A stretch of DNA of 64,000 nucleotides. It comes from a virus. Of the stretch, positions 1 to 64,000 are shown one piece after another. The translations under genes and the position numbers were made by a program. How positions within the stretch are numbered: position 1 is the stretch's first letter; each line of letters begins with the position of its first letter. The stretch is taken from the IMG/VR virus record IMGVR_UViG_3300042154_000876, positions 1 to 64,000 of that record; one strand, given 5' to 3'. The notes below the pieces were generated by a model. The model saw only the letters and a list, made by a program, of their open reading frames with translations. It was not told the origin of the DNA and did not search any database.

Positions 1-435
1 TGGGCTTGGGCTTGGGCTTGGGCTTGGGCTTGCTGGCTGGCTGGCTGGCTGGGCTTGGGCTGGCTGGCTGGCTGGCTGGCTTGCGGTGGCGTGTTTGGCT
101 GGGCTGGGCTTGGGCTGGCTGGCTTGCGGTGGTGTGTCTTGGGCGTGTGCCTAATCCGTTTATGTAATCCGTCTATGTTTTGTGTTTGTGTTTGTGTGTC
201 TAGTTTGGTTGGGCTGGGGCTGGCTGGGGCTGGGCTGGCTGGTGGCGTGTGTGTATGCGGTGGCGTGTCTTGGGCGTGTGTGTATGCGGTGGCGTGTCTT
301 GGGCTGGCTGGGCTGGTGGCGTGTGTGTATGCGGTGGCGTGTCTTGGGCTGGCTGGGCTGGGCTTGGGCTGGCTGGGCTTGGGCTGGGTAAAGCAAAACC
401 CCCGCTGATTAGGCGGGGGCTCGCTGGCTGGCTGG
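1..435. repeat. G/T-rich low-complexity tandem repeat block (TGGGCT and GGCT units plus a ~30-bp unit)
   Basis: (TGGGCT)n at 1-30 and (GGCT)n runs throughout. Unit GGCGTGTGTGTATGCGGTGGCGTGTCTTGG at about 244-273, 273-302 and 318-347, with degenerate copies near 81-98 and 124-149. The + strand is almost free of A over 1-150. Confidence 0.9.
390..420 (-). terminator. Rho-independent terminator for the 436..654 gene
   Basis: Stem CCCCCGC (399-405) / GCGGGGG (413-419). On the minus strand it is followed by TTTTGCTTT, just past the stop of the minus-strand ORF. Confidence 0.7.
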
Positions 436-654
436 TTAGTCTTTTTTGACTACTAGGGGATAGATAGCAAAAATAATTCCAGACACTAGCAGACACACAA
501 AGGAGAGAACCAAATCAAAGAGTATCCAACTACCCTGAATTGTTCTCTCCAATTCGCTCTCGCCTAGTGTTGTGATAGTGAGTAAAGCACCAACAAAAGA
601 ACCTAGACCAATCGCAATTGCTAGACCTAGAATTCGCACCATTAGTTTTTCCAT
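436..654 (-). CDS. Small membrane protein (two hydrophobic segments)
   Basis: 72 aa with two hydrophobic stretches, GAAAGG RBS 7 nt upstream of the ATG and a terminator downstream. Confidence 0.65.
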   Translation of the reverse strand: MEKLMVRILGLAIAIGLGSFVGALLTITTLGESELERTIQGSWILFDLVLSFVCLLVSGIIFAIYPLVVKKD

Positions 655-703
655 TTTGTTACCTTTCGTTGTGGGCTGGCTGGTTGCCTACCCGATACCT
701 AAA

Positions 704-775
704 AACCTAGCAACAAATTGGCAACTTGTCTAGGTTATTTGGACAAATTGGCAGACTTTTTTGATAACAAATTGG
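704..775. promoter_or_regulatory. Repeated ACAAATTGG boxes and imperfect inverted repeat in a divergent intergenic region (candidate operators)
   Basis: ACAAATTGG at 713-721, 743-751 and 767-775. Inverted repeat AACCTAG (704-710) ... CTAGGTT (730-736). Confidence 0.45.
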
Positions 776-912
776 TAACAGAAATTCACCAATTAACATC
801 AGGAAACGAATTTGGCGAACCCGAAATTATACTACTTCCAACTCGCAGGCCAAAGCCTAAAAAAGTTAATGTATCATTCTTTCGTACAGTACGTAAACAT
901 TGCACGAAACTA

Positions 913-923
913 TGATACAATAG
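913..923 (+). promoter_or_regulatory. Extended -10 promoter TGnTACAAT, probably giving a leaderless transcript of 928..1455
   Basis: TGATACAATAG at 913-923. The ATG lies 6 nt after the hexamer with no SD. The same 11-mer occurs at 28977-28987. Confidence 0.55.
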
Positions 924-927
924 TTCC

Positions 928-1455
928 ATGTCCAGAAGATACGCACGACTCCAGTCCCTCCCCGAAAAAGAGGTGGCCTTCATCAACTCCCTCTCTGGAA
1001 CCAACCTCCACAAACGCTCCTCCGCCCTATATCACGCTGGCTGGACGTTGGCCTCAATCGGTGACGCCCTCTCCCCTACCCGCACCCGTTCGACAATCAA
1101 GTCCTGGGTTGATCGTTACCCTAACCCGTCTGTTAAAGATCTTACTGACGTCGACGTCCCTATCCCTCGTCTCCGCACCCCTGAAGGTGGATACCAACGT
1201 CTGACCCCCGTCTCCCCCGGAGTCCCGCCCCACACCGAAGAACGTCTCCGCGACCTAGCTCCTCAAGCCCGCCTCTTCCGCCACCGCATGCCCGCCGGCC
1301 ACCCCTACGCCAAAGCCAACGAGGAAATGAACCAACTAGTGCTCGAACTCCGCGCCAACGACGTCTCTATTGCCGACATTGCCCGCGCTGCCAACGTTAC
1401 CCACCGCGCAATCGCCCGACGTTTGCAAACCCTCCAACAAAGTAAGGTAGACTAA
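928..1455 (+). CDS. Double helix-turn-helix DNA-binding protein
   Basis: Two HTH-like segments: GWTLASIGDALSPTRTRSTIKSW and VSIADIARAANVTHRAIARRL. Confidence 0.65.
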   Translation: MSRRYARLQSLPEKEVAFINSLSGTNLHKRSSALYHAGWTLASIGDALSPTRTRSTIKSWVDRYPNPSVKDLTDVDVPIPRLRTPEGGYQRLTPVSPGVPPHTEERLRDLAPQARLFRHRMPAGHPYAKANEEMNQLVLELRANDVSIADIARAANVTHRAIARRLQTLQQSKVD

Positions 1456-1459
1456 CCGT

Positions 1460-1828
1460 ATGCAGATTCTCTACGACGTATTTCCAGCGCACTTTGTCAT
1501 TGCCGCTCCCAACACCTATAGCGACGTCCAGAGTATGTCATCTTCACCTCCGTCCGCCGACGCCTACTATCTGCAGAAGACCCGCGTTATTGTTACCGAC
1601 GTTGAGATTGTTGTTGCGCAGGACGGTCCTGGCGGCCCTCAGATTATGTTCAAAGAGCCGTACGAGTCCTTCGTAAAATCTGGACGTCCAGAGTTAGACA
1701 CTTACGTTGTTGCCAAGTCCGGCAAAACCATCGCCTTTAAGAAAGACACCAACTGCGGCTGCGGATCCACCCTGCGAGGCTGGAACCCATACCGCACCCT
1801 CAGCTCCATGAAGGATCCGAGTGCTTAA
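1460..1828 (+). CDS. Hypothetical protein with C-terminal CGCG motif
   Basis: 122-aa ORF tightly packed in the operon. Contains KKDTNCGCGSTLRGWNP. Confidence 0.7.
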   Translation: MQILYDVFPAHFVIAAPNTYSDVQSMSSSPPSADAYYLQKTRVIVTDVEIVVAQDGPGGPQIMFKEPYESFVKSGRPELDTYVVAKSGKTIAFKKDTNCGCGSTLRGWNPYRTLSSMKDPSA

Positions 1829-2120
1829 TACAACCGCCCCCGACCTTTTCCACTTTATTCTTCTATCCTTAGCGACGTACCGCCTGGCACGTCTGTTCAC
1901 GATAGACACAATCTTTGATTCCCTACGTCAAGCCATTTGGCGACGTAAGGGACCAGAGACCCTAACGGGTTACTTATTTACATGCGTGTGGTGTATGTCC
2001 ATATGGTTCGGATCACTCCTTACAATCTGGTATACAATAGATACAGCAACAGCGGTAATATTCAGTTTGCCGCTAGCCCTTTCGGCAGTTGCAGGAATAA
2101 TAACCGCACGGGTTGATTAG
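1821..2120 (+). CDS. DUF1360-like small membrane protein
   Basis: LATYRLARLFTIDTIF...LFTCVWCMSIW pattern and hydrophobic helices, directly upstream of the portal. Confidence 0.7.
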   Translation: MLNTTAPDLFHFILLSLATYRLARLFTIDTIFDSLRQAIWRRKGPETLTGYLFTCVWCMSIWFGSLLTIWYTIDTATAVIFSLPLALSAVAGIITARVD

Positions 2121-2155
2121 TAACACCGTTCCGTTATAAATGACAGGAGCCGATT

Positions 2156-3934
2156 TTGGGCGTTTTTAGCCGTAACCAGAGAGCCGCTAACTCTCAACCG
2201 CTGCGTGCGTCAGCTATCCCTACGCCAGCTGCAGCACTCCCACCTAACTCAGTATTCTTGAGCGAGCAGGGCCGCGCAACCGCCGCCGCCTACTCCGTAC
2301 TCCGCCCGCTTGTTGCCGCGGCCGTACAAGTAAACCTAAACGACAAGGGCGAAGCAGACCGCTTCAAAAACCGTCGCATTGCACAATCTTCTAGCTGGCA
2401 GACCGAAGCGTGGGAATACTACGACGCGATTGGTGAAGTCAAGTACGCCTTCAACCTAGTTGCCTCGGTTGTATCTCGTATTCGTCTTTACGCAGCTATT
2501 GTTCAGGACCCATCAGAGGCCCCGAAGCCAGTTCGCCAGGTTGCGAACCTTGACCCAGACCTAGCTCAGGCTGCAGAACGCGCCCTGATTCGTCTAGACA
2601 GCGCCTACGGAGGCCAGGCAGGCTTGCTCCGCGACGCTGCCCTAAACCTTCTTACCACCGGTGAGTGCTACCTAGTTCAGATGCCTGTACTTCCAGGTAC
2701 CGGAACTCCTGAATCTTGGGACATCCGCTCCGTTGACGAGCTAAGCATGGACGCAAAAGGCAACTACATCATTGCCGGACGTCGCGAATACCAGGCTGGC
2801 ACCTCGACCATGAACGGAAATGCTCGCGGAGCTCTCCGTCTACCTAAAAATGCGTTCGTTGGACGTATTTGGCGTGCTCACCCACGTTACTCAGACGAGG
2901 CAGACTCAAGCCTACGTGGCCTTTTGGACATGTGTGCCGAGCTTTTGCTCCTAAACCGCACCTTCCGTGCCACCGCACGCTCCCGTTTGAACGCTGGAGC
3001 CCTATATTTGCCTGATGGACTGTCTGTAGCGGCCACTCCGGACCCAAATTACCCTTATGAAGACGAAGATGGCCTATATTCTGACCCAACTCCGGAAGAA
3101 ATGGCCGATGAGTTCGAAGATCAGCTAATTGACGCTATGACCACCCCAATTCGCGACGAAGACAGCGCTTCAGCCGTTGTTCCGCTTGTAATTCGTGGTC
3201 CAGCCGAGCTTGGCGACAAAATTAAGCAGTTTAAGTTCGAAAGAAGCTTCGACCCAGCCCTTGCACAGCGTGCAGACCGCGTTTTGGAGCGAATTTTGCA
3301 AGGTTTGGACGTTCCGAAGGACATTGTGACCGGTTTGGCCAATGTTAAATACTCAAACGCCCTCCAAATCGACGAAGCACTCTACAAAGCACACATTGAA
3401 CCTCTAATGTTGCTCATTGCAGACGCTTTGACCGTTGTTTACCTCCGTCCTTACCTAATTGCGAACGGCTACAGCGAAGCTGACGTTGACCGAATCGTAA
3501 TTTGGTACGACCCAAGCGCCGTTGCTACCCGAAACGACCGTGCGATGGACGCAGACAACGGTTTCGACCGCATGGCAGTGTCTTTCCAGACCTGGAGACG
3601 TGCTCACGGCTTCTCGGAGGCAGATGCACCTAGCCCAACAGAGCTTGGACTACGTATTTTGCTTGAGAAGGGTATGATTACGCCTGAACTCAGCGAAGCA
3701 ATGCTTGCAGCAGTTGCTCCAGAGATTATTGAAGCCGCACGTCAGGCTCAGCAGGGCACTTCAGTAGGTCCAATCCCAGATGACCTGTCTCAAGCACTTC
3801 AGGGACAGACACCGACTGCACCTGCAGCCGAAGGGGCTCCCGCTGAAGAAGCTCCAGCCCCGGCACCTCTAGCTGAAGAGTCACCAATCCAGCTAGCTGA
3901 ACCAACTACCACCGAATCCGAAATCCCCCAGTAA
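2156..3934 (+). CDS. Portal protein
   Basis: 592 aa. WQTEAWEYYDAIGEVKY and GRIWRAHPRYSDEADSSLR motifs are as recalled for actinophage portals. First large gene of the head module. Confidence 0.8.
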   Translation: MGVFSRNQRAANSQPLRASAIPTPAAALPPNSVFLSEQGRATAAAYSVLRPLVAAAVQVNLNDKGEADRFKNRRIAQSSSWQTEAWEYYDAIGEVKYAFNLVASVVSRIRLYAAIVQDPSEAPKPVRQVANLDPDLAQAAERALIRLDSAYGGQAGLLRDAALNLLTTGECYLVQMPVLPGTGTPESWDIRSVDELSMDAKGNYIIAGRREYQAGTSTMNGNARGALRLPKNAFVGRIWRAHPRYSDEADSSLRGLLDMCAELLLLNRTFRATARSRLNAGALYLPDGLSVAATPDPNYPYEDEDGLYSDPTPEEMADEFEDQLIDAMTTPIRDEDSASAVVPLVIRGPAELGDKIKQFKFERSFDPALAQRADRVLERILQGLDVPKDIVTGLANVKYSNALQIDEALYKAHIEPLMLLIADALTVVYLRPYLIANGYSEADVDRIVIWYDPSAVATRNDRAMDADNGFDRMAVSFQTWRRAHGFSEADAPSPTELGLRILLEKGMITPELSEAMLAAVAPEIIEAARQAQQGTSVGPIPDDLSQALQGQTPTAPAAEGAPAEEAPAPAPLAEESPIQLAEPTTTESEIPQ

Positions 3935-3947
3935 GGAAAAATAAATT

Positions 3948-6020
3948 ATGAATCCAGAAGGACCAGACAACTACAGCAAGGAAGGGTTGGCGCAAAAGCT
4001 CGCCATGCTTCTTGGCACCACGGTTGTTGCTCAATATATGGCCCACGGCTACCACTGGAACGTCAAGGGGCCTGAGTTCACTCAGTTCCACGACTTCTTT
4101 GGTGAGATCTACGAAGATTGGGCAGGAGAAGAAGACCGCATTGCTGAGTACATCCGCATTGTTGGCTATGACGCTCCACACTCACTGCAGGAGTTCCTAG
4201 CACTAGCGTGCCTAGACTCTAAGCCATCTGCTGGCAACCCAATGGAGATGGCAGCTAACCTCTACGAGGCAAACATCGTTCTCCACAACTGCGTTGAGGA
4301 TATCTTCAACCTAGCAACCGCAATCGGCATGCAGGGTATCGCAGACTGGGCCGCAGGCCGCATGGATGCACACTCGAAGTGGTCTTGGAAGATTGGAACC
4401 ACCATTGGTGCTGACTCCATGCAGATCCAGACTCTTGATATGGGAAAATCTAAGGCTGGAGTTCTTCTAGAAGTAGTTGACAACGATAACGATATGTCAC
4501 TACCAGAACTTCAGCCTACCCCTGAGTCGATCCGCCTCTCGCTGCTTGCAGCTGGACACCTAGTTCCAGAAGAAGCAGACCTAGCCCAAGCCCTCATTGA
4601 GATTGCCGACAAGTACGGCAAGTTCGACGAGGACAACACCGGCATTTGGGCAGACTACCATGAAGCAAAAGACAACCCTTACGCCGAGATGGGCGTTAAG
4701 TGTGGGAACTGTGTTTTGTATCGCGGCGGTCAGGAATGTGCCGTAGTTGCGTTTGCAGTTGAGCCAGAAGGGTACTGCCGCTTCGCGGTTCTACCTGACG
4801 GCACTGTTGACCCAAGCAAAGCACCAAAGAACGAGCCATACAAGCACGACCACGAGATGCTACCTGGCGAGTTCTCTGGCGGAGCAGGTGCCCCGGCAGA
4901 AATCCTCGACATGAGCAAGGTAAAGAAGCCTAAGGCTAGCACTCTACTTGCTGATGCTGACTACGGAGGCGAATGCCCTCCTGCAACCCAGGACATTGTT
5001 CTAAACATCAAGAACCGCCAGAAGGCGATTGACGGTGTTGGCTATGGCCCACTAAACCCAGCCGAACCTAATGAAGAGTTCTGGCAAGACAAGGCTGACC
5101 GTTGGGACATTGACCCAGCTGAAGCCAAGAAGAGCATCTGCGGTAACTGCGTGTTCTTCGACCGCCGTCCAAAGACCCTAGACTGCATCGAGACTGGCCT
5201 AGCCGAAGGTGGCTCTGGCGAGCAAAGTGCTTGGGACTCAATCGACCAGGCTGAGCTTGGCTACTGCACCGCCCTTGACTTCAAGTGTGCTGCTAGCCGT
5301 ACCTGTAACGCCTGGGCAGCTGGCGGCCCCATTACAGAGGACGTCCAGAAGGAAGAGTCCGTAACTGCCACCGCCGGATCAAAGCCAGCACCAAAGAAAG
5401 ACCAAATCAAGGGCTCTAGCAAAAACAAGAAGGGTTCGGCAGCCACCGGACGCAAGGTAAACTTCTCCGCTGCCGTTGAGAAGTCTCTAAAGGAAAAAGT
5501 CAAGTCCCACAACGAGAGCGTCTCTGCTGATGGCAAGAAGGTCACCCTCTCTATGCTCAAGGCAGTTTACCGCCGTGGCGCAGGTGCGTTCTCAACTTCC
5601 CACCGCCCAGACCAGAACCGTAACTCGTGGGCCATGGGCCGCGTTAACGCATTCTTGCACCTAGTTAAGTCAGGTAAGCCTACCAACGCTAAGTACACCA
5701 CCGACAATGACCTACTGCCAGATGCACACCCTAAGAGCACTAACAGCAGCACATCCTTGACCGCATCGGCCTTTGCGGAACGCGAACTTTACATTGAACT
5801 CAGCGACGAGAGCATGTATGAATCTCCAGAGCAAGCCTTAGTTGCAATGGCAGAGTACTCGGGACTAGGATATGAATCTATTCCAGTTTTCCGTGCCGCA
5901 TGGCGTCGCGGGGTGGCTAACAACGAGTCAGCTTTTGACAGAGCGGCTAGACTGGCTATAGACCTATACAACAGCGAAGATTCGGATCTACTACCGAAGC
6001 AAGAACAGGAAGACTGGTAA
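3948..6020 (+). CDS. Multi-domain head-associated protein: N-terminal Dps/ferritin domain, two Cys-rich domains, two VYRRG/DLLP helical domains
   Basis: Dps signature HGYHWNVKGPEFTQFHDFFGEIYE...DRIAE. Cys domains CGNC..C..GYC (4701-4784, HiPIP-like spacing) and CPPATQD..CGNC..GYC..C..C (4971-5315). Then VYRRGAGAFSTSHRP..WAMGRVNAF..DLLPDAHP. Confidence 0.75.
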   Translation: MNPEGPDNYSKEGLAQKLAMLLGTTVVAQYMAHGYHWNVKGPEFTQFHDFFGEIYEDWAGEEDRIAEYIRIVGYDAPHSLQEFLALACLDSKPSAGNPMEMAANLYEANIVLHNCVEDIFNLATAIGMQGIADWAAGRMDAHSKWSWKIGTTIGADSMQIQTLDMGKSKAGVLLEVVDNDNDMSLPELQPTPESIRLSLLAAGHLVPEEADLAQALIEIADKYGKFDEDNTGIWADYHEAKDNPYAEMGVKCGNCVLYRGGQECAVVAFAVEPEGYCRFAVLPDGTVDPSKAPKNEPYKHDHEMLPGEFSGGAGAPAEILDMSKVKKPKASTLLADADYGGECPPATQDIVLNIKNRQKAIDGVGYGPLNPAEPNEEFWQDKADRWDIDPAEAKKSICGNCVFFDRRPKTLDCIETGLAEGGSGEQSAWDSIDQAELGYCTALDFKCAASRTCNAWAAGGPITEDVQKEESVTATAGSKPAPKKDQIKGSSKNKKGSAATGRKVNFSAAVEKSLKEKVKSHNESVSADGKKVTLSMLKAVYRRGAGAFSTSHRPDQNRNSWAMGRVNAFLHLVKSGKPTNAKYTTDNDLLPDAHPKSTNSSTSLTASAFAERELYIELSDESMYESPEQALVAMAEYSGLGYESIPVFRAAWRRGVANNESAFDRAARLAIDLYNSEDSDLLPKQEQEDW

Positions 6021-6022
6021 GC

Positions 6023-9000
6023 GTGAGCAAGCTAATCGATCAATTTGACAGCAACTTCGAGAACGAAGGGGGAATCCGCCACGCTATCGTTGACATCATT
6101 GAGTCACGTCGCGCTGAGATCCCTGCTATCCGTATGGTTGAAGAGGAAACTCTTTTCCAGGTTGCTGAACGTGCGTTAGAGTCAAACACTGATCTTGAGC
6201 CAGATGTTCGCTACTTTGCAGCACTTCGCGAAGTAACCAACTTCATTACGTTTGCTACAGAAGGCGCGATCTCGGACATTGTTACCAAGCACGCTGACCT
6301 ACTACCTGCTAGCCACCCAAACTCAAAAGAGTCGGCAGTTATGACTGCTTCGGCTCAGCGTATGCTACGCGCAGAGTGGCTTGCAGCTGACCTACGCATC
6401 ACCGACGAGAACGTTCGCTCTATTGTTGCAGCTGTTTACGCAAGCAACCCACTTTCCGTTGACTACGCCTACCACCTATCACGCCTAGAGAGCCTAGAAG
6501 AAGGTCAGGTTCCTGCTGACCTACTAATCCAGCCTCTACTTGCTTTTGGTGACCCATACGCAGGAAAGAACAGCTTCTGGCACCGTTCGATGCGTGCTAA
6601 GAAGCAGCGTCGTGACGATGAGGGTCAGTTTGCTGAAATGGGTGGCGGCTACCGCTTCTACGTTAGGGACCTACGCGGTCGCGTATTCTCTGTTGTTGGT
6701 AAGGTCGCTGGTATCCCAGAAAACGACCCTCTAGGCATTGACATTGAAGTTATCGGCGTTGAGGGTATCCGTGACGGCATTTACACCATTCCTGCCGCCG
6801 CTGGCCACTCCTTCAAGGCTATTCTTCCGGAGCACGCTGTATCTAAGCGTATTCGTATTTCTGGCGACAACCTAAACGCTATTGACCTATCTTCACTAAC
6901 TCGTAAAGAACTTCCTACTAGCTGGTTTGCAACCAAGGGCTCAAACGACAAAACTGACCTCGACAACAAGGTTAAGGCTGACCGTTTCTTCGCCACTGGT
7001 GACGGCTACATTGCTAACCTATACAACAAGCCTGACGAAGAGCTAGGAAAGCGTATCGCTGAAGCTCAGAACAAGTTTGGCGCTCTTGTAGTGAGCGACC
7101 AGGGTACCGACACCCTAAACCCAGACAAGCCTGTCTACGAACTTATCTCCACCAAGCGCGGACAGCCAGAAGTTGTTGGCTATTCTCAGGACTGGGCCGC
7201 CCTACAAAAGTTTGCGTCTGACGAAGACGAAAACTACCCAGAGGCCGAGAATGAGCCTCTTGCAGTTGAAGAAAGTGCCGCCAAGAAGCCTAAAGAGGCT
7301 CCTGCAGCAGCTCCGGTCGCACCGGAGAGCATGGACGAACTTGTTCCTGACCTACCTTCCTACAACCCTTCAGAGAATGTGCCTGCTACTTGGTATGACA
7401 ATGGCGACAACACCTTCTACTCTATTGACGGTAAGTACGTGGCTAAGTTTGGGCCTACTGACATTGCTGCAGATTACGTCTACTCCTATGACCCATCATC
7501 CGGTCAGGAAGGCCTGCTCCCTACGGGCGCAACCGTTAGTGATGCATTTGCTATCTATAACACCGACAACGGCTCTGCTGTTGGAGGAGTGTCTTTCGAC
7601 TGGAATGGCGTATCTGACGCCATTGACTCTGTTGACCAGGTCGAGGAAATGGCCTCACCTACCAAGCTTGACCCTGAGAACCTAGACCCAGACCGCGCCA
7701 AGTACATCGAACCGGATGCCAATGTCGGTGGAAGAGCCGGAGCAAACGACCCTATATCAGATGCACAGAAGCGCAGCATTTATGCCGCTATTGGTAAGCA
7801 CGAGGTAGCTGGCGGTATCGCTGACATCTGGGATGAAATGGTTGCAAATGACTGGCAGGGATATACCTTCGCTAATGCTATGACCTTGCTCATCAAAATC
7901 AACGAATCTCCTGAACGTCCAGGCGGTTGGGTTAAGCCTGCTCAGATCTACCACCGCAAAGCAATGCGTGACTCTCTTAGAAACCGAGATGTTCCAGAAG
8001 AAGCTAAGAAGATTCTTCTAGAGAGCTACAAAAGCATGGGCGAAGCTGAGATTAAGGCCCAGATTACTCTAGTAAACACCTTCCCGGCCATCACTCCAGA
8101 TCCTAGAGCAACGCTGGACGGAGACCGCAAGCCTATTGTGGCCCCAGTTAAATACGAGCCCGGAACTGTTAACGCCGAGACAGCAAGGATTCCTAAACTT
8201 CAGCCGGCAAATGCTTACCCTAACAAGTACCCACCGCGTGCCCAGGGCGTCGACCGAGACGGTAAGGCTTTCTATCCTCTACTAAACGACTTAAAGGGTG
8301 CCTTCAGCTCTAAGAAGGTTTCGGAAGACATGGTCATTCTATTTGATGACATGCTTACCCGTCCTTCTGTCTATAGCTACAAAGACTACGGCGCGTTTAT
8401 GGATGTCCTAAACAAGCTAGAACCTACTGAAAAGAAACTAGCAACGACCGCTACCCGCGCCCTGGTTGACACCATGATTGGAATGTCTAAGGACGTACCA
8501 GGTGACCTACAGGAGAAGCTAAAGGGCCGTCGTATGATGGACCATGATGAGATCAACGCTCTCATCACTGAGCTAGTTCCTTACGTACCAGAATACGAGA
8601 AGATTGCTGGTCGTGCAAAGACAGCACAAGAAACAGCTGAGTCGAAGAACCTATCCTCGGCTACTCCTAAGTATCTCGGAACAGACCTAACTGCTGCGCA
8701 GTCGGCACCTAAGCCTATGCAGCTAGTTATGCTTGAGTCCTTGATTGAAAACAAAGACTTCTCTGACCCTGCAGCTAAAAAAGATCTAGACACTCTTATT
8801 GCAGAGCACCGCACTATGCCGTATCCTCTGATTCAGAGCTACATCAAAGAGTTCCAGCAGCTACCATATAAGGCTCAGTTTCAGCCTAATATGCTGCACA
8901 CCACTATCTCTAGAGAAGATGGTGGACCTACCCCACGTATGCTACGTTCCCTGGAGCGTTCACGTATCAAGGGTCTTATTGGAGACGAGGCTTGGAACGA

Positions 9001-12000
9001 GATCACCAAGAACGTTCCTACAATGCTTGGCCAGGATGTTGCCACTAGGTACATAATTTCCGCTAAGGATCTAGAAGACAAGTATGACGACGCAGTCCTA
9101 GCTCGAAGCATCGAAAACGGTTACGAGATCAATGGCCTACGCGTTCCTGCTAAGTCTACTGTAACTATTCCAGAGAACTATACCCCCTCTAAGCCTGGAG
9201 TTTGGCTAGGAAGCACCGAAGACGAGATTAATGCTCAGCTTGACCTATACGGAGCTACCAAGGCTGACTCTGCACCTAGCAGTGCCATGCTTAACGCTCT
9301 TAAGGGCCTAAACTCTGTTCTTAAGATCAGACAGTACGAGTCTACCCTTGAGGCCAACGACCTTGACGACTTCCTTCAGAGAGAAGTTCTTCGTGCTGAC
9401 CTAACACGTACCCGCCGTGCATTGTCGGGCGTTGCAGCGCAGCTTGCTGATCTGCTAGAGTCTAGCCCTAGCACTGCTGTAAAAGCCGACTCTGCCAAGA
9501 TCCTCCGAGGAGCTATCGAAGGTCTTACAGACCTACGCTCTGTTCTAAACCTAAGACGCACCAACGTGCTTACCAAGAAGGAAGTAGACAAGCGTCTATC
9601 CGACATAGCGATCGCTATTCTTCCTGGAGACGGATCGCCTAGCCCACTGGGCACCCTAAAGAACAAGACCCCGGAGGCCTTGGAAGTTCTAGCCCGTGCT
9701 CAGGCGGCAGTTGGATCTCTTATTGGCCTATACAAGCAGGGTGGATCTGCTCCGATAGACCAAGACGCTGTTGAAGAGTCTTCGTCCAGTAGAAAGCCTT
9801 CTATGAAGTTCTTCTACCCACCTACGTTTGCTGGCGAGGGCCTTGACCCACTACGCGGTATGAGCAACTACAACGATGTTATCCAGTTCCTAAAGAACAA
9901 CGACATCTATGTTCTCGATCTTGAAACAACTGGACTAACTGATCTAGATGACTTTGAAATCAAGAATGATCCTATCCAGATCGCTGTTACCAAAATCTCT
10001 GGCCTACAGGCTGTAGACTCTTTCACCACCTACATCAACCCTCAGTCTAAGATCAGTTCTTATACCCTAAAGAACGTTGGAGACGGTAAGGGTGGACGTG
10101 TCACCCAGGAGTTCCTATCTGGCTTCCCTACTAAGCGAGACACTATGGCTCAGCTTAAAGAGTTCATTCCAAATGGCGCTATTATTGCTGGACACAACTC
10201 GACTTTGTTCGACATGGAAGTTATCAACCGCACTATTGCTGAAGCTGGTCTAGAACCTCTAGAGCCTTCAGGCATGATTGATACTCTTGGTTTCGCTCGC
10301 TACATCATGCCTGAGTGGACGCCAGAGAACCCTGACGCTCCTTTCAAGATCAACGCCCGCGGTGAGCAGACCAAGTCCTTCTCTCTTGAAGCTTTGGTCA
10401 CCTACTTCGGTCTATCGAACAACGGCCGTCACGAAGCTGACGCCGACGTTAGCTCGACCGTTGAAGTATTCCAGAAGATGCTTGACCGAGCCTCTAGAGG
10501 TCTTGCTGTAGGCGGACGAGAGTTTAGCTACGACGCTTCTGACAACGACTGGAACTACGACGCCTATGTAGCCGCTGAAGAAGCATATAAGCAGGCATCT
10601 AGCGAGTACATCCTTGGCCGTGTTGGCGACATCCTATCCCTTGAGGGAATGAACCCTGAAGAGATTAACTCTCTCATTACCTCTATGATTAACAACATTC
10701 AATCTGGAGTAACCTCAGGGCAGGAACAGCCAAGAAGCGAAGCAAACGTCCCAGCAACTAACCCACTGCGGGACCTACCTGCTGGCTCTTACGTTCACGA
10801 CAACGCAACTGGCCGCGCTGGTATCTCTATGGGTATCGTTGGAAACCACGTTCTAGTTGACTTCCCTGCTGCCTCTATTCTGGCTAATGGGCTTCGCACG
10901 CTGGAGAAGGTTCTCCCGGAGTCCCTAGTTAACGCCACCCGCGACTTCCTAAGTGCTAACGGAGTCTATCTAGACTACGGCATGCAGGTAAAAAACCCAG
11001 ACCTACCTGGCGGCTACGGATATGTACTAAGCCTATCCGGCGACAAGGGTGGAAACATCTACGCCGGTTCTGCAGACTACGCAGCTCAGTTCCCAGCCAA
11101 GAGCCTAGAGGTGGTGCCTACAACTGTCGCAGACGATAAAGCCTCTGACAAGCAAGAGGCTCGAATCATCAACCTAGTTGATGAGGTAGTTTCTGCTGGA
11201 ATTATGGATAAGGCCATGGCCCTACCATTCCAGCGCGCCGCTGAGAACCACCTCTACGGTAAAAAGTCAGCTGGAGACGTTATTATGCGTCTTACCACGG
11301 CGCTAAACCAGTTTAGACAGCACGCTGCCAATAGCGACATCCAGGTTGAAGCCGGCGAGAATGCAGCCTCTCAGATCGAGGAAATGGCCGCGCCTAAGAA
11401 GCCAAAGGATACTAAAAAAATCGAGGACATCGAGTTTAGTAAGGCATTGGAGAAGGCGCTCAAGGAGCTTGACATACAGCCTACCCCTGAAGGCAGAAAC
11501 ATTATTGGTTCAGTTATCAATAACTTCTTCACCGCAGTTATGGCCCTTGCCGGTGTTGGTAAAACTACCAACCTACGCCTAACAGCTGAGGCTATTATGA
11601 GCCTCTTCCCTCAGATGAGAATCCTATACGCGGTATTCAACAAAGAAAACCAAATGGAAGCTTTGGAGAAGATGCCAGATAACACAGAGGCTAGAACCTC
11701 TGACTCTATCAGCGTTATGGCCAACGCCAACAATAAACTACGCGATAAGATGGACGCCTTATCTAAACAGGATGAACCTCACAACATGCCTGTTAACTTC
11801 TTCAGAGAAGCAGATATCGCTGATCTATTCGGTGTAAAGGATGTCACCCTATCTACAGGAAAAGATGTACCTCGCGAGCGCGTAGCCGGAATCGCATCTG
11901 CTGCCTTACGAGCATGGATTCTATCCGATTCTATGAAGATTGATGCCAGTACTATTGACGCAATCTCCAGCCAGTTGAGTGAGAAAGAGATGCCTCAGAC

Positions 12001-15000
12001 AGCCGAGGACTACCGACCATTTATCCGACTTGTTCAGATGATGTGGGACGATGTTATTTCTGACCACGACCAGGATCGACGCCAGCTAGTAGTCAACTTC
12101 AACCACCTATTCAAGAACTGGGCACTTACTCGCCCTGACCTGACTGAAGTAGATGGTTCTGGAAAGAGCATTCACGGTCTTAAAAATGTCCCTGACTTCC
12201 TTTTCCTAGACGAAGCTCAGGATATTAACCCAGTATTCCGAAAAGTGATCGAAGACCAGTATACCCTTCACAAAAACGGTATTGTTATGATTGCTGTTGG
12301 CGACAATAACCAGGCTATCTTTGGATTCCGCGGAGCAGAAGACGCTCTGAATATTGTAAAGCGAGACCTAACGCTACCTCTAACTAAGAGCTACCGAACT
12401 GGTCAGACCGTTCTAGATGCCGCTGCTAACAAGCTGCTAGCGATGCTAGGAGAGTCGTTAAGACTACAAGGTAAGGATGGTAACGGCACTAAGCTTGTTG
12501 ACAATATGTCGCGAGAGAGGATCGATCTAGCCCTATCTCGAGGAACCGCCGCGATTCTAAAAGAAGCGATTGTGGTCGAGGAGATGTTTGAGGGAGGTAG
12601 AATCGCTACCACCCTGAACTTCAAGCAAGAGCTACTAAACATGCTTAAAGCGATGACTTACCTACAGCGCGTGGACTACGTCAACTATGCCAACGCTGAG
12701 GCACGTAAGAATGATCCAAATGCCGCGCCGATATTGCCACCTAAAAGACCTACAATACCTGGGGCATTGCTGGGCCTAAACTGGGAAACCATGTATGAGC
12801 TTCTGTCTGAAGGTAAGGGTGACCAATCTATTCAGCAGATTTGGAATGTTATCCGCGGTCACGCTAGCAAAAACAAAATTAAAATCGGGCCAGCAATGTC
12901 TGACCTACTGAACAACATTGTTCCTAACCTTCGAGTAGTTAATCACGAGTTCCACCTTCCAGCCCAGCTAGATCCGATCGGGTCTCTCGGTGGAGGATTG
13001 GACTACGAGATTACAAAGGATAAGATTATTATCCGAGACGACCCATCCGCGGGCTTTAATGCTCGTAAGACGGCCATTAGCGGTGTCTACAATAACCGCA
13101 AGGTTCTCGAGGACTACGGGTTCTGGAACCCTAGCAAGGATCAGGCAACTGGACGATACGGTGGATTTGAGTGGGAAATCAACCTATATGACGATGGGCG
13201 TGATCAGTTGCAGGACCTTGTCAAGGGTCTTCGCGGTGAGGACGCCATGTTCCGCATTATGACTGGTCACACCTCAAAGGGTCTGGAAGCCGATAACGTC
13301 AAGATTCTAGATGACTGGCTAGACCTAACGCCGTTCCTACCTGGTGGAGATGCTGAAAAGCAGAACGAACTGCTAGAACTGTTCCGCTCGCGTGGTCCAG
13401 ACTTTGATCTTATGGAAGAGATCCGCTTGATGTATGTAGTCACTACTCGACCACGCACTGAACTTGATTTAGGTGGTTTGAAGTGGTTAAACAATCACTC
13501 ACCTGAGCAACTTAAGGCTGCTGTTGATGAGATCCAAAAGCGACTAGCTATGGGATTCGGCGCAGTTGAGGAGGGCGTAGAGGTTAAGTCTCCAGAAGAG
13601 ATTGAAGCCATCAAGAACCGACCAACTGGCGAAGATCTTTCTGGTCTACCTCCACGCACCGACTGGGAGGCAGAAAAAGCAGCAAAAGAGGAAAATAGTT
13701 GGAGGCTCAAGAACACTGAGGAGAGAACTAAGGAAGAGATTGGAGAAATCCCTAGGGATGGAAATCTTCCACTCAAGCCACGCTCCCGCGACAACGCTGA
13801 ACTAGCCAAGTTGAAGGAAGAAAGGCGAGAGCTCGTCAGTAAGATTGCTACCGCTAAGAGTAAGGGCAAGGAGCCTAGCAAGGCCACCGAGCAAAAGTTA
13901 GCGGATGTAAATCAGAAGATTTCTGACATTGAGAATGCTGACAGTGTTGAAGAGTTTTCATCTAAAAAACGTCCAAGCTCTCCTAACTACCAGGATGAGT
14001 TTGATCGAAAGGTTGATGGTCTAAAGGCCGCTATTGCAACCGCTAAGGACATTCTAAACCTTGTGCCTGAAGACCGAACCGGAGACTTCAAGGGCTATGC
14101 TGACACCAACATCGAGGAAACTATCGCTGGACTACAAGAGGACCTAAATGCTCTGCTTGACAACCCAGACATGCTGGAGCGTGATGACGAGGAAGACTAC
14201 CGCATTGCCGAGCGTCTACTGGCTAAGCTGAATGCAGATAAGATGGCTAAACTAGACATGGGCGATCTGATGGATGCTCGTCGCATTGTGAAGAACAAGA
14301 GCGACATCACCGGAACTGATCAGAGCTTTGTCTATGGCACTACCCCACCTGTGTACCTCAACCGAGTAATGCTAGACGCACTAGAGAAGATGAAGGACCA
14401 CCTGTATCGTAAGCTGAAGCACGACGAGAAGCTAGACTTCGCTCCTTATGTTTCGGACCAGGTCGAAGAGTCATCTTCTCCGGTAGAGAATATCTCTCCA
14501 GAGATGGAAAAGAAGCTCTACAACATTGTTGAAGAGGCTGCTAAGTTCTACAGCGACCGCTTGATGAACTTCAATGACCCAGGTGCGACCGAGGCAAAGA
14601 AGTACGTTGTATCGCGAGGATTCGGTGCTGCCAACGCCGAGACCTTTAAGATTGGATACTCTTCGAAGAACTGGGCTGACCTATATCAGCACCTACGTCG
14701 CAAGGGATTCTCTGAAGAAGAGATCTTAGCCTCGGGACTAGTCAACAGAAGCGAAAACAACGGACGACTATTTGATGCCTTGCGCAACAGACTAGTCTTC
14801 CCCGTTAGCAACGACAAGGGCCAAGTGGTTGGTTTTGTTGGACGCTCGATTGACCCTGAAGAGCCAATCCGCTACATGAGAACCAAGGGTACCCCGATCT
14901 TCCAGAAGTCGAGCACCTTGTTTGGTCTAGATCAGGCTAGGGATGCAATCGCTGAGTCAGGCGAGATGGTTGTTGTTGAAGGTCAGTTTGACGTTCTAGC

Positions 15001-15514
15001 AATGCACGCTGCCGGCATCAAGAATGCTATTGCTGCCTCGGGAACCGCATTCGGTGAGGGCCACATGGACCTATTCAACCAGATTGTTGGTGACAAGGAA
15101 AACAAGAGCGTAGTGTTTGCTTTCGACCCAGACGAAGCCGGAATTAAAGCAGCTGGAAAAGCGTACATGATGTTGACCCAGTCCTACTTTGATGTCGCGC
15201 CTTACATTGTCTCTGATGAATCTGGACTAGACCCTTCTGACATTTACTCAAAGGATAACGAAAACGGTCTTAAGACTCTGATGGATAACAAGCGCCCAAT
15301 GGCTGAAGTTCTGATCGAAAGACTTCTGTCTAGTGGTAGAGAGCTTAGCGATATCCGCGACGCTATCATTGCAATCCTGATGAATGTCCACGACACTAAC
15401 CTACAGACCCAGCTAGTTCAGCGCTTCGGCCCTCAGCTTGGTGGAGACATGGGCGAGCTGTTTGCAGAGGTTAGAATGTATGATCCTAAGCGGAACGCTA
15501 AATACAACATCTAG
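6023..15514 (+). CDS. Giant polyvalent protein A (3163 aa): N-terminal module, DEDDh exonuclease, UvrD-like SF1 helicase, DnaG primase core
   Basis: Uninterrupted ORF from a GTG start 2 nt after the upstream stop. Catalytic motifs are listed in the domain features. Confidence 0.85.
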   Translation: MSKLIDQFDSNFENEGGIRHAIVDIIESRRAEIPAIRMVEEETLFQVAERALESNTDLEPDVRYFAALREVTNFITFATEGAISDIVTKHADLLPASHPNSKESAVMTASAQRMLRAEWLAADLRITDENVRSIVAAVYASNPLSVDYAYHLSRLESLEEGQVPADLLIQPLLAFGDPYAGKNSFWHRSMRAKKQRRDDEGQFAEMGGGYRFYVRDLRGRVFSVVGKVAGIPENDPLGIDIEVIGVEGIRDGIYTIPAAAGHSFKAILPEHAVSKRIRISGDNLNAIDLSSLTRKELPTSWFATKGSNDKTDLDNKVKADRFFATGDGYIANLYNKPDEELGKRIAEAQNKFGALVVSDQGTDTLNPDKPVYELISTKRGQPEVVGYSQDWAALQKFASDEDENYPEAENEPLAVEESAAKKPKEAPAAAPVAPESMDELVPDLPSYNPSENVPATWYDNGDNTFYSIDGKYVAKFGPTDIAADYVYSYDPSSGQEGLLPTGATVSDAFAIYNTDNGSAVGGVSFDWNGVSDAIDSVDQVEEMASPTKLDPENLDPDRAKYIEPDANVGGRAGANDPISDAQKRSIYAAIGKHEVAGGIADIWDEMVANDWQGYTFANAMTLLIKINESPERPGGWVKPAQIYHRKAMRDSLRNRDVPEEAKKILLESYKSMGEAEIKAQITLVNTFPAITPDPRATLDGDRKPIVAPVKYEPGTVNAETARIPKLQPANAYPNKYPPRAQGVDRDGKAFYPLLNDLKGAFSSKKVSEDMVILFDDMLTRPSVYSYKDYGAFMDVLNKLEPTEKKLATTATRALVDTMIGMSKDVPGDLQEKLKGRRMMDHDEINALITELVPYVPEYEKIAGRAKTAQETAESKNLSSATPKYLGTDLTAAQSAPKPMQLVMLESLIENKDFSDPAAKKDLDTLIAEHRTMPYPLIQSYIKEFQQLPYKAQFQPNMLHTTISREDGGPTPRMLRSLERSRIKGLIGDEAWNEITKNVPTMLGQDVATRYIISAKDLEDKYDDAVLARSIENGYEINGLRVPAKSTVTIPENYTPSKPGVWLGSTEDEINAQLDLYGATKADSAPSSAMLNALKGLNSVLKIRQYESTLEANDLDDFLQREVLRADLTRTRRALSGVAAQLADLLESSPSTAVKADSAKILRGAIEGLTDLRSVLNLRRTNVLTKKEVDKRLSDIAIAILPGDGSPSPLGTLKNKTPEALEVLARAQAAVGSLIGLYKQGGSAPIDQDAVEESSSSRKPSMKFFYPPTFAGEGLDPLRGMSNYNDVIQFLKNNDIYVLDLETTGLTDLDDFEIKNDPIQIAVTKISGLQAVDSFTTYINPQSKISSYTLKNVGDGKGGRVTQEFLSGFPTKRDTMAQLKEFIPNGAIIAGHNSTLFDMEVINRTIAEAGLEPLEPSGMIDTLGFARYIMPEWTPENPDAPFKINARGEQTKSFSLEALVTYFGLSNNGRHEADADVSSTVEVFQKMLDRASRGLAVGGREFSYDASDNDWNYDAYVAAEEAYKQASSEYILGRVGDILSLEGMNPEEINSLITSMINNIQSGVTSGQEQPRSEANVPATNPLRDLPAGSYVHDNATGRAGISMGIVGNHVLVDFPAASILANGLRTLEKVLPESLVNATRDFLSANGVYLDYGMQVKNPDLPGGYGYVLSLSGDKGGNIYAGSADYAAQFPAKSLEVVPTTVADDKASDKQEARIINLVDEVVSAGIMDKAMALPFQRAAENHLYGKKSAGDVIMRLTTALNQFRQHAANSDIQVEAGENAASQIEEMAAPKKPKDTKKIEDIEFSKALEKALKELDIQPTPEGRNIIGSVINNFFTAVMALAGVGKTTNLRLTAEAIMSLFPQMRILYAVFNKENQMEALEKMPDNTEARTSDSISVMANANNKLRDKMDALSKQDEPHNMPVNFFREADIADLFGVKDVTLSTGKDVPRERVAGIASAALRAWILSDSMKIDASTIDAISSQLSEKEMPQTAEDYRPFIRLVQMMWDDVISDHDQDRRQLVVNFNHLFKNWALTRPDLTEVDGSGKSIHGLKNVPDFLFLDEAQDINPVFRKVIEDQYTLHKNGIVMIAVGDNNQAIFGFRGAEDALNIVKRDLTLPLTKSYRTGQTVLDAAANKLLAMLGESLRLQGKDGNGTKLVDNMSRERIDLALSRGTAAILKEAIVVEEMFEGGRIATTLNFKQELLNMLKAMTYLQRVDYVNYANAEARKNDPNAAPILPPKRPTIPGALLGLNWETMYELLSEGKGDQSIQQIWNVIRGHASKNKIKIGPAMSDLLNNIVPNLRVVNHEFHLPAQLDPIGSLGGGLDYEITKDKIIIRDDPSAGFNARKTAISGVYNNRKVLEDYGFWNPSKDQATGRYGGFEWEINLYDDGRDQLQDLVKGLRGEDAMFRIMTGHTSKGLEADNVKILDDWLDLTPFLPGGDAEKQNELLELFRSRGPDFDLMEEIRLMYVVTTRPRTELDLGGLKWLNNHSPEQLKAAVDEIQKRLAMGFGAVEEGVEVKSPEEIEAIKNRPTGEDLSGLPPRTDWEAEKAAKEENSWRLKNTEERTKEEIGEIPRDGNLPLKPRSRDNAELAKLKEERRELVSKIATAKSKGKEPSKATEQKLADVNQKISDIENADSVEEFSSKKRPSSPNYQDEFDRKVDGLKAAIATAKDILNLVPEDRTGDFKGYADTNIEETIAGLQEDLNALLDNPDMLERDDEEDYRIAERLLAKLNADKMAKLDMGDLMDARRIVKNKSDITGTDQSFVYGTTPPVYLNRVMLDALEKMKDHLYRKLKHDEKLDFAPYVSDQVEESSSPVENISPEMEKKLYNIVEEAAKFYSDRLMNFNDPGATEAKKYVVSRGFGAANAETFKIGYSSKNWADLYQHLRRKGFSEEEILASGLVNRSENNGRLFDALRNRLVFPVSNDKGQVVGFVGRSIDPEEPIRYMRTKGTPIFQKSSTLFGLDQARDAIAESGEMVVVEGQFDVLAMHAAGIKNAIAASGTAFGEGHMDLFNQIVGDKENKSVVFAFDPDEAGIKAAGKAYMMLTQSYFDVAPYIVSDESGLDPSDIYSKDNENGLKTLMDNKRPMAEVLIERLLSSGRELSDIRDAIIAILMNVHDTNLQTQLVQRFGPQLGGDMGELFAEVRMYDPKRNAKYNI
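9900..10490 (+). other. DEDDh (DnaQ-like) 3'-5' exonuclease domain in giant A
   Basis: ExoI LDLETTG (D at 9917), ExoII GHNSTLFD, IDTL, ExoIII HEADADV. Confidence 0.85.
11480..13480 (+). other. UvrD/Rep-like SF1A helicase domain in giant A
   Basis: ALAGVGKTT, VFNKE, LDEAQD, VGDNNQAIFGFRG, LTKSYR, TGHTSKGLE, MYVVTTR. Confidence 0.85.
14500..15330 (+). other. DnaG-type primase catalytic core (Toprim_N + TOPRIM) in giant A, no zinc-binding domain
   Basis: YVVSRG..FKIGYS, DALRNRLVFP..GFVGR, VVEGQFDV, GTAF, FDPDEAG, DPSD. No CHC2 zinc finger upstream. Confidence 0.85.
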
Positions 15515-15564
15515 CCCCTCAGGTTTATTGGTATACTTGTAAAAGACTAATCAATCGCGATAGT

Positions 15565-15619
15565 TACCCCGTTAATTTGACAACTGCTAATTGACGGGGT
15601 ATTATCAAGGTGTTACGTT
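15565..15619 (+). promoter_or_regulatory. Tandem sigmaA-like promoters overlapped by a 13-bp inverted repeat
   Basis: TTGACA (15577-82) -17 nt- TATTAT (15600-05), and TTGACG (15591-96) -17 nt- TACGTT (15614-19). Inverted repeat TACCCCGTTAATT (15565-77) / AATTGACGGGGTA (15589-601). Confidence 0.7.
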
Positions 15620-15634
15620 TCTATAAGGACCAGT

Positions 15635-15898
15635 ATGAAAATCTTTGTTGACACCCCCGAGGGCGGAAGCCTCGTTGAGATTGAAGTCTCCACACTAGAA
15701 GATGACAGGCTAAACACGCTTGCCGCATCTGGATCTAAAGAAGCGCGCGACGAGGTTAAAAAGCGTACCGGTATGGATCCATATAAGCCTGTTTCTGAGC
15801 ACACACCCGAAGACGTCGAATACTACATGGAGTGGTTAAAAAATAACGACTCTGAAAAATACAATAAAATTGTAGGTAGCGATAAGGACGTTGAGTAG
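15635..15898 (+). CDS. Small acidic protein, paralog of the next gene
   Basis: 87 aa with an AAGGA RBS. Shares GG..L.D..LN.L...G..EAR.....RTG.DP.K......PED......W...N..EK..K with 15903..16187. Confidence 0.75.
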   Translation: MKIFVDTPEGGSLVEIEVSTLEDDRLNTLAASGSKEARDEVKKRTGMDPYKPVSEHTPEDVEYYMEWLKNNDSEKYNKIVGSDKDVE

Positions 15899-15902
15899 GA
15901 CT

Positions 15903-16187
15903 ATGGAAGACAACTACGAAGAATACCAAGTAGACATGCATGTCATCACTGCTAGTGGTGGCAAGGATTTGAAGTTCCAGCTTAAGGACCTTACCGACGA
16001 GGAGCTTAATCAGCTCTATGAAGAGACTGGACTAGAAGAAGCCCGCCTCGCTTACCGCGAGCGTACCGGTGATGATCCAGCTAAAAACCTATGGATCTAT
16101 GGACCAGAAGACTTTGCGTGGTTCCAGGACTGGTGTGACCGCAACCCAGAAAAGTTTGAGAAGTTGCGAGCCCAGTATGACGTTTAG
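15903..16187 (+). CDS. Small acidic protein, paralog of the previous gene
   Basis: Likely ATG at 15903 (MEDNYEEY); the ORF track uses TTG 15891. Aligns with the upstream ORF. Its stop overlaps the start of giant B. Confidence 0.75.
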   Translation: MEDNYEEYQVDMHVITASGGKDLKFQLKDLTDEELNQLYEETGLEEARLAYRERTGDDPAKNLWIYGPEDFAWFQDWCDRNPEKFEKLRAQYDV

Positions 16188-19100
16188 CCCACTATTTTTC
16201 GAAGACCCAGAAGAGCCTATCGTTGCCGCTGCTCTAAAGAACGGCAAGGAGTGGGGCTACTGGGCTGACATGCAGCTACGCGATCCAGGAGGAGAGCGCG
16301 GCGGTTGGTTCATCGAGATGGGTGGCCTTAACCTATTCAATGGTATGGGCAAGGACGGAAAAGTCCGCGCCTACAAGGGTAAGTACATCGGCCCTTCTCC
16401 GCTTGGTCAAGGCTACGGTCGATTCCTAGTTGAAGGCGGAGACGGCGTTGACCCCGGTATCTACCACGTAAACGTATCCAACATCGACTCCGTTAAGGGA
16501 GTTCTTAGCGAAGAATATCTACGCAGCCTGGGTCGTGACGTTCCTGCTCAAAAAGAAGGTATCGTTGACCTATCCAAGACTCGCATTGACCCGATAACTG
16601 AGCAAGACCTACAAGACGCCAACATTGAGCCGGACAAGCCTAAGAACCTCAAGAAAGCTGCCAACGACCGCGGTCAATCAGCTAAAAAACTAAAGGACCT
16701 AAAAGACGGCGACATCCTCTACGACGAGGGCAACAAGCGATTTGGCGAGGTCGTTTCTACCGTAGATAAAGATGGAAACTTTAGCCCGTGGGTTAAATGG
16801 GAAGACAATCAGATTTCTCAGATTCCTAACGCTGACCCAGAAACCGAGACCGCCGTTTGGGCAGCTCCAGCTCCTGAAGTTGATGAATCGGCAGCCCCTA
16901 AAAAGACCGTAAAGGGTAGAGACCTCAAGGTCGGAGACGTAATCCGCGCTTGGGACGAAAACCGCACTATTACGGCGATTGAGCCAGGGCGTGGGGGGGA
17001 GCGTTACTTTATTTTTGACACTCCTGATGAAGGAGAAGACGGTCCTGATGGAAAGTTTATCAACATCAATGAGGACGTCGAGCTTGGCCGAGAAGAGGCT
17101 CCAGTCGCCCCAGCCGCCCCTGTTGCTGCCGAAAAAACAAAATCTAACAAAGTTTCTGCCTCTGAAGTTAAAAAAGGTGACTCTGTTGTAATCAACGGAG
17201 AGACCTATACGGTTTCTAAAAAATCTAACAAAAAAGCTGATGGAGTGGTTATTGGCCACAAGATTGAGTTTAGGGCCGAAGACGGCAGCACTTTTGAAGA
17301 AGAGTTCCTTTCAGACGACACTCTAGATATTCCTGCTGCAGAGACAGCAACAAAAGAAGAGAAGAAGACTCCGCGTGGGGTTCTCACTAGTTTTGTGAAA
17401 AACATGCAGCCGGGGGATGTTCTTATTGCTGGTAAAGACGATAAGCGTCAAGAGGTGCTTTTTGTATCTGCTGAACCTATACCTCCAGTAGACAATAATG
17501 ATATTCGCAAACGTTATAATATTACAGTTCAACGTGCCGACGGTGGGCTTGAAACTATTGCAGTTGATGCTACGAATGGTATCCCGCAGTTGGCTGAAAC
17601 TAATGCCAAAGGTAAAACTGAAAAGGTAAACCGTAAGGACCAACTTAAAGTAGTTCCATCCGCTCCTGCCACTACAACTACTAAAACCACTCGGACCACC
17701 ACAAAAACTGCAGGTGACGAGGCCGGAACCACTACAACTACCACCCCGAGGGTTCGAGCACCTGAAGTAATCCCAACAACTCCGATGTCCACCAATCCAG
17801 GTGACACCGGAGAAGTTGTTAGGGGCGTCAACTACGAAATAATGCCTGACGGAAGAATCAAGTTTTCTCGCGGGCGTCTTAAAAAGGGTAGCCGGTCGTA
17901 TGACTTAATTACAAAGGTTTTACCAGGCGAGATAACTAGATCTGGTAACGGAAAAGCTTTCGCATTTTTTGAAAAGCCAGAGGGTGGGGATTACGGAAAC
18001 TGGTTTGTAAGATTCGAACCGATCAAAGATTCTAAAAAAGATCTGGCTAAGCAGTTTCTCGACAGCCTCCGTGCCGGCATGGCTAAGGAAAAGGTAGAGT
18101 CTTCTGAGGAGACCGGCTCATCCTTCTCTGGGGCTAAGAACACCAAGGGCAGCATCACTGATGCCGCGTCCTATGAGGTCGACGAGAACGGTACTGTAAA
18201 GATTTCTGGCCTAACCGAAGAACAGGTTGACCTTGTTGTTCAGGCTATGTATACGGTTCAGGGAACCACACCACTTGACCGCCCTGGAAGCGTTTCAACC
18301 AAGGTTGACTCTGACAAAGATGAAGACCGCGCCGCTGTTCTAAAGGCTGTTAGTGATGCTCTTGGTGGAACTCCAGCTGCTACAACTACCACTACCACTA
18401 CTACCCCGGACTTTGACTCCTTACCCAAGACAAAAGCTGACCCGGAGGCGGCTCGTAAGGCCGGGTTTACAGTAGACAATGTAAAGCCAGTAGATATTCA
18501 AGTTGGAGACTACATTATCAGTCCAGTGGGGTACTGGACAAAGGTTGTTGGAGAGCCTAGTATAATTCCTGATCCAAGGAACCCAGGCGAGATTGCGTGG
18601 GCTATTCCTACTGAAAACTACAAGGGAGAGAGGTTTACTCAAGACGGTTTGGGAGACCTGAACCTAAGGATTGATCGAGTTCGTGGACCTAACCACGTAG
18701 ATACGCCAGAAACTGCAGACGAGGCTTTTGATAAAGAGTCCGCTCCATTCCCTATGGACACCCTGAGGGATTTAAAAGAAGGCATCTATGCCAAAGTCGA
18801 CGGCATGTGGAAAAAGATTACCAAGGTCGGTAAGCCTCAGATAGATCCTAGTGTCGATACTGAATCCGTTGTAATAGAGTTTGAAGATGGGACAAAGAAA
18901 AGGGTAGACGAGCGAGACGGCCTTACTTTAGTCCGTAAGGTCCCTGAAGGTGAAGCCACGTCCACAGCGACAACCACCACTGAAGGTCTGACTACCGATC
19001 AAAGGCTGGCTAAGCTTTTATTCTTAGTAAAGGGTAGCGGTTCCGAGGACGCGGCTTGGAATGCATCCATAATGGGCGATGCTAGAAGATCTCTTGAAGC

Positions 19101-22100
19101 TGCTGGAATTGATGAAAATGATTTCCTAGACTATGCAGAAAAGTCCGGGGCCTCAGATCTGCGTCAACCTGATCTAGATAAGCTCATTGAGAAGTATAAA
19201 GCTGATAAGGGCTCTACCACAACCACAGCCACTACCACTGAAGAGTCCGACAAGCCTACCGACGAGCAGCGCAAAACTATTGACGACCTTATCGCTCAGA
19301 TTGGCGATGAAACCAACTTTACGTCTAAGATTGTCACGGCGATGTTGGATAGCCTTACTAAAGAATCTGCAGACATGGCCATCGACATGCTTAAGGCTGC
19401 GATAGCAAACACTACAGCCCCTACCACCACAACCGCTCCTGCTCAGTCGGTATTCACACCTGGCCAGATTGATAGCGTTAACCGCCGTATAAACCTACTA
19501 ACTCCGGAGCAGCAGGCTAAGGTTAAAGAGGCTATGGAGTCCGCCACCCCTAAAACCGCTAAAGACATTATGTCTAAGATTATCAACACCCTAGATAACG
19601 CTGAAATCATTAGCCGTATCCGTAAGGGAATGCCGGTTGATGACATTTTAGCCAGGCGCAAGACCGACACCGTAGGAGCTAACCTACTATTCGATCTAGA
19701 CCGCTCTCCTAAGGAGATCGCTCAGAGACTTGCCACCTACAAACCAACCGTTAACCTAGACGGTACTCCGATTGCGGACGCTCAGCAAACTACCACTACA
19801 GTTTCAGGAGATGACACTAAGTCAGTATCTTCTCTAATATCTGACGTAATAGATTCTCTTGCTAAGGATCTGCAGACTAAGTTTGGAGCCCTAAAGTATA
19901 GATACAGCTCCAAGACTCCACAGAACGCCGAGCAGGCAGAAAAAGATCACGAAATCTACCTAGAGTACTTGTCTACGGTTGTCCCTGCCGTTATGCAGGC
20001 CCTTAAAGAGCGTCTCGACAGTCAAACAGCCGCTGGCAACCCTGACGCACAGAAAAACTATGACGACGCCGTAAGTAAGCTGAAGCAAGAACTTTGGGGA
20101 CAAAACAGGGGAGCTGTCTACACCAGCGAAGCCGAAAAGCTTGTAGGCAGCGATCGAACAAAAGAGATGTCTGATGAAGCCAACAAGGCTCTTAATGATC
20201 TACTAGCTGGAGTCAAAAAACCCGAGAAGCAGGTAACTACTGAAACTACCACTAAAGACACTTTCGGAAAGATCGGCACCTCCGGTAACCTAACTGGAAA
20301 CGTTGACTACTCGATTGATAAGTTCGGCCAGATCGCTCTGACCAACGCTCCTGAAGACTTTGACGCTAGAATGGCGGAGAGTAGGGGCCTCATTATTGTT
20401 ACTGACAATGGTAAAAAGTCCATTGTCCTAACCAAAAACAACGATGAAAATCGAGCCGCTGCCCTTAATCTCATAAAGGAGCGTCTAGAAGGACCGGCTC
20501 CGGTCACTACAAAGGTTGAAACACAGACTGAAGTAGCTCAAGATGTGGTAACCGGTCAAGAGCGACCAGAAGGTGGCGTCTCAAAGAAGATTTCTGAGCT
20601 GAACGTCGGAGACCGTTTATACGATGAAGAGACCGAATCCATGGCCACCGTTGTCGGTGTCTATGAGGACCCAGACCGTGCTGGCCGCATCGTACTTACT
20701 ATCCGATTTGACGACGGTCGAGAGGACTCTGCTTCATATAAAAAGTCGTACGTCGTTGAGGCCTATCCTTCGCCAGAAGCACCAGCCGCAACTACCACCA
20801 CCGCTGAAGATGTGGTCGGTGGCGAGGATGCGGACACCTCTAAGACAGAGGCCGAAGTCGTTGAAGACTCTCAGGTTATAGTAGAGCAGGGTGAGTCTAC
20901 CACCGCTGAGCCAGGTTCTACTGTTTTAGAAGAGCCAGATGCCGAGGCCGTTGAGCCTGTAGAACCTAAGCGTAAGCCTAGGGGGCCTCGTAAGCCTAGA
21001 AAAGTAAACCTCTCTGATGTATCAGATGAAGAGCGCGAAGCATTCATTCGTATTTTTGATGCCCTAGAAAACTTCAACCGAGTTGAGGAAGAATATGGCG
21101 GTAAGAAATATGATTCTAAGTGGTATATCGACGAGAAAGACCGCAAGTTCGATAACAAAGATGTAGAGGAGCTTGCTTCTCAGAATACCAAGGGTATTGG
21201 TGAAGACCTAGGTATTCAGTTGATGGACTCCACTACGGACGCCTATGAGCCAGGGGCATTCTCGAGTACTCGTCAGCCGACTCCAGGAGCATTTACCGGC
21301 CGAGTTGCGCGCATGGTTGAAGGCAAGACCAAAGCAGAGACTCGCAATATTCTTAAGGGCCTAAAGGTTTCGTGGTTTGATACTGAAACTACAGGAATCT
21401 CTAACTTTGATGGTGACCCTACAAATAATGATGTGGTCCAGGTAGGTATTGTAAACACTCAGAATGGTGAGGTCCTAGAGCGCCTAAACATCTACATCAA
21501 CCCTGGTGTAGAGGATGGGGTCCGACTAGGCAAGTGGGCCACAAACAACTTAGTCAAAGATGCAGTTGGCGAGGACGGTCAGCCTATTCTGGGACCAGAC
21601 GGCAAGCCAACAACCGAACCAATCACCAACGAGTGGTTATCGGAGCAGATGTCTATTGCTGACGCTGTTCAGCAGATCATGGACTTCATGGGTCGCGATC
21701 CGATTCTTGGCGGTCAGAACGTTCCGTTTGACCTTCAGGTTCTCCAGCGTATGTTGGATAAGGCTGGGGTTAGGGGTTACCGCATCGGTGGAACCATTGA
21801 CTCTAAGGACCTATCTGAAGAGTTCCTACCTAAGTACAACGAGTACGAAGGAACTGACGGACCTAAAAGGTTTGATAAAGAGCGTAACAAGTTTGTGCCT
21901 ACCTCTAGCCTAGGCTACGTAGCCGAGTTCCTGGGATTTGGTACTACGCGTTGGCACTCAGCCGATGCCGATGCCGAAGACGCTTGGAAACTTGCTTCTG
22001 CAACTATGGACCGTGCAGCGTCCGAGGACCCAACGGGAACTAGCGATTTGATGAACCAAAGCGCCATGAGAAGTCGTTATACAGAACGTATGGCTAAGTT

Positions 22101-25100
22101 CCTAAAGACGATTGACCCGCGCAACCCGTCTACGGCTAAACAACACGGTGCAGTTCGTAAAGAAGGCTTTGGAGAATACCTAGACGATCTAGGGCTTTCC
22201 CGTGACCACCAAAATGCACTGTTCGACCAGATTAAGCAAATGACTCGTGGTGAAGCCGCCAGGTTTATCAGCACTTTCATCGAAGCCAATCCGCTACCTA
22301 AGCCTAGCGCTAAGCCTTCCATTCAAAATAGAGTACTAGATCTGAATCAGGTCACTAAAAACATCAAGAACCTTGAAAGACTTAAGTCTCAACCGCTTCC
22401 TTCCGCTCTTAGGGATATGGGCACCGTCCCGACCGATACTGAAGAAAAAATACAACACTTTAACAGGGAATTCTCTGACTTCCTAAAGAAAAAGTACCCG
22501 GACCTAACTCTTGGTGAAATCTGGTCATCTAGAAACAGCAATATCGATGTCGAGAAAGATTTTAATTACTTCTCTGATTTATATCAAAAAACTATGTCTC
22601 TGCCCGATAGTAAGGTTTTTGGTATTGGTAACGCCACTATAACCGCAAAAGACGGCATCCTAAGCAAGCGAGACTTGGCAATAGTGTCTAATGCCTTAGA
22701 AGTACTACAAGAGAGATTCTCTCTAGGCGAGACCCCTATTGATGTCCGCTATATGCCTCAAGAAGAATTAGACCGTCTCGCTGAAAAGAAGAATGTAACA
22801 GGGTCTGCATACATCGATGAAGACGGTGCGCACATAATTATTTCTGAGCGGACTCTTGGTGTCTATGAGAAAGACGGTAGGAGCGGTAAGACTGGGTCAG
22901 TGTCCGCTCACTTGGCTACTGTGATCCATGAGTACGGTCACCTAGTTCATGCACTACTACTAGGGTCTAATTTCACAGAAAAAGAAAAAGCAGACCTGGC
23001 TAAAGAGTTCCAACGTAGATTCAAAAAAACTAGGGTCACTGATTACGGCGAAACTAGTACTGCTGAAAAGTTTGCCGAACTGTTCTATGACATGGAATAC
23101 AGCAGAATCGAAGGAACTGAACCTGCAGTTCCAGAGTTTAGCGAGTTTATGGAGTCCATTAAGGGTCGGAAGGCTGCTATTAAGCCTTCCCTGCTTAACA
23201 GGATGGGGATCAAGAAGCCTCAGGCTCGACAAATGCCCCCTGAGAACACCAAGCCAGAGTTTGATGGAGCCACCAAGCTTTCTGGTGCTAACCTAGCCGC
23301 GTTTGAGGGATCCTCAGACAGCCTGCGCGGTAGTGACCAAGAGGCTGGCTACATCCCGGACCCTAGTGATCAAAAAGCTTTTAATGAGTTTAGACTTCAG
23401 ATAAGTCTTAACCCTGGCGATCTAGTGTCTGAGGCGCAAGCGCGTATTAGATTTAAGAAGGAAATCGAGAAGGCTAAAAAAGACGCCCGACGCTACGAAG
23501 TACTTAAAGTTGAAGGCACAAACTCCTACATCCGCTACAAGAACGGAGACGCTTCTCCAGAAGCCATCCAGCAGACGATTGACCAGCTGCGTGACCTGGA
23601 AGACTTCAACGTTGCTGGCGGCATTTCTCAGGTTGTAACCTTAGCCAAGCGCGAAACCTTCTCTGTTGGAAGACTATTTGCCACAACGCAGGGGACCGAA
23701 GAGGAGATCCATGGATACTCTCTTCTAGATTCGGATAAGGGTATTGGTCACATTGTTGTTGACCCTGACTTAGTCTCCGAGTCCCCTGGCTCTGTACCTG
23801 GAATCGCTGTAGGACAATACTACGCTAATGGTGGCGTTGACGCTCAGAATATGTTGAAACGCACCTTGGTGCACGAGTATGCGCACAACTGGGCTAAAGT
23901 GATTCTAGGACACCGCCAACAAGACAGCGCAAGATTTGATGAGTTTGTTCGCAGTGTAGTTCAGAGAATCCAAACTTCGGGTGGGAGAAGTGTCCACCCA
24001 ATCTCGGAGATTGCCGAGGGTGGAGACGGTGAAAGCTTCGCTGAGTTCTTTACGGCCGCCTTCTTCCAGATTGTTGAAGGCCGCATGCTCCCTACTAAGG
24101 GATCTCCGCTTGATCAGTTTATTCAGTTCTTTGCTAAATATGCTGGAGCCAACGTTGAGCCAATCATTAAGAACATCAGCCCTATCGTTCAGGTTGAAGA
24201 GTCGTCTTCTGGCGGACAACGACTAAAGTTCCCTAAGAACCATGAGGGAGCTGGGTCAGAGAATGTCTACCTAGAGTACAACCGACGCAGAGAGTTCTAC
24301 CGAAATGGGCTAGATCCTTACGGACGCCCACTAAGCGATGCCCGTGCGGCAATGATTCGCGAATACAGCAGCTACATCGATAAACTAGAGTCTGCGTACC
24401 AGTCCACCATGCGCGCTGAAGACTTCGACGTTATGACTTCAGCTATGGCGGCCCTAAAACGAGTCTATGATTCGATGTTCTTTGCCTACGCTAAGAATAA
24501 CTCCAGATTCAATGTAGACACTATTGGTGAGAACATTGAAGCTAATGAACAAAGCTTCCGTAGCTGGACAGCACCTACTTCCCCTCTATTCTTACCTGAA
24601 TCTGAGGGACCTTTCAAGAATGAGATAACCACCGGACGCTATACAGACGTCGACGGTATTTCCTATCCGCTTGTATACATCTCTTCGACTAAGGCAGATG
24701 GTCGCACCTATACAGCTACAGTTGCTCTTGACCCAGAGAACACCGACTTTGACCTTGCCACTGCCAATATGGACACCCTAATTGAGGCATCTGTTGGAAA
24801 GATGATAACCATATCGGACAAAGAAAAGACTAGCCAGATTCTTGACTACATCTCGGTTGACGGTGACCTACGTCACAGGGGCATAGCCACCTCTCTTCTA
24901 TCCTTCACTAGAAGCAACACAACTAAGAAGGTTTTGCACAAGGGTAAGTCTGCCCCGGATGTTTCAGCTTGGGCCCAGTCGGTAGATAGTTCTGAAAAGT
25001 CCTACGAATCCGCTCCTCGTGCGTTTGACGATGCTTCTCACGTTGCTCGACACAACCGCAACGCTATCAACCTAATCTCTGATCGCGAGCCGCCTCAGGA

Positions 25101-28100
25101 GATCGACACGTCTTCAGAGACCTTAGAGGCCGAGGCGCTACACTATGCGGGGGAAAACTACGGAAACTTCTATCACCCTAACTTGCAGGACTACATGTCT
25201 AAGCAGGGTGGCGGACTTGGTGTCTACAACTCTACAGTTGGTTATGTCTCAGCTGAGACTCTCAGTTCGATGCGCGGCAATGAGCCTAAAGATCCGGACA
25301 GCGTGGCTCGCAAGGTTGAAGACCTACAGGACGGCGACGGATTCGACCAACCGGTAAGCGTCGTCTATAACCCTCGCACCGGTGAAGCTTATGTAGCCGA
25401 CGGTAACCACCGCGTCCAGGCTTCGCTAGACGCTGGCGTTGCTTATGTACCTACAAGAGTCTTTATCATGGATGTTCCTCCTGCACAGGAGAACCCACAG
25501 ATTAAGAAGTTGGAACGCGATGGCGGTCTACCTCTACCTGAGGGCGCAGATGAAGTTCACCCATACTTTGTCTTCAATAAAGAAGATCTAGTTAATGGAA
25601 AAGACCTATCTGACCCTAGCGTTGTTGAAGAAATGGCTTCTAACGTTGTTGTTTGGTCTGGTCGCGGTAAGGCTTCCGAGCGCAACCGCTCCGGAAGGTA
25701 TGACCCAGACCCTAACAACATCTTTGAGCAGCTTGCCCCAGGCGAATACGTTATGGACAAGAAGACCAAAAAGATTTATCAGGTATACAGCCAAGACTTT
25801 ACTACCGAAGTAGGCCAAGACGGTGTAGAAAGAGCCGTATTCACCGGGAAGATTGTTGTCCGAGAGTTTGAAGGCAACTTAGATAACCTATCTAGAGTAA
25901 GAATCTCGACGCAGTTTGGCGATAACAATATCCGCTACGCTCAGGGTGGACAATCCTCTGCCGACGATTCATATAATGACGCTCGCTCATATATTGACGA
26001 GATTCGCGACCCAGCGGACTTTGAGAATGTTACTGACTCGTTTATAAAGCTCAGTGACCAGCCTATCCTTATCAGCGATACGATGTACGTTGTTCAGACC
26101 GAGACCGGTATCAAGGGTCGAATCTCTAAGTTTGTCTCTCCTGGAGTAGTTAGACTTGATGTTCTAAAGGGATATAACGAGGACGGCGAACCTCTCTATG
26201 ATCAGATAGAGTCCCCGATAACCCAGCTTCTACCTATCCAGAACCAGCAGCAGGTCCCTAATGGACAGCCTGCTATGGAGCATGCCCCTGATATGCAAAT
26301 ATCTAACTCTACCTGGGACTCGATCAACACCTTGTCCTCTACCCTGTTGAAGTGGGGCTACCTATCAGAAGATAAGTACAAGGCTATTCAGACCCTAGTT
26401 CACGGTAAGTTTATTACCCAAAGCGGTGCTCTGGACCTTGAGCGTTCGCTCAGAAACCACGACGTAGTTAGACGAGCAAAGATTCGTGGCGTCGCAGTGA
26501 AGTCACCTGCCACTGGAGAACCTGTTGCACAGGCGCCTGTACAGCAAGCTGCCCCGTCTGCCCCTGCCGCGCCTTCAGTTGGCCAAGGCGAGGCCGGAGG
26601 TCGCTCATTTGAGCAGCTCCTAGAAATGAAGCGTGCTCGTAAGAAGGCAGATGCCGGGCTATCTGTAGAAGAGTTTGCATCTCCTGTCACAAAGATTAAG
26701 GTAACTAAGAACCCTCCTACCCAAAGCCAGATTCTAGAAGTAGAGCGTCTTCTTTCTGAAGACGGTGCGGTAACCCCGCAGCGTGCATTTGATATTCTAT
26801 CTTCACTACCTACTCTAAATGCAGAAGCCACCGAAGCTGTACTAGAAGAGATCCGAGCAGATGTTCTCAACAAGAGGATTTCTAAGGATGAAAGCATCAC
26901 TGGTCTTGTAGTTCCTAAGGGCTTTAATAGATCCAAAATCTCTGGATACCAGCCAGCCGTTGAGGAATCATCTACCGGCTTTGAGATCGATAGAGATGCG
27001 GAAGAGCCTAATGAAGACGGAGAGGTTAGCCCAGGAGCGAAGCCAGAAGAAGAAGGTCCTAAGATGTCGTTCAATGCTCAACAGAAGTCAGCTATTGACT
27101 CTGTAGTTAGCAGTGAAGGCGGCCTATTCTTTATCACTGGTGGTGCTGGTACTGGTAAGACCACTATTAAGAAGGAAATCGACAAGCGCGAGAAGGCCAA
27201 AAATAGAAGGACTATGACCATTGCCCCTACGGGTAAGGCAGCCCTTCAGGCAGAGGGAGCTACCATCCACTCTACGTTCAAGATTCCAGTAGGCCCTTTA
27301 ACCGATTTTAGCCCGTCCGAGACTTACAACAAGAATATGGGTACTGCCAAGGGCCGTAAATCTATGGCTGCTTTGCGCACGGCAGACACCATCTTCATTG
27401 ATGAAGTTTCTATGGTTCGAGCAGATCTGATGGATGCTATGGACAGGATGCTTAGGGTTGTCAAGGGAAACATGTCTGAGCCTTTTGGTGGAGCTAAGAT
27501 TGTTATGCTTGGAGACTTGGCTCAGCTTCCTCCAGTAGGTATTGACTCTAGCCCTGAAAACCAGGGACCTCGCCAGCGATTCCAAGAGACTTATGCTGAT
27601 GACTACTTCCTAAGTGCTAACTCATGGGCATCTTCGGCGTTTGAGGTTCACAACTTGACTGAGTCTATGCGTCAAAGCGCAGAGGATGATGCCTGGTTCG
27701 AGCAGTTCCTAAGGGAGAGGGCTCGATTCGCTGAGGTGACTCAGGAAGACATGGAGAAGCTGTGGGAGATTAGCGAAAAAAACCGCAAGCGTGATGCTGA
27801 AGAGGGTGTCACATCCGAGCCTATCCACCTGGTGTCTACAAATGCTGCCGCAGACGAGATCAACAAGAAAAAGTTTGCTGAACTTGAGGGTGAAGCAGTT
27901 AAATTTACTGCTACCATTGACGCTCCAGAAGGCTCTGACATTAAGCCGTTTGTTCGAAATGGCGGTCTACCTAAAGAGGAAATGGAATACAAGATCGGTG
28001 AGCCGGTAATGTTTATCAAGAACGATGACGCACAGCAGCGCAAATCTGCTGGAGGCAACCTTCCGAACGAGTCCAGATGGGTAAACGGAAGTCAGGGCGT

Positions 28101-28953
28101 AATCACAAGATTTGAATATGCTGAAGGCGAAGATGGCCAGACCCCTATTGCTATCTATGTAAAGATTGGCGACAAGGAGCACCGAGTAGTTCCTGCCACA
28201 TGGGAAGATGTAGAATACGGCGTATCTACCAAGATTGAAGAAGAGAAGAACATCGTTGAGGGACCTACTCAAGAAGTTTTGTCTACCTATACTCAGATTC
28301 CTTTGATGCCAGGATGGGCTATGACTACCCACAAGTCTCAGGGAGCCACTATGGACTCAGCTGTGGTCGACTATTCGATTAAGTACTCTGATAATGGAGA
28401 TATTCTCACTCAAAATAGCCCTTTTGCTGCTGGACAGGTCTATGTAGCACTTAGCCGACTACGTAGCTCGAATGGTCTCTACTTGACTAGGAAGCTAAAT
28501 AAAAATGACTTTATTAGAATCGAACGTAGCGTTACCGATTTCTTCAAGAATGTTGATGCTCAGACAGCCGCTAACCAGGTCTCCGAAAGTTCCGCTCCAA
28601 AGAAGTTTGACCCGCTAAAAGGATACATTTCTGAAGTAGATCTTGCTTCAGCCCTAGACAGCGGGGAACTCACCGGACCAGCTGGCCAGAACCTTACGGA
28701 CTACCAGTCCACCGCTATCAAGAACAAACTCCGTCTGATGCGTGAAAATCCTAATAGTGCTGATCGTTATAGAGAAGAAATTGCTAAGCTAATGAACTCT
28801 TGGTTTGGTGTCGAGGAGCCTGGAGAAGAGATCCCTGCTGTAGCTGCCCCCATTGAGATCCGCATGGACAACTTCCGCGACCCGTCGGAACGTCAGGCCA
28901 CAATAGACCTACTTACTAAGAGTGGTATTCCCTACACTTTGAAGTACGATTAA
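16177..28953 (+). CDS. Giant polyvalent protein B (~4258 aa): N-terminal module, KOW/SH3-like repeats with Thr-rich linkers, DEDDh exonuclease, two HEXXH zincins, GNAT, ParB, PIF1-like helicase
   Basis: Uninterrupted ORF. ATG 16177 (MTFSPLFF), coupled to the upstream stop, is preferred over 16069. Motifs are listed in the domain features. Confidence 0.85.
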   Translation: MTFSPLFFEDPEEPIVAAALKNGKEWGYWADMQLRDPGGERGGWFIEMGGLNLFNGMGKDGKVRAYKGKYIGPSPLGQGYGRFLVEGGDGVDPGIYHVNVSNIDSVKGVLSEEYLRSLGRDVPAQKEGIVDLSKTRIDPITEQDLQDANIEPDKPKNLKKAANDRGQSAKKLKDLKDGDILYDEGNKRFGEVVSTVDKDGNFSPWVKWEDNQISQIPNADPETETAVWAAPAPEVDESAAPKKTVKGRDLKVGDVIRAWDENRTITAIEPGRGGERYFIFDTPDEGEDGPDGKFININEDVELGREEAPVAPAAPVAAEKTKSNKVSASEVKKGDSVVINGETYTVSKKSNKKADGVVIGHKIEFRAEDGSTFEEEFLSDDTLDIPAAETATKEEKKTPRGVLTSFVKNMQPGDVLIAGKDDKRQEVLFVSAEPIPPVDNNDIRKRYNITVQRADGGLETIAVDATNGIPQLAETNAKGKTEKVNRKDQLKVVPSAPATTTTKTTRTTTKTAGDEAGTTTTTTPRVRAPEVIPTTPMSTNPGDTGEVVRGVNYEIMPDGRIKFSRGRLKKGSRSYDLITKVLPGEITRSGNGKAFAFFEKPEGGDYGNWFVRFEPIKDSKKDLAKQFLDSLRAGMAKEKVESSEETGSSFSGAKNTKGSITDAASYEVDENGTVKISGLTEEQVDLVVQAMYTVQGTTPLDRPGSVSTKVDSDKDEDRAAVLKAVSDALGGTPAATTTTTTTTPDFDSLPKTKADPEAARKAGFTVDNVKPVDIQVGDYIISPVGYWTKVVGEPSIIPDPRNPGEIAWAIPTENYKGERFTQDGLGDLNLRIDRVRGPNHVDTPETADEAFDKESAPFPMDTLRDLKEGIYAKVDGMWKKITKVGKPQIDPSVDTESVVIEFEDGTKKRVDERDGLTLVRKVPEGEATSTATTTTEGLTTDQRLAKLLFLVKGSGSEDAAWNASIMGDARRSLEAAGIDENDFLDYAEKSGASDLRQPDLDKLIEKYKADKGSTTTTATTTEESDKPTDEQRKTIDDLIAQIGDETNFTSKIVTAMLDSLTKESADMAIDMLKAAIANTTAPTTTTAPAQSVFTPGQIDSVNRRINLLTPEQQAKVKEAMESATPKTAKDIMSKIINTLDNAEIISRIRKGMPVDDILARRKTDTVGANLLFDLDRSPKEIAQRLATYKPTVNLDGTPIADAQQTTTTVSGDDTKSVSSLISDVIDSLAKDLQTKFGALKYRYSSKTPQNAEQAEKDHEIYLEYLSTVVPAVMQALKERLDSQTAAGNPDAQKNYDDAVSKLKQELWGQNRGAVYTSEAEKLVGSDRTKEMSDEANKALNDLLAGVKKPEKQVTTETTTKDTFGKIGTSGNLTGNVDYSIDKFGQIALTNAPEDFDARMAESRGLIIVTDNGKKSIVLTKNNDENRAAALNLIKERLEGPAPVTTKVETQTEVAQDVVTGQERPEGGVSKKISELNVGDRLYDEETESMATVVGVYEDPDRAGRIVLTIRFDDGREDSASYKKSYVVEAYPSPEAPAATTTTAEDVVGGEDADTSKTEAEVVEDSQVIVEQGESTTAEPGSTVLEEPDAEAVEPVEPKRKPRGPRKPRKVNLSDVSDEEREAFIRIFDALENFNRVEEEYGGKKYDSKWYIDEKDRKFDNKDVEELASQNTKGIGEDLGIQLMDSTTDAYEPGAFSSTRQPTPGAFTGRVARMVEGKTKAETRNILKGLKVSWFDTETTGISNFDGDPTNNDVVQVGIVNTQNGEVLERLNIYINPGVEDGVRLGKWATNNLVKDAVGEDGQPILGPDGKPTTEPITNEWLSEQMSIADAVQQIMDFMGRDPILGGQNVPFDLQVLQRMLDKAGVRGYRIGGTIDSKDLSEEFLPKYNEYEGTDGPKRFDKERNKFVPTSSLGYVAEFLGFGTTRWHSADADAEDAWKLASATMDRAASEDPTGTSDLMNQSAMRSRYTERMAKFLKTIDPRNPSTAKQHGAVRKEGFGEYLDDLGLSRDHQNALFDQIKQMTRGEAARFISTFIEANPLPKPSAKPSIQNRVLDLNQVTKNIKNLERLKSQPLPSALRDMGTVPTDTEEKIQHFNREFSDFLKKKYPDLTLGEIWSSRNSNIDVEKDFNYFSDLYQKTMSLPDSKVFGIGNATITAKDGILSKRDLAIVSNALEVLQERFSLGETPIDVRYMPQEELDRLAEKKNVTGSAYIDEDGAHIIISERTLGVYEKDGRSGKTGSVSAHLATVIHEYGHLVHALLLGSNFTEKEKADLAKEFQRRFKKTRVTDYGETSTAEKFAELFYDMEYSRIEGTEPAVPEFSEFMESIKGRKAAIKPSLLNRMGIKKPQARQMPPENTKPEFDGATKLSGANLAAFEGSSDSLRGSDQEAGYIPDPSDQKAFNEFRLQISLNPGDLVSEAQARIRFKKEIEKAKKDARRYEVLKVEGTNSYIRYKNGDASPEAIQQTIDQLRDLEDFNVAGGISQVVTLAKRETFSVGRLFATTQGTEEEIHGYSLLDSDKGIGHIVVDPDLVSESPGSVPGIAVGQYYANGGVDAQNMLKRTLVHEYAHNWAKVILGHRQQDSARFDEFVRSVVQRIQTSGGRSVHPISEIAEGGDGESFAEFFTAAFFQIVEGRMLPTKGSPLDQFIQFFAKYAGANVEPIIKNISPIVQVEESSSGGQRLKFPKNHEGAGSENVYLEYNRRREFYRNGLDPYGRPLSDARAAMIREYSSYIDKLESAYQSTMRAEDFDVMTSAMAALKRVYDSMFFAYAKNNSRFNVDTIGENIEANEQSFRSWTAPTSPLFLPESEGPFKNEITTGRYTDVDGISYPLVYISSTKADGRTYTATVALDPENTDFDLATANMDTLIEASVGKMITISDKEKTSQILDYISVDGDLRHRGIATSLLSFTRSNTTKKVLHKGKSAPDVSAWAQSVDSSEKSYESAPRAFDDASHVARHNRNAINLISDREPPQEIDTSSETLEAEALHYAGENYGNFYHPNLQDYMSKQGGGLGVYNSTVGYVSAETLSSMRGNEPKDPDSVARKVEDLQDGDGFDQPVSVVYNPRTGEAYVADGNHRVQASLDAGVAYVPTRVFIMDVPPAQENPQIKKLERDGGLPLPEGADEVHPYFVFNKEDLVNGKDLSDPSVVEEMASNVVVWSGRGKASERNRSGRYDPDPNNIFEQLAPGEYVMDKKTKKIYQVYSQDFTTEVGQDGVERAVFTGKIVVREFEGNLDNLSRVRISTQFGDNNIRYAQGGQSSADDSYNDARSYIDEIRDPADFENVTDSFIKLSDQPILISDTMYVVQTETGIKGRISKFVSPGVVRLDVLKGYNEDGEPLYDQIESPITQLLPIQNQQQVPNGQPAMEHAPDMQISNSTWDSINTLSSTLLKWGYLSEDKYKAIQTLVHGKFITQSGALDLERSLRNHDVVRRAKIRGVAVKSPATGEPVAQAPVQQAAPSAPAAPSVGQGEAGGRSFEQLLEMKRARKKADAGLSVEEFASPVTKIKVTKNPPTQSQILEVERLLSEDGAVTPQRAFDILSSLPTLNAEATEAVLEEIRADVLNKRISKDESITGLVVPKGFNRSKISGYQPAVEESSTGFEIDRDAEEPNEDGEVSPGAKPEEEGPKMSFNAQQKSAIDSVVSSEGGLFFITGGAGTGKTTIKKEIDKREKAKNRRTMTIAPTGKAALQAEGATIHSTFKIPVGPLTDFSPSETYNKNMGTAKGRKSMAALRTADTIFIDEVSMVRADLMDAMDRMLRVVKGNMSEPFGGAKIVMLGDLAQLPPVGIDSSPENQGPRQRFQETYADDYFLSANSWASSAFEVHNLTESMRQSAEDDAWFEQFLRERARFAEVTQEDMEKLWEISEKNRKRDAEEGVTSEPIHLVSTNAAADEINKKKFAELEGEAVKFTATIDAPEGSDIKPFVRNGGLPKEEMEYKIGEPVMFIKNDDAQQRKSAGGNLPNESRWVNGSQGVITRFEYAEGEDGQTPIAIYVKIGDKEHRVVPATWEDVEYGVSTKIEEEKNIVEGPTQEVLSTYTQIPLMPGWAMTTHKSQGATMDSAVVDYSIKYSDNGDILTQNSPFAAGQVYVALSRLRSSNGLYLTRKLNKNDFIRIERSVTDFFKNVDAQTAANQVSESSAPKKFDPLKGYISEVDLASALDSGELTGPAGQNLTDYQSTAIKNKLRLMRENPNSADRYREEIAKLMNSWFGVEEPGEEIPAVAAPIEIRMDNFRDPSERQATIDLLTKSGIPYTLKYD
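21360..22010 (+). other. DEDDh exonuclease domain in giant B
   Basis: WFDTETTG (D at 21379), GQNVPFD, IDSK, WHSADADA. Confidence 0.85.
22700..23100 (+). other. Zincin-like metallopeptidase domain 1 in giant B
   Basis: TVIHEYGHLVH (H at 22927) followed by TDYGETSTAEKFAELF. Confidence 0.7.
23560..24070 (+). other. Zincin-like metallopeptidase domain 2 in giant B
   Basis: TLVHEYAHNW (H at 23872) followed by ESFAEFF. Confidence 0.65.
24690..24990 (+). other. GNAT acetyltransferase-like domain in giant B
   Basis: ILDYISVDGDLRHRGIATSLL matches the acetyl-CoA binding motif A (V..xxRxxGxA). Confidence 0.6.
25240..25475 (+). other. ParB/Srx-like domain in giant B
   Basis: GFDQPVSVVY..AYVADGNHRVQAS..GVAYVP, with DGNHR at 25399. 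Confidence 0.75.
27065..28500 (+). other. PIF1/RecD-like SF1B helicase domain in giant B
   Basis: ITGGAGTGKT, APTGKAA, TIHS, IDEVSM, GDLAQLPPV, LTESMRQ, QIPLMPGWAMTTHKSQG, GQVYVALSR. Confidence 0.9.
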
Positions 28954-28976
28954 CAAAATAACAGCAACATCAATAC

Positions 28977-28987
28977 TGATACAATAG
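28977..28987 (+). promoter_or_regulatory. Extended -10 promoter upstream of the protease gene
   Basis: TGATACAATAG, identical to 913-923, in the intergenic gap. Confidence 0.5.
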
Positions 28988-29046
28988 ACTCACGGCTATT
29001 AAATCATATGCCTCTGTTTTTTATGCTCCGTCGGAGGAACTTATAG

Positions 29047-32000
29047 ATGAGTGATTCAGAAAAAGACCCTATGTATTTGGGAAACTCTGGATCCCTTGCG
29101 CTCTTTGCGTTAGGTGAGAAAGCCGTAGTAATTGATACTACCCACAACTTAGTTGTAAAATCTGGCACTGTTTCTGAACTCTCCGCATCTAACGACTGGG
29201 ACGAGAGTTCTTCAGAGCAAAGTGCCGTAAGCCTGGAACTAGCTAGCGCATCCTTGATTGACCTAGACATTAAAGTTGTTACAGCGGGTGGATCCAGTAG
29301 GATGTACACCATTCCTAAGGGTGCAAAAGCTGAAGCTGAAAAAGCACTTGAATGGCGAAAAGAAGAAAAGCGTGGCGGCACTCCCGTTGGTTTGAATACT
29401 GCTCGCACGCTTGCACGCGGTGGGCAGATCGGAATCGAGAAGGTTCGCCACATTGCCAAGTATTTCCCTCGTCACGAAGTTGACAAAAAGGGTAAAGGCT
29501 GGAGACCAGGCGAGGATAACTTCCCTAGCAACGGCCGTATCGCATGGGCACTTTGGGGTGGGGACGTAGCATGGCGCTGGGCTCAGGCCATTGTTGAGCG
29601 TGAAGACAAGAAGCCTAGAACTGCTTCAGTAGCCGGGCCAGACCTAGAGTCTTTCAATAAAGCTATGAATTTGGACTATGCCTCAGCACCAGAGTTCCTA
29701 GTTCGTGTTCGTATGGATGGTTCTGGAATAGACCGACTATATAAAGTTGACCTAGACGGCTCAATCTATGTTTGGGATGACGGCTGCTGGGATGACCTGG
29801 GCAGTATTCAGGGCGATGTCTATGTATATGACAAAGCACTAGACGACCCATATGACCTAGTTGAAAAAGCTCACGTTCCTATTGACCCGGACTCAGCCAT
29901 TATTGTTGCTGCGAAACAACACCAGAGCCCTGATCGCTACATCTCTGTTGCAGAGATTGACGCTGAAGAAGCCGCTCTAACTATGTTTGCTGCAAACGAA
30001 CTTGACTGGAAGTTCATTGACTACACGATGACCGCTGCTGGCGTTAATCCAACCGACAACATCTATAGCCCAGAAGAGCGCTCTCAGAATGCAACCGCTC
30101 AGAGACGCAACACAGGTGGTAGGTTTGCTCCTCAGGGTAGCAAGTCCGGCGCTTCCGCTCAGCCTAATGCTGTTGGAAGTCAGGGCGGACAGCTTGAAGA
30201 CTCTCTACCTCTCACCGACTTTGACCAGCCTCTAGATGTCTCTGGAATCCTAGGTGAGCCACGCACTCCTATTGATCAACCTTACGCTCAGCTGGACGGA
30301 ACCCTGCCAGCAATGACAAAGGACGATCTACATGACGTTCTTTACAACTGGCCAGCTTGGGTCCAGGAGCAGCGTTCATCTTTTAAGCCTCTTGCTGCTG
30401 CAGGCTCTGAAGAAGAAAAACCTGAAGAAACAGAAGAGCCTGAAGACGAAGAAGTATATAACCACCCGCTGTTAAAGCGTTGGCGTTTAAACACAAAGCG
30501 TCGTAAGGATGACCAGCCTAATAGTGATTGGGCTAGTCCGATCGTGGCCGCGCCTGTCGCATCGAAATCAGAAGCAGTAAAGTCAAAGAAACTTACTCCA
30601 GAAACTTCAGATGTAAAGCCGCTATATTTTGCGGTTGTTGCAGAAGATGACCCGCGTGCTGTATTGGACCTGATCTCGATTGTACCGGCCAGTTCTACTT
30701 CTAACTCGCCTATGGCATACAAGCGTGATAAGGGCAAGTGGGTTCGCGATGAGGCTACAATCAATGACCTAAAATCTGCCACTCCTCCTCCAGTAATCCC
30801 TCTAGACAGCAAGACTCTAAACGAAGTTCTTCTTCAGGTAGACGATGCTACTATGACTGCGTCCGGCGTCTTTAGTGTTGACCACCTACTCATGGTTTTG
30901 TGGGGGCCTCAGCAGGAAATCATTGATACCTACGGCGATGCGTTCTTTGAGGTTGTAGACAAAAACAACGATTTTGACGCCAATCTCAAAGCAGTTTTTT
31001 CTGTAGTAGCTGCAGGCGGTTTGGACCGTAACAGGGGGCAAGCGGAGAAGCTTCGCAAGTATTGGACCGTCGGTAAGGGTGCTGCAAAGATCCGTTGGGG
31101 GATGGGCGGCGACTGGTCTCGCTGCGTTAAGAACCTATCGAAATACATGGGCCCTCGCTCAAAGGGATACTGTGCCCTCCGCCACAAGGAGATGAATGGT
31201 GTTTGGACTGGAGACAAACGTCACCGTCAAGTCTATGGTCGCAAGAAGGGTGGGTCACGCGGCCTATTCAGCACCGAGTACATTAACTCTACCGCTCAGA
31301 CTATTGACAATGCTCTAATTGCAGCCAAGGCCGATGATGCTCGCGAGCGTTTCGGTATTGTGGCTACCGGGCTACCTGAGAATGGTTCTAAGTTCTACAT
31401 CCCACTACTCATCCCTGAGGGTATGGAGTCCGGCGATGGTCGAAAGTTTAAGAAGGGCTCTATCACATGGAGAGATCTTCCTCTACCGCTTTTGTGGCAG
31501 ATTAAAACTGCTGATGGACATGATGGCTCCGTTGTTGTTGGCCGTATTGACAGCATTGAGCGCGTGGAAGATGGTTTAGGGAATGCCTATGGCATGTTCG
31601 ACACCGGAGCGTATGGTCGAGAGGCAGAACGCCTAGTTCGTAACGGATTTATCCGTGGTATTTCAGCTGATATGGATCAGTTTGAAGCAACAGAAGAAAA
31701 AGAAGACGTAAGCCCAGAAAACTCTGAAAAAGATGATAAGCACGTAGGAAAGAAGAAGATTACTATAAATAAAGCACGCGTAATGGCTGCTACAATAGTA
31801 CCTAAGCCCGCTTTCCAAGAATGCTCTATCACACTAATAGAGGGTGGCTTACCGACTACCCAGGAGGACACTATGATTCCTGATGGAATCTATGTAGACG
31901 ACGTAGACGCTGCAGATGCCGAGGCACTAGTTGCCTGCGGTATGGTTGCCGGCGCTATCCCTGTCGTCCCACCACGCGAGTGGTTCGATAACCCACGACT

Positions 32001-33549
32001 GAAGAAAGCTACCCCGCTGACAGTTGATGACAATGGCCGTGTATATGGCCACATCGCCTCATGGGACACCAACCACATTGGTCTAGCTTATGGCACTAAA
32101 CCTCCTCGTAGTCGTAGCAACTACGGTTACTTCCACACCGGTGTTTGCCGCGCCGACGATGGTTCAGATGTTCCAGTAGGTCAGCTAACTCTTGCTGGCG
32201 GACACGCTTCTCTAGAGGCTTCTGCCATGGAAGCGGTCAAGCACTACGACGACACTGGCTCTGCAATCGCAGACGTTCACGCTGGTGAAGATGCTTACGG
32301 CATCTGGGTATCTGGAGCATTACGTCCATCCGCTCAGCCTGAACAGATCCGCGCACTACGCGCATCTGCTCCTTCAGGTGACTGGCGACCAATCCGCGGT
32401 GGGCTTGAGCTTGTTGCAGTTTGTCAGGTAAACGTTCCTGGATTCCCAATCGCTCGCGCTCGTGTTGCTTCTGGTGCTGTTATGGCTCTAGTTGCTGCAG
32501 GTGCCGCCACTCTAGCTAAACTAAAGGCTGATCCTGTTGCCGAAATGCAGGCTCGAATCAGCAAGCTGGAGCGAATCACTACTCCGAAAGAAGAACTTGA
32601 AGCCCGTGTAGCGTCTCTCAAGGCTAAGGTTGACGAAGCCAAGACCGAGTTTGGCTACATCTCTCGTGATGAGCGTATGAAGTTGGCTGAAGAAGGCAAA
32701 GCCTTAGACGACGGCTCTTACCCGATCCGTGACGTTGAAGACCTTAAAAACGCTATTCAAGCTTACGGTCGTTCGAAAGAGTCAGACCGCGCTAAAGTTC
32801 GCAAGCACATTGAAAAGCGTGCTCGTAAGCTAAACGTCCGTCACCTAGTTCCCGAAGAGTGGAAGACAGCTGCATCTGATGCTGTCACTGCAAGTGCTGA
32901 AGACCTGAAGTCTCGTCTACTTGCGGCTCAGGAGGCCCTGGGAAAAACCTTCGCGGTTGAGGACATGATTCCTGAAGAAGAAGTAGTAGACCAGATTGTT
33001 GAAGACATTGAAGACGGTGCTCCAGCAGTAAGAGGATACAAATTCACTCCAGGAAAGAATCAACCGCGTGACATAGAGGGACGCTTCCGTCAGGTTCTAG
33101 CTCGCTTGAGCCAAGACCTAGGCGACTCCGGTCTACAGGATGTAGTAGAAAAGATTAAAGAAGTAGAAAACATCACAGGTCTTGGTGACTACTCGGATGC
33201 GGCTAAGGCCGGCAGCGAGCTTCTAAACATTCTGGACCGACTAGACGAAGGCTCCCTAAACAAAGTTTCACTAGAGAATGTACGTTCAACGGCTGCAGAG
33301 CTTGGCAAAGTAATCTCTAATCTACCGCTACCTTTTACCAACCAAGCGCAAAAGGTACGCTTCTCAGATCTTCCTCCAGCACTTAAAGACCTTATGGAAA
33401 ATATGGTCGAGAGGGTGGAGAAGAAAATAGGTAAAGATGACGCAGCTGAGGCTACGGAAGAACTGAAGGGCTTTATGTCCGGAAGTGACCTCTATAGCCA
33501 ATCGGACATCTCTTCGCAGATGGCTCGAATGCTACGCCTACTTACCTAA
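29047..33549 (+). CDS. Capsid maturation protease, large multi-domain form (1500 aa)
   Basis: Lies directly upstream of the MCP with a GGAGG RBS. Protease-like domain PEGMESGDGR..LPLPL..GHDGSVVVGRI..RGISAD..ATIVPKPAF (31390-31824). Second domain PPREWF..GRVYGH..SGDWR..LELVA..VNVPGFP (31957-32448). Accessory domains: GRIAWALWGGD, YWT.GKGAAKIRW..C..C..H, and GSYPI..DLKNAI. Confidence 0.75.
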   Translation: MSDSEKDPMYLGNSGSLALFALGEKAVVIDTTHNLVVKSGTVSELSASNDWDESSSEQSAVSLELASASLIDLDIKVVTAGGSSRMYTIPKGAKAEAEKALEWRKEEKRGGTPVGLNTARTLARGGQIGIEKVRHIAKYFPRHEVDKKGKGWRPGEDNFPSNGRIAWALWGGDVAWRWAQAIVEREDKKPRTASVAGPDLESFNKAMNLDYASAPEFLVRVRMDGSGIDRLYKVDLDGSIYVWDDGCWDDLGSIQGDVYVYDKALDDPYDLVEKAHVPIDPDSAIIVAAKQHQSPDRYISVAEIDAEEAALTMFAANELDWKFIDYTMTAAGVNPTDNIYSPEERSQNATAQRRNTGGRFAPQGSKSGASAQPNAVGSQGGQLEDSLPLTDFDQPLDVSGILGEPRTPIDQPYAQLDGTLPAMTKDDLHDVLYNWPAWVQEQRSSFKPLAAAGSEEEKPEETEEPEDEEVYNHPLLKRWRLNTKRRKDDQPNSDWASPIVAAPVASKSEAVKSKKLTPETSDVKPLYFAVVAEDDPRAVLDLISIVPASSTSNSPMAYKRDKGKWVRDEATINDLKSATPPPVIPLDSKTLNEVLLQVDDATMTASGVFSVDHLLMVLWGPQQEIIDTYGDAFFEVVDKNNDFDANLKAVFSVVAAGGLDRNRGQAEKLRKYWTVGKGAAKIRWGMGGDWSRCVKNLSKYMGPRSKGYCALRHKEMNGVWTGDKRHRQVYGRKKGGSRGLFSTEYINSTAQTIDNALIAAKADDARERFGIVATGLPENGSKFYIPLLIPEGMESGDGRKFKKGSITWRDLPLPLLWQIKTADGHDGSVVVGRIDSIERVEDGLGNAYGMFDTGAYGREAERLVRNGFIRGISADMDQFEATEEKEDVSPENSEKDDKHVGKKKITINKARVMAATIVPKPAFQECSITLIEGGLPTTQEDTMIPDGIYVDDVDAADAEALVACGMVAGAIPVVPPREWFDNPRLKKATPLTVDDNGRVYGHIASWDTNHIGLAYGTKPPRSRSNYGYFHTGVCRADDGSDVPVGQLTLAGGHASLEASAMEAVKHYDDTGSAIADVHAGEDAYGIWVSGALRPSAQPEQIRALRASAPSGDWRPIRGGLELVAVCQVNVPGFPIARARVASGAVMALVAAGAATLAKLKADPVAEMQARISKLERITTPKEELEARVASLKAKVDEAKTEFGYISRDERMKLAEEGKALDDGSYPIRDVEDLKNAIQAYGRSKESDRAKVRKHIEKRARKLNVRHLVPEEWKTAASDAVTASAEDLKSRLLAAQEALGKTFAVEDMIPEEEVVDQIVEDIEDGAPAVRGYKFTPGKNQPRDIEGRFRQVLARLSQDLGDSGLQDVVEKIKEVENITGLGDYSDAAKAGSELLNILDRLDEGSLNKVSLENVRSTAAELGKVISNLPLPFTNQAQKVRFSDLPPALKDLMENMVERVEKKIGKDDAAEATEELKGFMSGSDLYSQSDISSQMARMLRLLT

Positions 33550-33571
33550 AATCAACAAAACAAAAACAATG

Positions 33572-33680
33572 TACAATTGTTTATAGGTGGAGTGCCTTCA
33601 TGCGCCCGTGCATGTAGTCCCTTTACCTTGACCCAAGCGGTGGGAGAAGTACTCCCACTCAACTGTCCTTAGGAGGATCA
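33572..33680 (+). promoter_or_regulatory. -10 element and structured 5' leader of the major capsid gene
   Basis: TACAAT at 33572-77. AGGTGGAG (33585-92) / CTTTACCT (33621-28) encloses CATGC/GCATG. Hairpin GGTGGGAG-AAGTA-CTCCCACT (33639-59). RBS AGGAGG at 33671. Confidence 0.5.
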
Positions 33681-35720
33681 GTGGACCAGATCAAGTCGCA
33701 GGTTGATAGCCTGTCTGAGCTGAACGACGAACAAGTCGCAGCTCTACAAGAAGCTATCGTAGGCGAGTTTGAATCGTTCGAGTCCCAGGAGACTTCTGTC
33801 GAGTCAGTTGACGCTATGACAACCCTAGCCGATATGCTGGACACCGTCAAAGGTGAAGTTCAGCGCCGCGAGGCAGCTATGCAGGAGCTCACATCTCGAG
33901 CTGCTGAAGCTGCAATGCGTGTAAAGGGCGAGGATGTCCAGGAGGATGGCATGGAGGAAGAAATTCCTGCCGAGCCAGCCGAAGACATGCCTATGGAAGA
34001 AGATGGCGAAATGCCTGAAGCTCCAGAGGTAGTTGAAGAAGCTCCTGCAGAAGAGGACGAGGAAAAGAAGAAGAAAGACATGAAGTCTTATTCCACCACC
34101 GAGTCTGCTGACGCGTCTACTACTGCGATCGAAGGTTCTGAGTTTTCGAACGAAGAAGAAATCGCTGCTGAAACTGTAGTTGAGGAAGCTGTGGCTGAAG
34201 AGCCAGCTGCTGACGAAGCTGTTGAAGAAGCAACCCCAACAGAAGCTGTAGAGCTTTCTGTTGAAACCGAAGAAACCACCGTGGTTTCGGAGGAGGTCGT
34301 TGAGACCGAAGCTGAAGTTGAGACAGAGTTCTCGGCAGAAGCAGAAACAATTGAAACCGATAACGCTCTAGTAGTAGAGCAGGAAGAGCAGGCCCCCGTG
34401 ACCGCCGCAGCAGAACAGCCTTTCGAGGCCCCAGCTGACCGTCAGCCTGTACTCCAGGTTTCGGAGCCAGCTAAGGTAGCAATTACCGCTGGTGCCGACA
34501 TTCCTGGCTACACCGCTGGCAGCACCATCAATGACATGTACGAAGTAGCTTCGGCTATGGAAAAGCGTATCCACTCGCTTCGTCGTGTTAACGGTGGAGA
34601 TGGAGAGCAGCACATCGTTGCTTCCCTAACCACTCAGTACCCAGAGGAGCGCACCCTCGGAACCAACCCAGAAGAGAACCAGGCTAAGATTGATGCCGTT
34701 GTAGGCCAGGAAGCACTTGTTGCTTCTGGTGGTCACGCTGCACCATTCGAGGTTAAGTACGACATCTACGGTATTGGTTCGACTACTGTCCGCCCACTTC
34801 GCGACTCGCTTCCGAAGTTCCAGGCTGACCGTGGTGGTGTACGCTTCGTAACCCCACCTAGCTTTGCAGCTGGTACCTACGACAACGCTGTTAGCGTATG
34901 GACCTCAGCAAACGACTCAGCTGAAACTCCTAGCCCAGCAGCTAAGAGCTCGTTGACCGTTACTGCCGCTGCCGAGCAGACCGCTCAGACTGACGCTGTA
35001 ACCTTGCAGCTACAGTTCGGTAACCTAATGACCCGTGCCTACCCAGAGCTAATCTCTCGTCACAACGAGCTAGCTCTAGTTCAGCACGCTCGTGAGGCTG
35101 AAGAGTACCTAGTAAGCAAGATCAACTCAGGTTCGACTGCTGTTACAACCACCAACCTAATCGGTTTTGGTCGTGACTTCCTAGTTCAGATCCGCCGCGC
35201 TGCAGTTGCTTACCGTAGCCGTCACCGCATCGACCCAAGCACTCAGCTACAGGCTGTAATTCCTTTCTGGGTGTACGATGCTATGGCTGCTGACCTAACC
35301 CTATCGATGCCTGGTGACGGAACCCTTTCGGTTGCTAAGTCAGAAATCGACGGTTACCTATCGCACAGCAACGTTACCATCACCCCTGTTATGGACAACA
35401 CAAACAGCACTTCGCCTTCTTCGGTCTTTGGATCGCAGTCGGCTGCAGCTCTGCTTGAGTTCCCAGACAGCTTCAAGTGGTTCCTATTCGCTGAGGGTAC
35501 ATTCTTGTTCCTCGACGGTGGTACTCTTGACCTAGGTATCATCCGCGACAGCACACTAGTCGGTACAAACGACTACAAGATGTTCATCGAAACCTTCGAA
35601 GGTATCGCAAAGGTAGGTATCGAGTCTCTCGCTATCACCTCGACCATCTCGATCAACGGTGTTGCTGCTGCACTACGCGACACCACAGGCAACACTGCTG
35701 CCGCTACTATCGAGCTCTAA
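33681..35720 (+). CDS. Major capsid protein (hexamer type) with fused N-terminal scaffold
   Basis: Coiled-coil, highly acidic N-terminal ~240 aa, then ITAGADIPG, ALVASGGHAAP..YD, LPKFQADRGG, FGNL..RAYPEL and GTFLFLDGGTLDLGIIRDSTL..TNDY..F.ETFEG. Confidence 0.85.
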   Translation: MDQIKSQVDSLSELNDEQVAALQEAIVGEFESFESQETSVESVDAMTTLADMLDTVKGEVQRREAAMQELTSRAAEAAMRVKGEDVQEDGMEEEIPAEPAEDMPMEEDGEMPEAPEVVEEAPAEEDEEKKKKDMKSYSTTESADASTTAIEGSEFSNEEEIAAETVVEEAVAEEPAADEAVEEATPTEAVELSVETEETTVVSEEVVETEAEVETEFSAEAETIETDNALVVEQEEQAPVTAAAEQPFEAPADRQPVLQVSEPAKVAITAGADIPGYTAGSTINDMYEVASAMEKRIHSLRRVNGGDGEQHIVASLTTQYPEERTLGTNPEENQAKIDAVVGQEALVASGGHAAPFEVKYDIYGIGSTTVRPLRDSLPKFQADRGGVRFVTPPSFAAGTYDNAVSVWTSANDSAETPSPAAKSSLTVTAAAEQTAQTDAVTLQLQFGNLMTRAYPELISRHNELALVQHAREAEEYLVSKINSGSTAVTTTNLIGFGRDFLVQIRRAAVAYRSRHRIDPSTQLQAVIPFWVYDAMAADLTLSMPGDGTLSVAKSEIDGYLSHSNVTITPVMDNTNSTSPSSVFGSQSAAALLEFPDSFKWFLFAEGTFLFLDGGTLDLGIIRDSTLVGTNDYKMFIETFEGIAKVGIESLAITSTISINGVAAALRDTTGNTAAATIEL

Positions 35721-35748
35721 GCCTTAGTAGAAATAGCAGTATCGTTGA

Positions 35749-35772
35749 GGGGGGCCCGGAAACGGGTCCCCC
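35749..35772 (+). terminator. Strong GNRA-capped stem-loop after the MCP (terminator or mRNA stabiliser)
   Basis: GGGGGGCCCG-GAAA-CGGGTCCCCC with no clear U-tract. Confidence 0.6.
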
Positions 35773-35813
35773 AATACGAAATCAAATAGACTTTTAAACT
35801 TTAAGGATCAGAA

Positions 35814-36899
35814 GTGGCTCTTCCAAAGAACGGTGTTATCGAAGCACCGAAGATTGTGCCTTCGGCATTTGGCCTACTCGCTGTAGTTGACACAACTACA
35901 GCTGAAGAAAATCGTTGGATCCGTGGTTTCTCTCAGGAATGGGAAACAGACCTATACGCTCTCTACAACGTAGATGACACCGATGGTACCGAGATCCAGC
36001 TTGCTGGTGCAGGTAACGTAAACTACTACGACGAAATCAAACCTTTCTTTGTTGAGGTCCAAGAAGACCGTTCAACTTTTGCTTTTCTAGGTCTTGACCG
36101 CCTAGAGCGAATCAAGCGTCAGTGTGACGCTGCCACCCAGCGCGCTGTTGAAGAAGAGCTTTGGGATGGAGCCATTCGCATTGGCGAGTCTCACGGAAAC
36201 CGCGCACTAGTTTCTTCGGGCGTGTCAGTATTGGATGGTACTGGACTTTCAGCAAAGCGTGCTTTGGCTATCCTTGAGCACGGAATTGCATCTGCTTCTC
36301 ACGCAGGCGAGCAAGGCATTATCCACGCTACCCGCGACATTGTTGCACTACTTTCAAGCAACTCAAACATGCTTTTCCACGAGAAGGAAAAAGACCACCT
36401 ACAGACCATGGGCGGCACTCCTGTTGTCGTAGGCTCTGGTTATACTGGAAACGGTCCTCGCATTGATGCTGCCACTGCAACCATCTCGAGCAGCACAACA
36501 CTAACCATTAACACCTCTGCTGCTCACTACCTTCTAGCTGGAGACACAGTTACGTACTCAGTTGTTGGTGCAAATATCAACCAAACCGGTACCGGCACTG
36601 TTGCCACTAAGGTCGACGCTGACACAATTACAATCACGATTTCAAGTACCACTAACCGTACTCAAGAAGCGGTTACTGGCTACGTGCAGATGGTAGGAAC
36701 CAACTCTGCAAAATGGATTTACGCTACTGGCACCGTCCGAGTATTCCTCGGTGATGTCGATATCGTAAACGACAGTCTAAGCCAAGCTTACGACGTGTCG
36801 GGTAACGCGAATGACATGCGTGTTAAAGCAATCCGCCCTGCTGCGGCTTTCTTTGACACATCCATCCACCTAGCTGTTCGGGTCGACCTAACAGCCTAA
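35814..36899 (+). CDS. Second capsid protein (pentamer type) with an inserted beta-barrel domain
   Basis: Directly after the MCP. PSAFGLLAV..RWIRG, VEEELWDG and WIYATG.V motifs, with insert TSAAHYLLAGDTVTY. Confidence 0.6.
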   Translation: MALPKNGVIEAPKIVPSAFGLLAVVDTTTAEENRWIRGFSQEWETDLYALYNVDDTDGTEIQLAGAGNVNYYDEIKPFFVEVQEDRSTFAFLGLDRLERIKRQCDAATQRAVEEELWDGAIRIGESHGNRALVSSGVSVLDGTGLSAKRALAILEHGIASASHAGEQGIIHATRDIVALLSSNSNMLFHEKEKDHLQTMGGTPVVVGSGYTGNGPRIDAATATISSSTTLTINTSAAHYLLAGDTVTYSVVGANINQTGTGTVATKVDADTITITISSTTNRTQEAVTGYVQMVGTNSAKWIYATGTVRVFLGDVDIVNDSLSQAYDVSGNANDMRVKAIRPAAAFFDTSIHLAVRVDLTA

Positions 36900-36917
36900 C
36901 CTAAGGAGAATAGCTTT

Positions 36918-38006
36918 ATGGCTACTCAAGAATATGCAGCCAGCATTCAGGGTGTGTCGATCCGCGTCACTCGTCTGAACGCCGACGGCTCACTAAGCAC
37001 AACTGCAGGCGACAGTTACGTAACTTCCGCCTTCATGCGTGTATCTTTCACCCCAGAGTATGAAGAGGGCGACGAGATCACAGAAAAGAACGCTAACGGC
37101 GTTGTTTGTGTGACCTACAAGTCTCCAGACACTCTAAAGCGTATCACCATGGAACTTGCTATCTGTGAACCAGATGCAGAACTTAGCAACCTAATCTCGG
37201 GCGGTCTACTTCTTCGCAAGAACCTAGGCACCTACGCAAACCCAAACAACAAGTCAATCGGTTGGGCCGCTCCAGGCGTTGGCGATGACCCTGCTGGTTT
37301 CGGTGTTGCTATCGAAGCTTGGTCACACGCTATCAAGGACGGTAAGAAGAGCTCGACTCTTCCTTACTTCCACTGGGTATTCCCATACGCTAAGCTCCGC
37401 CAGTCGGGCGACCGCGTAATCGAAAACGGTATGCTTGCAACTACATTCGAAGGCTACGGCCTTGGAAACGTTGAGTTCGGTTCGGGTCCTGACGGCCGCT
37501 GGGAGTTCCCAGTTGCTTCAGAGCGTCCTTACTCTTACGCACGTACCACTTGGGCTCCAGTTGGTCTAAACGGTTTCTACACTTGGACCGATGGCTCAGC
37601 TACCGACGAGTTCGTTGTCACCAACATTGCTCTTACCAGCAACGTTGCCACCCTTACCTACACCGGTTCGGCTAACGCCATCTCCGTTGGTGACCAGATT
37701 CTGGTTTCGGGTATCGATGAGACATTCAACACCGTTGGTGCTAGCTACGTAACTGTGTCGGCTCGTACAAGCAACACCCTCAGCTACGCTAAGGTTGCTA
37801 ATGCTGTTAGCTCGACTGCTGCTCCTACTGGTGCTGCAGTTACAGTTATCAACCCGATTGCTGCTGAAGCCCCTGCCTACACCGCAGTCACTGACTTCAG
37901 TGCTCAGGGCTCTGGTACGGCATACAACGTTCCTGGTAACGTCAACTTCAACGCTGACAACACCGTGGACCGTATTATCGCTTCTAACGAAGACCCAACT
38001 GCTTAA
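36918..38006 (+). CDS. Major tail protein with C-terminal accessory beta domain
   Basis: SIQGVSIRVTRL, FTPEYEEGDEITEKNANG.VCV, LAICEPD and YFHWVFP. AAGGAG RBS. Confidence 0.75.
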   Translation: MATQEYAASIQGVSIRVTRLNADGSLSTTAGDSYVTSAFMRVSFTPEYEEGDEITEKNANGVVCVTYKSPDTLKRITMELAICEPDAELSNLISGGLLLRKNLGTYANPNNKSIGWAAPGVGDDPAGFGVAIEAWSHAIKDGKKSSTLPYFHWVFPYAKLRQSGDRVIENGMLATTFEGYGLGNVEFGSGPDGRWEFPVASERPYSYARTTWAPVGLNGFYTWTDGSATDEFVVTNIALTSNVATLTYTGSANAISVGDQILVSGIDETFNTVGASYVTVSARTSNTLSYAKVANAVSSTAAPTGAAVTVINPIAAEAPAYTAVTDFSAQGSGTAYNVPGNVNFNADNTVDRIIASNEDPTA

Positions 38007-38023
38007 TAGCAGAAACTGATGAA

Positions 38024-38064
38024 GGCGGCGTGCCTTGGTGTGCGAGACATGCCAGCACGCCGCC
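38024..38064 (+). terminator. Long stem-loop after the major tail gene
   Basis: GGCGGCGTGC (38024-33) / GCACGCCGCC (38055-64). Confidence 0.55.
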
Positions 38065-38090
38065 AGATTCATATCTAGGAAGAAAGACTT

Positions 38091-39203
38091 ATGGGAACTG
38101 CACTATGGATCCAGCCGAGTGAGCTGGGTAGTTATGCAAACACTGAGTTCGCTCAGGAGGCTTGCGAGACTGCGTCATTCCTACTCTGGGCAATGTCTGG
38201 TCGTAAGTATACTGGCGAAGTCACTGTAACTGAGCGTTACGTCTGTGCTAAGCGCGCTTACCGCATGGGGCCTTCTTCCAAAAACTACTATGGCGTTCTT
38301 ATTGCCGGTGAAGTTTACAATATCCCGATTACCGACTTCCAGGAATACGCTGAGTTGGTTTCGGATGGCCTCTCTCCCGAGTCCCGCATTAGATTGCGCG
38401 GTCGTCCTGTAACTAAGATCCACACTGTACGCACCCGTGACGGCCGTATTCTTGATCCAAGCAGCTACTATCTAGTAGACCACTCCACTCTTCAGGCTGC
38501 CGCCGGAGTTCCTTGGACTCCTTGTAACGTTGAGATCACCTACACCTACGGCTCTACTATCCCTGCTTCTGGCAAGATGGCTGCTCGTACTCTTGCTATG
38601 GAGTTTGCAAAGCTTTGGGCTGGAGACGAAGATTGTGCCCTGCCCCAGCGCGTAACATCCATTTCTCGCCAGGGCGTATCCTACACACTTCTAGACTCCC
38701 AGGACTTCATTGACGACGTCCGCACCGGACTCTACGCAGTTGACCTTTTCCTAAAGACCGTAAACCCAGACAAGGCTCGCGCTAAGTCTCGTGTCTTCTC
38801 GCCTGACGTTCCTCGCGCTCGCCGCTACACCCCGAAGAGTTTGGCTCTAGCAGCTAACGCAAACTTTGACATAAGTGTTGTCAAAACTACGGCTGCTTCG
38901 TGGACCTCGGTTGGCAAAGTTGGGGCCGACGTTTCCATCTTCTTCGATGAGGCCGGTTGGACTCCACTTCTAACTATTAGAAACAACTCTGGAAATAAGG
39001 CTTTAGATATTGACTCTAGCTACGTAACAACTAACGTCGCTGCAGAGTCTGTGTCTTTCAGCGTCACATACGATGACGCTTACAAAACACTGGGAATGGT
39101 TGACCCAGGCACATGGACCCTATACGCGACAAAGACCGTTGGTGGTATTGAGACCGTATCGGAGCTTGAAACTGGTAACCTCCAGATCAAGTTGTACAAC
39201 TAG
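38091..39203 (+). CDS. Head-to-tail adaptor
   Basis: LLWAMSGRKY and CALPQRVTSISRQGVSY..TGLYAVDLFL..VNP pattern, in the expected position. Confidence 0.65.
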   Translation: MGTALWIQPSELGSYANTEFAQEACETASFLLWAMSGRKYTGEVTVTERYVCAKRAYRMGPSSKNYYGVLIAGEVYNIPITDFQEYAELVSDGLSPESRIRLRGRPVTKIHTVRTRDGRILDPSSYYLVDHSTLQAAAGVPWTPCNVEITYTYGSTIPASGKMAARTLAMEFAKLWAGDEDCALPQRVTSISRQGVSYTLLDSQDFIDDVRTGLYAVDLFLKTVNPDKARAKSRVFSPDVPRARRYTPKSLALAANANFDISVVKTTAASWTSVGKVGADVSIFFDEAGWTPLLTIRNNSGNKALDIDSSYVTTNVAAESVSFSVTYDDAYKTLGMVDPGTWTLYATKTVGGIETVSELETGNLQIKLYN

Positions 39204-39219
39204 GAAAGATAGGTAAGTA

Positions 39220-39417
39220 ATGTCAGGAATTCAGACAAACTTCCGTGCAGAAGACATGCTTGGTGGTGCAAAGCAGGAGGTTGTAGCCCCTAAGAAGGTT
39301 GCTGCTCCGAAGGTTGCCCCTAAGAAGGTCGAAGCTGTAGTAGAGGCTCCTGTAGTAGAAGAGGTCGTTGTACCTGTTGCTGCTGAAGAGCCAGCTGCTG
39401 AAGAAGCCGGAGAATAA
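39220..39417 (+). CDS. Small hypothetical protein (Lys/Glu/Ala/Pro-rich)
   Basis: 65-aa ORF that fills the gap in the operon. Confidence 0.55.
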   Translation: MSGIQTNFRAEDMLGGAKQEVVAPKKVAAPKVAPKKVEAVVEAPVVEEVVVPVAAEEPAAEEAGE

Positions 39418-39422
39418 CCAAA

Positions 39423-39929
39423 ATGGCGATGGCAGTGGATATTAGTGACATCCATGAGGATGCTCTCAATCTGAGAGATATGATGAACGGAATACTTGAA
39501 AAGGTATGCTCCGTTTTTCAGTCATATAATATTCCACTGCCTAATCGTCGTTACTGGACAATGGGGACCCCTGTTGTCGACTGTGATCAGGTCGTGGTCT
39601 CCCTAAACTCCCTATACCTAGGCGCTCCAGGCTCTCCAGTAAGTGAGCCTATGCGTTGTAACATGCCTAGAACCGCAACTGTTACTATCAGTATTGCTCG
39701 CGGTGTCCCTGTTGTTGGCGTTAACGGACGTCCGCCATCAGCAGAAAAAATTGAAGAAGCTTCTTACATCTCGTCCATCGACGCCTGGGTTCTAATGATG
39801 TCCCTAAACTTATTTGACCAGTGGGACGATGGAAGCTACGGACTTGGTGTTATTGCCAACGTTGACGTACTTGAGCCCGAGGGCGGATTTCAGATTGTCA
39901 GCATGGAGCTTACGCTGGCGGTGCCATAG
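39423..39929 (+). CDS. Putative tail completion/terminator protein
   Basis: 168 aa in the neck-tail position. Function inferred from synteny only. Confidence 0.45.
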   Translation: MAMAVDISDIHEDALNLRDMMNGILEKVCSVFQSYNIPLPNRRYWTMGTPVVDCDQVVVSLNSLYLGAPGSPVSEPMRCNMPRTATVTISIARGVPVVGVNGRPPSAEKIEEASYISSIDAWVLMMSLNLFDQWDDGSYGLGVIANVDVLEPEGGFQIVSMELTLAVP

Positions 39930-40351
39930 TGGCTAAGGTGAGAATGCAGATCAATACGAGAGTATTGGATCGAGTACTAAACAACCCTAAAGGTGAGCTG
40001 GGCGTAGAGCTATACAAAAGAGCTAAACGTATGGCTCGCCACGCAAAGAATCAAGCTCCGATTGGGAGCGGTCCAACGGCCGGAAGACTTAAAAGGTCTA
40101 TCAAGGTCTATCGTCACGAACGCTACACTAAGGGCCAGACTATACGAATAGGTACATCTGTCTCGTATGCGCCTTATGTCCACGAGGGCACTAGACCCCA
40201 CTTAATCTTGCCTAAGAATCCCGCTGGTGCTTTGAAGTTCGTGCCGAAGGGCGGAACCATGGTTATTGTTACCAAACGAGTCAAACATCCTGGATCTCGT
40301 CCGAATCGCTTCCTCACGGATAATGTAAAATATATATATCTGCCTGGATAG
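39929..40351 (+). CDS. HK97 gp10-like neck/tail component
   Basis: Basic protein with AP..GRLKRSI..YAPYVHEGTRPH..HPG..PNRFL. Confidence 0.6.
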   Translation: MAKVRMQINTRVLDRVLNNPKGELGVELYKRAKRMARHAKNQAPIGSGPTAGRLKRSIKVYRHERYTKGQTIRIGTSVSYAPYVHEGTRPHLILPKNPAGALKFVPKGGTMVIVTKRVKHPGSRPNRFLTDNVKYIYLPG

Positions 40352-40387
40352 TCCGGGTTGATTGTCTATTAGGAAGAAAATACAAAG

Positions 40388-40723
40388 ATGGCTAGATTCA
40401 AAGATTTCGGCTCGGGCGATAGCGCCAATGCTGAACCAATCGTATTCAAACTTTATGGTGAAGAGTTCACCTGTATCCCGTCGATCCAGGGCAAGGTTTT
40501 GCTAGAGATCGTTTCGGACTCAGCGTCGGATGACGTTGTAAAGTCTAGTGCAGTAACTCTGCGCTTTTTCCGCAGTGTCCTTAACCACGACAGCATGGTT
40601 CGTTTCGACGCATTGCTAGACAGCAAGGAAACTGTTGTATCTCTTGAAACACTGACTGATATCTCAGCTTGGTTGATCGAGGAGTACACAAGCCGCCCGG
40701 AAGCGCAGCCAGAGGCCTCCTAG
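40388..40723 (+). CDS. Tail assembly chaperone
   Basis: 111 aa, two genes upstream of the tape measure, ending in EEYTSRP... Confidence 0.65.
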   Translation: MARFKDFGSGDSANAEPIVFKLYGEEFTCIPSIQGKVLLEIVSDSASDDVVKSSAVTLRFFRSVLNHDSMVRFDALLDSKETVVSLETLTDISAWLIEEYTSRPEAQPEAS

Positions 40724-41133
40724 ACTGGGGGATGCACCTCTGGCCATATGTTAATGGCAAAGGATTAGCGCATGGATTACGTCTGGCAGAGATGGATGCA
40801 TCAGACATGCTAGACGTAATTCACTACTTCTTTGAGGACGACTATCGATACTCTACTAATGAAGAGTCCATCTACAAAGATGAGTTCAGAAAGAGTTTCT
40901 ATAGCCGAGTATACAACTACACATACAGGTACGCCTCTGAGGAGAGAGAATCATCTCAATCCTATAGGGACTTTGATGCAGAGTTGGACAGCTCTACGGA
41001 CGAGCCGGAAGAAATAATTCAACCGTTTAGTCCTAGGGAGCAAAAGGCTACTAAAGCCTTTGTTGAAGCTACCCCGATCGTCGGGGACGAGATTAAGCCT
41101 TTTGGCTCAATCTTAGATGGACCGATTGGTTAG
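40669..41133 (+). CDS. Tail assembly chaperone second reading frame (possible frameshift extension; start uncertain)
   Basis: Open in the -1 frame relative to 40388..40723, overlaps its 3' end, and lies directly before the tape measure. Confidence 0.5.
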   Translation: MVDRGVHKPPGSAARGLLDWGMHLWPYVNGKGLAHGLRLAEMDASDMLDVIHYFFEDDYRYSTNEESIYKDEFRKSFYSRVYNYTYRYASEERESSQSYRDFDAELDSSTDEPEEIIQPFSPREQKATKAFVEATPIVGDEIKPFGSILDGPIG

Positions 41134-41149
41134 GAGGTGAGTACAAAGT

Positions 41150-44100
41150 ATGGCCGACCTTAGAAATCAACTTGCCGAAATTTACGTAAAAGTTGTTGCT
41201 GACACGAAAGAGTCCGAAAAACGGGCTAGAGCTATAGCCAAAACTGAAAAAGAAACCGCTGAGGCGCAGCGTAAGCGCGCTGAGAGCGCTAAAAAAGTTC
41301 AAGAAGAAGTCGCCAGAAGCGGCGATAAAATATCTAAAAAGCAGCTAAAAGACATTTTAAAGCGGGCTGGTATTGAAGAAGTCTTCAATGCAGAGCAAAT
41401 TAAAATGATGGAAGATATGGCTAAGCGCAAAGAAAAAGATGCGAAATTTAGCGAAAAAGTAGCCGACAGACGTAAGCGTAAGCATGAGCTAGTCGAAGCC
41501 CATATTATGAACCTTATGACTAGGTTCAGGGACTACTCAGGTCGCCTCGATGACGAAGAACTAAAACTTAATAAGTCTCGCAATGCCCAAAAGCTGGCCA
41601 ACTACGAAAGTTTCCTAAAAAGAGCCAGTCACGAGCACAGCCGGTTTGCCACTCGTCTAGACCAGCGTGACATGACTGCCAGCACCCTAGAAAACATGCG
41701 CCGCGGTTTTGAAAAAGGTATTCTTATAAGCAACAAGTGGCACAAAGACGAGAACACTCTGCAGCGTATGAGCAGGTCTATTGGCATCATGGGTTCTGCG
41801 CTGAATAGAACTAAGAATGACTCTGAAATGGCCGCTAGTGCATTTGCCTCTCTGCAGCGCGTTAGCTACAACTTGCAAGCGCTTTTTGGCGTCCTCGGTG
41901 GGTCTATCGGCTCGCTTGGTGGCGGTCTGCTGTCTCTAATTGGCGTAGCCGGCCAAGCTGCCTACTCTCTAATAGCAGTAGGTAGCGCGTTTGCCAGCAT
42001 GGGCGCTGGTATGATTGCTGCTAGAGTTGCGCTTGGTGGTGTTGGCAAAGCGGTATCTGCAATGCTAGATCCGCAGAAAAAACTACAAGGAGCCCTAAGA
42101 AATACCAGGCGTGAGCTTAGAAACCTGCGCTTTGATGCAGAAGAGGCGGCTCTTTCTCAGGAAGAAGCTGCTATAAACCTAGAGAAGGCTCGTGAAGAGC
42201 TTGCTCGCGTTCAGGACCTGCCGCCGGACAGCCGAGTACGTCGAGAAACTGAACTACAATTTCAACAGGCTGAACTAAACTACCGTCGAGCAAAGGCTAG
42301 AAACAAAGAGGCCCGCGAGGACCTAAAGAAAGGTCCTGCCGGTTCTGGTACCGTTGACCCGCTGGCCGCCCTGACTAAGTCGCAAAAAGCTTTTGCTAAG
42401 TACCTAGTCACCCTTAAACCTTTAATGGATCAGCTAAAAGAGGCGGCGGCTAGCGGCTTCCTGCCTATTCTTCAGACCTCTATTCAGACTCTAGTTGATA
42501 AAGCATTTCCTACCCTACAGTCTGGATTAAACATTCTTGGAACTGCAATGGGAAATGCTTCCAAGAGTTTTGCTGACGCTTTCACAATGCCTAGAACTTT
42601 GGAGCAGCTAGACTCATTCTTCAAGAGCTCTAAACCAGTCATTGAGACATTTGGTCGAGCTCTTGGTAATGCCTTTAGCGGCCTACTAGGCGCTCTTAAA
42701 TCTGCTCAGCCTCTTACTGATAGGTTTGTTAAGTGGGTTGACACCCTTAGCGTTCGGTTCCAAATGTGGGGAAATAGTTCGGGACTTAAGTCGTTCCTAA
42801 ATCTATCCGGTGAAGTTGCTTCAAGGCTTGGTAAGACTTTTAGTACTGTCTTTGGTGGACTAAAGAATGTTCTTGATGCAACATTCCCTGGCGGAAACAT
42901 AAACGCTGGGGCCGGAGGAGTTCTTCTATCTTGGCTTCAAAAACTTGCTGATGGCTTTAAGTCATTCACTGGAAACACTCAGTTTGCCTCTTGGCTTAAG
43001 GCTACAACTCAAAATGCTACTACAATGCTTAGTTCTATTGGAACTCTACTAAAGCCGTTATTTGATATCGCTGCTATGCCAGAAATCGGTGAGTTCTGGA
43101 CCGTCCTTAAGGGTGCCGCTGAGCCTATTAAAAAGATGCTTGAGGATGGCGCTAAGGCTGGTCCAGAGTTTGCTGCAATGCTTGTTAGTATTGTAAAGAT
43201 GTTTGCTCAGTTCTCGGACTCGGGTGCCCTAGAGGCCTTCTTTAATACCCTGAACCAGATTGCTACGGTAATCACGGAATACATTCTTAAACCTTTAAAG
43301 CCAGTCTTAGATTTCTGGGGACGTATTCACGGTGCGTTACTTGCAGTTGGTTTGGCCATCATCGTTGCTAAAACTACTCTAATGGTTATGGCCGGAATTG
43401 TTGGCAACGTGTTTGGTGCTATCGGAAAAACCTCCGCAGCTATGACCAAGTTTGCTGTAGTAACCACAACGGCTACACTAAGATATAAAGGTCTCAGAAA
43501 AGAAGGATTAAGTGCCGGCGCAGCTGTCAAGGGCGTTAGCGATCAATTTGTGAAAACAGTAAGGCAAGCTCAGGCTACCAGGCGAGCTGCTCTACTAGTT
43601 CAAATGGCTAGAGATGCCGGTATGTCTGCTGCAAAACTCAAGCAGCTTGAAAAGCAGCTTGACCAAGTTATTATGAAGCAGGGAATCTACAGCAGGTCTG
43701 GAATGATCGGCGCTGTTCAAGGTCAAACTACTAAGGCCGGTAAGCCAACAGCACTGGCTCAGGATCCTGCACTGGCAGCAGCTGGTAAAGTGGGTGGCTC
43801 TAGATTTGCTGGAGGCCGTGCAGCAGTCGGTCTTGGCGGCGGAGCCTTAGCTCTCGGTAGCATGGCTGGCACTGGTGGTAGTGCTTTAACTACCGGGCTT
43901 GGTATGGCTTCTATGGTTGCCTCTTTCCTACCGGGACCGCTTGGTCTTATCTCCGGCGCTGTTCTTGGTATCGGTAGTGCCATTTCTTCTGGATTTGACG
44001 CTGCAGCTCAGGCGGAAAAAGAGAAAAAAGACGCTGAAAAGCAGAAAAAAATTCAAATCGAGGCTGCGCGTGTTGATCTTCAAGCCGAAAATGTTAATCA

Positions 44101-45142
44101 GCTGAAGGGGGCCACCCAGACTCTTGTAGGCGCTGGGGCAAAGGCTACCGACGTCCAAGACATTATCAACACCGGTGTTGATAATCTAAAGGATCAGAGA
44201 ATCCAAGGCATCTCTGATTATCAGGCCACTTTTAGGGGAATCCTTGATGCCGGATTTGCGGATGTGTTTGCTGGTAACAATGAGTCCCTAAAAAAATCTC
44301 TTATTGGTGCTGTCGGTACTGTTTCCAAGAGTGGGTTATATAGCCCCGAGGAAGCTGCTCAGCTTTTGGACCCTATTTTCGATGCAGCTGGTGGCGGTAA
44401 GGCCGGTCTTGCTGCAGTTAATAAGTACATTAAGAGTAAAAAGTTTGCTGATGTTGGTCTGTATACGTCGACTAGCGGGACAGAGGGTGAACTTCTTGCT
44501 AGGCAGGAAGCTCAGAGGAGAACAAGAGACGATTTTATTGCAAAAAATAGAGAAAAATCAAAAGAAACCTATGGCCCAGGGGTTAGTGCTCTAAAAAAGG
44601 CCATTGGCGACCTAGATACAGATATTCTAGGATTACGGGGAAATATAGAGTCTGATCAAATCCTGAAGATTCTTGGTTTTGAAGGCAAACGCAAGGAATT
44701 TAATCAAAAATTCTACTCCTCCAGTGGGTCGTTAGATAGAGAAAGACTCAGACCAGTGTTGGAAACTGCTCTATCAAAGCAAGAGACTCTGGCTTCTGGT
44801 GGGAGCACGGGTGTTCCGTTCGGACCTGGAATCGATGCCAAGGGCAACTCTATGATTAATAATCGATCATTCTTTAGAGGAACTAACCGGACAAACTCTG
44901 GAATACCTACGCCTGGATTTACCATCCCATCCGTATCTGGAGTTACAGCAAACGCTGCACCAACTGGCCCTAAAGGTACAGCAGCTGAGCCGATAAATGT
45001 GACCGATCCAAGCCTAAAGGGCTTGGGTCCAGCTATCACTAAACTTGCCAACGCTACCCCAAATGTTATGGTTGTCAATGTGAAGAATAAGAGTGAGCTC
45101 GATGCTCTATATAGAAAACTAGGATTACCCTCCATAACATGA
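41150..45142 (+). CDS. Tape measure protein
   Basis: 1330 aa, helical and Ala/Gly/Leu-rich with hydrophobic segments. N-terminal LAEIYVKVVADT, GGAGG RBS, follows the chaperones. Confidence 0.85.
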   Translation: MADLRNQLAEIYVKVVADTKESEKRARAIAKTEKETAEAQRKRAESAKKVQEEVARSGDKISKKQLKDILKRAGIEEVFNAEQIKMMEDMAKRKEKDAKFSEKVADRRKRKHELVEAHIMNLMTRFRDYSGRLDDEELKLNKSRNAQKLANYESFLKRASHEHSRFATRLDQRDMTASTLENMRRGFEKGILISNKWHKDENTLQRMSRSIGIMGSALNRTKNDSEMAASAFASLQRVSYNLQALFGVLGGSIGSLGGGLLSLIGVAGQAAYSLIAVGSAFASMGAGMIAARVALGGVGKAVSAMLDPQKKLQGALRNTRRELRNLRFDAEEAALSQEEAAINLEKAREELARVQDLPPDSRVRRETELQFQQAELNYRRAKARNKEAREDLKKGPAGSGTVDPLAALTKSQKAFAKYLVTLKPLMDQLKEAAASGFLPILQTSIQTLVDKAFPTLQSGLNILGTAMGNASKSFADAFTMPRTLEQLDSFFKSSKPVIETFGRALGNAFSGLLGALKSAQPLTDRFVKWVDTLSVRFQMWGNSSGLKSFLNLSGEVASRLGKTFSTVFGGLKNVLDATFPGGNINAGAGGVLLSWLQKLADGFKSFTGNTQFASWLKATTQNATTMLSSIGTLLKPLFDIAAMPEIGEFWTVLKGAAEPIKKMLEDGAKAGPEFAAMLVSIVKMFAQFSDSGALEAFFNTLNQIATVITEYILKPLKPVLDFWGRIHGALLAVGLAIIVAKTTLMVMAGIVGNVFGAIGKTSAAMTKFAVVTTTATLRYKGLRKEGLSAGAAVKGVSDQFVKTVRQAQATRRAALLVQMARDAGMSAAKLKQLEKQLDQVIMKQGIYSRSGMIGAVQGQTTKAGKPTALAQDPALAAAGKVGGSRFAGGRAAVGLGGGALALGSMAGTGGSALTTGLGMASMVASFLPGPLGLISGAVLGIGSAISSGFDAAAQAEKEKKDAEKQKKIQIEAARVDLQAENVNQLKGATQTLVGAGAKATDVQDIINTGVDNLKDQRIQGISDYQATFRGILDAGFADVFAGNNESLKKSLIGAVGTVSKSGLYSPEEAAQLLDPIFDAAGGGKAGLAAVNKYIKSKKFADVGLYTSTSGTEGELLARQEAQRRTRDDFIAKNREKSKETYGPGVSALKKAIGDLDTDILGLRGNIESDQILKILGFEGKRKEFNQKFYSSSGSLDRERLRPVLETALSKQETLASGGSTGVPFGPGIDAKGNSMINNRSFFRGTNRTNSGIPTPGFTIPSVSGVTANAAPTGPKGTAAEPINVTDPSLKGLGPAITKLANATPNVMVVNVKNKSELDALYRKLGLPSIT

Positions 45143-47013
45143 TAAACGACAACTTACTGCAAAACTCATCCTTTGATTACGGAACAACCGGCTATACCGC
45201 GCTAGTTAGCGCTACGCTTGCCACCACTACCTCTGACTCATTCATCAGCGGTGCCTCTCTAGAAGTTACTAGAAGTGGTAGTGCTGGCTCAGGTGTGGTT
45301 TCCGGATTGGTTTCTATTACCGCTGGTAACACCTACACGGTCTCTGGGTATGTAAGAGTTCCTACTGGAGAGACTTCCGGCGGGTTTGTGGCAAAGATTA
45401 CCTATTACGACTCTTCAAACGTGGCTACAACAAACGTAATCAGCTCTACGTCTACCATCTCGGATGCGAGTGGCTGGGTACGACTTTCTGCCACCAAGGC
45501 CTCTGCTGCCGGAGATGCGTATGTCTCCATCTCTATCTATCAGGTTGCTTCTGGAGCTAATGGTAAAAAGTTCTTAGTTGACTCTCTCAAGATTGAGAAC
45601 TCCATTGAAGCTACCCAGGTCTCTGACGGCATCCCTCAAGATGAAGAGACTAAAGCCGTACACGATGCTTTAGGTAAACTTTATCCTGGAGATCCCGAAA
45701 CTCGTCCATACATCACTGGACTCAAACTTGAGGGCGATATCAGCATAAACGGCCTAGTTCTAAACACCATTGACGAGAATAGCGTTGTGTGGATTTGTAC
45801 AGACATCAAGGGTTGGTGGTCACTGCCTACTCCTGAAGTTCCAAACATCCCTCGTGGGCTCGACGATGGTGCCTACGACGTGCGAGGACGCTGGCTACCG
45901 CGCGAGATTACCCTTGAAGGTTCAATACTTCCACCTAAGCCTTCGTACGCTCCAGCGGCTCGACAGCGCCTTATGGAGGCACTTGACTTGGTCTACACTG
46001 GCGGCTGGTTGAAGGTTAACGAGGACCCTTTGATGTCTGCCTATGTTCGCATTGTGGGTCAGCCTACTGTTGAGTCTGTAAACGCCCGCGGCCGCATCAA
46101 CTTCACTGTTCAGCTCCGCGCTGGTGACCCAGTTAAATATAGCTGGAACCCTAATGCCGCTGACGGCTACGCAACTAGCAACGTCGCAATCAATACTGTT
46201 GGCGGTGCATTGTCAAACACTACTATCACAAATGCTGGAAATACAAACACGGCTCCTGTATTCTCTTTGACTGGGCCTATGACCGCACCTGCTTATATCA
46301 AAAACGTAACAACTGGCAAAACCATAAAGATTGTCAAAAACCTTAGACCTAACACCACTGCATCAAACGTCACCACTAAGGTTCGGGTATCTGGAGTCTC
46401 TACCCTGACTACCGACGTCGCTCACAGCTTCTTGGTTGGCGACATCGTTACAGTTGCTGGCATGGGCTCTGGTGGGTCAGACCCGCACTACCAGTTGAAT
46501 GGTGACAAGGAAATCACTTCTGTTACGTCTACAACTATCAGTTTTGCTGATGCTGGCGTTAATGTTCTTACTGCAGTGCTTACCTCAAATGTGGTGACGC
46601 TAACCACTGACGCTAACCACAACTTCTCGACGGGTAGCATCTATGTTTCCAAGCTTGGCGCGCCATTCGACGGCACATATACGATTGCCTCTGCAAGCGG
46701 TACCTCTATTACCTATGCAAAAGTTAGTGCCAATACGGCGGTTAAGTACGAAGGTCTAGTTTCTTTAGATATCTCTAGCGCTAGTGATGCTGGAACTGCA
46801 ACCCTAAAGAGTGCCGACACCCTTGAGATCGACACATACAACACCACCGTTCTGTATCGCGGTCTGCCTGACTCGGCACGCTCTACTCTAGATGCTGGCG
46901 TTGACTGGATTAAACTTCAGCCTGGTGCTAATGACCTACGTCTAGAAAAAAGCAACGCCAGCGTGACTCCAGCCTCGTTCACTGTAAAATACAAGTCCGG
47001 CTGGATCGGGTAA
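45139..47013 (+). CDS. Distal-tail (Dit)-like minor tail protein with N-terminal carbohydrate-binding-like domain
   Basis: NLLQNSSFD..G..YTVSGYVR..W.RLS (CBM4-like). Dit-like core GWW..P..DGAY..PREITLEG..QLRAGDP.KY and WIKLQPGAN. Confidence 0.65.
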   Translation: MINDNLLQNSSFDYGTTGYTALVSATLATTTSDSFISGASLEVTRSGSAGSGVVSGLVSITAGNTYTVSGYVRVPTGETSGGFVAKITYYDSSNVATTNVISSTSTISDASGWVRLSATKASAAGDAYVSISIYQVASGANGKKFLVDSLKIENSIEATQVSDGIPQDEETKAVHDALGKLYPGDPETRPYITGLKLEGDISINGLVLNTIDENSVVWICTDIKGWWSLPTPEVPNIPRGLDDGAYDVRGRWLPREITLEGSILPPKPSYAPAARQRLMEALDLVYTGGWLKVNEDPLMSAYVRIVGQPTVESVNARGRINFTVQLRAGDPVKYSWNPNAADGYATSNVAINTVGGALSNTTITNAGNTNTAPVFSLTGPMTAPAYIKNVTTGKTIKIVKNLRPNTTASNVTTKVRVSGVSTLTTDVAHSFLVGDIVTVAGMGSGGSDPHYQLNGDKEITSVTSTTISFADAGVNVLTAVLTSNVVTLTTDANHNFSTGSIYVSKLGAPFDGTYTIASASGTSITYAKVSANTAVKYEGLVSLDISSASDAGTATLKSADTLEIDTYNTTVLYRGLPDSARSTLDAGVDWIKLQPGANDLRLEKSNASVTPASFTVKYKSGWIG

Positions 47014-47042
47014 AATAGTAGTAACGACGACTACGAGGTAAG

Positions 47043-50000
47043 ATGCCAGACGCACTGTATGCAAGTACCACCCCTGAGACCGCACCGGTCTACGCTTACT
47101 ATACCGTAAACATCGTTACTAATGAAGTATTGGCTCAGATTCCGTTTGAGGATGTGTCTTACGAGCGTAGAGTTAAAGAGCCAGGCGCATTTGAAGGTGC
47201 AATCTCTATCACCGGTCAGACAGAAGACCTAGACCTCTACAACAGCACCATGCCTGGTAAGGTCGCTCTCTATGTTACCCGTAACGGCGTCTGCGTTTGG
47301 GGCGGTATTATTTGGGGCCGCACTTACGACCTAGTTGAGCGAGCTCTTTCAATCTCAGCTTTGGAGTTTAGCAGCTACCTACAGAAGCGTGTGATTTGGA
47401 AGACTTACTCTTACAAGTTTGAGTGCGAGATTTTAAAGACCACTAAGGCGGGGGACGCCAAAATCACTCTTACTAAAAACAAAATAAAAATCCCCCTTAA
47501 GGCCGTTGACAGCAAGGGCGAAGCAACTAAGGTCTACGTCTCGTTCACTGAGTCAAATCTTGTACAATACACCGGCTACTACTCGGTCTCTCCGTCACCG
47601 GAGCCTACTCAAACGGAGTTCTACGTATCGATTCCAAAACTACCGGCGTCTGCTGGAGTCTACCAATCTGTTTCTGTGTCCGTGAAAGTAGACACCTACG
47701 ACTACATTCGTGAAATGCTAAACGACGTTCTTAAGGATTTTTCTGACACTACGTTTGCGAACGAGATCATTGCTCCTGGAATCAAAGAGCCGCACATCAT
47801 TACCCACCGGGGAGCCTCTGACAACGTTGTGACGATCACTACCGAAGACAGACATGGTATGGTAACTGGCCAACGAATCGACATCTTCAACATCAATAAG
47901 ACCCTGTGCGGTAAGCAGACTGTTTCTGAAGTAACCACCCCGTATCAGTTCAAGTATATTGTGCCAGTTCTAAATATCACCCATGTTGAGCGAGCTTCCG
48001 GTGTCGCTACTGTTTACATAGACACGTCGGGAGGTCAGTACGTACCTTTTGTAGTTGATCAGGAAGTTATCATCACATCTAGTGATTCTGGGTTCAATAA
48101 TAGCGGTGCCGCAGTGGCGATTACTGCGGTTACTGAGAGTTCTATATCCTATGAGAATGCTGGATCAAACGCAGCCAAGACTTCCGCCACTGGTAAAGTC
48201 ACTATTGCAAATGTCACTTATGGTACTGTCGATGCTGAAAACTACAGAGTTTATTCCCGCGAGATCACCTCTACCGGAAAAAAGAATATTGAGTACGTAA
48301 AGCGCGTGGCTGGAGATACTTGGGTTTGGACTACTGCCCCTCACGGTTTTAAAAAAGCAGACAAGGTTTTAGTCACTTTTGCTGATATTAACGACTATGA
48401 AACTTTAAATAATGACAAGATTCCAGTAAGCATTCTTAGCACCACAACATACAGCTTTAAGTATCGTCAAGATAGCTACTCTAATTCAAAGTATGACATC
48501 AAGGGTAGTGATGGCAGTAGGGTCACTATGGCCAAACCGTCTAAACACAAAGCTGTGCTTGCCACTCCTGTAAAACGTTTAAAGATAAACACCGCCGGAA
48601 CGCACACGTTTGGTGTGGACGATTTGGTTCACGTACGCGGAGTTGATAGAATCGACTGGACCAGCTCGATCTATGATGGGTACCACAAGGTTGCGGAACT
48701 GGATACATCCGAGGGCATTGCCTCAGCTGAAGTGCTAACTACAACTGACTTTAGCGTTACCTCTGACCTGGTAGTTACTCTTTGGTTAAACAGAGAGCAC
48801 GGGGTGTCGGTTGGTGACCTTATTGAGGTGACTGGCTTTACATCGACGTTGGCTACTCTAAATACAAAGACTAGAGTAACTGACGTTTATGACGTTGAAG
48901 GCGCTGCTTCCGGGGTATCTTGGGTTCAGTATAAGCTAGGCAAAAAGAGGGCTAACGTAGCTAAAACCGCTAGCACAGCTGGTAAGGTTGCCGTCTTCGG
49001 AGCAAGCTGGTTTACTTTTGAAATGCCCGAGTGGGGGGCTACTAGAGAGCCAGATGACACCATTCAGGTTACTCATGTCAAGTATAAAAAAGCAGGCCGA
49101 GTTGTCACGCTAACAACTGCCACTAAACACAACTGCACCGTAGGCGACCGTGTCAAAGTAGATATTAAAGGCAAGCTATATGATGGCACCCACACTATCA
49201 CTGCTGCTTGGACAGATGCTGATCAAATTTCATATAGCCTACCGTCCAGCACTAAGGATCTTCCTAGCACCAATATAGGAACTAAAGCCGTCACCGGAAG
49301 CATTACTAGAGTAAAAACAAGCGTTGGCTATATTCCGACGCTATCGGTCCCAATCGATAGACTTGGTCGTGACGCTAACTTAGCCACCATATATTCTGTT
49401 GATCACGATTTTGCTACTGGCGACAACATTACCATTGAGATTGACCCGACTGAGTCTACATACAGTTCTTTTGAAAACAGCGGCAACGTTATTCCAATAA
49501 CTGCTACCACAGACAATACTTATTCATATGCCAGTGTCGGCAGTGATGTCGGTGTATTTACAGTCACCGCTGCAAACGTTGTGTCTAACGTTGCCACTCT
49601 AACCACGTCTACTGCTCATGGGTATGCTGTAGGTCAAAGCGTTAACGTTTCTAAAATCAATGCCACCTACAACGGAACCCACGTCATCACTGCGGTCAGC
49701 GTTAGTCCCAGCTGGTTTAAATACGCATTAAAAACATCTAATACATCATCTGCTGGACTGTCCGGTAGGGCCTCTTCTACGGCTGGCGTCACCGCCAACC
49801 TACACTATGCCTACATTGACTACACCAATATTGGTCGTAGTCAAGCGGTTACCAATCTATCTAGTGCATCTGACGTTGTCACTATGACCTCGGCTGATCA
49901 CGGATTCGTCGTCGGTGACTACGTGATTACCTATGTTAAAGGCAAGACCTATAATGCTTTTAAAAATGGAAACCAGCCGGTTAGAATTAAGTCAGTCACT

Positions 50001-51023
50001 ACAAACACTTTTACTTATGACTCTCTTGCTGGGTATTTGACAGGTACCGTATCCTCAACTGCTGTTGAAGGCTATGTTGTATTCGCTCCTCAGATTGAAA
50101 AAACTCCTGTGGCTATGACTCGCACCTACGGAGAGTTCCCTAGCAACTCTGCTATGGGAGGCTTGGAGTTCTCTACAGATGAGTACAGCTCTACCCAGTA
50201 TCCAAATGACACTATTCGCGGTAGTGATTTGATTACGGTGTTTGAGCACCTAGAGCGCTACACTAGCACCAAAGATGGTTTTGACTATAGGATTGACTGC
50301 TCGCTAGTTGAGGGGTATGGAGACAAAAAGAAGTTTAAACGCACTTTTGTTTTGATTCCTCGCATCCCAGAAATTCTGCAGGACTACCTAGATACGCTTC
50401 CTGATAAACAACTATCTCCTGGCACCTATGCCCCGCCTTCGGCGTTTGGGGCAGACCGGATTGTGTTTGAGTACCCCGGTAACATTCAAAACGTCAGCTT
50501 CTCTGAGAACACAACTAACTCTGCGACTCGGGTGTTTGTTGTTGGAAATAATGATGATGTCGGTGGCTCAGCAAGTGCTCGATACTCTGCGTCGGCATCT
50601 ACTGATCTATTGAATGATGGTTGGCCTTTGATTGATAAAGTTGAAAAAGTAGAGTGGCCAGTTAAAGGCATCAATGCCGTCAATACTGATGATTGGGGTA
50701 ACTATGATGCTGAAAAGGATTTACAACTTACTTCTGAAAGATTCTTGAACGAAACTAAGCCTCCTTCAGGTGACATTATAATTAGTGTAAATGGTTCTTT
50801 AAATCCAGAAATCGGTACGTTTAATCCGGGCGATTGGTGTTCAGTTGTCATTCGTGACAACTTTGTCCAGCAGCGTATGTACAGCACTTTGGAGCCTAGA
50901 AAAGATGTAATCGTTAGAAAGATTGATGGTATTCGCGTGGCTGTGCCAAACAGCCCTGCGTTCCCGGAAATGATTGATCTAACCCTAATAGCTGAATGGC
51001 AGGTGGACAAGGTTGGCAAGTAG
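47043..51023 (+). CDS. Large minor tail (baseplate hub/Tal-like) protein with about 9 inserted beta-barrel repeats
   Basis: LYVTRNGVCVWGGIIW N-terminus, GFDYRIDC..FEYPGNI..GDWC C-terminus, and internal H-G-x-x-x-G-D-x-V repeats. Confidence 0.65.
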   Translation: MPDALYASTTPETAPVYAYYTVNIVTNEVLAQIPFEDVSYERRVKEPGAFEGAISITGQTEDLDLYNSTMPGKVALYVTRNGVCVWGGIIWGRTYDLVERALSISALEFSSYLQKRVIWKTYSYKFECEILKTTKAGDAKITLTKNKIKIPLKAVDSKGEATKVYVSFTESNLVQYTGYYSVSPSPEPTQTEFYVSIPKLPASAGVYQSVSVSVKVDTYDYIREMLNDVLKDFSDTTFANEIIAPGIKEPHIITHRGASDNVVTITTEDRHGMVTGQRIDIFNINKTLCGKQTVSEVTTPYQFKYIVPVLNITHVERASGVATVYIDTSGGQYVPFVVDQEVIITSSDSGFNNSGAAVAITAVTESSISYENAGSNAAKTSATGKVTIANVTYGTVDAENYRVYSREITSTGKKNIEYVKRVAGDTWVWTTAPHGFKKADKVLVTFADINDYETLNNDKIPVSILSTTTYSFKYRQDSYSNSKYDIKGSDGSRVTMAKPSKHKAVLATPVKRLKINTAGTHTFGVDDLVHVRGVDRIDWTSSIYDGYHKVAELDTSEGIASAEVLTTTDFSVTSDLVVTLWLNREHGVSVGDLIEVTGFTSTLATLNTKTRVTDVYDVEGAASGVSWVQYKLGKKRANVAKTASTAGKVAVFGASWFTFEMPEWGATREPDDTIQVTHVKYKKAGRVVTLTTATKHNCTVGDRVKVDIKGKLYDGTHTITAAWTDADQISYSLPSSTKDLPSTNIGTKAVTGSITRVKTSVGYIPTLSVPIDRLGRDANLATIYSVDHDFATGDNITIEIDPTESTYSSFENSGNVIPITATTDNTYSYASVGSDVGVFTVTAANVVSNVATLTTSTAHGYAVGQSVNVSKINATYNGTHVITAVSVSPSWFKYALKTSNTSSAGLSGRASSTAGVTANLHYAYIDYTNIGRSQAVTNLSSASDVVTMTSADHGFVVGDYVITYVKGKTYNAFKNGNQPVRIKSVTTNTFTYDSLAGYLTGTVSSTAVEGYVVFAPQIEKTPVAMTRTYGEFPSNSAMGGLEFSTDEYSSTQYPNDTIRGSDLITVFEHLERYTSTKDGFDYRIDCSLVEGYGDKKKFKRTFVLIPRIPEILQDYLDTLPDKQLSPGTYAPPSAFGADRIVFEYPGNIQNVSFSENTTNSATRVFVVGNNDDVGGSASARYSASASTDLLNDGWPLIDKVEKVEWPVKGINAVNTDDWGNYDAEKDLQLTSERFLNETKPPSGDIIISVNGSLNPEIGTFNPGDWCSVVIRDNFVQQRMYSTLEPRKDVIVRKIDGIRVAVPNSPAFPEMIDLTLIAEWQVDKVGK

Positions 51024-54000
51024 ACGTATTGCTAGAACTAAAAGCCTATCTGGTTACCTAGGATCGATCTCCCAGGAGCTTGGCGAAGCACGCCTAAGAA
51101 ACTTTAGTACGTCTATCTCGGCTGAGGCTATCGACGCCAGCACTCTGTCTGAAGAAGTTCAGATCCTAGACAAGGCAATTCAAAGCGACAACTACGCGCC
51201 GGGGGCGGATGGCTGGCGTATCGACGGATCTGGAAACGCCGAGTTTGGTAACGTCTACGTTCGCGGTGACATCAATGCACTGTCGGGAACTATTGGCTAC
51301 TGGAATATCTCCAACCCGTTGGTTGATCGCACGTTTGGCACTACTACTCTGCATGGCACCTTCCTAGAAAGTTTTGATCACGGACCTACCGATGTCGACG
51401 CTGTCAGCGGCACCTACGTCTCCCTGTTTAAGTCTTATGAAGACATCGAAACCAATTTCACTGCTGTAAAACTTGAGTCTAACAAGGTCACTCTAACAAT
51501 CTCTGGCCATACGTACAGTGTTGGCGACCCCCTTATTGTTAGTTTTGATGATGCTACATACACCGCTCTGGAGTCTTCTCAAACATCGCTAGTTACTATT
51601 TCAGAGACAACCTATGAGACTATTAGCTATAGTGTAGGTTCTTACAATGCTAGCGGTGCAGCAGATGTTGCAACAACTGAAACTGCTGGAACCATCAAAA
51701 TTTACTATGATGACGTTGCCGGCCTCTACCTTCGTGACTACGGCAAAGCCGAGTTCGACTACGGATACTTTTCTAATAGAGGCGTCTCTTATGTGTCGTC
51801 ACCAGAAGTCAACTTTATGTACAACCCAAGCTTTGAGTATATAAACTCATCTTCTGTGCGTGTAGGTAGCACGACTTCCTGGGATCTTGCGAATCTCACA
51901 AGTTATGCCCAAACAAAAGCTATAACTAATGCCGTACAGAGCGGGACTACCGTAACTCTTACGGTTGGTTCTGGCCATGGGTTTGTTATTGGTGATCAAG
52001 TTGATGTTAATGATGTTACGACAGTTGGATACACTGCCCTAAATAATGACAATGAAGTAGTGCTGACTGGGGTGGCTACTTCTACAATTACTTACACCTC
52101 TGGAACCAGTAGAACCCTGACCAGTGCTGCATGTAATGGAAACGTTGTTCGCACCGCGGCGGTAGATCCTGACGTATTGCTCAGTCGAGGGTCTTTTACA
52201 GCTGCATATGCTATGCAAAGTACGTACGGTATCCACCATGAGTGGACCACCACTGCCGGGGATGACTATCTAATTGGAACCATTGACTACAGCGAGATTT
52301 TAAATAAAAAGTACACATCCTCGCTGCTTCCTATTTACTTTGGATTTGACGCGTTTATAGCCGCGGATATGAATCCAATAACTGCAACCGCTGTGACAGC
52401 GAATGCCACTTCAGGTTCGATCACTGTAACCGTAGATCAAGCACCGAGCAACGATGGAATTGCTATTGGTGACTATGTATATCTGAGTTTTGTAGGAACT
52501 AGCCCTAGTAGCGGAGAGGATTTAATAGCTACAGGGTCTTATACGCCTTCAGAGCTATCTAGAATTTATGTTGTTACTGCTGTTGATAACACGTCTCCAG
52601 GGTTTAGCCTAACTGTGTCTCAAGCTGGTGGCATCAATACTACAGAGACTTTGACGCTATCTGCTCTAAAAGACGGTGACGGCGAAGATAGGGCCTACTT
52701 TGTGTCTAAGGTTATAGCGGGAGCACTTAACCTGGAGGACATATACATAACTTTTGGTGCTGTTGATGTCCCTCTAGCCAACGTTGTAGACACTAAAACT
52801 ACTGCGATATGGGCCGCAGGCGGTAATTACTACTACACTAATAATCCGTCTTCTCTAATGAATAGATTGCTGGATACCTCTTTTGGCGAGGCAAACCAGA
52901 CAATTACCCCGATGTCGAATCCTTATCCTGTAGTAATCGACAGCAGCAAACTCTATACCGAGTATAAAGCCAATGATCCTGCTGGTCTGGCCGCGGAAAA
53001 TACAATCAAAATTAAAATCCCTAACTGGGCCTACAAACTTACGTTTTCTAGTGTTGGTACTGGTATAGCAGTCTCTGCTACTAAAGCTACGTCCTACTCC
53101 GGAAACAACCTCTACCTTGTGTATGACAGTTTTAGTTTTAGCACCGTTAGTACTCCATTTTATGGAGACACTATAGGGGCACTTTCAAACTATGACTGGA
53201 AGACATCAGCTAGTGCTCCGTCCAGCGTGTCTGCTAGCGTACTTGGAACATACTGGATTGATCTAAATCTTGATTCAAACACATTTAATTTAAATGGTTT
53301 GGACTACATTGGGTTCTCGTCTAAAACCTATGCTTATTCCTACAGAGCTCCAGCTAATATAAACACGTATATGGGTCTGGGAACCGTCGCCTATGCACCT
53401 GACACTTCTGCGTTTACAGATCCAGACCTGCACTATCTAAACATTAGTTCTGCTGTTCTTCAATTTCCTGATCCAACTACGCTATATGCAAATGGGGTCT
53501 ACACAAGGACAAGAAGCTACATTGACGTAGTCTCGTCTTACGGTGCTTCTGGTGTAGAGATGTCTGCCCTATTTGAACGTTTAGATTCGTCTGAGATTGT
53601 TGTAAATACTCAAAAGTCATCAATCATTGCCTACATTGACGAAGACGATAAATCACCTCGTATTGCCCTGAATGGTCTTATGATTGACTTAAATGGTGCT
53701 GTAACTGCAGATAACATTACTGCAAATAAGATTCGACTGACTCCTGCTGTAGACCTGAGTGCTTCTTCTACTGAACACAACTTCCAAATTGGAGAAAGCA
53801 ACGGCCTCAACCTTAGAATTGATAACAATGAAATTGAGGCCCTCAATAACGGGGTTGGAGCAAACCTAAACTTAAATGGTGCTGGCAGCGGGACTGTTGT
53901 ATTTGGTGGTCTACTTGACTCAAACGACACCTATGCCAACGACATCACAACCACCCGTCGAGCCATGTGGATCTCGTCCGCTGGAGTCATGGGTTACGCA

Positions 54001-54297
54001 TCTTCAAGCCGCACCAAGAAGCAGGACATTGTTTCGGCAAACATTGACATAAACTCTGTTTTGTCAGTAGAACCTAAACAGTTTAGATATATCAAAGCCG
54101 TCGAGCAGTTTGGAAATGACGCCCCTATTGAGCTAGGTATGATTGCTGAAGACCTACATGATGCCGGGCTTACCCACTTTGTGGACTATGGTCCAGACGG
54201 AGACATTCAGGGTATCCACTACAGCACCTATGTAGTTGCACTACAGGCCGTAGTTAGGGACTTAGCCGCTCGTATTGCTAGATTAGAGAACGAATAA
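51013..54297 (+). CDS. Tail fibre/spike with C-terminal intramolecular chaperone (peptidase S74-like)
   Basis: GWRIDGSGNAEFGNVYVRG near the N-terminus. C-terminal SSSRTKKQDI..PKQFRY..LGMIAEDL..Y followed by a coiled coil. Confidence 0.7.
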   Translation: MASRRIARTKSLSGYLGSISQELGEARLRNFSTSISAEAIDASTLSEEVQILDKAIQSDNYAPGADGWRIDGSGNAEFGNVYVRGDINALSGTIGYWNISNPLVDRTFGTTTLHGTFLESFDHGPTDVDAVSGTYVSLFKSYEDIETNFTAVKLESNKVTLTISGHTYSVGDPLIVSFDDATYTALESSQTSLVTISETTYETISYSVGSYNASGAADVATTETAGTIKIYYDDVAGLYLRDYGKAEFDYGYFSNRGVSYVSSPEVNFMYNPSFEYINSSSVRVGSTTSWDLANLTSYAQTKAITNAVQSGTTVTLTVGSGHGFVIGDQVDVNDVTTVGYTALNNDNEVVLTGVATSTITYTSGTSRTLTSAACNGNVVRTAAVDPDVLLSRGSFTAAYAMQSTYGIHHEWTTTAGDDYLIGTIDYSEILNKKYTSSLLPIYFGFDAFIAADMNPITATAVTANATSGSITVTVDQAPSNDGIAIGDYVYLSFVGTSPSSGEDLIATGSYTPSELSRIYVVTAVDNTSPGFSLTVSQAGGINTTETLTLSALKDGDGEDRAYFVSKVIAGALNLEDIYITFGAVDVPLANVVDTKTTAIWAAGGNYYYTNNPSSLMNRLLDTSFGEANQTITPMSNPYPVVIDSSKLYTEYKANDPAGLAAENTIKIKIPNWAYKLTFSSVGTGIAVSATKATSYSGNNLYLVYDSFSFSTVSTPFYGDTIGALSNYDWKTSASAPSSVSASVLGTYWIDLNLDSNTFNLNGLDYIGFSSKTYAYSYRAPANINTYMGLGTVAYAPDTSAFTDPDLHYLNISSAVLQFPDPTTLYANGVYTRTRSYIDVVSSYGASGVEMSALFERLDSSEIVVNTQKSSIIAYIDEDDKSPRIALNGLMIDLNGAVTADNITANKIRLTPAVDLSASSTEHNFQIGESNGLNLRIDNNEIEALNNGVGANLNLNGAGSGTVVFGGLLDSNDTYANDITTTRRAMWISSAGVMGYASSSRTKKQDIVSANIDINSVLSVEPKQFRYIKAVEQFGNDAPIELGMIAEDLHDAGLTHFVDYGPDGDIQGIHYSTYVVALQAVVRDLAARIARLENE

Positions 54298-54332
54298 AAA
54301 TAGACTGAAAAGATAAATTTTCAGCCTATTTT
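54297..54332. terminator. Bidirectional terminator between the convergent arms
   Basis: AAAATAG.CTGAAAA-GATAAA-TTTTCAG.CTATTTT inverted repeat between convergent stop codons. Confidence 0.55.
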
Positions 54333-54342
54333 AGTGAACCGA

Positions 54343-54558
54343 CTACCTCTTGAGTTTGCAGTATGCTGTGGCTTTGTAGTCATACCCGTCTTCAAGATCC
54401 GCGTTAGAGATTTCTACCTCCATGTCGACATACTCCGAGATGTCTCCGATAAAGCTCTCGTCAATCTCTAGGTAGTTCATCAAAGAGTTTTTTATCTTTC
54501 TTAGAACTTCCGAGTGAGTGTCACCGAAGACTACAATGTCTAGTTTGACACGTGTCAT
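54343..54558 (-). CDS. Hypothetical protein
   Basis: 71-aa ORF coupled to the upstream gene (TAATG overlap). Confidence 0.6.
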   Translation of the reverse strand: MTRVKLDIVVFGDTHSEVLRKIKNSLMNYLEIDESFIGDISEYVDMEVEISNADLEDGYDYKATAYCKLKR

Positions 54559-54980
54559 TAACGAATCCTCTTCTCTAGCTTCTCTGGGGTGTAGTGAGTT
54601 CCGTCAAGCTTAGGTTCTTTTTCGTCTGTTGATTTGAAGATGATGTCTCCGGATCGAATAGCCACCACGATACCCTTGCGGCCGTTGTGCAGGTGGCCAA
54701 CTTCTGTCATATCAAAGGCATTGTGAGCAACTCGAACTACGTCGCCAACAACTATCTGACCGCGCCGGGCCGGTACCCAGACCTCGTCTTTGTTTACTTC
54801 GATTAGGGAGTGGCCTAAACCGACCTTAGATAGGATATCTAGAACGTCTTTAGATTGGGCTGGATCCATCTCAATCTCTTCCCAGGTTTTAAGCATCTTT
54901 AGTACGGCTTTTCCTGTACCGACTCGGATCTTTGCGTCTGCAAACTGCTCCTTGACCCATTCGTAGTTGATTTTACGCAT
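54558..54980 (-). CDS. Hypothetical protein with C-terminal KOW/SH3-like domain
   Basis: IVVGDVVRV..HNGRKGIVVAIRSGD, translationally coupled. Confidence 0.6.
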   Translation of the reverse strand: MRKINYEWVKEQFADAKIRVGTGKAVLKMLKTWEEIEMDPAQSKDVLDILSKVGLGHSLIEVNKDEVWVPARRGQIVVGDVVRVAHNAFDMTEVGHLHNGRKGIVVAIRSGDIIFKSTDEKEPKLDGTHYTPEKLEKRIR

Positions 54981-56002
54981 TATTTTCCTTCCACCTGAGA
55001 GATGTTAAGTAGGCTCTCTAGGTATTTGATAGATTCTTGTTTATTTGGGGTGTTGTTTAGATATTCTGCCTTTTGTCTGGCAGATAGTTCTGCCTTCTGT
55101 AAGTCAGTGAAGTCTTCAATGGTGTGTGCCAAGTGTGACCATGGCTCTCCTAGAACTGTTGTTTCTTTCCAGGACGTATAGATTGGGACGCCTGCGTTCA
55201 GAGCCTGAGCATATCGGTAGCTCCACCAGCTACCATCGTTTTTATGGGTGGTTATGATTGCTCCAGCAGACTGAAGCATCTGACCGTAAACCTGATCGTC
55301 AGTCTCCCCTTTATTCCATTTCATTGGGTCTGTCTGGTAGCGAAGAGTTTCAACTAGTTTTTTAGTATCTCTAGTGGCAAATGAGTCCACTACCCATTTA
55401 TCGAATCTCTCGCCGTGGGCAGTCTCTTCAGAAATCAGGTGTGCATCCAAAGAGATTCCGCTAAATTTAGGGACGTCTACAGTTATCTTTTCTCTGGCTT
55501 GTTCATCCGTCTTCCACGGTAGGCCTGGGTAGATTGTTTGAGGCCACTCTTTTGTAGCCAAGTTATTGACAGCTGTCGCAATTCGTGCCGACAGTGCGAC
55601 ATTTGAGACTACCTCTTTGTATCCTTTTCTGTAGGAGTAGAACTCCTTCATCAAGGCGGTTGGTGTTTTGTCTATAGACTTCAAGCTGGCGCACATCTGG
55701 GCCATACCCGGTGCGTCAACAAAAAGCCTGAGCTTGTCTGATCCCCAGAGTAGCCCTACAATATTTAGGGCACCATAGACTCGGTTAGCCGACAAGCTAG
55801 TGATTGGGCCTATGCCCACCAATACGGAGTCGTACTGGTCAAAAAAATCTTGAGAGACGTCTAGGCTTGGGTCTGCCCAAGTTACGTCATGTCCTGCAGT
55901 AGTTAGGGCTTTGTGCAGCGCTCCAGCGAATGCAAAGTTGCGCGTGTTAGATCTTTGTGAAGCCTGAGGGGCTGTCATGCCTGTTAAATATATCTTTGCC
56001 AT
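54980..56002 (-). CDS. Putative GT-B glycosyltransferase-like protein
   Basis: Likely start ATG 56002 (MAKIYLTG). Rossmann-like KIYLTG..AL..AGHDVTW..YDSVLVG, and C-terminal WWSYRYAQALNAGVPI resembling the GT-B R..EA...G.P region. Confidence 0.45.
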   Translation of the reverse strand: MAKIYLTGMTAPQASQRSNTRNFAFAGALHKALTTAGHDVTWADPSLDVSQDFFDQYDSVLVGIGPITSLSANRVYGALNIVGLLWGSDKLRLFVDAPGMAQMCASLKSIDKTPTALMKEFYSYRKGYKEVVSNVALSARIATAVNNLATKEWPQTIYPGLPWKTDEQAREKITVDVPKFSGISLDAHLISEETAHGERFDKWVVDSFATRDTKKLVETLRYQTDPMKWNKGETDDQVYGQMLQSAGAIITTHKNDGSWWSYRYAQALNAGVPIYTSWKETTVLGEPWSHLAHTIEDFTDLQKAELSARQKAEYLNNTPNKQESIKYLESLLNISQVEGK

Positions 56003-56020
56003 ATTTTTCTTTCTTGAGTA

Positions 56021-56048
56021 AGGGGGCACCGTTTTCACGATGCCCCCT
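56021..56048 (-). terminator. Stem-loop downstream of the SSB-like gene
   Basis: AGGGGGCA (56021-28) / TGCCCCCT (56041-48). Confidence 0.5.
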
Positions 56049-56067
56049 ATTTGCTTCCGGTCTGGGG

Positions 56068-56649
56068 TTAGAACGGAGCGTCAGCTGGTGCTGCAGGAGC
56101 CGGAGCCGGAGCCGGGGCTGGAGCCGGAGCAGCAGCTACTGGAGCTGGAGCTGGGGCTGGAGCCGGGGCTGGAGCCGGAGCTGCGGCAGCCGGAGCTGGC
56201 ATCTCATATGGCGTTGCTGGTGTTACAGGGGTAGCACCGGTACCGCTGTAGTAGCGGCTGATCTTGTTCTTCTTTGCTCCCTGGTAGAGCTCAGAAGCGA
56301 TCTGTGCGCGGAACGTGCGGCCCGCTAGGCTTGCTTCGATCTGCGCGTTTGATGGGTTGTTGTTTGTGAAGAACTCACGAGGGATACCCAGTGCACTCAT
56401 CTTTGAGAAGAAAATACCTAGGGCATTCTTGTTCTCAGGGGAGATGGTGATGTTGTCCCAGATGAAGCGGTTGGCGTACGGGCCGCTAACGACCTGTGCC
56501 TTGAGCTTAAACATGGTTTTACCCGTGCTTGTGGTACCTGCTGGTGCTTCTACAACCTTTAGGTCGTAGTCACCGTCTGGTAGTGGTTCGAAATTGCCGG
56601 TGGCCTCGCCGGCATCTTTTACTAAATCGGCCCAGTTAAGAGAACTCAT
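56068..56649 (-). CDS. DUF669-like ssDNA-binding protein with Pro/Ala tail
   Basis: FEPLPDGDY.LKV..GKTMF...V.SGPYANR.IWD, PA-repeat tail ending DAPF, next to the AAA ATPase. Confidence 0.7.
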   Translation of the reverse strand: MSSLNWADLVKDAGEATGNFEPLPDGDYDLKVVEAPAGTTSTGKTMFKLKAQVVSGPYANRFIWDNITISPENKNALGIFFSKMSALGIPREFFTNNNPSNAQIEASLAGRTFRAQIASELYQGAKKNKISRYYSGTGATPVTPATPYEMPAPAAAAPAPAPAPAPAPAPVAAAPAPAPAPAPAPAAPADAPF

Positions 56650-56682
56650 AGCTGTTTTTTATTTTTCCTATTCTAGAGGGGG

Positions 56683-57456
56683 TTATGCCGAAGCCTGGGT
56701 AGACTTCTTTTTGGTTTCGGTCTTTTCACCGAAGATGATGTCAAGCATGCGCTCTACACCAAGGTTTTCCTGCTCAACAATCGCACCTAGGCGACCCTGA
56801 ACACGCTCTCCTGCTTCTACCTTGTCGGTACGCTCCACATACATACGACGTGCTCGGTAAGGCAGTTGAGTTGGATCTGGGTTTGGAATAGTCTCGTTAG
56901 AGATGTATCCAAGTACATCGTAGAAGTACGGGGCCTGGACCGCAAGCTGACCCTGTAGGTAGGGGTGCATGAGGTCATCCTGACCGCGCTTGGCCATAGC
57001 GGTGAGCACAACTGCCTCGAGAGGCTGGGTTGGGTGCATCGTTAGGTCGCGTAGGTCGCGTAGAAGCGCGCCCATGTGGCGAAGTAGCTCGCCCCACTGC
57101 TGCATCTTCATCTGCTCGGTGCCTGCAATGTTGTCCATACACTTAACCTGAAGCTCCGAGATGGAGTCAATGATTAGTGACTTGAACTGGTGCTTGCCGC
57201 TCTGAAGCCACTGGAATGCCTTCAAAACAACATCGTAGTCGCGAACTTGCACAACTACTGTGTCCCATGTGCCGTCAGCCACTGGTGGCTCTTCGCGCAT
57301 TGGGTCCCAATACCGAACGTTGATTGGGAGGAAGCGGTGGCCGCCTTCCACGTCTAGCATTAGTCGGGGATATGGAGCTGTGACAGCAAAAGTTGATTTA
57401 CCAACCTTTGACTCGCCATAGACCATAAGGGTTAGAGAACGCTGTACATCTGACAT
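56683..57456 (-). CDS. AAA_24 / Sak4-like ATPase (recombinase)
   Basis: YGESKVGKST, LDVEGG, IIDSISE. Confidence 0.75.
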   Translation of the reverse strand: MSDVQRSLTLMVYGESKVGKSTFAVTAPYPRLMLDVEGGHRFLPINVRYWDPMREEPPVADGTWDTVVVQVRDYDVVLKAFQWLQSGKHQFKSLIIDSISELQVKCMDNIAGTEQMKMQQWGELLRHMGALLRDLRDLTMHPTQPLEAVVLTAMAKRGQDDLMHPYLQGQLAVQAPYFYDVLGYISNETIPNPDPTQLPYRARRMYVERTDKVEAGERVQGRLGAIVEQENLGVERMLDIIFGEKTETKKKSTQASA

Positions 57457-57458
57457 GC

Positions 57459-58424
57459 TTACTCTGTTCCTTTCTTCTCTTCGTCTTTACCGTAGTAACC
57501 GTATGGGTCGGATACCACATACAGCTGCTCAATAGCCGCCTCAGCCGCGCTACCGTCGTCAATCATCGGACAGATAGTATAGAACTGACACTTCCATTTG
57601 CAGTCTTTGTTTGGGCTTGGGTAAGCCACAAAGTTTGGGTCTGAACCTACGTCAAGAGCTTTCTTGACGTTCATCAGATCACTAATCGTACCATGAATAC
57701 GCTGCCAAAACGAGCGCATTGTGAAAATATTGTGACGAACTTCGATTTGTTCGTAGAACGGTGGACGTGCGTTAGCTGTACGCTTTACCTTTTTTAGCAT
57801 GGTAAAGATGCCGCCCTCGGAGCGTTCGCCGGGTTCCTTGTTCTGTGCAGACTCTAGGAGCATGTAGGTAAGGATCTGCTCGTTCATCTGAGCCTGGTTG
57901 GCAAAGTCCGAGAACGAGCCACCCACAGTCTTGAAGTCGCGGAACATGCGTACGCCATCGTTCTTGCGGCGGACACGCATGTCTAGCTTACCCTGAAGAA
58001 TAACTTCTCCATCGAAGAGTGGCATCTGGATAATCTCTTCGTTAGAGATCTTCTCTAGGTTAGAGTCAATACCTTCTTCGTCCATCCACTCGAGGTAGCC
58101 TTCAAGCATGATGCGACCTAGCTCTGCCTCAGACTCTAGGTCCGTGGTGTCGCGGTAGTCAGCGACTAGCTTAGCCATGTCTTCGGCTACAAGTGTAGCG
58201 TGAGCCTCTAGCAAACCGATTTCGCCATCAGACGAGTAGTAACGGTCTAGAGCCTCGTGGATGCGGGAACCAAGAGCTAGGGCTCCAGTAAACTGAGTCT
58301 GCTTTGGCTGTAGACGTCGGTAGTAGTTGAGCCACCACTTACGTCGGCAATCCTTAAACACCTGGATTTCCGAGTTGGAGAGTGTGTAAGGTGTTTTTAC
58401 TTCTGGTGTCGTTTCGTCGTTCAT
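57459..58424 (-). CDS. Cas4/RecB-like PD-(D/E)XK exonuclease
   Basis: LSNSEI..FKDCRRKW, GSRIH, GKLD..DFKT, Q..TY and C-terminal C.W.C.F..IC. Confidence 0.8.
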   Translation of the reverse strand: MNDETTPEVKTPYTLSNSEIQVFKDCRRKWWLNYYRRLQPKQTQFTGALALGSRIHEALDRYYSSDGEIGLLEAHATLVAEDMAKLVADYRDTTDLESEAELGRIMLEGYLEWMDEEGIDSNLEKISNEEIIQMPLFDGEVILQGKLDMRVRRKNDGVRMFRDFKTVGGSFSDFANQAQMNEQILTYMLLESAQNKEPGERSEGGIFTMLKKVKRTANARPPFYEQIEVRHNIFTMRSFWQRIHGTISDLMNVKKALDVGSDPNFVAYPSPNKDCKWKCQFYTICPMIDDGSAAEAAIEQLYVVSDPYGYYGKDEEKKGTE

Positions 58425-58426
58425 AT

Positions 58427-60238
58427 TTAGAGCTTACCAGCCTTATCGTCTTTTAGCAACTCTAACAGTTTATCTTTGTCTTTGACAATCTGCTCGAAGT
58501 TGTCTGCCTTTGTTTCCAGTACCTGAAGAACACGTTCTTCAATGGTACCTTCGGTCACGTAGTCCATGATAATCACAGAGTCGTGGATCTCAGAACCGAT
58601 TCGGTGAATACGGTCTAGAGCTTGTTTGTGGTCAACTAGCGACCACGGGCGCTGAAGCATCACTAGGCGACGTCCGGCGGTAAGGGTCACACCTACACCA
58701 CCAGCCTGCACCGTGAACAGGATCCACTTGGTCTTGCCAGACTGGAAGTCGTCAATGGCCTTCTGACGCTGGTCCTCATTCTGGGCACCAGTGATTAGGC
58801 CGTGAGCAATTCCCTCCTTGGTCAAACGTGCGCTAAGAAGTTCGATTAGCTGACGGGACACAGCGGCTACCGCTACTGAGTCGTCTCCAAAGTCGCCGCT
58901 CTTAATATCATCCATTAGAGCATCTACTTTACACGATGGCTCTGCTAATAGCACAACCTCTTCTCCAGTAGTTTCGTCTACAGTGATTTCTGCAAAAGAG
59001 CTAGCAAACTGGTGTAGACGAGTTGTCTGAGTTAGAACGCTTGGTGCCACCACTGCCCCACCGCCACCTTCAAGCTCTGCAATCATGTTGTCGCGCATGT
59101 CCTTGTAAGCTTTTGCCTGCTTTGCTGACATCTCGACGTCGCGACGTTCAAACATCATCTCAGGTAGCCAAGGAAGTACGCGTGACTTAAGCATGCGGCG
59201 CATGCGTGGGTTTACAGTTGCGTGGAACTCTGCTTCCATATGCGGCTTTAGTCCTAGAACCATCATGCCACCGAAAGCGTTGAGCATCGTGTTTACCATG
59301 CGGTCAATCCACTTAGTCTTGCTAGGCCACTCTTCTGGCGAAAGCCAGTGCAGGATTGCCCACATATCAAGCACGTCATTTGCAATAGGGGTACCGGTCA
59401 ATGCAAAGCGAATGTCTGCGTCTCCGGTGGCGGCCCATAGAGCGCGGCTCTGCTTAGACTTAGGGTCCTTTGAGCGGTGCATCTCGTCAGCAATGACGGC
59501 CTTAAAGTCAATATTGTTAAGTTCTCGCGGGTGTACCTCGCAGCGGGTCTCGGTTACGCGGTCGTCTAATCCACCGCAGGCTGAGCAGCGTGCTAGTGCA
59601 ATAGAGCCATAAGGCGATAGTCGAGAGTGTGAGCGTAGAGATTCCCAGTTTATTGCGTAAACATCGGCTTCTTCTTCAAACTGCTTACGACGCTGAGTAG
59701 CGGTTCCCTTGATAACCTGGACGCGTACGCCTGGCCACCACTTCTCAAACTCGCGCTTCCAGTTCTTTTTCAAAGTGTTAGGGCAAACGACTAGTGCTGG
59801 AAATGGTTCTCCGCCATCGTCCTGAATTTTTTTAAGGGCGCGGATAGCCTGGGCAGTCTTGCCAAGACCGGGCTCATCGGCTAGTAGAGCGCGGCGTGCG
59901 GTTGCTAGGTACTTAACTCCAGCGCGTTGGTGAGGGAATAGGTCTTCATCGCCTTCTCCGTCTGGAAGAATCTCTAGGTCGCGAAGAGCGTTGCTTGGGT
60001 CTACTCGGTTGGTGCGTTCTGCGCTGGCCCATGCGGTAAGGGCATCGCCTAGAACTAGGTCTTCTTTAAACGTTGAGCGTAAAGCTAGACAGGATGTCCA
60101 CGACGCTGGGACCTTCCAAAGTTGGGATTTTCCGTCATAAGACGAGCCAGGTAGGCTTTTGCACAGTTCTTTGTAACGCCAGTCAGCGTTAATAAAGATG
60201 TATTTGCCGGTTTCGTCCAGCTCTACTCCTACTGCCAT
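58427..60238 (-). CDS. SNF2-family SF2 helicase
   Basis: LADEPGLGKT, VVCP, IADEMH, LTGTP, GGVGVTL, QALDRIHRIG. Confidence 0.85.
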   Translation of the reverse strand: MAVGVELDETGKYIFINADWRYKELCKSLPGSSYDGKSQLWKVPASWTSCLALRSTFKEDLVLGDALTAWASAERTNRVDPSNALRDLEILPDGEGDEDLFPHQRAGVKYLATARRALLADEPGLGKTAQAIRALKKIQDDGGEPFPALVVCPNTLKKNWKREFEKWWPGVRVQVIKGTATQRRKQFEEEADVYAINWESLRSHSRLSPYGSIALARCSACGGLDDRVTETRCEVHPRELNNIDFKAVIADEMHRSKDPKSKQSRALWAATGDADIRFALTGTPIANDVLDMWAILHWLSPEEWPSKTKWIDRMVNTMLNAFGGMMVLGLKPHMEAEFHATVNPRMRRMLKSRVLPWLPEMMFERRDVEMSAKQAKAYKDMRDNMIAELEGGGGAVVAPSVLTQTTRLHQFASSFAEITVDETTGEEVVLLAEPSCKVDALMDDIKSGDFGDDSVAVAAVSRQLIELLSARLTKEGIAHGLITGAQNEDQRQKAIDDFQSGKTKWILFTVQAGGVGVTLTAGRRLVMLQRPWSLVDHKQALDRIHRIGSEIHDSVIIMDYVTEGTIEERVLQVLETKADNFEQIVKDKDKLLELLKDDKAGKL

Positions 60239-60316
60239 GTTGTTGTTCCTTTCGTCTCTAAATAGATACTATCACATTTTAGGAAATATTATTAGCAAAA
60301 AGCTATAGTATCTCGA

Positions 60317-60781
60317 CTATTTTAAAAGTTTTAGTGGTTTCCAGCCACTTTTGACCAATCTTAGCAGGCCATGTCGGATGCTGTCAAGTGCGTGCCCCTC
60401 GCCTCCGCGATGCCAGTAATCAAGGATTCTAATCTTTTCATTAGTGAACATTGCTTTTGCGTCGGCTGGAGATTGGAAAAAGATTTCTTCGGGAGATCGT
60501 CCATTGTCCATAATAATCTGCTTTAGGATTCCAATCTGCTCCAGCGAATACGGAGCCTGCGAGTTGCGAACGGTCTGAGCGTTGATGGTGAATCGCTCGC
60601 ACACAACTTCAAGCTTTACCCCGTGCGACTGGGAGAATCTGAAAGCGTCTCGAATAGGCTGAGCGTACTCGTGCTGCTGATACTCTCCGGACCAAAGCAT
60701 CGTTGGGTCCTCTTTACCGTCCCACGTGAAGTAGCACATGCCGGTGGCTTTTCCTGGGTCTACTGCTAAAATGTGTCGCAT
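60317..60781 (-). CDS. RuvC-like Holliday junction resolvase
   Basis: ILAVDPGKATG, VVCERF, HALDSIRH. Confidence 0.7.
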   Translation of the reverse strand: MRHILAVDPGKATGMCYFTWDGKEDPTMLWSGEYQQHEYAQPIRDAFRFSQSHGVKLEVVCERFTINAQTVRNSQAPYSLEQIGILKQIIMDNGRSPEEIFFQSPADAKAMFTNEKIRILDYWHRGGEGHALDSIRHGLLRLVKSGWKPLKLLK

Positions 60782-62598
60782 TAGTACTTTGCTCCCCAGT
60801 TCTCTAGAGGTCCGTCAACATCAGCGGTAAGAGGCACTGACCAGCCATCGCGGGTGGTCATACACTCGCGTACGATCTGTTGGATCTCGGCCGCATCTTC
60901 GCGAGGTGCGTTTAGTACGATTTCGTCGTGTACGGGCACAATAAGTAGTTCAGTTAGATCTGCCTTGTCTAGTTTGATTAGGTTTGACTTAAACACTTCT
61001 GCAGCACCTCCTTGGATTAGGTAGTTAACCAGAGTATACACTCGGTCTTCGTCACAAGGTAAGCGACGTCCAGTCCAAGTATTTACGTAGCCCTGACCTT
61101 CTGCGCGTAGTCGGCGCATACCCACGTCTTCGACCTGCTTCTGGAACAGGGTCATGCCTGGGAATCGTAGGTCGAATGCGTCTGACACTGCCTGCATCTG
61201 ATCCTTGGCTACACCAGCAGTAACGGCTTGCTTTTCTACACCTGCTCCATAGAGACGACCGTAGACCACGCCCTTGATAAGTCCACGACGCTTGTCTGAC
61301 TTCTGCATTGTTGGGTCTTGATAGATCTCGCGGCCGATCTCGGTGAACGGGTCAGAGCCAGTAGCGTCAGCTAAGTTAAATAGGCTGATTAGGTTTGGAT
61401 CCTTAGATAGCGATGCGAACATACGGAACTCAACCTGGTCAAGGTCCGAGGTGATGATTACGTGGTCGTCATCTTTAGGCAAGAACGCGCGGCGCACTGT
61501 GTCGTCTCCCTTTGGAAGAGTCTGTAGGGCTGGGTTCTGGATGGACATGCGACCGGTGCGGGCACCCATTGTCTTTACAGATGGGTGTACAAAACCATTT
61601 ACATTGTCATTAATGAAGTTCTTGAAATATGTGTTGGCTAGTTTGTCAGCTTTTCTCTGTTTGAGCACAACGTCAGCCAGCTGCTTGATTTCTGCGTTAC
61701 CCTCTTGTAGGAAGATTTTTAGCTGGTCGGCAGAGGCAGACTTCTGCCCTGATGGGGTGAACTCTGTGATTTCAGCCCCGAGGCTCTCAAAGATCTTGAC
61801 TAGCTGGATATTACTGGTTATGGACATGCCGTAATGCGACTTGCCCCACTCCTTTACCTGTTCAGTGTAGTTCACCAGCTCGTCGTACTTCTTCTGAGAG
61901 TAGTCTAGATCTAGCCTAGCGCCGTTGATCTCCATACGGGTAACAATCTTTCGGGTAGCCATCTCTAGCTCGTACGCCTGAGAATAAGGCTGACCCGGAC
62001 CGCACTTCTCCCAGAACTGCTCAAATAGACGCATAGTTAGGACAGTGTCGAGGGCACCATAGGCCCAGTAAGGTTCAAAGTTAATAGGCACAGTTCCCCA
62101 GGTCCAGCCGTTTTTAGCTAGTTCCTGGTCTAGTACTGATTGGAGCTGGGCAGCCTGTGCATCAACATACCGTGCGGTGAGACGTTTTAGCGCGCCTGAC
62201 CCCAGTGGATCGATAAGCTGAGCCATAATCATGGTGTCGTGCGCCCGGTGCCAAGGCATGTCCCAGCGGGATTGCACATCAAACCAGCGGGCCTCGAAGG
62301 CAATATTGTGACAGACAATCAATCCATCAAACTTGCTCATGGCTTCGTAGAAAACCCCGTTCCACTCGTCCCAGGGGATGGACCAACCGGTCTGTCCGTC
62401 ACCTACCTGAACTAAGCGTAGACGTCCATGCCAAGGAGATAGGGCGTCGCCGCGTGGGTGCCCTGGAAGTTCGCCTGTTTCAGTGTCGATTGCAATTGCG
62501 TTGTATGGTCGACGCTCGCCTAGCCAGCTAATAAACTCTTCAGCGGTTTTGACGCTATTAACTAGATTTAGTTTTACGTCAGATAAGCCGGATGCCAT
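60781..62598 (-). CDS. polA: DNA polymerase, family A (3'-5' exonuclease plus polymerase)
   Basis: IDTETG, HNIAFE, YGALD, TGRMS, DLDQVEFR, RGLIKGVVYGRLYG, NYLIQG and VHDE. Likely start ATG 62598. Confidence 0.9.
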   Translation of the reverse strand: MASGLSDVKLNLVNSVKTAEEFISWLGERRPYNAIAIDTETGELPGHPRGDALSPWHGRLRLVQVGDGQTGWSIPWDEWNGVFYEAMSKFDGLIVCHNIAFEARWFDVQSRWDMPWHRAHDTMIMAQLIDPLGSGALKRLTARYVDAQAAQLQSVLDQELAKNGWTWGTVPINFEPYWAYGALDTVLTMRLFEQFWEKCGPGQPYSQAYELEMATRKIVTRMEINGARLDLDYSQKKYDELVNYTEQVKEWGKSHYGMSITSNIQLVKIFESLGAEITEFTPSGQKSASADQLKIFLQEGNAEIKQLADVVLKQRKADKLANTYFKNFINDNVNGFVHPSVKTMGARTGRMSIQNPALQTLPKGDDTVRRAFLPKDDDHVIITSDLDQVEFRMFASLSKDPNLISLFNLADATGSDPFTEIGREIYQDPTMQKSDKRRGLIKGVVYGRLYGAGVEKQAVTAGVAKDQMQAVSDAFDLRFPGMTLFQKQVEDVGMRRLRAEGQGYVNTWTGRRLPCDEDRVYTLVNYLIQGGAAEVFKSNLIKLDKADLTELLIVPVHDEIVLNAPREDAAEIQQIVRECMTTRDGWSVPLTADVDGPLENWGAKY

Positions 62599-62662
62599 AT
62601 CTAATCCTTTTGTCGTTTGTCTTTGTAATGGTAACACAACTAGTGTGCTAAAGCAATGCTAT

Positions 62663-62920
62663 TTAGAAGTTGTCTTCGTCGTCGTCAAAATCCATGTTCT
62701 CTACGAAATCTTTATTTTCTCGGCTATTTGTTATGTATGGAGACAGCATACCGCCAGCCACTGACATACCTACAATGTGTAGGGCTTGTTTTTCGGTGAA
62801 GCCGGCCCACAGAAGCGAGAGAAACATCTCGTGTAGGTCTGTTGCAGCCATCTCGAGGTTAGTTACTATTGGAAAATTAGCAGGAGGTATGTTATCTGGT
62901 AGAGGGGTTTCTTCATTCAT
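62663..62920 (-). CDS. Hypothetical protein
   Basis: Likely ATG 62920, 6 nt after a TGATAAGGT extended -10 (leaderless). Contains LHEMFLSLLWAGFTEKQAL. Confidence 0.6.
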   Translation of the reverse strand: MNEETPLPDNIPPANFPIVTNLEMAATDLHEMFLSLLWAGFTEKQALHIVGMSVAGGMLSPYITNSRENKDFVENMDFDDDEDNF

Positions 62921-62938
62921 AAGCACACCTTATCATGG

Positions 62939-63409
62939 TTAGGGGATAACTTCAACTCTGTAGATTGAGTCTATTGACTTATCTTTGTCTGCAGCTGCTT
63001 CTAGTAGTCGCTGGGCGACATTGGTAAGGTAGCGTGCGCCACCGTCATCAAACTTGTATAGGGCATCCAAAACTGCTTCCGGTTCATCCGAGACCTGTGC
63101 CCAGTAGCGGTGCTTTTCTGGGAAGATCAGATCTGCTTCTTCGGTTGGGCCGCACTCCTCACAGGGGATGGCGTCGTTCCTTAGCGAGGAGTAGTGTGCT
63201 TCGCTAAGTCCGTATCGCTTCACAAGTGAGCATGCGGCTCCATGAAATACCGTAGAGACTCCAATCCTAGAAAGGATGTATGAGCCGCTCTCGGTTTTGT
63301 AAAGTTCAAACTCAATCCATCTGGTTGAGCCCCTGCGCCACGAAGTAGACTTGCCTAGAAGAGTGCCGTTGAACTGTAAAGTTCTGGCACCATCTTTAAC
63401 TTCGTACAT
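62939..63409 (-). CDS. Hypothetical protein with C..C motif
   Basis: 156 aa, GTLLGKSTS..RWIEFELYKT..PCEEC. Confidence 0.7.
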   Translation of the reverse strand: MYEVKDGARTLQFNGTLLGKSTSWRRGSTRWIEFELYKTESGSYILSRIGVSTVFHGAACSLVKRYGLSEAHYSSLRNDAIPCEECGPTEEADLIFPEKHRYWAQVSDEPEAVLDALYKFDDGGARYLTNVAQRLLEAAADKDKSIDSIYRVEVIP

Positions 63410-63411
63410 GA

Positions 63412-63579
63412 CTACTTCTTTTCTTTTTTAGCTTCTTCAAGTTGCTTTTCTAGCTCAGCCACCTTATTGCGCTCCACCATGAGCAGTGCTTCAAGTTCCG
63501 CATTTAGTCCCATGGACTTGCTTAGTTGATCGCGGGTGACTGCTAGAACGTTGTTGAAAAGTTCAGTGTTGTCTGACAT
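63412..63579 (-). CDS. Small coiled-coil protein (55 aa, not in the ORF track)
   Basis: Read manually as MSDNTELFNNVLAVTRDQLSKSMGLNAELEALLMVERNKVAELEKQLEEAKKEKK, with an AGGA RBS. Confidence 0.6.
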   Translation of the reverse strand: MSDNTELFNNVLAVTRDQLSKSMGLNAELEALLMVERNKVAELEKQLEEAKKEKK

Positions 63580-63726
63580 TGTGTATTCCTATTCGTAGTA
63601 CGTATACAGTAATTTTACTACGAAAATCCATCCCCTATAATCTCCTATGTTTTAATTTTGTGGCTTGGTTTTATTGTAATTATGGGCAGAAAAACTTGTA
63701 AAATAGAGGTATATCAGGAGCGTGAA

Positions 63727-64000
63727 TTGAAGGATTCTAGAGTAGGCGAGGGCCTATGGGTAGAATGGTCTGGAGAAGGGTTTGTCCCCTTCAGACCTTC
63801 TTCAATTATGTTCTACACTTTTGAGCATGTAGACGTTGAGATTGATGTTGTGAAACGCGCTCTAGCGTCTTCGCTGCAGAGAGATGGTATAGCTATATCT
63901 CTTGGTGAGGGCTACCGGCTGGCAGATGCTGGGTTGATTACTCATGGTTTTGGTGGATATATTGACGGTGAGATCTTTCTCACGGTCTGTAATGAGTTTG
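63727..64000 (+). CDS. Partial hypothetical protein running off the window
   Basis: AGGAG RBS then TTG. The frame MKDSRVGEGLWVEWSGEGF... stays open to the window end, with TAAAAT at 63699. Confidence 0.55.
   Translation, partial: MKDSRVGEGLWVEWSGEGFVPFRPSSIMFYTFEHVDVEIDVVKRALASSLQRDGIAISLGEGYRLADAGLITHGFGGYIDGEIFLTVCNEF

Follow-up and report, generated by a model that had tools for sequence, protein, structure and literature searches.

The window analysed here, a stretch of 64,000 nucleotides from an IMG/VR virus record (IMGVR_UViG_3300042154_000876), comes from an uncultured, actinophage-like phage and encodes two giant multi-enzyme proteins in its head module. Their genes sit between the portal gene and the genes for the protease and the major capsid protein (MCP), in this phage and in all relatives examined. 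The features of the two giants are as follows.

6023..15514, + strand: giant A, a polyvalent protein of 3163 aa with homologues
6023..7264, + strand: conserved N-terminal module of giant A (aa 1–414), present in all relatives
Giant A, aa 1297–1483: match to an RNase_T/DEDDh exonuclease domain
Giant A, aa 1828–2481: match to a UvrD helicase domain
Giant A, aa 2853–3072: match to a DnaG-type primase domain with Toprim
16069..28953, + strand: giant B, a polyvalent protein of 4294 aa with homologues
22366..23328, + strand: zincin Z1, candidate junction protease (giant B aa ~2100–2420; HEYGH at nt 22927–22941)
23326..24192, + strand: zincin Z2, candidate junction protease (giant B aa 2420–2708; HEYAH at nt 23872–23886)
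Giant B, aa 3668–3873: match to a PIF1 helicase domain

In giant A, the conserved N-terminal module is followed by further modules and then by the exonuclease, UvrD and primase. Giant B begins with an N-terminal module related to that of A, continues with a 1428-aa segment, an exonuclease with two HExxH zincins and a weakly supported GNAT domain, and ends with PIF1. A reading of the letters alone, made before this analysis and here called the sequence-only reading, had named these domains and also a ParB. Both RNase_T/DEDDh exonucleases, UvrD, the primase and PIF1 were recovered, GNAT weakly, and ParB found no match in Pfam or PHROGs. Many unrelated domains are thus strung on each chain (RNase_T twice, UvrD, DnaG/Toprim, PIF1 and two HExxH domains), as in polyvalent proteins, and the architecture is mosaic: relatives have gained, lost or moved modules. 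Those for the primase and the exonuclease and the one of 98 aa, for instance, map elsewhere or in the other giant in relatives G003 and G004. The zincin-like MPTase domain PF18818, a hub domain of polyvalent proteins, is present in homologous giants; segments of the window's giants gave no match to it at E ≤ 1 and carry the other HExxH zincins instead. Since the proteins are mosaic, the C-termini of giants at 20 loci gave a poor global alignment. A homologue search with the primase module returned mostly cellular DnaG and nothing on the N-termini of stand-alone modules. One locus, L007, had the appearance of a giant split at one of the peptides described below; it differs from the otherwise identical L006 by a 126–127-bp deletion with a frameshift, which accounts for the apparent split.

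The core of the giant A N-terminal module is common to the N-terminus of giant B. Its AlphaFold2 model (pLDDT 66.6) consists of helices and small β-barrels. The module was considered as a protease and rejected, as it has no protease fold and no PDB match by profile or by Foldseek. It is probably a head-loading or anchoring domain.

A hexapeptide of the form [VI][EDS]E[SMFL][SA][SAT] occurs 13 times in the two giants, six times in A and seven times in B. The sequence-only reading had listed these copies and taken them for cleavage sites of a polyprotein, and its nucleotide positions are exact. The copies are as follows.

7265..7282, + strand: VEESAA, A aa 415, directly after the conserved N-terminal module
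7640..7657, + strand: VEEMAS, A aa 540
9770..9787, + strand: VEESSS, A aa 1250, before the exonuclease module
11375..11392, + strand: IEEMAA, A aa 1785, before the UvrD module
13946..13963, + strand: VEEFSS, A aa 2642
14462..14479, + strand: VEESSS, A aa 2814, before the primase module
16879..16896, + strand: VDESAA, B aa 271, directly after the N-terminal module
21163..21180, + strand: VEELAS, B aa 1699, before the exonuclease and zincin module
24193..24210, + strand: VEESSS, B aa 2709, in a disordered tail directly after zincin Z2
25624..25641, + strand: VEEMAS, B aa 3186
26665..26682, + strand: VEEFAS, B aa 3533
26959..26976, + strand: VEESST, B aa 3631, before the PIF1 module
28579..28596, + strand: VSESSA, B aa 4171, after the PIF1 module

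Division at these sites gives the fragment sizes already claimed from the letters, that is, about 125, 710, 535, 857, 172 and 350 aa from A and about 1428, 1010, 477, 347, 98, 540 and 124 aa from B.

The motif is far above chance and confined to the two giants. Whole-protein shuffles give 0.106 copies where 13 are observed, with a maximum of 3 in 2000 shuffles, and 0.028 where the strict core VEE[SMFL][SA][SAT] has 10. When blocks of 12 or 30 residues are shuffled, so that linker composition is kept, the expectation is still only 0.12–0.14, and the notion that acidic linkers rich in Ser and Ala throw up the motif by chance is refuted by these figures and by the conservation of its positions in homologues, even though hydrophobicity in the flanks is a little below average. 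A scan of all six frames of the 75.6-kb contig found one further copy within an open reading frame, VSELSA at aa 42 of the 1500-aa protease protein, and one minus-strand copy in a frame matching no ORF of at least 100 aa. The tail and replication proteins of the window contain no copy, as had been noticed at first reading.

Codon by codon, the copies differ synonymously, again as first noticed: Val is GTT, GTC or GTA, Glu is GAA or GAG, and Ser is AGT, TCT, TCA or TCG. Because the codons vary in this way, selection acts at the level of the peptide, and a repeat at the DNA or RNA level is ruled out. Internal translation starts were rejected as well: the first position is encoded by GTT, GTC, GTA or ATC and never by GTG, so that none of the 13 copies has a start codon there, and Met stands at the fourth position in only three.

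The motif lies in linkers, as the sequence-only reading had proposed. BLAST alignments against whole homologous giants end within 25 aa of a site more often than expected, both in giant A (29% versus 9.4% in the null, p ~0.0035) and in giant B (19% versus 7.6%, p ~0.05). In an AlphaFold2 model the second zincin is folded until about nine residues before site 2709, and the motif is in the tail, with pLDDT of 26–37. A hydrophobicity proxy for linkers gives a weak, marginal signal in the window (p = 0.056). As in viral polyproteins, a conserved short peptide stands at most boundaries between functional units. There are also module boundaries that are free of the motif, within the 1428-aa segment of B and at some joints in G003 and G004.

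The main new result comes from the relatives. On comparison of their sequences, the joints are conserved while the peptide that marks them differs from lineage to lineage, and it does so in concert throughout both giants. At its six joints, giant A has VEE[SM].. in homologues P0002 and P0003, [VIS]QEMA[TS] in P0004, I/VE[ED]MA[ST] in P0005, IEDM[AS] in P0006, P0008 and P0009, and SEER.. in P0007. Homologues of giant B follow the same lineage pattern; P0027, for example, has SEER, as does P0007. Most relatives have Met as the fourth residue, with Ala-Ser/Thr after it. In both A and B, in the relatives as in the window, a motif comes next after the conserved N-terminal module, and motifs are kept at homologous joints and beside modules that have moved between giants.

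De novo k-mer discovery on five IMG/VR relatives extended the series of lineage variants (QEMA, IEDMA, SEER, PxFMxF, GFxQxPG and PSQNRE). It returned GF.Q.PG in 23 copies (GFAQ 15 times versus 0.047 expected), P[SN]QNR(E) in 12 with two looser variants besides, P.[FLA]M.[FY] in eight and QEM[AS] in seven. Each discovered peptide is present in both giants of its lineage; protein C, MCP and the portal and tail proteins of the five relatives lack it. When the pattern of each lineage is matched against the giants of every lineage, the resulting cross-matrix is essentially diagonal. In G004, a complete 135-kb genome, all 9 exact matches to its motif fall within the giants, as do 16 of 17 in G001, and synonymous codon variation is seen in the relatives' motifs too. 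In G005, which has HExxH, no motif was detected by k-mer and reduced-alphabet searches, a weak negative. In DSL-LC01 and Pumpernickel the giants lack HExxH, and no recurring motif was found in them; the latter absence is again a weak negative, as the reduced-alphabet search missed even the motif of the window. K-mer discovery on 10-kb flanks of 80 loci was too insensitive, there being too few sites per fragment. Concerted change by lineage points to one lineage-specific factor that recognises the peptide.

Two candidates for such a factor are encoded nearby, the head protease and the zincins. The head genes adjoining giant B are as follows.

29047..33549, + strand: protein C, head-maturation protein of 1500 aa
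31516..31839, + strand: weak match to the S78 prohead protease, protein C aa 824–931
33681..35720, + strand: MCP, 679 aa, with a scaffold-like N-terminal region of ~230–270 aa
34482..34496, + strand: AITAGA, an assemblin-like site at MCP aa 268, in an invariant stretch where the conserved capsid body begins

These two proteins carry a motif of their own. The pattern [LIVM][TVA]A[ASG][GASP] occurs nine times in protein C versus 0.63 expected and four times in MCP versus 0.5, and is not enriched in the giants (2 versus 0.95 and 1 versus 1.0 expected). Most of the assemblin-like sites of protein C keep their alignment position across all six lineages. Sites of the assemblin/HK97 type, which belong to S78 proteases, have an aliphatic residue, any residue and Ala, followed by residues of the Ser/Ala/Gly type, and VEE[SMFL][SA][SAT] does not fit them. 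Conversely, the VEE-type motif is absent from MCP, and protein C has no copy of the core, the VSELSA at aa 42 being a loose match. The S78 region itself is on average ~50–75% identical between lineages whose giant motifs are as unrelated as VEESSS, GFAQEPG and PSQNRE. Since these lineages have conserved the S78 protease, whose own substrates carry another, likewise conserved motif (hydrophobic-T/V-A-A/S-G), that protease is an unlikely reader of the giant motif.

The zincins of giant B suit the comparative data better. In Z2, residues H183, E184, H187, E236 and E240 are invariant in 14 sequences, which provides an HExxH and a downstream Glu as third zinc ligand. With VIA-align, the Z2 model matches anthrax lethal factor (1yqy) with Z 10.5, rmsd 4.9 and 207 aligned residues, and the Pro-Pro endopeptidase PPEP-3 (9g0j) with Z 9.8, rmsd 4.1 and 176 aligned; PPEP-2 has Z 9.0, and M1 aminopeptidases are close behind lethal factor at Z 9.3. 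Foldseek on the Z2 model gave E 8e-3 and probability 0.98. The model suggests a gluzincin fold nearest to anthrax lethal factor and the PPEPs, which are sequence-specific endopeptidases. Profile matches of the zincin region are weak (SprT-like, Reprolysin_3 and M50B, E 0.008–0.1); the M34 profile found no match, and Z2 has no significant sequence or Pfam match.

Homologues of Z1 and Z2 are found in every lineage that has a motif of the Glu/Met type and are absent from the GF.Q.PG and PSQNRE lineages, which carry ArdC-N and MPTase-PolyVal zincins instead. A role for zincins would need different zincin families to serve different lineages. This association covers ~8 lineages, with uneven motif detection and kinship not controlled. 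In the AlphaFold2 model of Z2 with its C-terminal tail, the tail is disordered and the motif is not docked in the active site. Prediction of a complex of Z1–Z2 with zinc and a 40-aa VEE linker scored 0.00, which is no verdict and carries no weight either way.

We propose that VEE[S/M/F/L][S/A][S/A/T] is this lineage's junction signal between exchangeable enzyme modules of the two polyvalent proteins, and that one lineage-specific protein would read it. The most likely way of reading would be endoproteolytic cleavage, which we find plausible and which would yield the N-terminal loading module and single enzymes, namely the exonucleases, UvrD, primase, PIF1 and others, from giants that are presumably packaged. 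With less confidence, we suggest that the signal is read not by the conserved S78 protease, whose own code on capsid and scaffold appears to be a separate, assemblin-like one, but more likely by one of the intact HExxH gluzincins, of which giant B has two. If a zincin reads the signal, the cut would probably separate the second Glu from the variable fourth residue (P1' = M/S/F/L). Taken as a whole, a lineage-specific junction signal read by a cognate protein that probably cuts, with a zincin favoured, is the explanation we consider best, and we rate it somewhat better than even. The polyprotein proposed from the letters alone stands in so far as there is a peptide-level junction signal that changes as it would with a co-evolving protease; the enzyme of the T4/phiKZ type proposed with it is probably the wrong one.

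The peptide might instead remain uncut and act as a multivalent tag for docking or modification, by which the giants are organised or loaded as intact chains. Such a tag might bind the capsid interior, the scaffold or a loading module, or be the site of a phage modifying enzyme. Short linear motifs are typically found in disordered linkers, where they may just as well serve docking or modification, concerted change by lineage needs only a co-evolving partner and not a protease, and some polyvalent proteins, N4 vRNAP and ArdC among them, are transferred unprocessed (PMC5512222). However, positions between modules and right after the N-terminal loading module are those expected of release sites; intact zincins occur in the giants examined from motif-bearing lineages, whereas the two zincin-less giants examined show no recurring motif; and no candidate binding partner with lineage-specific variation was identified. 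We regard an uncut tag as rather unlikely.

The cleavage might also be assigned to the S78 prohead protease in the 29047–33549 protein, cutting the giants at V-E-E as T4 gp21, phiKZ gp175 and SPN3US gp245 cut internal head proteins. The giants are in the head module and adjoin the protease gene, the order of an aliphatic residue, any residue and Glu resembles the T4 rule (L/I-x-E), and many ejection proteins of giant phages share one motif at which the prohead protease cuts them (PMC10052503). Yet, setting aside the loose VSELSA, the giant motif is absent from capsid and protease/scaffold proteins in six genomes. That is, no single motif is common to the capsid, scaffold/protease and internal proteins in the window or its five relatives, as one is in T4 and phiKZ. 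Together with the conservation of the S78 region and of the assemblin-like sites described above, this makes the analogy with those phages, drawn by the sequence-only reading, quite improbable.

A third possibility is that the motif is a scar or a tool of module shuffling, either an old gene start (RBS plus Met-Ala-Ser/Thr) or microhomology for cassette exchange. The Met followed by Ala-Ser/Thr in most relatives does resemble a protein N-terminus, and modules have moved between giants and positions. Met is nonetheless present in only three of the 13 window copies and no Val position has a start codon; synonymous sites vary freely, so there is no conserved RNA signal or DNA microhomology; and scars would be expected to decay, not to give way to a new peptide at every joint in concert. 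This origin is very improbable.

Returning to a junction signal read by a cognate protein, we can tentatively extend it to two orthogonal proteolytic codes in one virion. An S78/assemblin code would serve the capsid, scaffold and the giants' N-terminal tags, and a cargo-embedded zincin with a private, fast-evolving code would release the replication and repair enzymes, peptide and protease co-evolving by lineage. We hold this to be possible, short of probable. If this is true, dsDNA phages would have a genuine strategy of polyprotein expression in which cassettes can be exchanged. Polyvalent proteins are widespread, both in phages and in conjugative elements, and the conversion of a chain of 3000–6000 residues into working enzymes in the infected cell is a prediction that has stood since 2017. 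The mapped peptide gives exact predicted cut sites and mature products for each enzyme, and its concerted change by lineage is a computational handle for finding the cognate protease. It also separates cargo processing from capsid maturation and would explain how cassettes are swapped without breaking the system. If confirmed, pairs of motif and protease would form a natural set of orthogonal sequence-specific proteases and linkers, and the virion-delivered enzymes of uncultured phages could be annotated directly from sequence.

Processed polyvalent phage proteins are not a new idea. Iyer, Burroughs, Anand, de Souza and Aravind (2017, PMC5512222) predicted processing by embedded zincins or assemblin-like peptidases, with the sites left undefined. 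The giants of the window resemble the proteins they described in being huge chains of unrelated DNA-processing and counter-defence domains, including exonuclease, SF1 helicases, primase and zincins (and, in relatives, ArdC-N, MPTase-PolyVal and ADP-ribosyltransferase), in their head-module genes and in extensive module shuffling. They differ in that the junction peptide is here mapped, lineage-specific, concerted and distinct from the capsid/scaffold motif, and in that the window's zincins are not PF18818, Z2 being modelled as an LF/PPEP-like gluzincin.

Cleavage of internal head proteins at a short motif is the work of gp21 in T4. In phiKZ, 201phi2-1 and SPN3US, gp175/gp245 likewise cut packaged head proteins at a short motif that recurs, in some cases at several sites, and prohead maturation in phages of the phiKZ type removes N-terminal targeting regions (PMC10052503, PMC5694885). 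Phages of the T4/phiKZ type use a single protease and a single motif for capsid, scaffold and internal proteins, and what results is mostly a propeptide and one mature protein. In contrast, the giant motif is absent from capsid and scaffold, varies while the head protease is conserved, and divides a chain into many enzymes.

The 3C sites of picornavirus-like polyproteins and pp220/pp62 of ASFV, a dsDNA virus, are similar in that the units of one ORF are separated by a short conserved peptide that evolves together with a protease of the virus. The hosts of those viruses are eukaryotes, and the replication or core-shell products are made in the cell, whereas here a tailed dsDNA phage would carry the chain as virion cargo, with its cleavage a prediction. 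Finally, the Z2 model probably shares its fold with the M34 gluzincins (anthrax lethal factor and PPEP-1/2/3) and, like them, has an HExxH with a downstream Glu; unlike them, Z2 is embedded in a 4294-aa phage protein.

The window covers 64 kb of a 75.6-kb viral contig. Since a 135-kb contig carries an identical giant A sequence, the full phage genome is probably about 135 kb. The structural module is of the siphovirus type, as follows.

2156-3934, portal
3948-6020, 690-aa ferritin/Dps-like fusion
6023-15514, giant A, 3163 aa
16069-28953, giant B, 4294 aa
29047-33549, 1500-aa protein with a weak S78 prohead-protease match (the protease protein)
33681-35720, capsid protein, 679 aa, with a scaffold-like N-terminal region
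after the capsid gene, adaptor, major tail protein, tape measure and tail proteins

The nearest capsid protein is that of Actinomycetia phage DSL-LC01 (67%), followed by those of Microbacterium phages (about 54-56% identity) and of 186-195-kb Arthrobacter phages (about 48-50%). The 690-aa product of the gene directly downstream of the portal gene has a ferritin/Dps-like domain (E 2.5e-13) together with DUF5824 and a stretch that resembles HiPIP very weakly; a HiPIP protein is annotated in the corresponding module of DSL-LC01. A 554-nt gap (15515-16068) separates the giants. In the relatives the gap is 370-800 nt, with none in the IMG/VR relative G001.

The sequence-only reading had reported 13 copies of a junction motif, [VI][EDS]E[SMFL][SA][SAT], in the two giants. 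All 13 are in place, and the fragment sizes, which derive from the motif positions, are borne out. Whole-protein shuffles give 0.106 expected copies, and the strict core, VEE[SMFL][SA][SAT], occurs 10 times against 0.028 expected. The motif is commoner than acidic, Ser/Ala-rich linkers predict, as shuffling in 12- or 30-residue blocks yields 0.12-0.14 copies and never more than 2. Scanning all six frames of the whole contig added two copies: one belongs to a real ORF (protease protein, residue 42), and the other falls in a frame without a matching ORF of 100 aa or longer. Because codons differ between copies, as had been stated, the Val codon is never GTG and Met occurs in only three of the 13, neither repetition at the DNA level nor internal starts account for the copies.

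By Pfam, four domains begin 40-50 residues after a copy of the motif, namely the exonuclease, UvrD and primase core of giant A, and PIF1, which has another copy downstream; the giant B exonuclease starts about 150 residues past its site. The domain placement proposed earlier thus holds for the exonucleases, UvrD, primase core and PIF1, with GNAT weak and the giant B ParB not detected by Pfam or PHROGs. When homologous giants were aligned by BLAST to a query that was not pre-cut, the alignment ends clustered within 25 residues of the window's motif sites. In both window giants, and in giant A of relatives G001, G003 and G004, a junction motif follows a conserved N-terminal module.

A related module opens both giants (6023-7264 and 16069-16878; core at about residues 171-276 of A and 50-165 of B) and is kept in all relatives. 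Its model, of helices and small beta-barrels, has no PDB match, and the module is a candidate head-loading domain. Residues 271-1698 of giant B (16879-21162; 1428 aa) have neither junction motif nor family match, and carry Thr-rich low-complexity runs (TTTT counted 14 times).

Homologues of giant A range in identity from 94% down to about 40%, and those of giant B from about 48% down to 29%. All six joints of A and most of those of B can be followed through the homologues, with variable and gappy flanks, and the joint peptide varies with lineage.

Joint peptides in homologous giants
P0002 and P0003, giant A: VEE[SM][SA][SAT]
P0004, giant A: [VIS]QEMA[TS]
P0005, giant A: I/VE[ED]MA[ST]
P0006, P0008 and P0009, giant A: IEDM[AS]
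P0007, giant A: SEER..
P0023, P0024 and P0026, giant B: VEE..
P0025, giant B: VE[QD]M
P0027, giant B: SEER

Since P0007 and P0027, both from contigs of about 136 kb, share SEER, the two giants of a lineage appear to change joint peptide together.

The complete portal-to-capsid region was compared for five IMG/VR relatives, G001-G005, with capsid proteins 60-70% identical to the window's, and each encodes two giants of up to 6256 aa. An unsupervised k-mer search gave a different top motif in each of G001-G004, and no convincing recurring motif in the giants of G005.

Top k-mer motifs in the giants of relatives
G001: GF.Q.PG, 23 copies (GFAQ 15 against 0.047 expected)
G002: P.[FLA]M.[FY], 8 copies
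G003: QEM[AS], 7 copies
G004: P[SN]QNR(E), 12 copies, and two looser variants

Each motif is present in both giants of its own genome and missing from that genome's protease, capsid, portal and tail proteins, and when the pattern of each lineage is scored on the giants of all lineages, the resulting matrix is essentially diagonal. In the complete 135-kb G004 genome, the giants contain all nine exact matches to back-translated PSQNRE (none in the control), and in G001 they contain 16 of 17 exact matches. In these lineages as well, copies differ in their Arg, Ser and Gly codons.

Between window and relatives, modules shift position and switch between the two giants. Giant B of G001 (L006:1-4872) carries an ADP-ribosyltransferase exoenzyme domain, a Tc-38-like ssDNA-binding domain and two ArdC-N/MPTase-PolyVal units, and so the cargo set differs strongly by lineage. 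The second giant of G004, of 6256 aa, is a single open frame (L087:11322 to L033:4628). The otherwise identical contigs L007 and L006 differ by a 126-127-bp deletion (about nt 2120-2250) that begins within a GFAQ junction codon run, with a frameshift that splits the giant; either an assembly variant or a genuine deletion may account for it.

A peptide that homologous joints retain, on which selection acts as protein sequence and which is exchanged jointly at 7-23 sites per genome is the signature of sites read by a single co-evolving factor. Evolution would leave the same pattern on a docking or modification tag. We regard cleavage as the most economical reading, and a plausible one, because the sites part whole enzyme modules, the first site trails the putative loading module and the giants contain peptidase domains of their own. 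The observation behind the polyprotein proposal is confirmed and considerably strengthened; the proposal itself finds partial support and is now sharply testable.

The proposed enzyme fares less well. By analogy with T4 and phiKZ, the S78 head protease was to cut the giants, and three results make it probably not the reader of their motif. First, the protease protein is conserved across lineages with unrelated giant motifs (on average about 50-75% identical across the S78 bins, and 89-97% immediately downstream of them). Second, the copy at residue 42 aside, the giant motif is missing from the capsid and protease proteins, the natural substrates of a head protease. Third, these proteins carry another motif, [LIVM][TVA]A[ASG][GASP], with nine copies in the protease protein (0.63 expected) and four in the capsid protein (0.5 expected); one of the latter, AITAGA, lies in an invariant stretch at the start of the conserved capsid body. 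Across the six lineages, most of the nine protease-protein sites keep their place in the alignment. The giants have this motif at background level only, and a looser form occurs once near the N-terminus of many of them (MTASA at residue 107 of giant A, 6341-6355; IVAAA at residue 51 of giant B, 16219-16233). Assemblins cut by the rule aliphatic-x-Ala, then Ser, which the second motif resembles. It is consistent with a conserved code read by a conserved protease, and is probably the S78 protease's own; the giants' private code would therefore need another reader.

Giant B has two HExxH domains, Z1 and Z2. In Z2, the HExxH and downstream Glu residues are invariant across 14 sequences. Its model is a confident gluzincin (pLDDT 74, pTM 0.77), with the VEESSS joint predicted in a disordered tail nine residues beyond the fold. 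The best structural match is anthrax lethal factor (Z 10.5, rmsd 4.9, 207 aligned), followed by the Pro-Pro endopeptidases PPEP-3 (Z 9.8) and PPEP-2 (Z 9.0), with M1 aminopeptidases close behind. Every lineage with a Glu/Met-type motif has Z1/Z2 homologues (these are the window, P0023-P0031, G002 and G003); G001, G004 and G005 have none. G001 and G004 have ArdC-N plus MPTase-PolyVal zincins, and G004 additionally an M78-like domain; in DSL-LC01 and Pumpernickel, HExxH is missing from the giants altogether, and no recurring motif was found in them. This distribution agrees with embedded zincins as readers of the private code, different motif classes being served by different zincin families, a tentative proposal that is less likely than not given the small sample and uneven motif detection.

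Polyvalent proteins were defined by Iyer et al. 2017 (PMC5512222), who proposed embedded zincin-like or assemblin-like peptidases as processors, acting before packaging, inside the head or after injection, and gave no sites. In the literature searched, we found no report of a junction peptide in such proteins. In phiKZ-like phages, prohead proteases cleave the internal proteins at a single motif common to the capsid proteins (PMC10052503, PMC5694885), and those of T4-like phages do likewise; the enzyme that cuts these giants, if any, is probably not the one this analogy implies.

Follow-up and report, generated by a model that had tools for sequence, protein, structure and literature searches.

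Results

The head gene block and its two giant genes

The window analyzed here is a stretch of 64,000 nucleotides (positions 1 to 64,000 of the 75.6-kb IMG/VR record IMGVR_UViG_3300042154_000876), and the source virus is uncultured and actinophage-like. The window contains a head gene block with the following genes and domains.

2156..3934, plus strand: portal gene, start of the head block (phrog_776 portal, E 7e-102)
6023..15514, plus strand: giant A, a polyvalent protein of 3163 aa (ORF; Pfam RNase_T, UvrD, DNAG_N, Toprim)
6023..6526, plus strand: helical N-terminal domain of giant A, aa 1-168 (AF2 helices, pLDDT ~85)
16177..28953, plus strand: giant B, 4258 aa from ATG 16177 (ORF, Pfam)
29047..33549, plus strand: protease-scaffold polyprotein of 1500 aa (phrog_18402 head maturation protease, E 3e-57; weak Peptidase_S78)
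33681..35720, plus strand: major capsid protein, end of the head block (phrog_777, E 7e-82)

Both giants sit between the portal and protease genes, and both have the hallmarks of polyvalent proteins, namely, several unrelated enzyme domains in a product encoded among head genes. On the basis of Pfam matches, the enzymes of giant A are a DEDDh exonuclease, a UvrD-like helicase, and a DnaG/Toprim primase, while giant B contains an RNase_T exonuclease and a PIF1/RecD helicase. Two zincin-like HExxH sites and ParB-like motifs were also seen by eye in giant B. Its true start is most likely the ATG at 16177, where it overlaps the stop codon of the preceding ORF, and with this start the giant B module described below would lie at the extreme N-terminus. 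The translated major capsid protein has a long acidic N-terminal extension.

A shared module in both giants

A module of ~140 aa is common to both giants. It combines an h-x-A-A/G stretch that is predicted to be disordered, a short helix, a hairpin-like core motif that is nearly invariant (Q-x-R-D-(x)n-G-x-[FW]-x-E-M-G), and a small barrel resembling SH3 and Tudor domains. We refer to copies located behind a helical domain, as in giant A, as A-type and to N-terminal copies, as in giant B, as N-type.

6527..6940, plus strand: module copy of giant A (profile match E 3.5e-39; N-type-only profile E 1.4e-30)
6531..6592, plus strand: predicted disordered linker of giant A with P-L-L-A-F-G, aa 170-190 (pLDDT 36-41)
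6605..6646, plus strand: core motif QRRDDEGQFAEMGG of giant A (motif search)
16201..16641, plus strand: module copy of giant B (profile E 1.1e-32; A-type-only profile E 1.4e-12)
16219..16233, plus strand: IVAAA, the h-x-A-A motif of giant B, at aa 15 and 18 aa upstream of the core motif
16273..16326, plus strand: core motif QLRDPGGERGGWFIEMGG of giant B, with a 4-residue loop insert (motif search, alignment)
16306..16497, plus strand: SH3/Tudor/KOW-like small beta barrel of the giant B module, aa 44-107 (AF2 pLDDT >90)

In giant A, the LLAF at 6536 corresponds to aa 172; the IVAAA region of giant B is probably disordered in the predicted model (pLDDT 59, a low-confidence value). The AF2 model of the giant B module has a pLDDT of 83.4 and a pTM of 0.72, and its barrel aligned with Tudor, KOW, and SH3 chains with VIA-align Z scores of 5.0 to 6.1 (root mean square deviation, 2 to 3.5 A over 51 to 70 residues), which is the range of common arrangements. 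At Z 5 to 6, the barrel is a generic fold, and Foldseek matched it at E values of >0.01 only. An earlier, sequence-only reading of this DNA had described a beta domain of ~100 aa; in the model, this domain is a barrel of ~60 aa within the ~140-aa module.

Among 150 representatives of the family, the Q, R, G, [FW], and G residues of the core are conserved in 99 to 100%, the D in 92%, and the M in 91%, and the linker Ala of the h-x-A stretch is kept in 89%. The helix of A-type copies is strongly basic (consensus, NSSAARRARA.LQRRDRKGRF), a feature that is not kept in N-type copies, for example, GANKGFWRIQ.RD and giant B of the window.

The module copies of giants A and B, judged by their sequences, are homologous. 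Pairwise BLASTP of the two N-termini gave a significant alignment (E 2e-4 over 74 aa, 34% identity), and their pairwise identity is 31 to 34%. Furthermore, a profile built solely from A-type modules of other phages detected giant B at E 1.4e-12, and one built solely from N-terminal-type modules detected giant A at E 1.4e-30, a non-circular comparison because the profiles come from the copies of other phages. A strict 9-mer, Q.R[DN]..G.[FW], occurs 3 times in the 19,685 aa of window gene products versus 0.0125 expected from shuffles. The sequence-only reading that both giants begin with a common module was thus borne out, and the motifs that it had located at 6605, 16273, 30100 (QRRNTGGRF), and 33061 (QPRDIEGRF), as well as the LLAF at 6536 and the IVAAA at 16219, are all found at these positions.

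Short forms of the module in the protease-scaffold protein

30028..30126, plus strand: MTAAG ... YSPEERS ... QRRNTGGRF, a degenerate copy of the N-terminal ~35 aa of the module, aa 325-365 (A-only profile E 6e-4)
33061..33087, plus strand: QPRDIEGRF, the second short motif, close to the C-terminal end of the protease protein (conserved in homologues)

That the motif recurs twice in the protease protein, as had also been proposed, is clear for the second occurrence, which in homologues takes the form QPRD..G.F[RK].[VI]LA[RH]L and in the relative DSL-LC01 is found around aa 30 of an ORF of its own, 183 aa long. The first occurrence is degenerate in the window, but it is detected by the A-only profile and corresponds in position to a clear motif in about 13 retrieved homologues, in which a small beta domain follows it that is absent from the window protein. 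The motif is also conserved in split forms of the protease-scaffold protein in relatives.

Distribution and synteny of the module family

A profile search of 1.84 billion representatives returned 391 representative clusters at E<=1e-3, mostly proteins of 1000 to 5400 aa. Of the best 150 of these 391, 88 have the start of the module at aa <=25, as does giant B, and 56 have it at aa 150 to 200, as does giant A; one protein holds three copies, and a third type of carrier is a post-portal protein. Viral loci were found with a degenerate DNA pattern for the core motif, which yielded at least 118; all 119 of 119 pattern matches were in frame in long ORFs, and 118 matched the whole-module profile. 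In 596 Gb of prokaryote genomes, just 3 to 4 genuine matches were found. A word-indexed homologue search retrieved 3 close orthologues only. Cultured relatives exist, namely, the Microbacterium phages Zooman, Pumpernickel, Cece, Big4, and A3Wally; gp70 of Zooman is an example of a carrier.

At 86 of 115 viral loci, the gene immediately before the one with the module encodes a homologue of the portal; the protease protein lies downstream at 16 loci where the locus extends that far, and sequence similar to the helical N-terminal domain of giant A precedes the module at 71 of 115 loci. Profile matches are almost confined to the portal-to-protease head block of viral contigs, in agreement with the expectation of the sequence-only reading. 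All carriers belong to one phage lineage with related portals (40 to 94% identity); the conserved synteny is therefore not independent evidence and may simply be inherited.

No consistent family match to the module was found in Pfam or PHROGs, a sequence profile search of the PDB gave nothing below E 0.28, and the ESM Atlas gave no usable match. Foldseek searches returned nothing at E<=1e-3, either for the module model against PDB and BFVD or for a 545-aa N-terminal model of giant A against PDB. In the literature on the motif and the cultured relatives, we found nothing relevant and no experiment or virion proteome for any carrier. The module as delineated from its sequences is thus an uncatalogued one that heads hundreds of related giant phage proteins.

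Constraint, cargo, and phylogeny

Among orthologues, the conservation of giant A in 50-aa windows is highest in the module (73% versus 29% overall). The cargo downstream of it is mosaic: an exonuclease, a helicase, and a primase in A, an exonuclease and PIF1 in B, and NUDIX or no Pfam domain in nine other carriers, and 73% of carrier pairs have no similarity outside the module. Single-linkage clustering of the cargo was uninformative because of this domain mosaicism. The module tree divides into an A clade (56 A-type, 13 N-type) and an N clade (65 N-type, 1 A-type) and so appears to reflect chiefly two old lineages of paralogues, not a tag that has been shuffled freely. With two such clades, an ancient duplication together with a conserved function of whatever kind could account for the shared start.

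Candidate cleavage motifs

7265..7282, plus strand: VEESAA, first linker motif after the module-bearing fragment of giant A, candidate cleavage site (motif search)
16879..16896, plus strand: VDESAA, first linker motif after the giant B module, candidate cleavage site (motif search)

The linker motifs, which in the window have the form VEE[SMF][SA], occur in 4 to 6 copies each and co-vary between orthologues. VEESAA of giant A lies in a predicted disordered stretch (aa 408 to 443), and both candidate cut sites flanking the giant A module are in stretches with pLDDT values of <50. A motif of another kind, h-[TVA]-A-[AGS]-[GAPS], is more frequent than expected in both the protease protein (11 occurrences versus 0.94 expected) and the capsid protein (4 versus 0.64). 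An h-x-A motif precedes the core in A, B, and the protease protein; the L035-L037-type subfamily begins directly at the helix, without this stretch. Two h-x-A sites of the protease protein (aa 499 and 1280) are no more than about 35 residues away from the points where DSL-LC01 has separate ORFs.

Discussion

The position of the module, its synteny, the constraint on it, and the candidate cleavage motifs on either side of it suggest that it is probably a handle by which the giants are loaded into the capsid, and we put the probability that it serves as a head-incorporation (procapsid-docking) domain for them at roughly 0.5. According to this model, the module would anchor very large multienzyme polyvalent proteins to a common site within the assembling procapsid; candidates for this site would be the portal, the core of scaffold and protease, and the acidic N-terminal extension of the capsid protein. 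The protease-scaffold polyprotein itself bears a short form of the motif. Inside the procapsid, the giants would be cut at the phage-specific linker motifs into separate enzymes, which would be retained in the head and pass into the host along with the DNA. Packaging, docking partner, cleavage, and ejection are steps that we infer. If the upstream h-x-A motif is a prohead-protease site, then the module would stay on the mature fragment and would not be a removed tag. It is of note that the A-type module is not N-terminal but sits behind a 170-aa domain, an observation that runs against a docking role.

The sequence-only reading had gone further and regarded the shared start as an address label for otherwise different cargo. 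The significant alignment, the confinement of matches to the head block, the position, the differing cargo, and the motif in the protease protein all fit such a label, but the tree with its two old paralogue lineages does not. Our own extended version, that the core is a portable docking peptide that is recognized by one receptor in the procapsid and serves to load all internal components (giants, post-portal protein, protease, and scaffold) in a large, mostly uncultured actinophage lineage, is tentative and, on balance, we do not favor it. It would pair with a two-motif processing code of h-x-A sites and phage-specific linker sites.

Alternatively, the h-x-A-A/G motif and the core, ~18 to 21 aa apart, could be a substrate site and a docking exosite for the prohead protease, so that the element directs the processing of the giants and the protease polyprotein rather than docking to shell or portal. 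The enrichment of h-x-A motifs in the protease and capsid proteins, their place ahead of the core within a predicted disordered linker, and the proximity of two of them to the DSL-LC01 ORF splits are consistent with this. We nevertheless consider it unlikely, as the L035-L037 type lacks the h-x-A stretch, the second protease-protein motif has no h-x-A adjacent to it, the linker motifs of the giants are of a different kind, and the conserved barrel is left unexplained.

It also seems rather improbable that the module is instead a retained domain of the mature protein with no part in loading, for instance, one that ties the giants to the portal channel or to the end of the DNA and so sets the order of their ejection into the host, or one that binds a host target. 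Nucleic acids and peptides are frequent ligands of SH3/Tudor/KOW-like barrels, the helix of A-type copies is strongly basic, and the module may remain on a 240- to 550-aa N-terminal fragment after processing. However, the first linker motif would split the module from the enzymes, and the motif is also present in the protease-scaffold protein, whose ejection is not expected. The basic helix as a DNA binder was rejected as a general explanation, since N-type copies lack the basic residues.

We are similarly doubtful that the shared start is a mere legacy of an old duplication of one giant gene, in which case the module would be a structural domain that plays no part in targeting and the short motifs of the protease protein would be unrelated to it. 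The split of the tree and the DEDDh exonuclease in both giants would be explained in this way, but core residues have stayed 91 to 100% invariant while the rest diverged beyond recognition, the module is found on the post-portal protein and three times in one protein, and the protease-protein copy, upstream motif included, was found by profile. Lastly, chance resemblance of the two N-termini, to which their pairwise identity of just 31 to 34% might point, is refuted by the 391-member family and the cross-detection of both copies by independent profiles, and its probability is negligible.

Returning to head incorporation as the preferred role, several known systems invite comparison. The capsid-targeting sequence of T4 IPIII is about 10 aa long and is cleaved off by gp21. 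It is an N-terminal address on internal head proteins beside a prohead-protease site, as the present module may also be, and the T4 cargo becomes enclosed in the head and is later ejected; unlike it, the present domain is far larger and lies behind a 170-aa domain in half of the carriers, and its removal is presumptive. Such short peptides (10 to 30 aa, without a fold) differ from a ~140-aa module whose barrel is predicted with confidence; forms of ~35 aa or 9 aa do occur in the protease protein, and the place of the giants in the head is presumed. N-terminal capsid-targeting sequences are known in T4 IPIII and P1 DarB, and the first 30 residues of DarB suffice to load a reporter (PMC9024508). 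The P1 signal is <30 residues, with no consensus among the Dar proteins (PMC9024508). As we propose for the present case, it is an N-terminal element on a very large (250-kDa) DNA-enzyme protein that is head packaged and thought to enter the host, whereas our module, known here from sequence, is a ~140-aa fold with a near-invariant core found on several proteins in hundreds of phages.

Polyvalent proteins have been predicted to be packaged (Iyer et al. 2017, PMC5512222). The MuF/SPP1 gp7 domain (PMC5512222) is likewise encoded right after the portal, is N-terminal on multienzyme polyvalent proteins, and is presumed to mediate head incorporation, but the fold of our module is a helix plus an SH3-like barrel. 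Phage_Mu_F (PF04233) had no match in giants A and B, in 57 module sequences (E<=1), in the whole 75.6-kb record, or in the complete relatives DSL-LC01 and Zooman, with the reservation that the Pfam profile may miss very remote homology. The module-bearing genes occupy the usual MuF place: they follow the portal at 86 of 115 loci, and their products have the module at the N-terminal end or close to it. The module hence appears to be a family unrelated to MuF that fills the same place.

Phages of the phiKZ/SPN3US type have many separate propeptide-bearing ejection proteins with an S/A/G-x-E type motif. As proposed here, many of their internal proteins are cut by the prohead protease at short recurring motifs and the head holds a large protein cargo; in our case, the substrates would be polyproteins of 3000 to 4000 aa that share an N-terminal module and whose linker motifs are specific to the phage.

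A phage is thought to use packaged giant polyvalent proteins as its first strike against host defenses, and to our knowledge the entry of such 300- to 470-kDa proteins into the capsid is understood for a few model phages only. Here we describe a sharply defined module, present in about 400 protein clusters, that has no consistent Pfam or PHROGs match. Since cultured relatives exist, the question of loading is directly testable, and the co-varying linker motifs offer a natural system in which to study protease-substrate co-evolution. If loading is borne out, the module could become a protein-loading tag for actinobacterial phages, and if the portable form of the idea is true, the core would be a general transferable tag for delivering multi-kilodalton cargo into Actinobacteria.

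Genomic setting of the module

The source record is a 75.6-kb IMG/VR viral record with an estimated completeness of about half, of which the window is a part, and the named phages most closely related to it are DSL-LC01, an Actinomycetia phage, and the Microbacterium phages Zooman, Pumpernickel, Cece, Big4, and A3Wally, of ~190 kb. Two giant multi-enzyme proteins, giants A and B, are encoded within its head block (2156-39203):

2156-3934, portal
3948-6020, post-portal protein, 690 aa, with a Dps-like start
6023-15514, giant A, 3163 aa
15635-16187, between giants A and B, a pair of small ORFs of 87 and 98 aa, both acidic
16177-28953, giant B, 4258 aa
29047-33549, protease-scaffold protein, 1500 aa
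33681-35720, major capsid protein
last in the block, after the major capsid protein, tail and adaptor genes

Giant A has DEDDh exonuclease, UvrD-like helicase, and DnaG/Toprim primase domains. Giant B has exonuclease and PIF1-like helicase domains, and reading its sequence by eye adds a ParB-like motif and two HExxH sites. Each giant matches the "polyvalent protein" class described by Iyer et al. (PMC5512222). Poly-Thr linkers and short repeats resembling small beta domains (K.GD.....G.......V) abound in the first third of giant B (16900-21500), which had no match in Pfam. A Dps/ferritin-like domain (phrog_3636, E 2e-19) opens the post-portal protein, whose C-terminal part is similar to the N-terminal domain of giant A. 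The N-terminal extension of the capsid protein (~230 aa, 33681-34400) starts like a coiled coil and contains a highly acidic stretch rich in Glu; this extension could act as a scaffold arm built into the protein and might be a partner of the basic helix of A-type modules, those lying behind a domain of ~170 aa.

Giants A and B share a module

Every motif quoted in the sequence-only reading was found where that reading had placed it, and the shared module in giants A and B is confirmed. In giant A the module follows a 170-aa domain. The start of giant B is most likely the ATG at 16177, which overlaps the stop codon of the 98-aa small ORF just before it, and this places its module at the extreme N-terminus. 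That the two regions are alike was borne out by BLASTP (E 2e-4) and by non-circular profiles: one made solely of other phages' A-type modules matched giant B (E 1.4e-12), and one made solely of N-terminal-type modules matched giant A (E 1.4e-30). The sole other match of the A-type profile in the window was to aa 325-365 of the protease protein (E 6e-4). The strict 9-mer of the core, Q.R[DN]..G.[FW], occurs three times in the window proteins versus 0.0125 expected.

An AlphaFold2 model of aa 1-160 of giant B (57-sequence alignment; pLDDT 83.4, pTM 0.72) predicts, after an N-terminal stretch of low confidence in which IVAAA lies, a helix at aa 23-32, a loop or hairpin formed by the core motif (pLDDT 72-80), and at aa 44-107 a small barrel (pLDDT >90). 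The similarity of this barrel to Tudor, KOW, and SH3 domains (Z 5-6.1) is generic only; Foldseek with the module returned nothing at E ≤1e-3, a PDB sequence search nothing below E 0.28, and Pfam and PHROGs no consistent match. In the model of aa 1-545 of giant A (pLDDT 76.8), a helical domain (aa 1-168) is followed by a disordered linker containing P-L-L-A-F-G (aa 170-190), the module, an alpha/beta domain (aa 300-404), another disordered linker containing VEESAA (aa 408-443), and a beta domain ending at VEEMAS. Among ten giant A orthologues, conservation along the protein peaks in the 50-aa stretch over the core motif, whose mean pairwise identity is 73% versus 29% overall, a level equal to that of the exonuclease active-site region.

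The module family is viral and linked to head genes

Searching 1.84 billion representatives with a profile of ten module copies retrieved 391 proteins at E ≤1e-3 (195 at ≤1e-10), mostly 1000 to 5400 aa long. Among the best 150 of these 391, the module starts at or before residue 25 in 88, between residues 150 and 200 in 56, and elsewhere in six. One metagenomic protein of 5432 aa has three copies (aa 171-262, 312-413, and 950-1051). The consensus is P-l-v-A-x-a-G-G-N-S-x-A-A-R-x-x-R-A-x-x-Q-x-R-D-R-x-G-R-[FW]-A-E-M-G-G-G, followed by the barrel, with Q, R, G, [FW], and G conserved at 99-100%, D at 92%, M at 91%, and the upstream Ala at 89%. Viral contigs were also probed with a degenerate DNA pattern for the core, which gave at least 118 IMG/VR loci; among the matches listed, 119/119 are in frame in long ORFs and 118/119 fit the full-module profile. 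The same pattern had 17 matches in 596 Gb of prokaryote genomes, three or four of them genuine and on short MAG contigs, and the family is viral and apparently not prophage.

Whether family matches are confined to head-module genes is answered positively by the context of the viral loci. Among the matches listed, 86 of 115 viral loci have a portal homologue (40-94% identity) immediately upstream on the same strand, 84 of the 115 contain the post-portal protein, and in 16, where the locus extends far enough, the protease protein follows downstream. Since all carriers have a single portal lineage, this synteny may have been inherited within it rather than acquired independently. In DSL-LC01 and several other contigs, the post-portal protein is itself headed by a module, making a third type of carrier, and on some others a post-portal homologue is fused ahead of one. 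DSL-LC01 has copies on its post-portal protein (466 aa, 16793-18193), which is annotated "cytoplasmic protein," and on a 3289-aa giant (19425-29294).

The cargo behind the module differs, as had been suggested: 73% of carrier pairs are without similarity outside it, and nine other carriers scanned had NUDIX only or no Pfam domain. The module tree has mostly two clades, following the A-type and N-terminal positions with about 7 to 10 switches, which argues that the giants are old paralogues retaining the module and not recent recipients of a mobile tag.

The protease-scaffold protein and candidate processing motifs

The short motif does recur in the protease protein, as first noted, at 30100 (QRRNTGGRF, motif 1) and 33061 (QPRDIEGRF, motif 2). 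About 13 of the homologues retrieved keep motif 1 as Y-[TS]-P-E-E-R-S..A..Q-V-R-D..G-[RK]-F-A..G-x-R-V-V-x-G-G-D, followed by a beta segment of ~50 aa (G.RVV.GGD...V.V.LDSG..V.VP), and this combination is a diverged full module. An h-x-A-A-G stretch precedes motif 1, and in the window low-complexity sequence rich in Ser, Gly, Ala, and Gln (30127-30190) takes the place of the beta segment. Close to the C-terminus, motif 2 (QPRD..G.F, then [RK].[VI]LA[RH]L) is conserved; DSL-LC01 has the protein in three ORFs, each annotated "capsid maturation protease," and the motif lies near residue 30 of the last. The recurrence reflects homology or a shared functional peptide.

A linker motif, VEE[SMF][SA], recurs between the domains of both giants:

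giant A, six copies: 7265, 7640, 9770, 11375, 13946, 14462
giant B, five copies: 16879, 24193, 25624, 26665, 26959

Giant B has a looser sixth, QVSESSAPKK, near its C-terminus. Orthologous giants have their own versions (VD[RK][RK], IVD[RK][MK], I[ILM]K[KR], QEMA[ST], EID[KR]M, and others) in 4 to 6 copies at equivalent inter-domain positions, a co-variation of the kind that cleavage sites would show if they evolved together with the protease that cuts them. A second motif, h-[TVA]-A-[AGS]-[GAPS], occurs 11 times in the protease protein (0.94 expected) and four times in the capsid protein (0.64 expected; VTAAA at aa 240). It lies 18 to 21 residues ahead of the core motif in giant B and the protease protein, with a variant, LLAFG, at the equivalent spot in giant A, and the protease-protein sites at aa 499 and 1280 are within about 35 residues of the DSL-LC01 ORF splits. 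Candidate cutters of these motifs are the S78-like prohead protease and the putative zincins of giant B; zincins were proposed by Iyer et al. (PMC5512222) to cut polyvalent proteins. With such motifs close to the core, the module might itself be a protease-recognition element, which we consider unlikely.

Proposed role of the module

We favor, at a probability of roughly 0.5, the reading that the module is a procapsid-docking unit. Packaging, a partner, cleavage, and ejection of the giants are what we infer: the module would dock the giants to a common receptor for loading into the assembling head, its short form would load the protease-scaffold protein as well, and the loaded giants would be cut at the linker motifs into separate enzymes, to be retained in the head and delivered with the DNA. 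Such a loading role would parallel those of the T4 CTS and the P1 DarB N-terminal signal (PMC9024508). The module also occupies the usual place of MuF, which neither the source record nor either of two complete relatives has. A retained tether or host-binding domain is a slightly less probable alternative than protease recognition, and a legacy structural domain is equally doubtful.

That giant internal proteins can bear an N-terminal element targeting them to the capsid is already known. In the papers and family libraries searched, we found no description of this module family, of its fold, of its near-invariant core, of its use in several head proteins, or of how widespread it is.

Follow-up and report, generated by a model that had tools for sequence, protein, structure and literature searches.

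Two cysteine-free giant polyproteins carrying DNA-processing enzymes, possible head cargo, lie between the portal and protease genes of a lake-water actinophage

The internal proteins and Alt of phage T4 (Alt being an ADP-ribosyltransferase) and the inner-body proteins of phiKZ are cargo encoded by head genes, targeted through their N termini, cut at short motifs by the morphogenetic protease and ejected with the DNA, and in both phages cargo and shell have one cleavage motif in common. ColIb Sog is a conjugative primase that is transferred with DNA. Enzymes of the RecBCD, AddAB and AdnAB type join an SF1A (UvrD-like) and an SF1B (RecD- or PIF1-like) motor to a nuclease. RP4 TraC1 is also a conjugative primase transferred with DNA (as cited in PMC5512222), and phage N4 has a virion RNA polymerase of 3500 aa, an enzyme that is packaged and injected (discussed in PMC5512222). 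The polyvalent proteins of phages and conjugative elements bring together many unrelated enzymatic domains in one huge polypeptide (Iyer, Burroughs, Anand, de Souza and Aravind, 2017, PMC5512222). In phages these are encoded beside head genes, and it has been proposed that they enter together with the DNA and are cleaved into separate units; among their repeatedly found domains are ParB-like, GNAT, ART, kinase and helicase ones (PMC5512222). In the same 2017 survey DnaG/Toprim primases were confined to conjugative elements, "never" being seen in phages, and UvrD-like helicases only in a few polyvalent proteins of actinomycetes, in contexts resembling conjugative transfer (PMC5512222).

The locus described here comes from an uncultured lake-water actinophage (IMG/VR record IMGVR_UViG_3300042154_000876), of which the first 64,000 nucleotides, the window, were analysed. 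About 22 kb between the portal and head-protease genes are taken up by two giant enzyme polyproteins, and the gene order is portal, DUF5824 protein, giants, protease, capsid.

2156..3934, + strand: portal protein, 592 aa, upstream border of the slot (phrog_776, E 7e-102)
3948..6020, + strand: Dps/ferritin and DUF5824 fusion, 690 aa, 13 Cys (Pfam Ferritin E 2.5e-13, DUF5824 E 7e-9)
6023..15514, + strand: giant ORF A, 3163 aa, 0 Cys
15635..16187, + strand: two small acidic paralogous ORFs, 87 and 98 aa, between the giants
16177..28953, + strand: giant ORF B, 4258 aa from the ATG at 16177, 0 Cys
29047..33549, + strand: head maturation protease fusion, 1500 aa, downstream border of the slot
33681..35720, + strand: major capsid protein, 679 aa, 0 Cys, with a long acidic N-terminal region (phrog_777, E 7e-82)

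In most related loci the DUF5824 part separates the portal from the giant. The two small acidic ORFs match each other (BLASTP E 8e-11) and the second runs 11 nt into giant B. In the protease fusion the protease domain (approximately nt 31411-32652) is followed by a coiled-coil tail; the protein matches phrog_859 (E 1e-91), phrog_18402 (E 3e-57) and, weakly, Pfam Peptidase_S78, and shares 44-52% identity with the products of the protease genes in DSL-LC01 and Microbacterium phages. A first-pass annotation of this DNA had listed a set of enzymes at 9770-28596, between portal and protease. The location is borne out by the phrog matches of the portal, the protease and the capsid protein, and the enzymes are present in the region; they are not separate genes, as had been supposed, but domains of two giant ORFs, and the unit to be considered is therefore 6023-28953. 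The accompanying picture of a "MuF-type" slot had to be abandoned, since neither MuF (PF04233) nor MPTase-PolyVal (PF18818) has a match at E <= 1 on the whole contig and no MuF appears in the Pfam scans. A separate replication arm had been placed at 54-63 kb and is indeed found there, with PolA, SNF2, PD-(D/E)XK and AAA_24 occupying 54.5-63.4 kb and PrimPol-D5 following shortly after the window ends. Because a full conventional replication set is thus encoded elsewhere, the enzymes of the giants are extra.

Giant A consists of an N-terminal module, about 900 aa without assigned function, a DEDDh exonuclease, a UvrD-like helicase, a spacer and a DnaG-type core.

6530..6958, + strand: N-terminal module of giant A, residues ~170-312, with invariant G-x-F-x-E-M-G
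9890..10495, + strand: DEDDh 3'-5' exonuclease domain A, residues 1290-1491 (Pfam RNase_T, E 1.3e-14)
11375..13510, + strand: UvrD-like SF1A helicase domain, ORF_A residues 1785-2496 (Pfam UvrD-helicase, phrog_1967)
14477..15451, + strand: DnaG-type primase RNA-polymerase/Toprim core, ORF_A residues 2819-3143 (Pfam DNAG_N, Toprim)

The motifs of DEDDh domain A are in register with the PolC exonuclease structure 2p1j, and its D, E, D, D, H and D residues are 100% conserved in 27 homologues. In both DEDDh copies of the giants Exo I (DxE), Exo II (D) and Exo III (Hx4D) occur in order, with 97-100% conservation. The UvrD-like domain matches PF00580 (E 1.9e-10) and phrog_1967 (E 3.5e-44), and 26 homologues retain its Walker A, DEAQD and motif III; UvrD_C (PF13361) reaches 23.3 bits, slightly below its cut-off of 25.6, and the sole match to a solved structure is a weak one to FBH1 (E 8e-9). 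For the DnaG-type core there are matches to PF08275 (DNAG_N, E 3e-33) and to Toprim_2/4, the best solved match is the RNA-polymerase domain of M. tuberculosis DnaG (5w33, E 4e-44), and EG..D and DxD are conserved across homologues. The CHC2 zinc-binding domain is absent: the 5w33 match begins at the RNA-polymerase domain, and as giant A contains no cysteine there is no zinc ribbon, so that the primase activity of this core may be weak or altered. A DnaG in the head module was not found in GenBank phages, the nearest matches being ordinary replication primases with at most 37% identity.

Giant B begins with its own N-terminal module, followed by a zone of repeats and poly-Thr, a DEDDh domain and two zincin-like domains; its second half holds a GNAT-like/ParB-like segment, two segments without assigned function and a PIF1-like helicase.

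16222..16650, + strand: N-terminal module of giant B (alignment with giant A)
21298..22200, + strand: DEDDh 3'-5' exonuclease domain B, residues ~1744-2044 (RNase_T E 2.1e-8; phrog_192 E 8e-18)
22369..24201, + strand: two tandem zincin-like domains, candidate processing peptidase (HEYGH at nt 22927, HEYAH at nt 23872)
24616..24921, + strand: GNAT-like stretch with motif-A-like RxRG[IL]A (weak profile matches)
25231..25467, + strand: ParB/sulfiredoxin-like domain with invariant DGNHR (homologue alignment, Foldseek)
27049..28572, + strand: PIF1/RecD-like SF1B helicase domain, ORF_B residues 3661-4168 (Pfam PIF1, phrog_325)

DEDDh domain B is a paralogue of domain A, with which it aligns at all motifs (BLASTP E 1e-19), and its catalytic residues are conserved in 39 homologues. 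The PIF1-like domain matches PF05970 (E 4e-31) and phrog_325 (E 8e-75), aligns with solved PIF1 helicases (E 1e-45) with motifs I, Ia, II, III, V and VI in register, and keeps its motifs in 11 homologues. Each HExxH motif of the zincin-like region is followed by an E-x-F-A-E motif, and HEYGH is kept in all five B-type relatives; the Pfam matches are weak (SprT-like E 0.005, Reprolysin_3 E 0.04), and assignment to the MPTase-PolyVal family was rejected for want of a PF18818 match at E <= 1. These two HExxH domains, like the missing zinc ribbon of the DnaG core, had been overlooked by the first-pass annotation.

The remaining two parts of giant B were harder to place. The GNAT-like stretch gives a Pfam Acetyltransf_7 value of 0.21 and PDB profile E-values of 0.36-0.78 to aminoglycoside acetyltransferases, its motif-A-like sequence is conserved in four of six homologues, and the protein Atlas returned for it unrelated families only, with low recognition. 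An AlphaFold model of the GNAT/ParB segment is poor (pLDDT 46), only the ParB-like part being usable (pLDDT 62-77). With this modest model, the top 40 Foldseek matches of the ParB-like part are all Srx, ParB, Noc or KorB (E from 5e-3, TM 0.6 on the target), and DGNHR is invariant in an alignment of six homologues; a search with Pfam ParB_N (PF02195) gave no match. A ParB/Srx identity is thus modestly supported by the predicted fold and the invariant DGNHR. An IMG/VR scan yielded no close relatives of the GNAT/ParB segment, and likewise none for the representative P0027. In the relatives G004 and G005 the position of the GNAT-like module is taken by an ADP-ribosyltransferase (Pfam ADPrib_exo_Tox, E 2e-8), a domain class characteristic of the effectors that phages inject (Iyer 2017, PMC5512222).

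The giants, then, carry five confirmed domains with conserved catalytic residues, namely a pair of DEDDh exonucleases, helicases of the UvrD-like and PIF1-like types and a DnaG-type core; across the confirmed domains these residues are 92-100% conserved in 11-39 divergent homologues. The original list of two exonucleases, UvrD, PIF1 and primase is upheld by Pfam and PHROG matches and by these residues, and its GNAT is not (Pfam E 0.21). Its ParB gains from the invariant DGNHR and from the Foldseek matches to Srx, ParB, Noc and KorB (E 5e-3), and finds no counterpart in Pfam. The alignment check that had been proposed for the catalytic residues came out in favour of the DEDDh (2p1j), PIF1 (E 1e-45) and DnaG (E 4e-44) assignments, all of which are in register.

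The N-terminal modules of the two giants resemble each other (pairwise E 2e-4), giant A also matches a B-type giant of a relative (E 4e-8), and alignment shows the module to be common to both giants in all lineages. It is modelled as a small SH3/Tudor-like beta-barrel (AlphaFold pLDDT 66), for which fold searches retrieve generic small barrels only (Foldseek E > 0.2, VIA Z ~5). Both giants are present in all five related contigs searched. The A-type homologues measure 2900-3500 aa in all of these contigs; the B-type giants, of 3999-5861 aa in all five, match the C-terminal 2250 aa of giant B and share its N-terminal region. A profile of the module matches 423 protein clusters (50% identity). 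In the best 150 of these the module is always N-terminal and the median protein length is 2348 aa, and only 38 of these 150 proteins have any of the enzyme domains of this window; PI3/PI4-kinase-like, zeta-toxin and NUDIX domains occur in a sample of the remainder. Searching IMG/VR with the module profile provided further loci, and in 60 of 63 of these a portal homologue lies within 10 kb upstream of the module-bearing ORF, with a protease downstream in four. As to the survey of related phages for variable domain content that the first-pass annotation had called for, the payload differs among module-bearing proteins. The module is also present in cultured Microbacterium phages (Big4, Zooman, Pumpernickel, A3Wally and Cece), in the protein that follows the portal, for example gp74 of Big4, so that the loading hypothesis developed below can be tested at the bench now. 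In the literature we found no virion proteomics of related Microbacterium phages, and the paper on DSL-LC01 is silent on its giant gene.

A short motif recurs between the domains of both giants.

7265..28596, + strand: thirteen linker-motif sites, [VI]-[ED]-[ES]-[SMFL]-[AS]-x, flanking enzyme domains
Starts in giant A, + strand: nt 7265, 7640, 9770, 11375, 13946, 14462
Starts in giant B, + strand: nt 16879, 21163, 24193, 25624, 26665, 26959, 28579

The thirteenth site (28579, VSESSA) fits the pattern less strictly. The form VEE[SMFL][AS] was observed 12 times, compared with 0.2 expected from 2000 shuffles, and has one match in all six frames of the rest of the window. Basic patches follow eight of the 13 sites. 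Relatives use different motifs at matching positions, the same one in both giants, for example IEDM, PIVD or PI[ILM]K[KR], and in the contig G002 [IL]D[KR]M[AS] occurs 14 times, always inside its two giants and nowhere else in any frame. No recurrent linker motif was found in G004, G005, DSL-LC01 or Microbacterium phage Big4. A lineage-specific change in both giants together is the pattern expected if a cut site evolves in step with a single protease acting in trans. In the window, the capsid protein, portal, Dps fusion and protease fusion are all free of the motif, and the G002 capsid and protease homologues lack the G002 motif; the head protease may therefore not be the cutter. Two other interpretations were considered and set aside. 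The motif is a poor candidate for an internal translation start, as its fourth residue is often S or F and no ribosome-binding site lies at a workable distance. VEE ([VI]EE) in the capsid N-terminus was rejected as the same cut site; it is compositional, as the same acidity is seen in G002, whose giants use another motif.

The giants contain no cysteine in 7421 residues, and the whole family has 69 in 315,593 (0.02%). In this phage cysteine makes up about 0.3% of other virion proteins and 0.4-1.3% of the replication enzymes; the tape measure and the capsid protein, like the giants, have none. Alignments show that the cysteine positions of solved DnaG and PIF1 homologues hold other residues in the giants.

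Taking these observations together, we give roughly an even chance to the proposal that the giants are head-cargo polyproteins, a form of polyvalent protein, which would be cut and sent into the host with the DNA. This head-cargo reading agrees with all the indirect tests applied, and is favoured because the slot is a head-assembly locus in which the order relative to the portal is kept while the payload varies, because the total lack of cysteine resembles the tape measure and capsid and not the replication enzymes, and because a relative exchanges the GNAT-like module for an ADP-ribosyltransferase. It is favoured also because one N-terminal module heads both giants and hundreds of other giant proteins, and because a lineage-specific linker motif brackets their catalytic domains. 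Some 820 kDa per giant pair is a heavy load for a head, and this counts against it. So do the generic barrel fold of the module, which is not known to confer loading, the missing MuF and MPTase-PolyVal matches, the relatives in which no recurrent motif was found, the lack of the linker motif in the shell proteins, the missing zinc ribbon of the DnaG core and the promoter-like site described below. As we imagine the process, the beta-barrel module would recruit each giant into the assembling head beside the portal, and a protease would then cleave the giants at the linker motif, the candidates being the neighbouring head maturation protease and the zincins of giant B. Cleavage would free the exonucleases, the helicases, the DnaG-type core, the ParB/Srx-like domain and further pieces. 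Being free of cysteine, these pieces could unfold and thread through the tail with the DNA, and once in the cell they would act on DNA ahead of phage gene expression. There they might unwind, trim and prime the incoming genome, or they might attack or outcompete the DNA-end-processing and defence systems of the host.

Alternatively, the giants may not be packaged at all and may instead be cytoplasmic polyproteins that merely lie in the head block and provide extra enzymes for replication, recombination, repair or concatemer processing. We regard this as unlikely. In its favour, all the identified catalytic domains are ordinary DNA-metabolism enzymes, and with the shell proteins lacking the linker motif, processing need not be tied to head maturation. 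In addition, giant B is preceded by a sequence resembling a strong promoter of the host type.

15577..15605, + strand: sigma-70-type promoter-like site TTGACA-17-TATTAT, near-consensus, between the giants

This site, located inside an imperfect inverted repeat a short distance before giant B, is the sole 11/12 consensus match in 40 kb, and could mean that giant B is expressed early or independently. It was rejected as a conserved feature, as it is kept in the closest relative only. If the giants were cytoplasmic, however, they would add to a replication arm that is already complete, and it would be hard to explain why cysteine is nearly absent over 315,593 residues when replication proteins differ in this respect. 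The slot position is moreover kept in about 60 loci though the payload varies, and the exchange for an ADP-ribosyltransferase suits effectors better than replication.

A further possibility is that the giants are packaged and remain at work inside the head, as a scaffold or inner-body-like core that orders or maintains the packed DNA, with the enzymes active during packaging. Their location in the head-assembly block and their N-terminal module would suit this, about 2900 residues belong to long non-catalytic regions with repeats and poly-Thr linkers, and the basic patches that follow eight of the 13 linker sites could bind DNA. Yet the catalytic residues are strictly conserved, and the head offers no evident nucleotide supply or need for priming. 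The ADP-ribosyltransferase, kinases, zeta toxin and NUDIX domains carried by relatives have their targets among cell components, and the absence of cysteine suits passage through a narrow channel; we consider a role confined to the head improbable. Finally, that the giant frames are artefacts, whether from assembly errors, from chimeric contigs or from decayed genes that happen to be read through, is scarcely credible even for a metagenome contig with an estimated completeness of about one half, because both frames are stop-free (3163 codons in giant A and, from 16069, 4294 in giant B), contigs from four independent lake-water studies reproduce the sequence (25-30 of 30 bins, 0 indels, two SNPs), and homologous giants with conserved catalytic residues occur in many contigs.

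The head-cargo reading has consequences beyond this phage. Were the giants packaged and injected, the phage would deliver, ready-made, a primase, a pair of helicases with opposite polarity and two exonucleases of the proofreading type, and DNA processing could precede any phage gene expression. The repertoire of enzymes injected by phages, so far mainly RNA polymerases, anti-restriction proteins and ADP-ribosyltransferases, would be widened. We suggest tentatively, at somewhat short of an even chance, that the giants stand for an extensive and so far undescribed class of head cargo, made up of polyproteins of 2000-5800 aa that lack cysteine, are addressed by the module and are cut according to a lineage-specific "linker code"; such cargo would let freshwater and soil actinophages inject interchangeable sets of enzymes. 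If this were true, the set of this phage would be part of a DNA replication and end-processing machine. The module, with its 423 clusters, makes it simple to search metagenomes by sequence for hundreds of such cargo proteins, and from the lineage-specific linker motifs and the total lack of cysteine one can predict, in a form open to test, how the giants would be processed and would pass the tail.

How do the giants compare with the systems described at the outset? Polyvalent proteins have been defined by two to fifteen unrelated enzymatic or effector domains in a single polypeptide; giant A has at least three catalytic ones, giant B at least two firm domains together with zincin-like, ParB-like and GNAT-like parts, and both giants, like phage polyvalent proteins, are encoded among head genes. 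They lack MuF, the head-morphogenesis domain that usually anchors the phage versions, and are headed by a different, undescribed N-terminal module; they also seem to be processed by way of a repeated linker motif that is specific to the lineage. They also differ from the phage polyvalent proteins surveyed in carrying a DnaG-type primase, a UvrD-like helicase, PIF1 and two DEDDh exonucleases. The giants are thus a variation on the known polyvalent theme, in which neither MuF nor MPTase, the self-processing zincin peptidase, was found and which includes a DnaG primase unseen in the phage versions of the 2017 survey.

With the conjugative primases they would have in common a DnaG-type Toprim primase that travels with DNA to start synthesis in a new cell; the conjugative enzymes accompany single-stranded DNA through type IV secretion, whereas the giants would accompany double-stranded phage DNA and their route would be the tail. 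Compared with the cargo of T4 and phiKZ, the linker motif is limited to the two giants and is not found in the shell, the putative targeting element is not a short peptide but a folded module some 140 aa long, and DNA-processing enzymes make up the putative cargo. The N4 virion RNA polymerase would offer the parallel of a giant enzyme in the head that is injected to act at once on phage DNA; N4 packages one enzyme uncut, and here there are two polyproteins with many enzymes and apparent cut sites, and no RNA polymerase. Like RecBCD, AddAB and AdnAB, the giants include an SF1A motor, an SF1B motor and nuclease domains, but in the giants the nucleases are of the DEDDh and not the PD-(D/E)XK type, and the parts are divided between two polyproteins.

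The 75.6-kb IMG/VR virus contig whose first 64 kb make up the window has an estimated completeness of about half, and two giant open frames lie within positions 6023-28953: A, of 3163 aa, at 6023-15514, and B, open from 16069 over 4294 codons. Giant B most likely begins with the ATG at 16177, which would make it 4258 aa long, because this codon overlaps the stop codon of the small ORF before it and is the point at which homology with relatives sets in. The DNA-processing enzymes that the first-pass annotation placed in this region are not separate genes but domains of these two frames; its estimate that about 22 kb is spent on them agrees with the 22.3 kb that A and B occupy together. Contigs from lake-water metagenomes of four independent studies match this DNA with no indels and two SNPs, and the giant frames are therefore not assembly artefacts. 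Tail genes lie downstream of the giants, as do two of the following:

2156-3934, portal (phrog_776, E 7e-102), upstream of the giants
3948-6020, Dps/ferritin-DUF5824 fusion, upstream of the giants, after the portal
29047-33549, protease fusion of 1500 aa (phrog_859 and phrog_18402), downstream of the giants
33681-35720, major capsid protein, downstream of the protease fusion

WhiB, encoded just past the window end, marks the presumed host as actinobacterial, and the nearest named relatives, Actinomycetia phage DSL-LC01 and a group of ~190-kb Microbacterium phages, agree with this. The same stretch of the contig (64001-75583) encodes a dNMP kinase, a cytidylyltransferase and a serine recombinase with Resolvase and Recombinase domains, the 217-aa frame of which stops early inside the latter. 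Pieces of the Dps/ferritin-DUF5824 fusion match three DSL-LC01 proteins (one annotated as "high potential iron-sulfur protein", one with DUF5824 and the C-terminal part of a protease gene product), so that domains shuffle among the proteins of the portal-protease slot; unlike the giants, this fusion has Cys-rich parts, with 13 Cys. Between the giants lie two small acidic paralogues (15635-15898 and 15891-16187; 87 and 98 aa; BLASTP E 8e-11), for which no family matches were found and the second of which overlaps the ATG of giant B. Residues 1-200 of the capsid protein (33681-34280) form a long, very acidic region before the conserved fold, as in the homologue from the related contig G002.

Five of the seven domains named in the first-pass annotation are firm:

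Giant A, residues 1290-1491, DEDDh exonuclease
Giant A, residues 1785-2496, UvrD-like SF1A helicase
Giant A, residues 2819-3143, DnaG-type primase core with Toprim
Giant B, residues ~1744-2044, DEDDh exonuclease, paralogue of that in A
Giant B, residues 3661-4168, PIF1/RecD-like SF1B helicase

Alignment places the catalytic motifs in register with solved structures, namely the PolC exonuclease 2p1j, PIF1 helicases (E 1e-45) and M. tuberculosis DnaG (E 4e-44). The UvrD part passes Pfam with its motifs kept, and its match to a solved structure (FBH1) is weak. Conservation of the catalytic residues is 92-100% in 11-39 homologues, which come from clusters at no more than 50% identity; selection therefore maintains the function of the enzymes. 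The primase core cannot carry a zinc ribbon, because giant A has no cysteine. A ParB-like domain in giant B is modestly supported: no Pfam model matches it, DGNHR is invariant in six homologues, and for this part, the best-modelled portion of a poor AlphaFold model, the top 40 matches are to sulfiredoxin, ParB, Noc and KorB, with E from 5e-3. The GNAT was not confirmed, since its motif-A-like sequence gives E-values of only 0.2-0.8. Giant B also contains two tandem HExxH zincin-like domains that the annotation had missed, and residues ~274-1700 (~16890-21160) form an extended non-catalytic region, made up of repeated small domains and helical repeats, with weak KOW/SH3-like and "Phage_attach" matches and poly-threonine joins (TTTT 14 times). 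A separate replication arm, as proposed earlier, is present: PolA with exonuclease, SNF2 helicase, PD-(D/E)XK nuclease, AAA_24 and DUF669 are encoded on the minus strand at 54.5-63.4 kb, and a PrimPol-D5 primase-helicase (874 aa) just beyond the window.

Relatives of the giant A N-terminus are encoded on 16 IMG/VR contigs, and wherever the sequence suffices the portal is followed by a protein of ~450-750 aa and then by a giant of ~2900-3500 aa. A second, B-type giant of 3999-5861 aa was present in all five related contigs searched in full. The enzyme set of the slot is largely kept, with shuffling. The primase is located in giant A in four lineages, in giant B in G003 and is missing in three; since the G003 core (residues 2116-2388 of the 5861-aa B-type giant) is missing from the A-type giant, domains evidently move between the two polyproteins. 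In two other relatives, G004 (residues 3111-3271 of a 4716-aa giant) and G005, an ADP-ribosyltransferase (Pfam ADPrib_exo_Tox, E 2e-8) stands at the GNAT-like position directly upstream of the ParB-like domain. The slot, the N-terminal module and a giant of 1756-3289 aa, in which no recognisable enzyme domains were found, also occur in DSL-LC01 and Microbacterium phage Big4.

This module of ~140 aa, with an invariant G-x-F-x-E-M-G, heads both giants in every lineage. With its profile, 423 clusters (representatives at 50% identity) are found at E <= 1e-3, of which 251 remain at E <= 1e-10. Among the best 150 the module is always at the N-terminus; its first residue lies around position 170-200 in most of them (A-type) and within ~35 residues of the protein start in the rest (B-type). 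The median length of these proteins is 2348 aa, 94 exceed 2000 aa, and 38 contain enzyme domains of the kinds in the window. In a sample of 17 of the others we found PI3/PI4-kinase-like domains (four), zeta toxin (two) and NUDIX (two), and most of their length is without a Pfam match. A portal homologue lies within 10 kb upstream at 60 of 63 further IMG/VR loci from the profile search, with a DUF5824 protein between portal and giant in most and a protease downstream in four. The module is modelled as a small SH3/Tudor-like barrel, for which a fold search gives no informative match. A constant N-terminal unit with a varying payload at a fixed head-assembly position resembles, we infer, a loading or anchoring element.

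The two giants together contain 12 copies of a hexapeptide, [VI][ED][ES][SMFL][AS]x, where shuffling predicts 0.2 (at most 4 in any of 2000 shuffles), and a slightly stricter form occurs 11 times in the giants and once elsewhere in the six frames of the window. These sites bracket the catalytic domains of both giants:

Giant A, residue 1250, before the exonuclease
Giant A, residue 1785, before UvrD
Giant A, residue 2814, before the primase
Giant B, residue 1699, before the exonuclease
Giant B, residues 2709 and 3186, around the GNAT/ParB segment
Giant B, residues 3631 and 4171, before and after PIF1

All are kept in the closest relative. At matching positions more distant relatives have another recurrent motif: IEDM[SA] at locus L005, [IL]D[KR]M[AS] at L007 and in G002, PIVD in G003 and PI[ILM]K[KR] at L014. 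That of G002 occurs 14 times in 39.8 kb, always inside its two giants; in G004, G005, DSL-LC01 and Big4 a search for a recurrent motif gave none. Because the motif is lineage-specific, lies between domains and is the same in the two giants of any one genome, it is probably best explained as the cut site of a single trans-acting protease that co-evolves with it. In T4 and phiKZ one cleavage motif serves both shell and cargo, whereas here the linker motif is confined to the giants; its absence from the capsid protein, portal, Dps fusion and protease fusion, in the window and in G002, speaks against that pattern and would make the zincin domains of giant B an equally good candidate cutter as the head protease. 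At 8 of 13 linker sites (7265-28596) at least two Lys/Arg follow within 8 residues (e.g. KKPK, RKPS, KKRP), and likewise in G002; were the motif cut, the released pieces would start with basic tails.

The giants contain no Cys in 7421 residues. In the window's other virion proteins 28 of 8811 residues are Cys (0.32%), a rate at which ~24 would be expected in the giants, with a calculated chance of none of ~6e-11. Replication enzymes have 0.4-1.3% Cys, while the tape measure (1330 aa) and capsid protein (679 aa) have none. Where the DnaG and PIF1 structures have Cys, the aligned positions of the giants carry other residues. Of 106 module-bearing family members that are at least 1500 aa long, 71 have no Cys, and the total for all 106 is 69 in 315,593 residues. 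Avoidance of cysteine is typical of extracellular proteins or those threaded unfolded through narrow channels; by analogy with the tape measure, the lack fits storage in the virion and threading out through the tail. No other single observation argues as strongly against a role in the cytoplasm alone. That the giants stay in the cytoplasm rather than being packaged seems to us unlikely, even though a near-consensus host-type promoter-like site (TTGACA-17-TATTAT, 15577-15605) lies just ahead of giant B. No other site in the first 40 kb reaches 11/12 as a sigma-70-type match; this one sits in an imperfect inverted repeat (CCCCGTTAATT ... AATTGACGGGG) at 15560-15600 between the giants and is conserved in the closest relative only.

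On the reading that we favor, the giants would be head cargo, taken into the assembling head by the N-terminal module. Cleavage at the linker motif would yield single enzymes and pieces of unassigned function, which would exit together with the genome and work on DNA as infection begins. For this full chain, from packaging through cutting to injection, we put the chances as evenly balanced, and the injected-enzyme interpretation of the first-pass annotation is plausible but unproven. The role in the host cell is the least certain step. The primase core, opposed helicases and proofreading-type exonucleases may prepare and prime the incoming genome, or the SF1A, SF1B and nuclease set may act like an end-processing machine against, or instead of, host enzymes and defences. 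The varied payloads of relatives (ADP-ribosyltransferase, kinases, zeta toxin, NUDIX) favor a role in conflict for the family as a whole.

We found no description in the literature of the N-terminal module and its family, the lineage-specific linker motif, these giants or the family-wide lack of cysteine. The nearest concept is that of polyvalent proteins, multidomain proteins of phages and conjugative elements for which delivery along with the DNA and cleavage into separate units are proposed (Iyer et al. 2017, PMC5512222), which the giants resemble both in being multidomain and in their late-gene context. MuF, the usual phage hallmark of such proteins and the type to which the slot had been assigned, has no match anywhere on the contig; the MPTase-PolyVal model does not match either, and the two HExxH zincin-like domains of giant B are candidates for the processing peptidase. 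In the same survey Toprim/DnaG primases are found in conjugative elements alone, "never by phages", and UvrD is confined to a few actinomycete polyvalent proteins in conjugative-transfer-like contexts, whereas here both occur in phage head-module proteins of several lineages. Among GenBank phages no head-module primase was found, the nearest matches being ordinary replication primases with at most 37% identity. As a whole, the original observation is largely right, and the giants are a variant within the polyvalent-protein theme.
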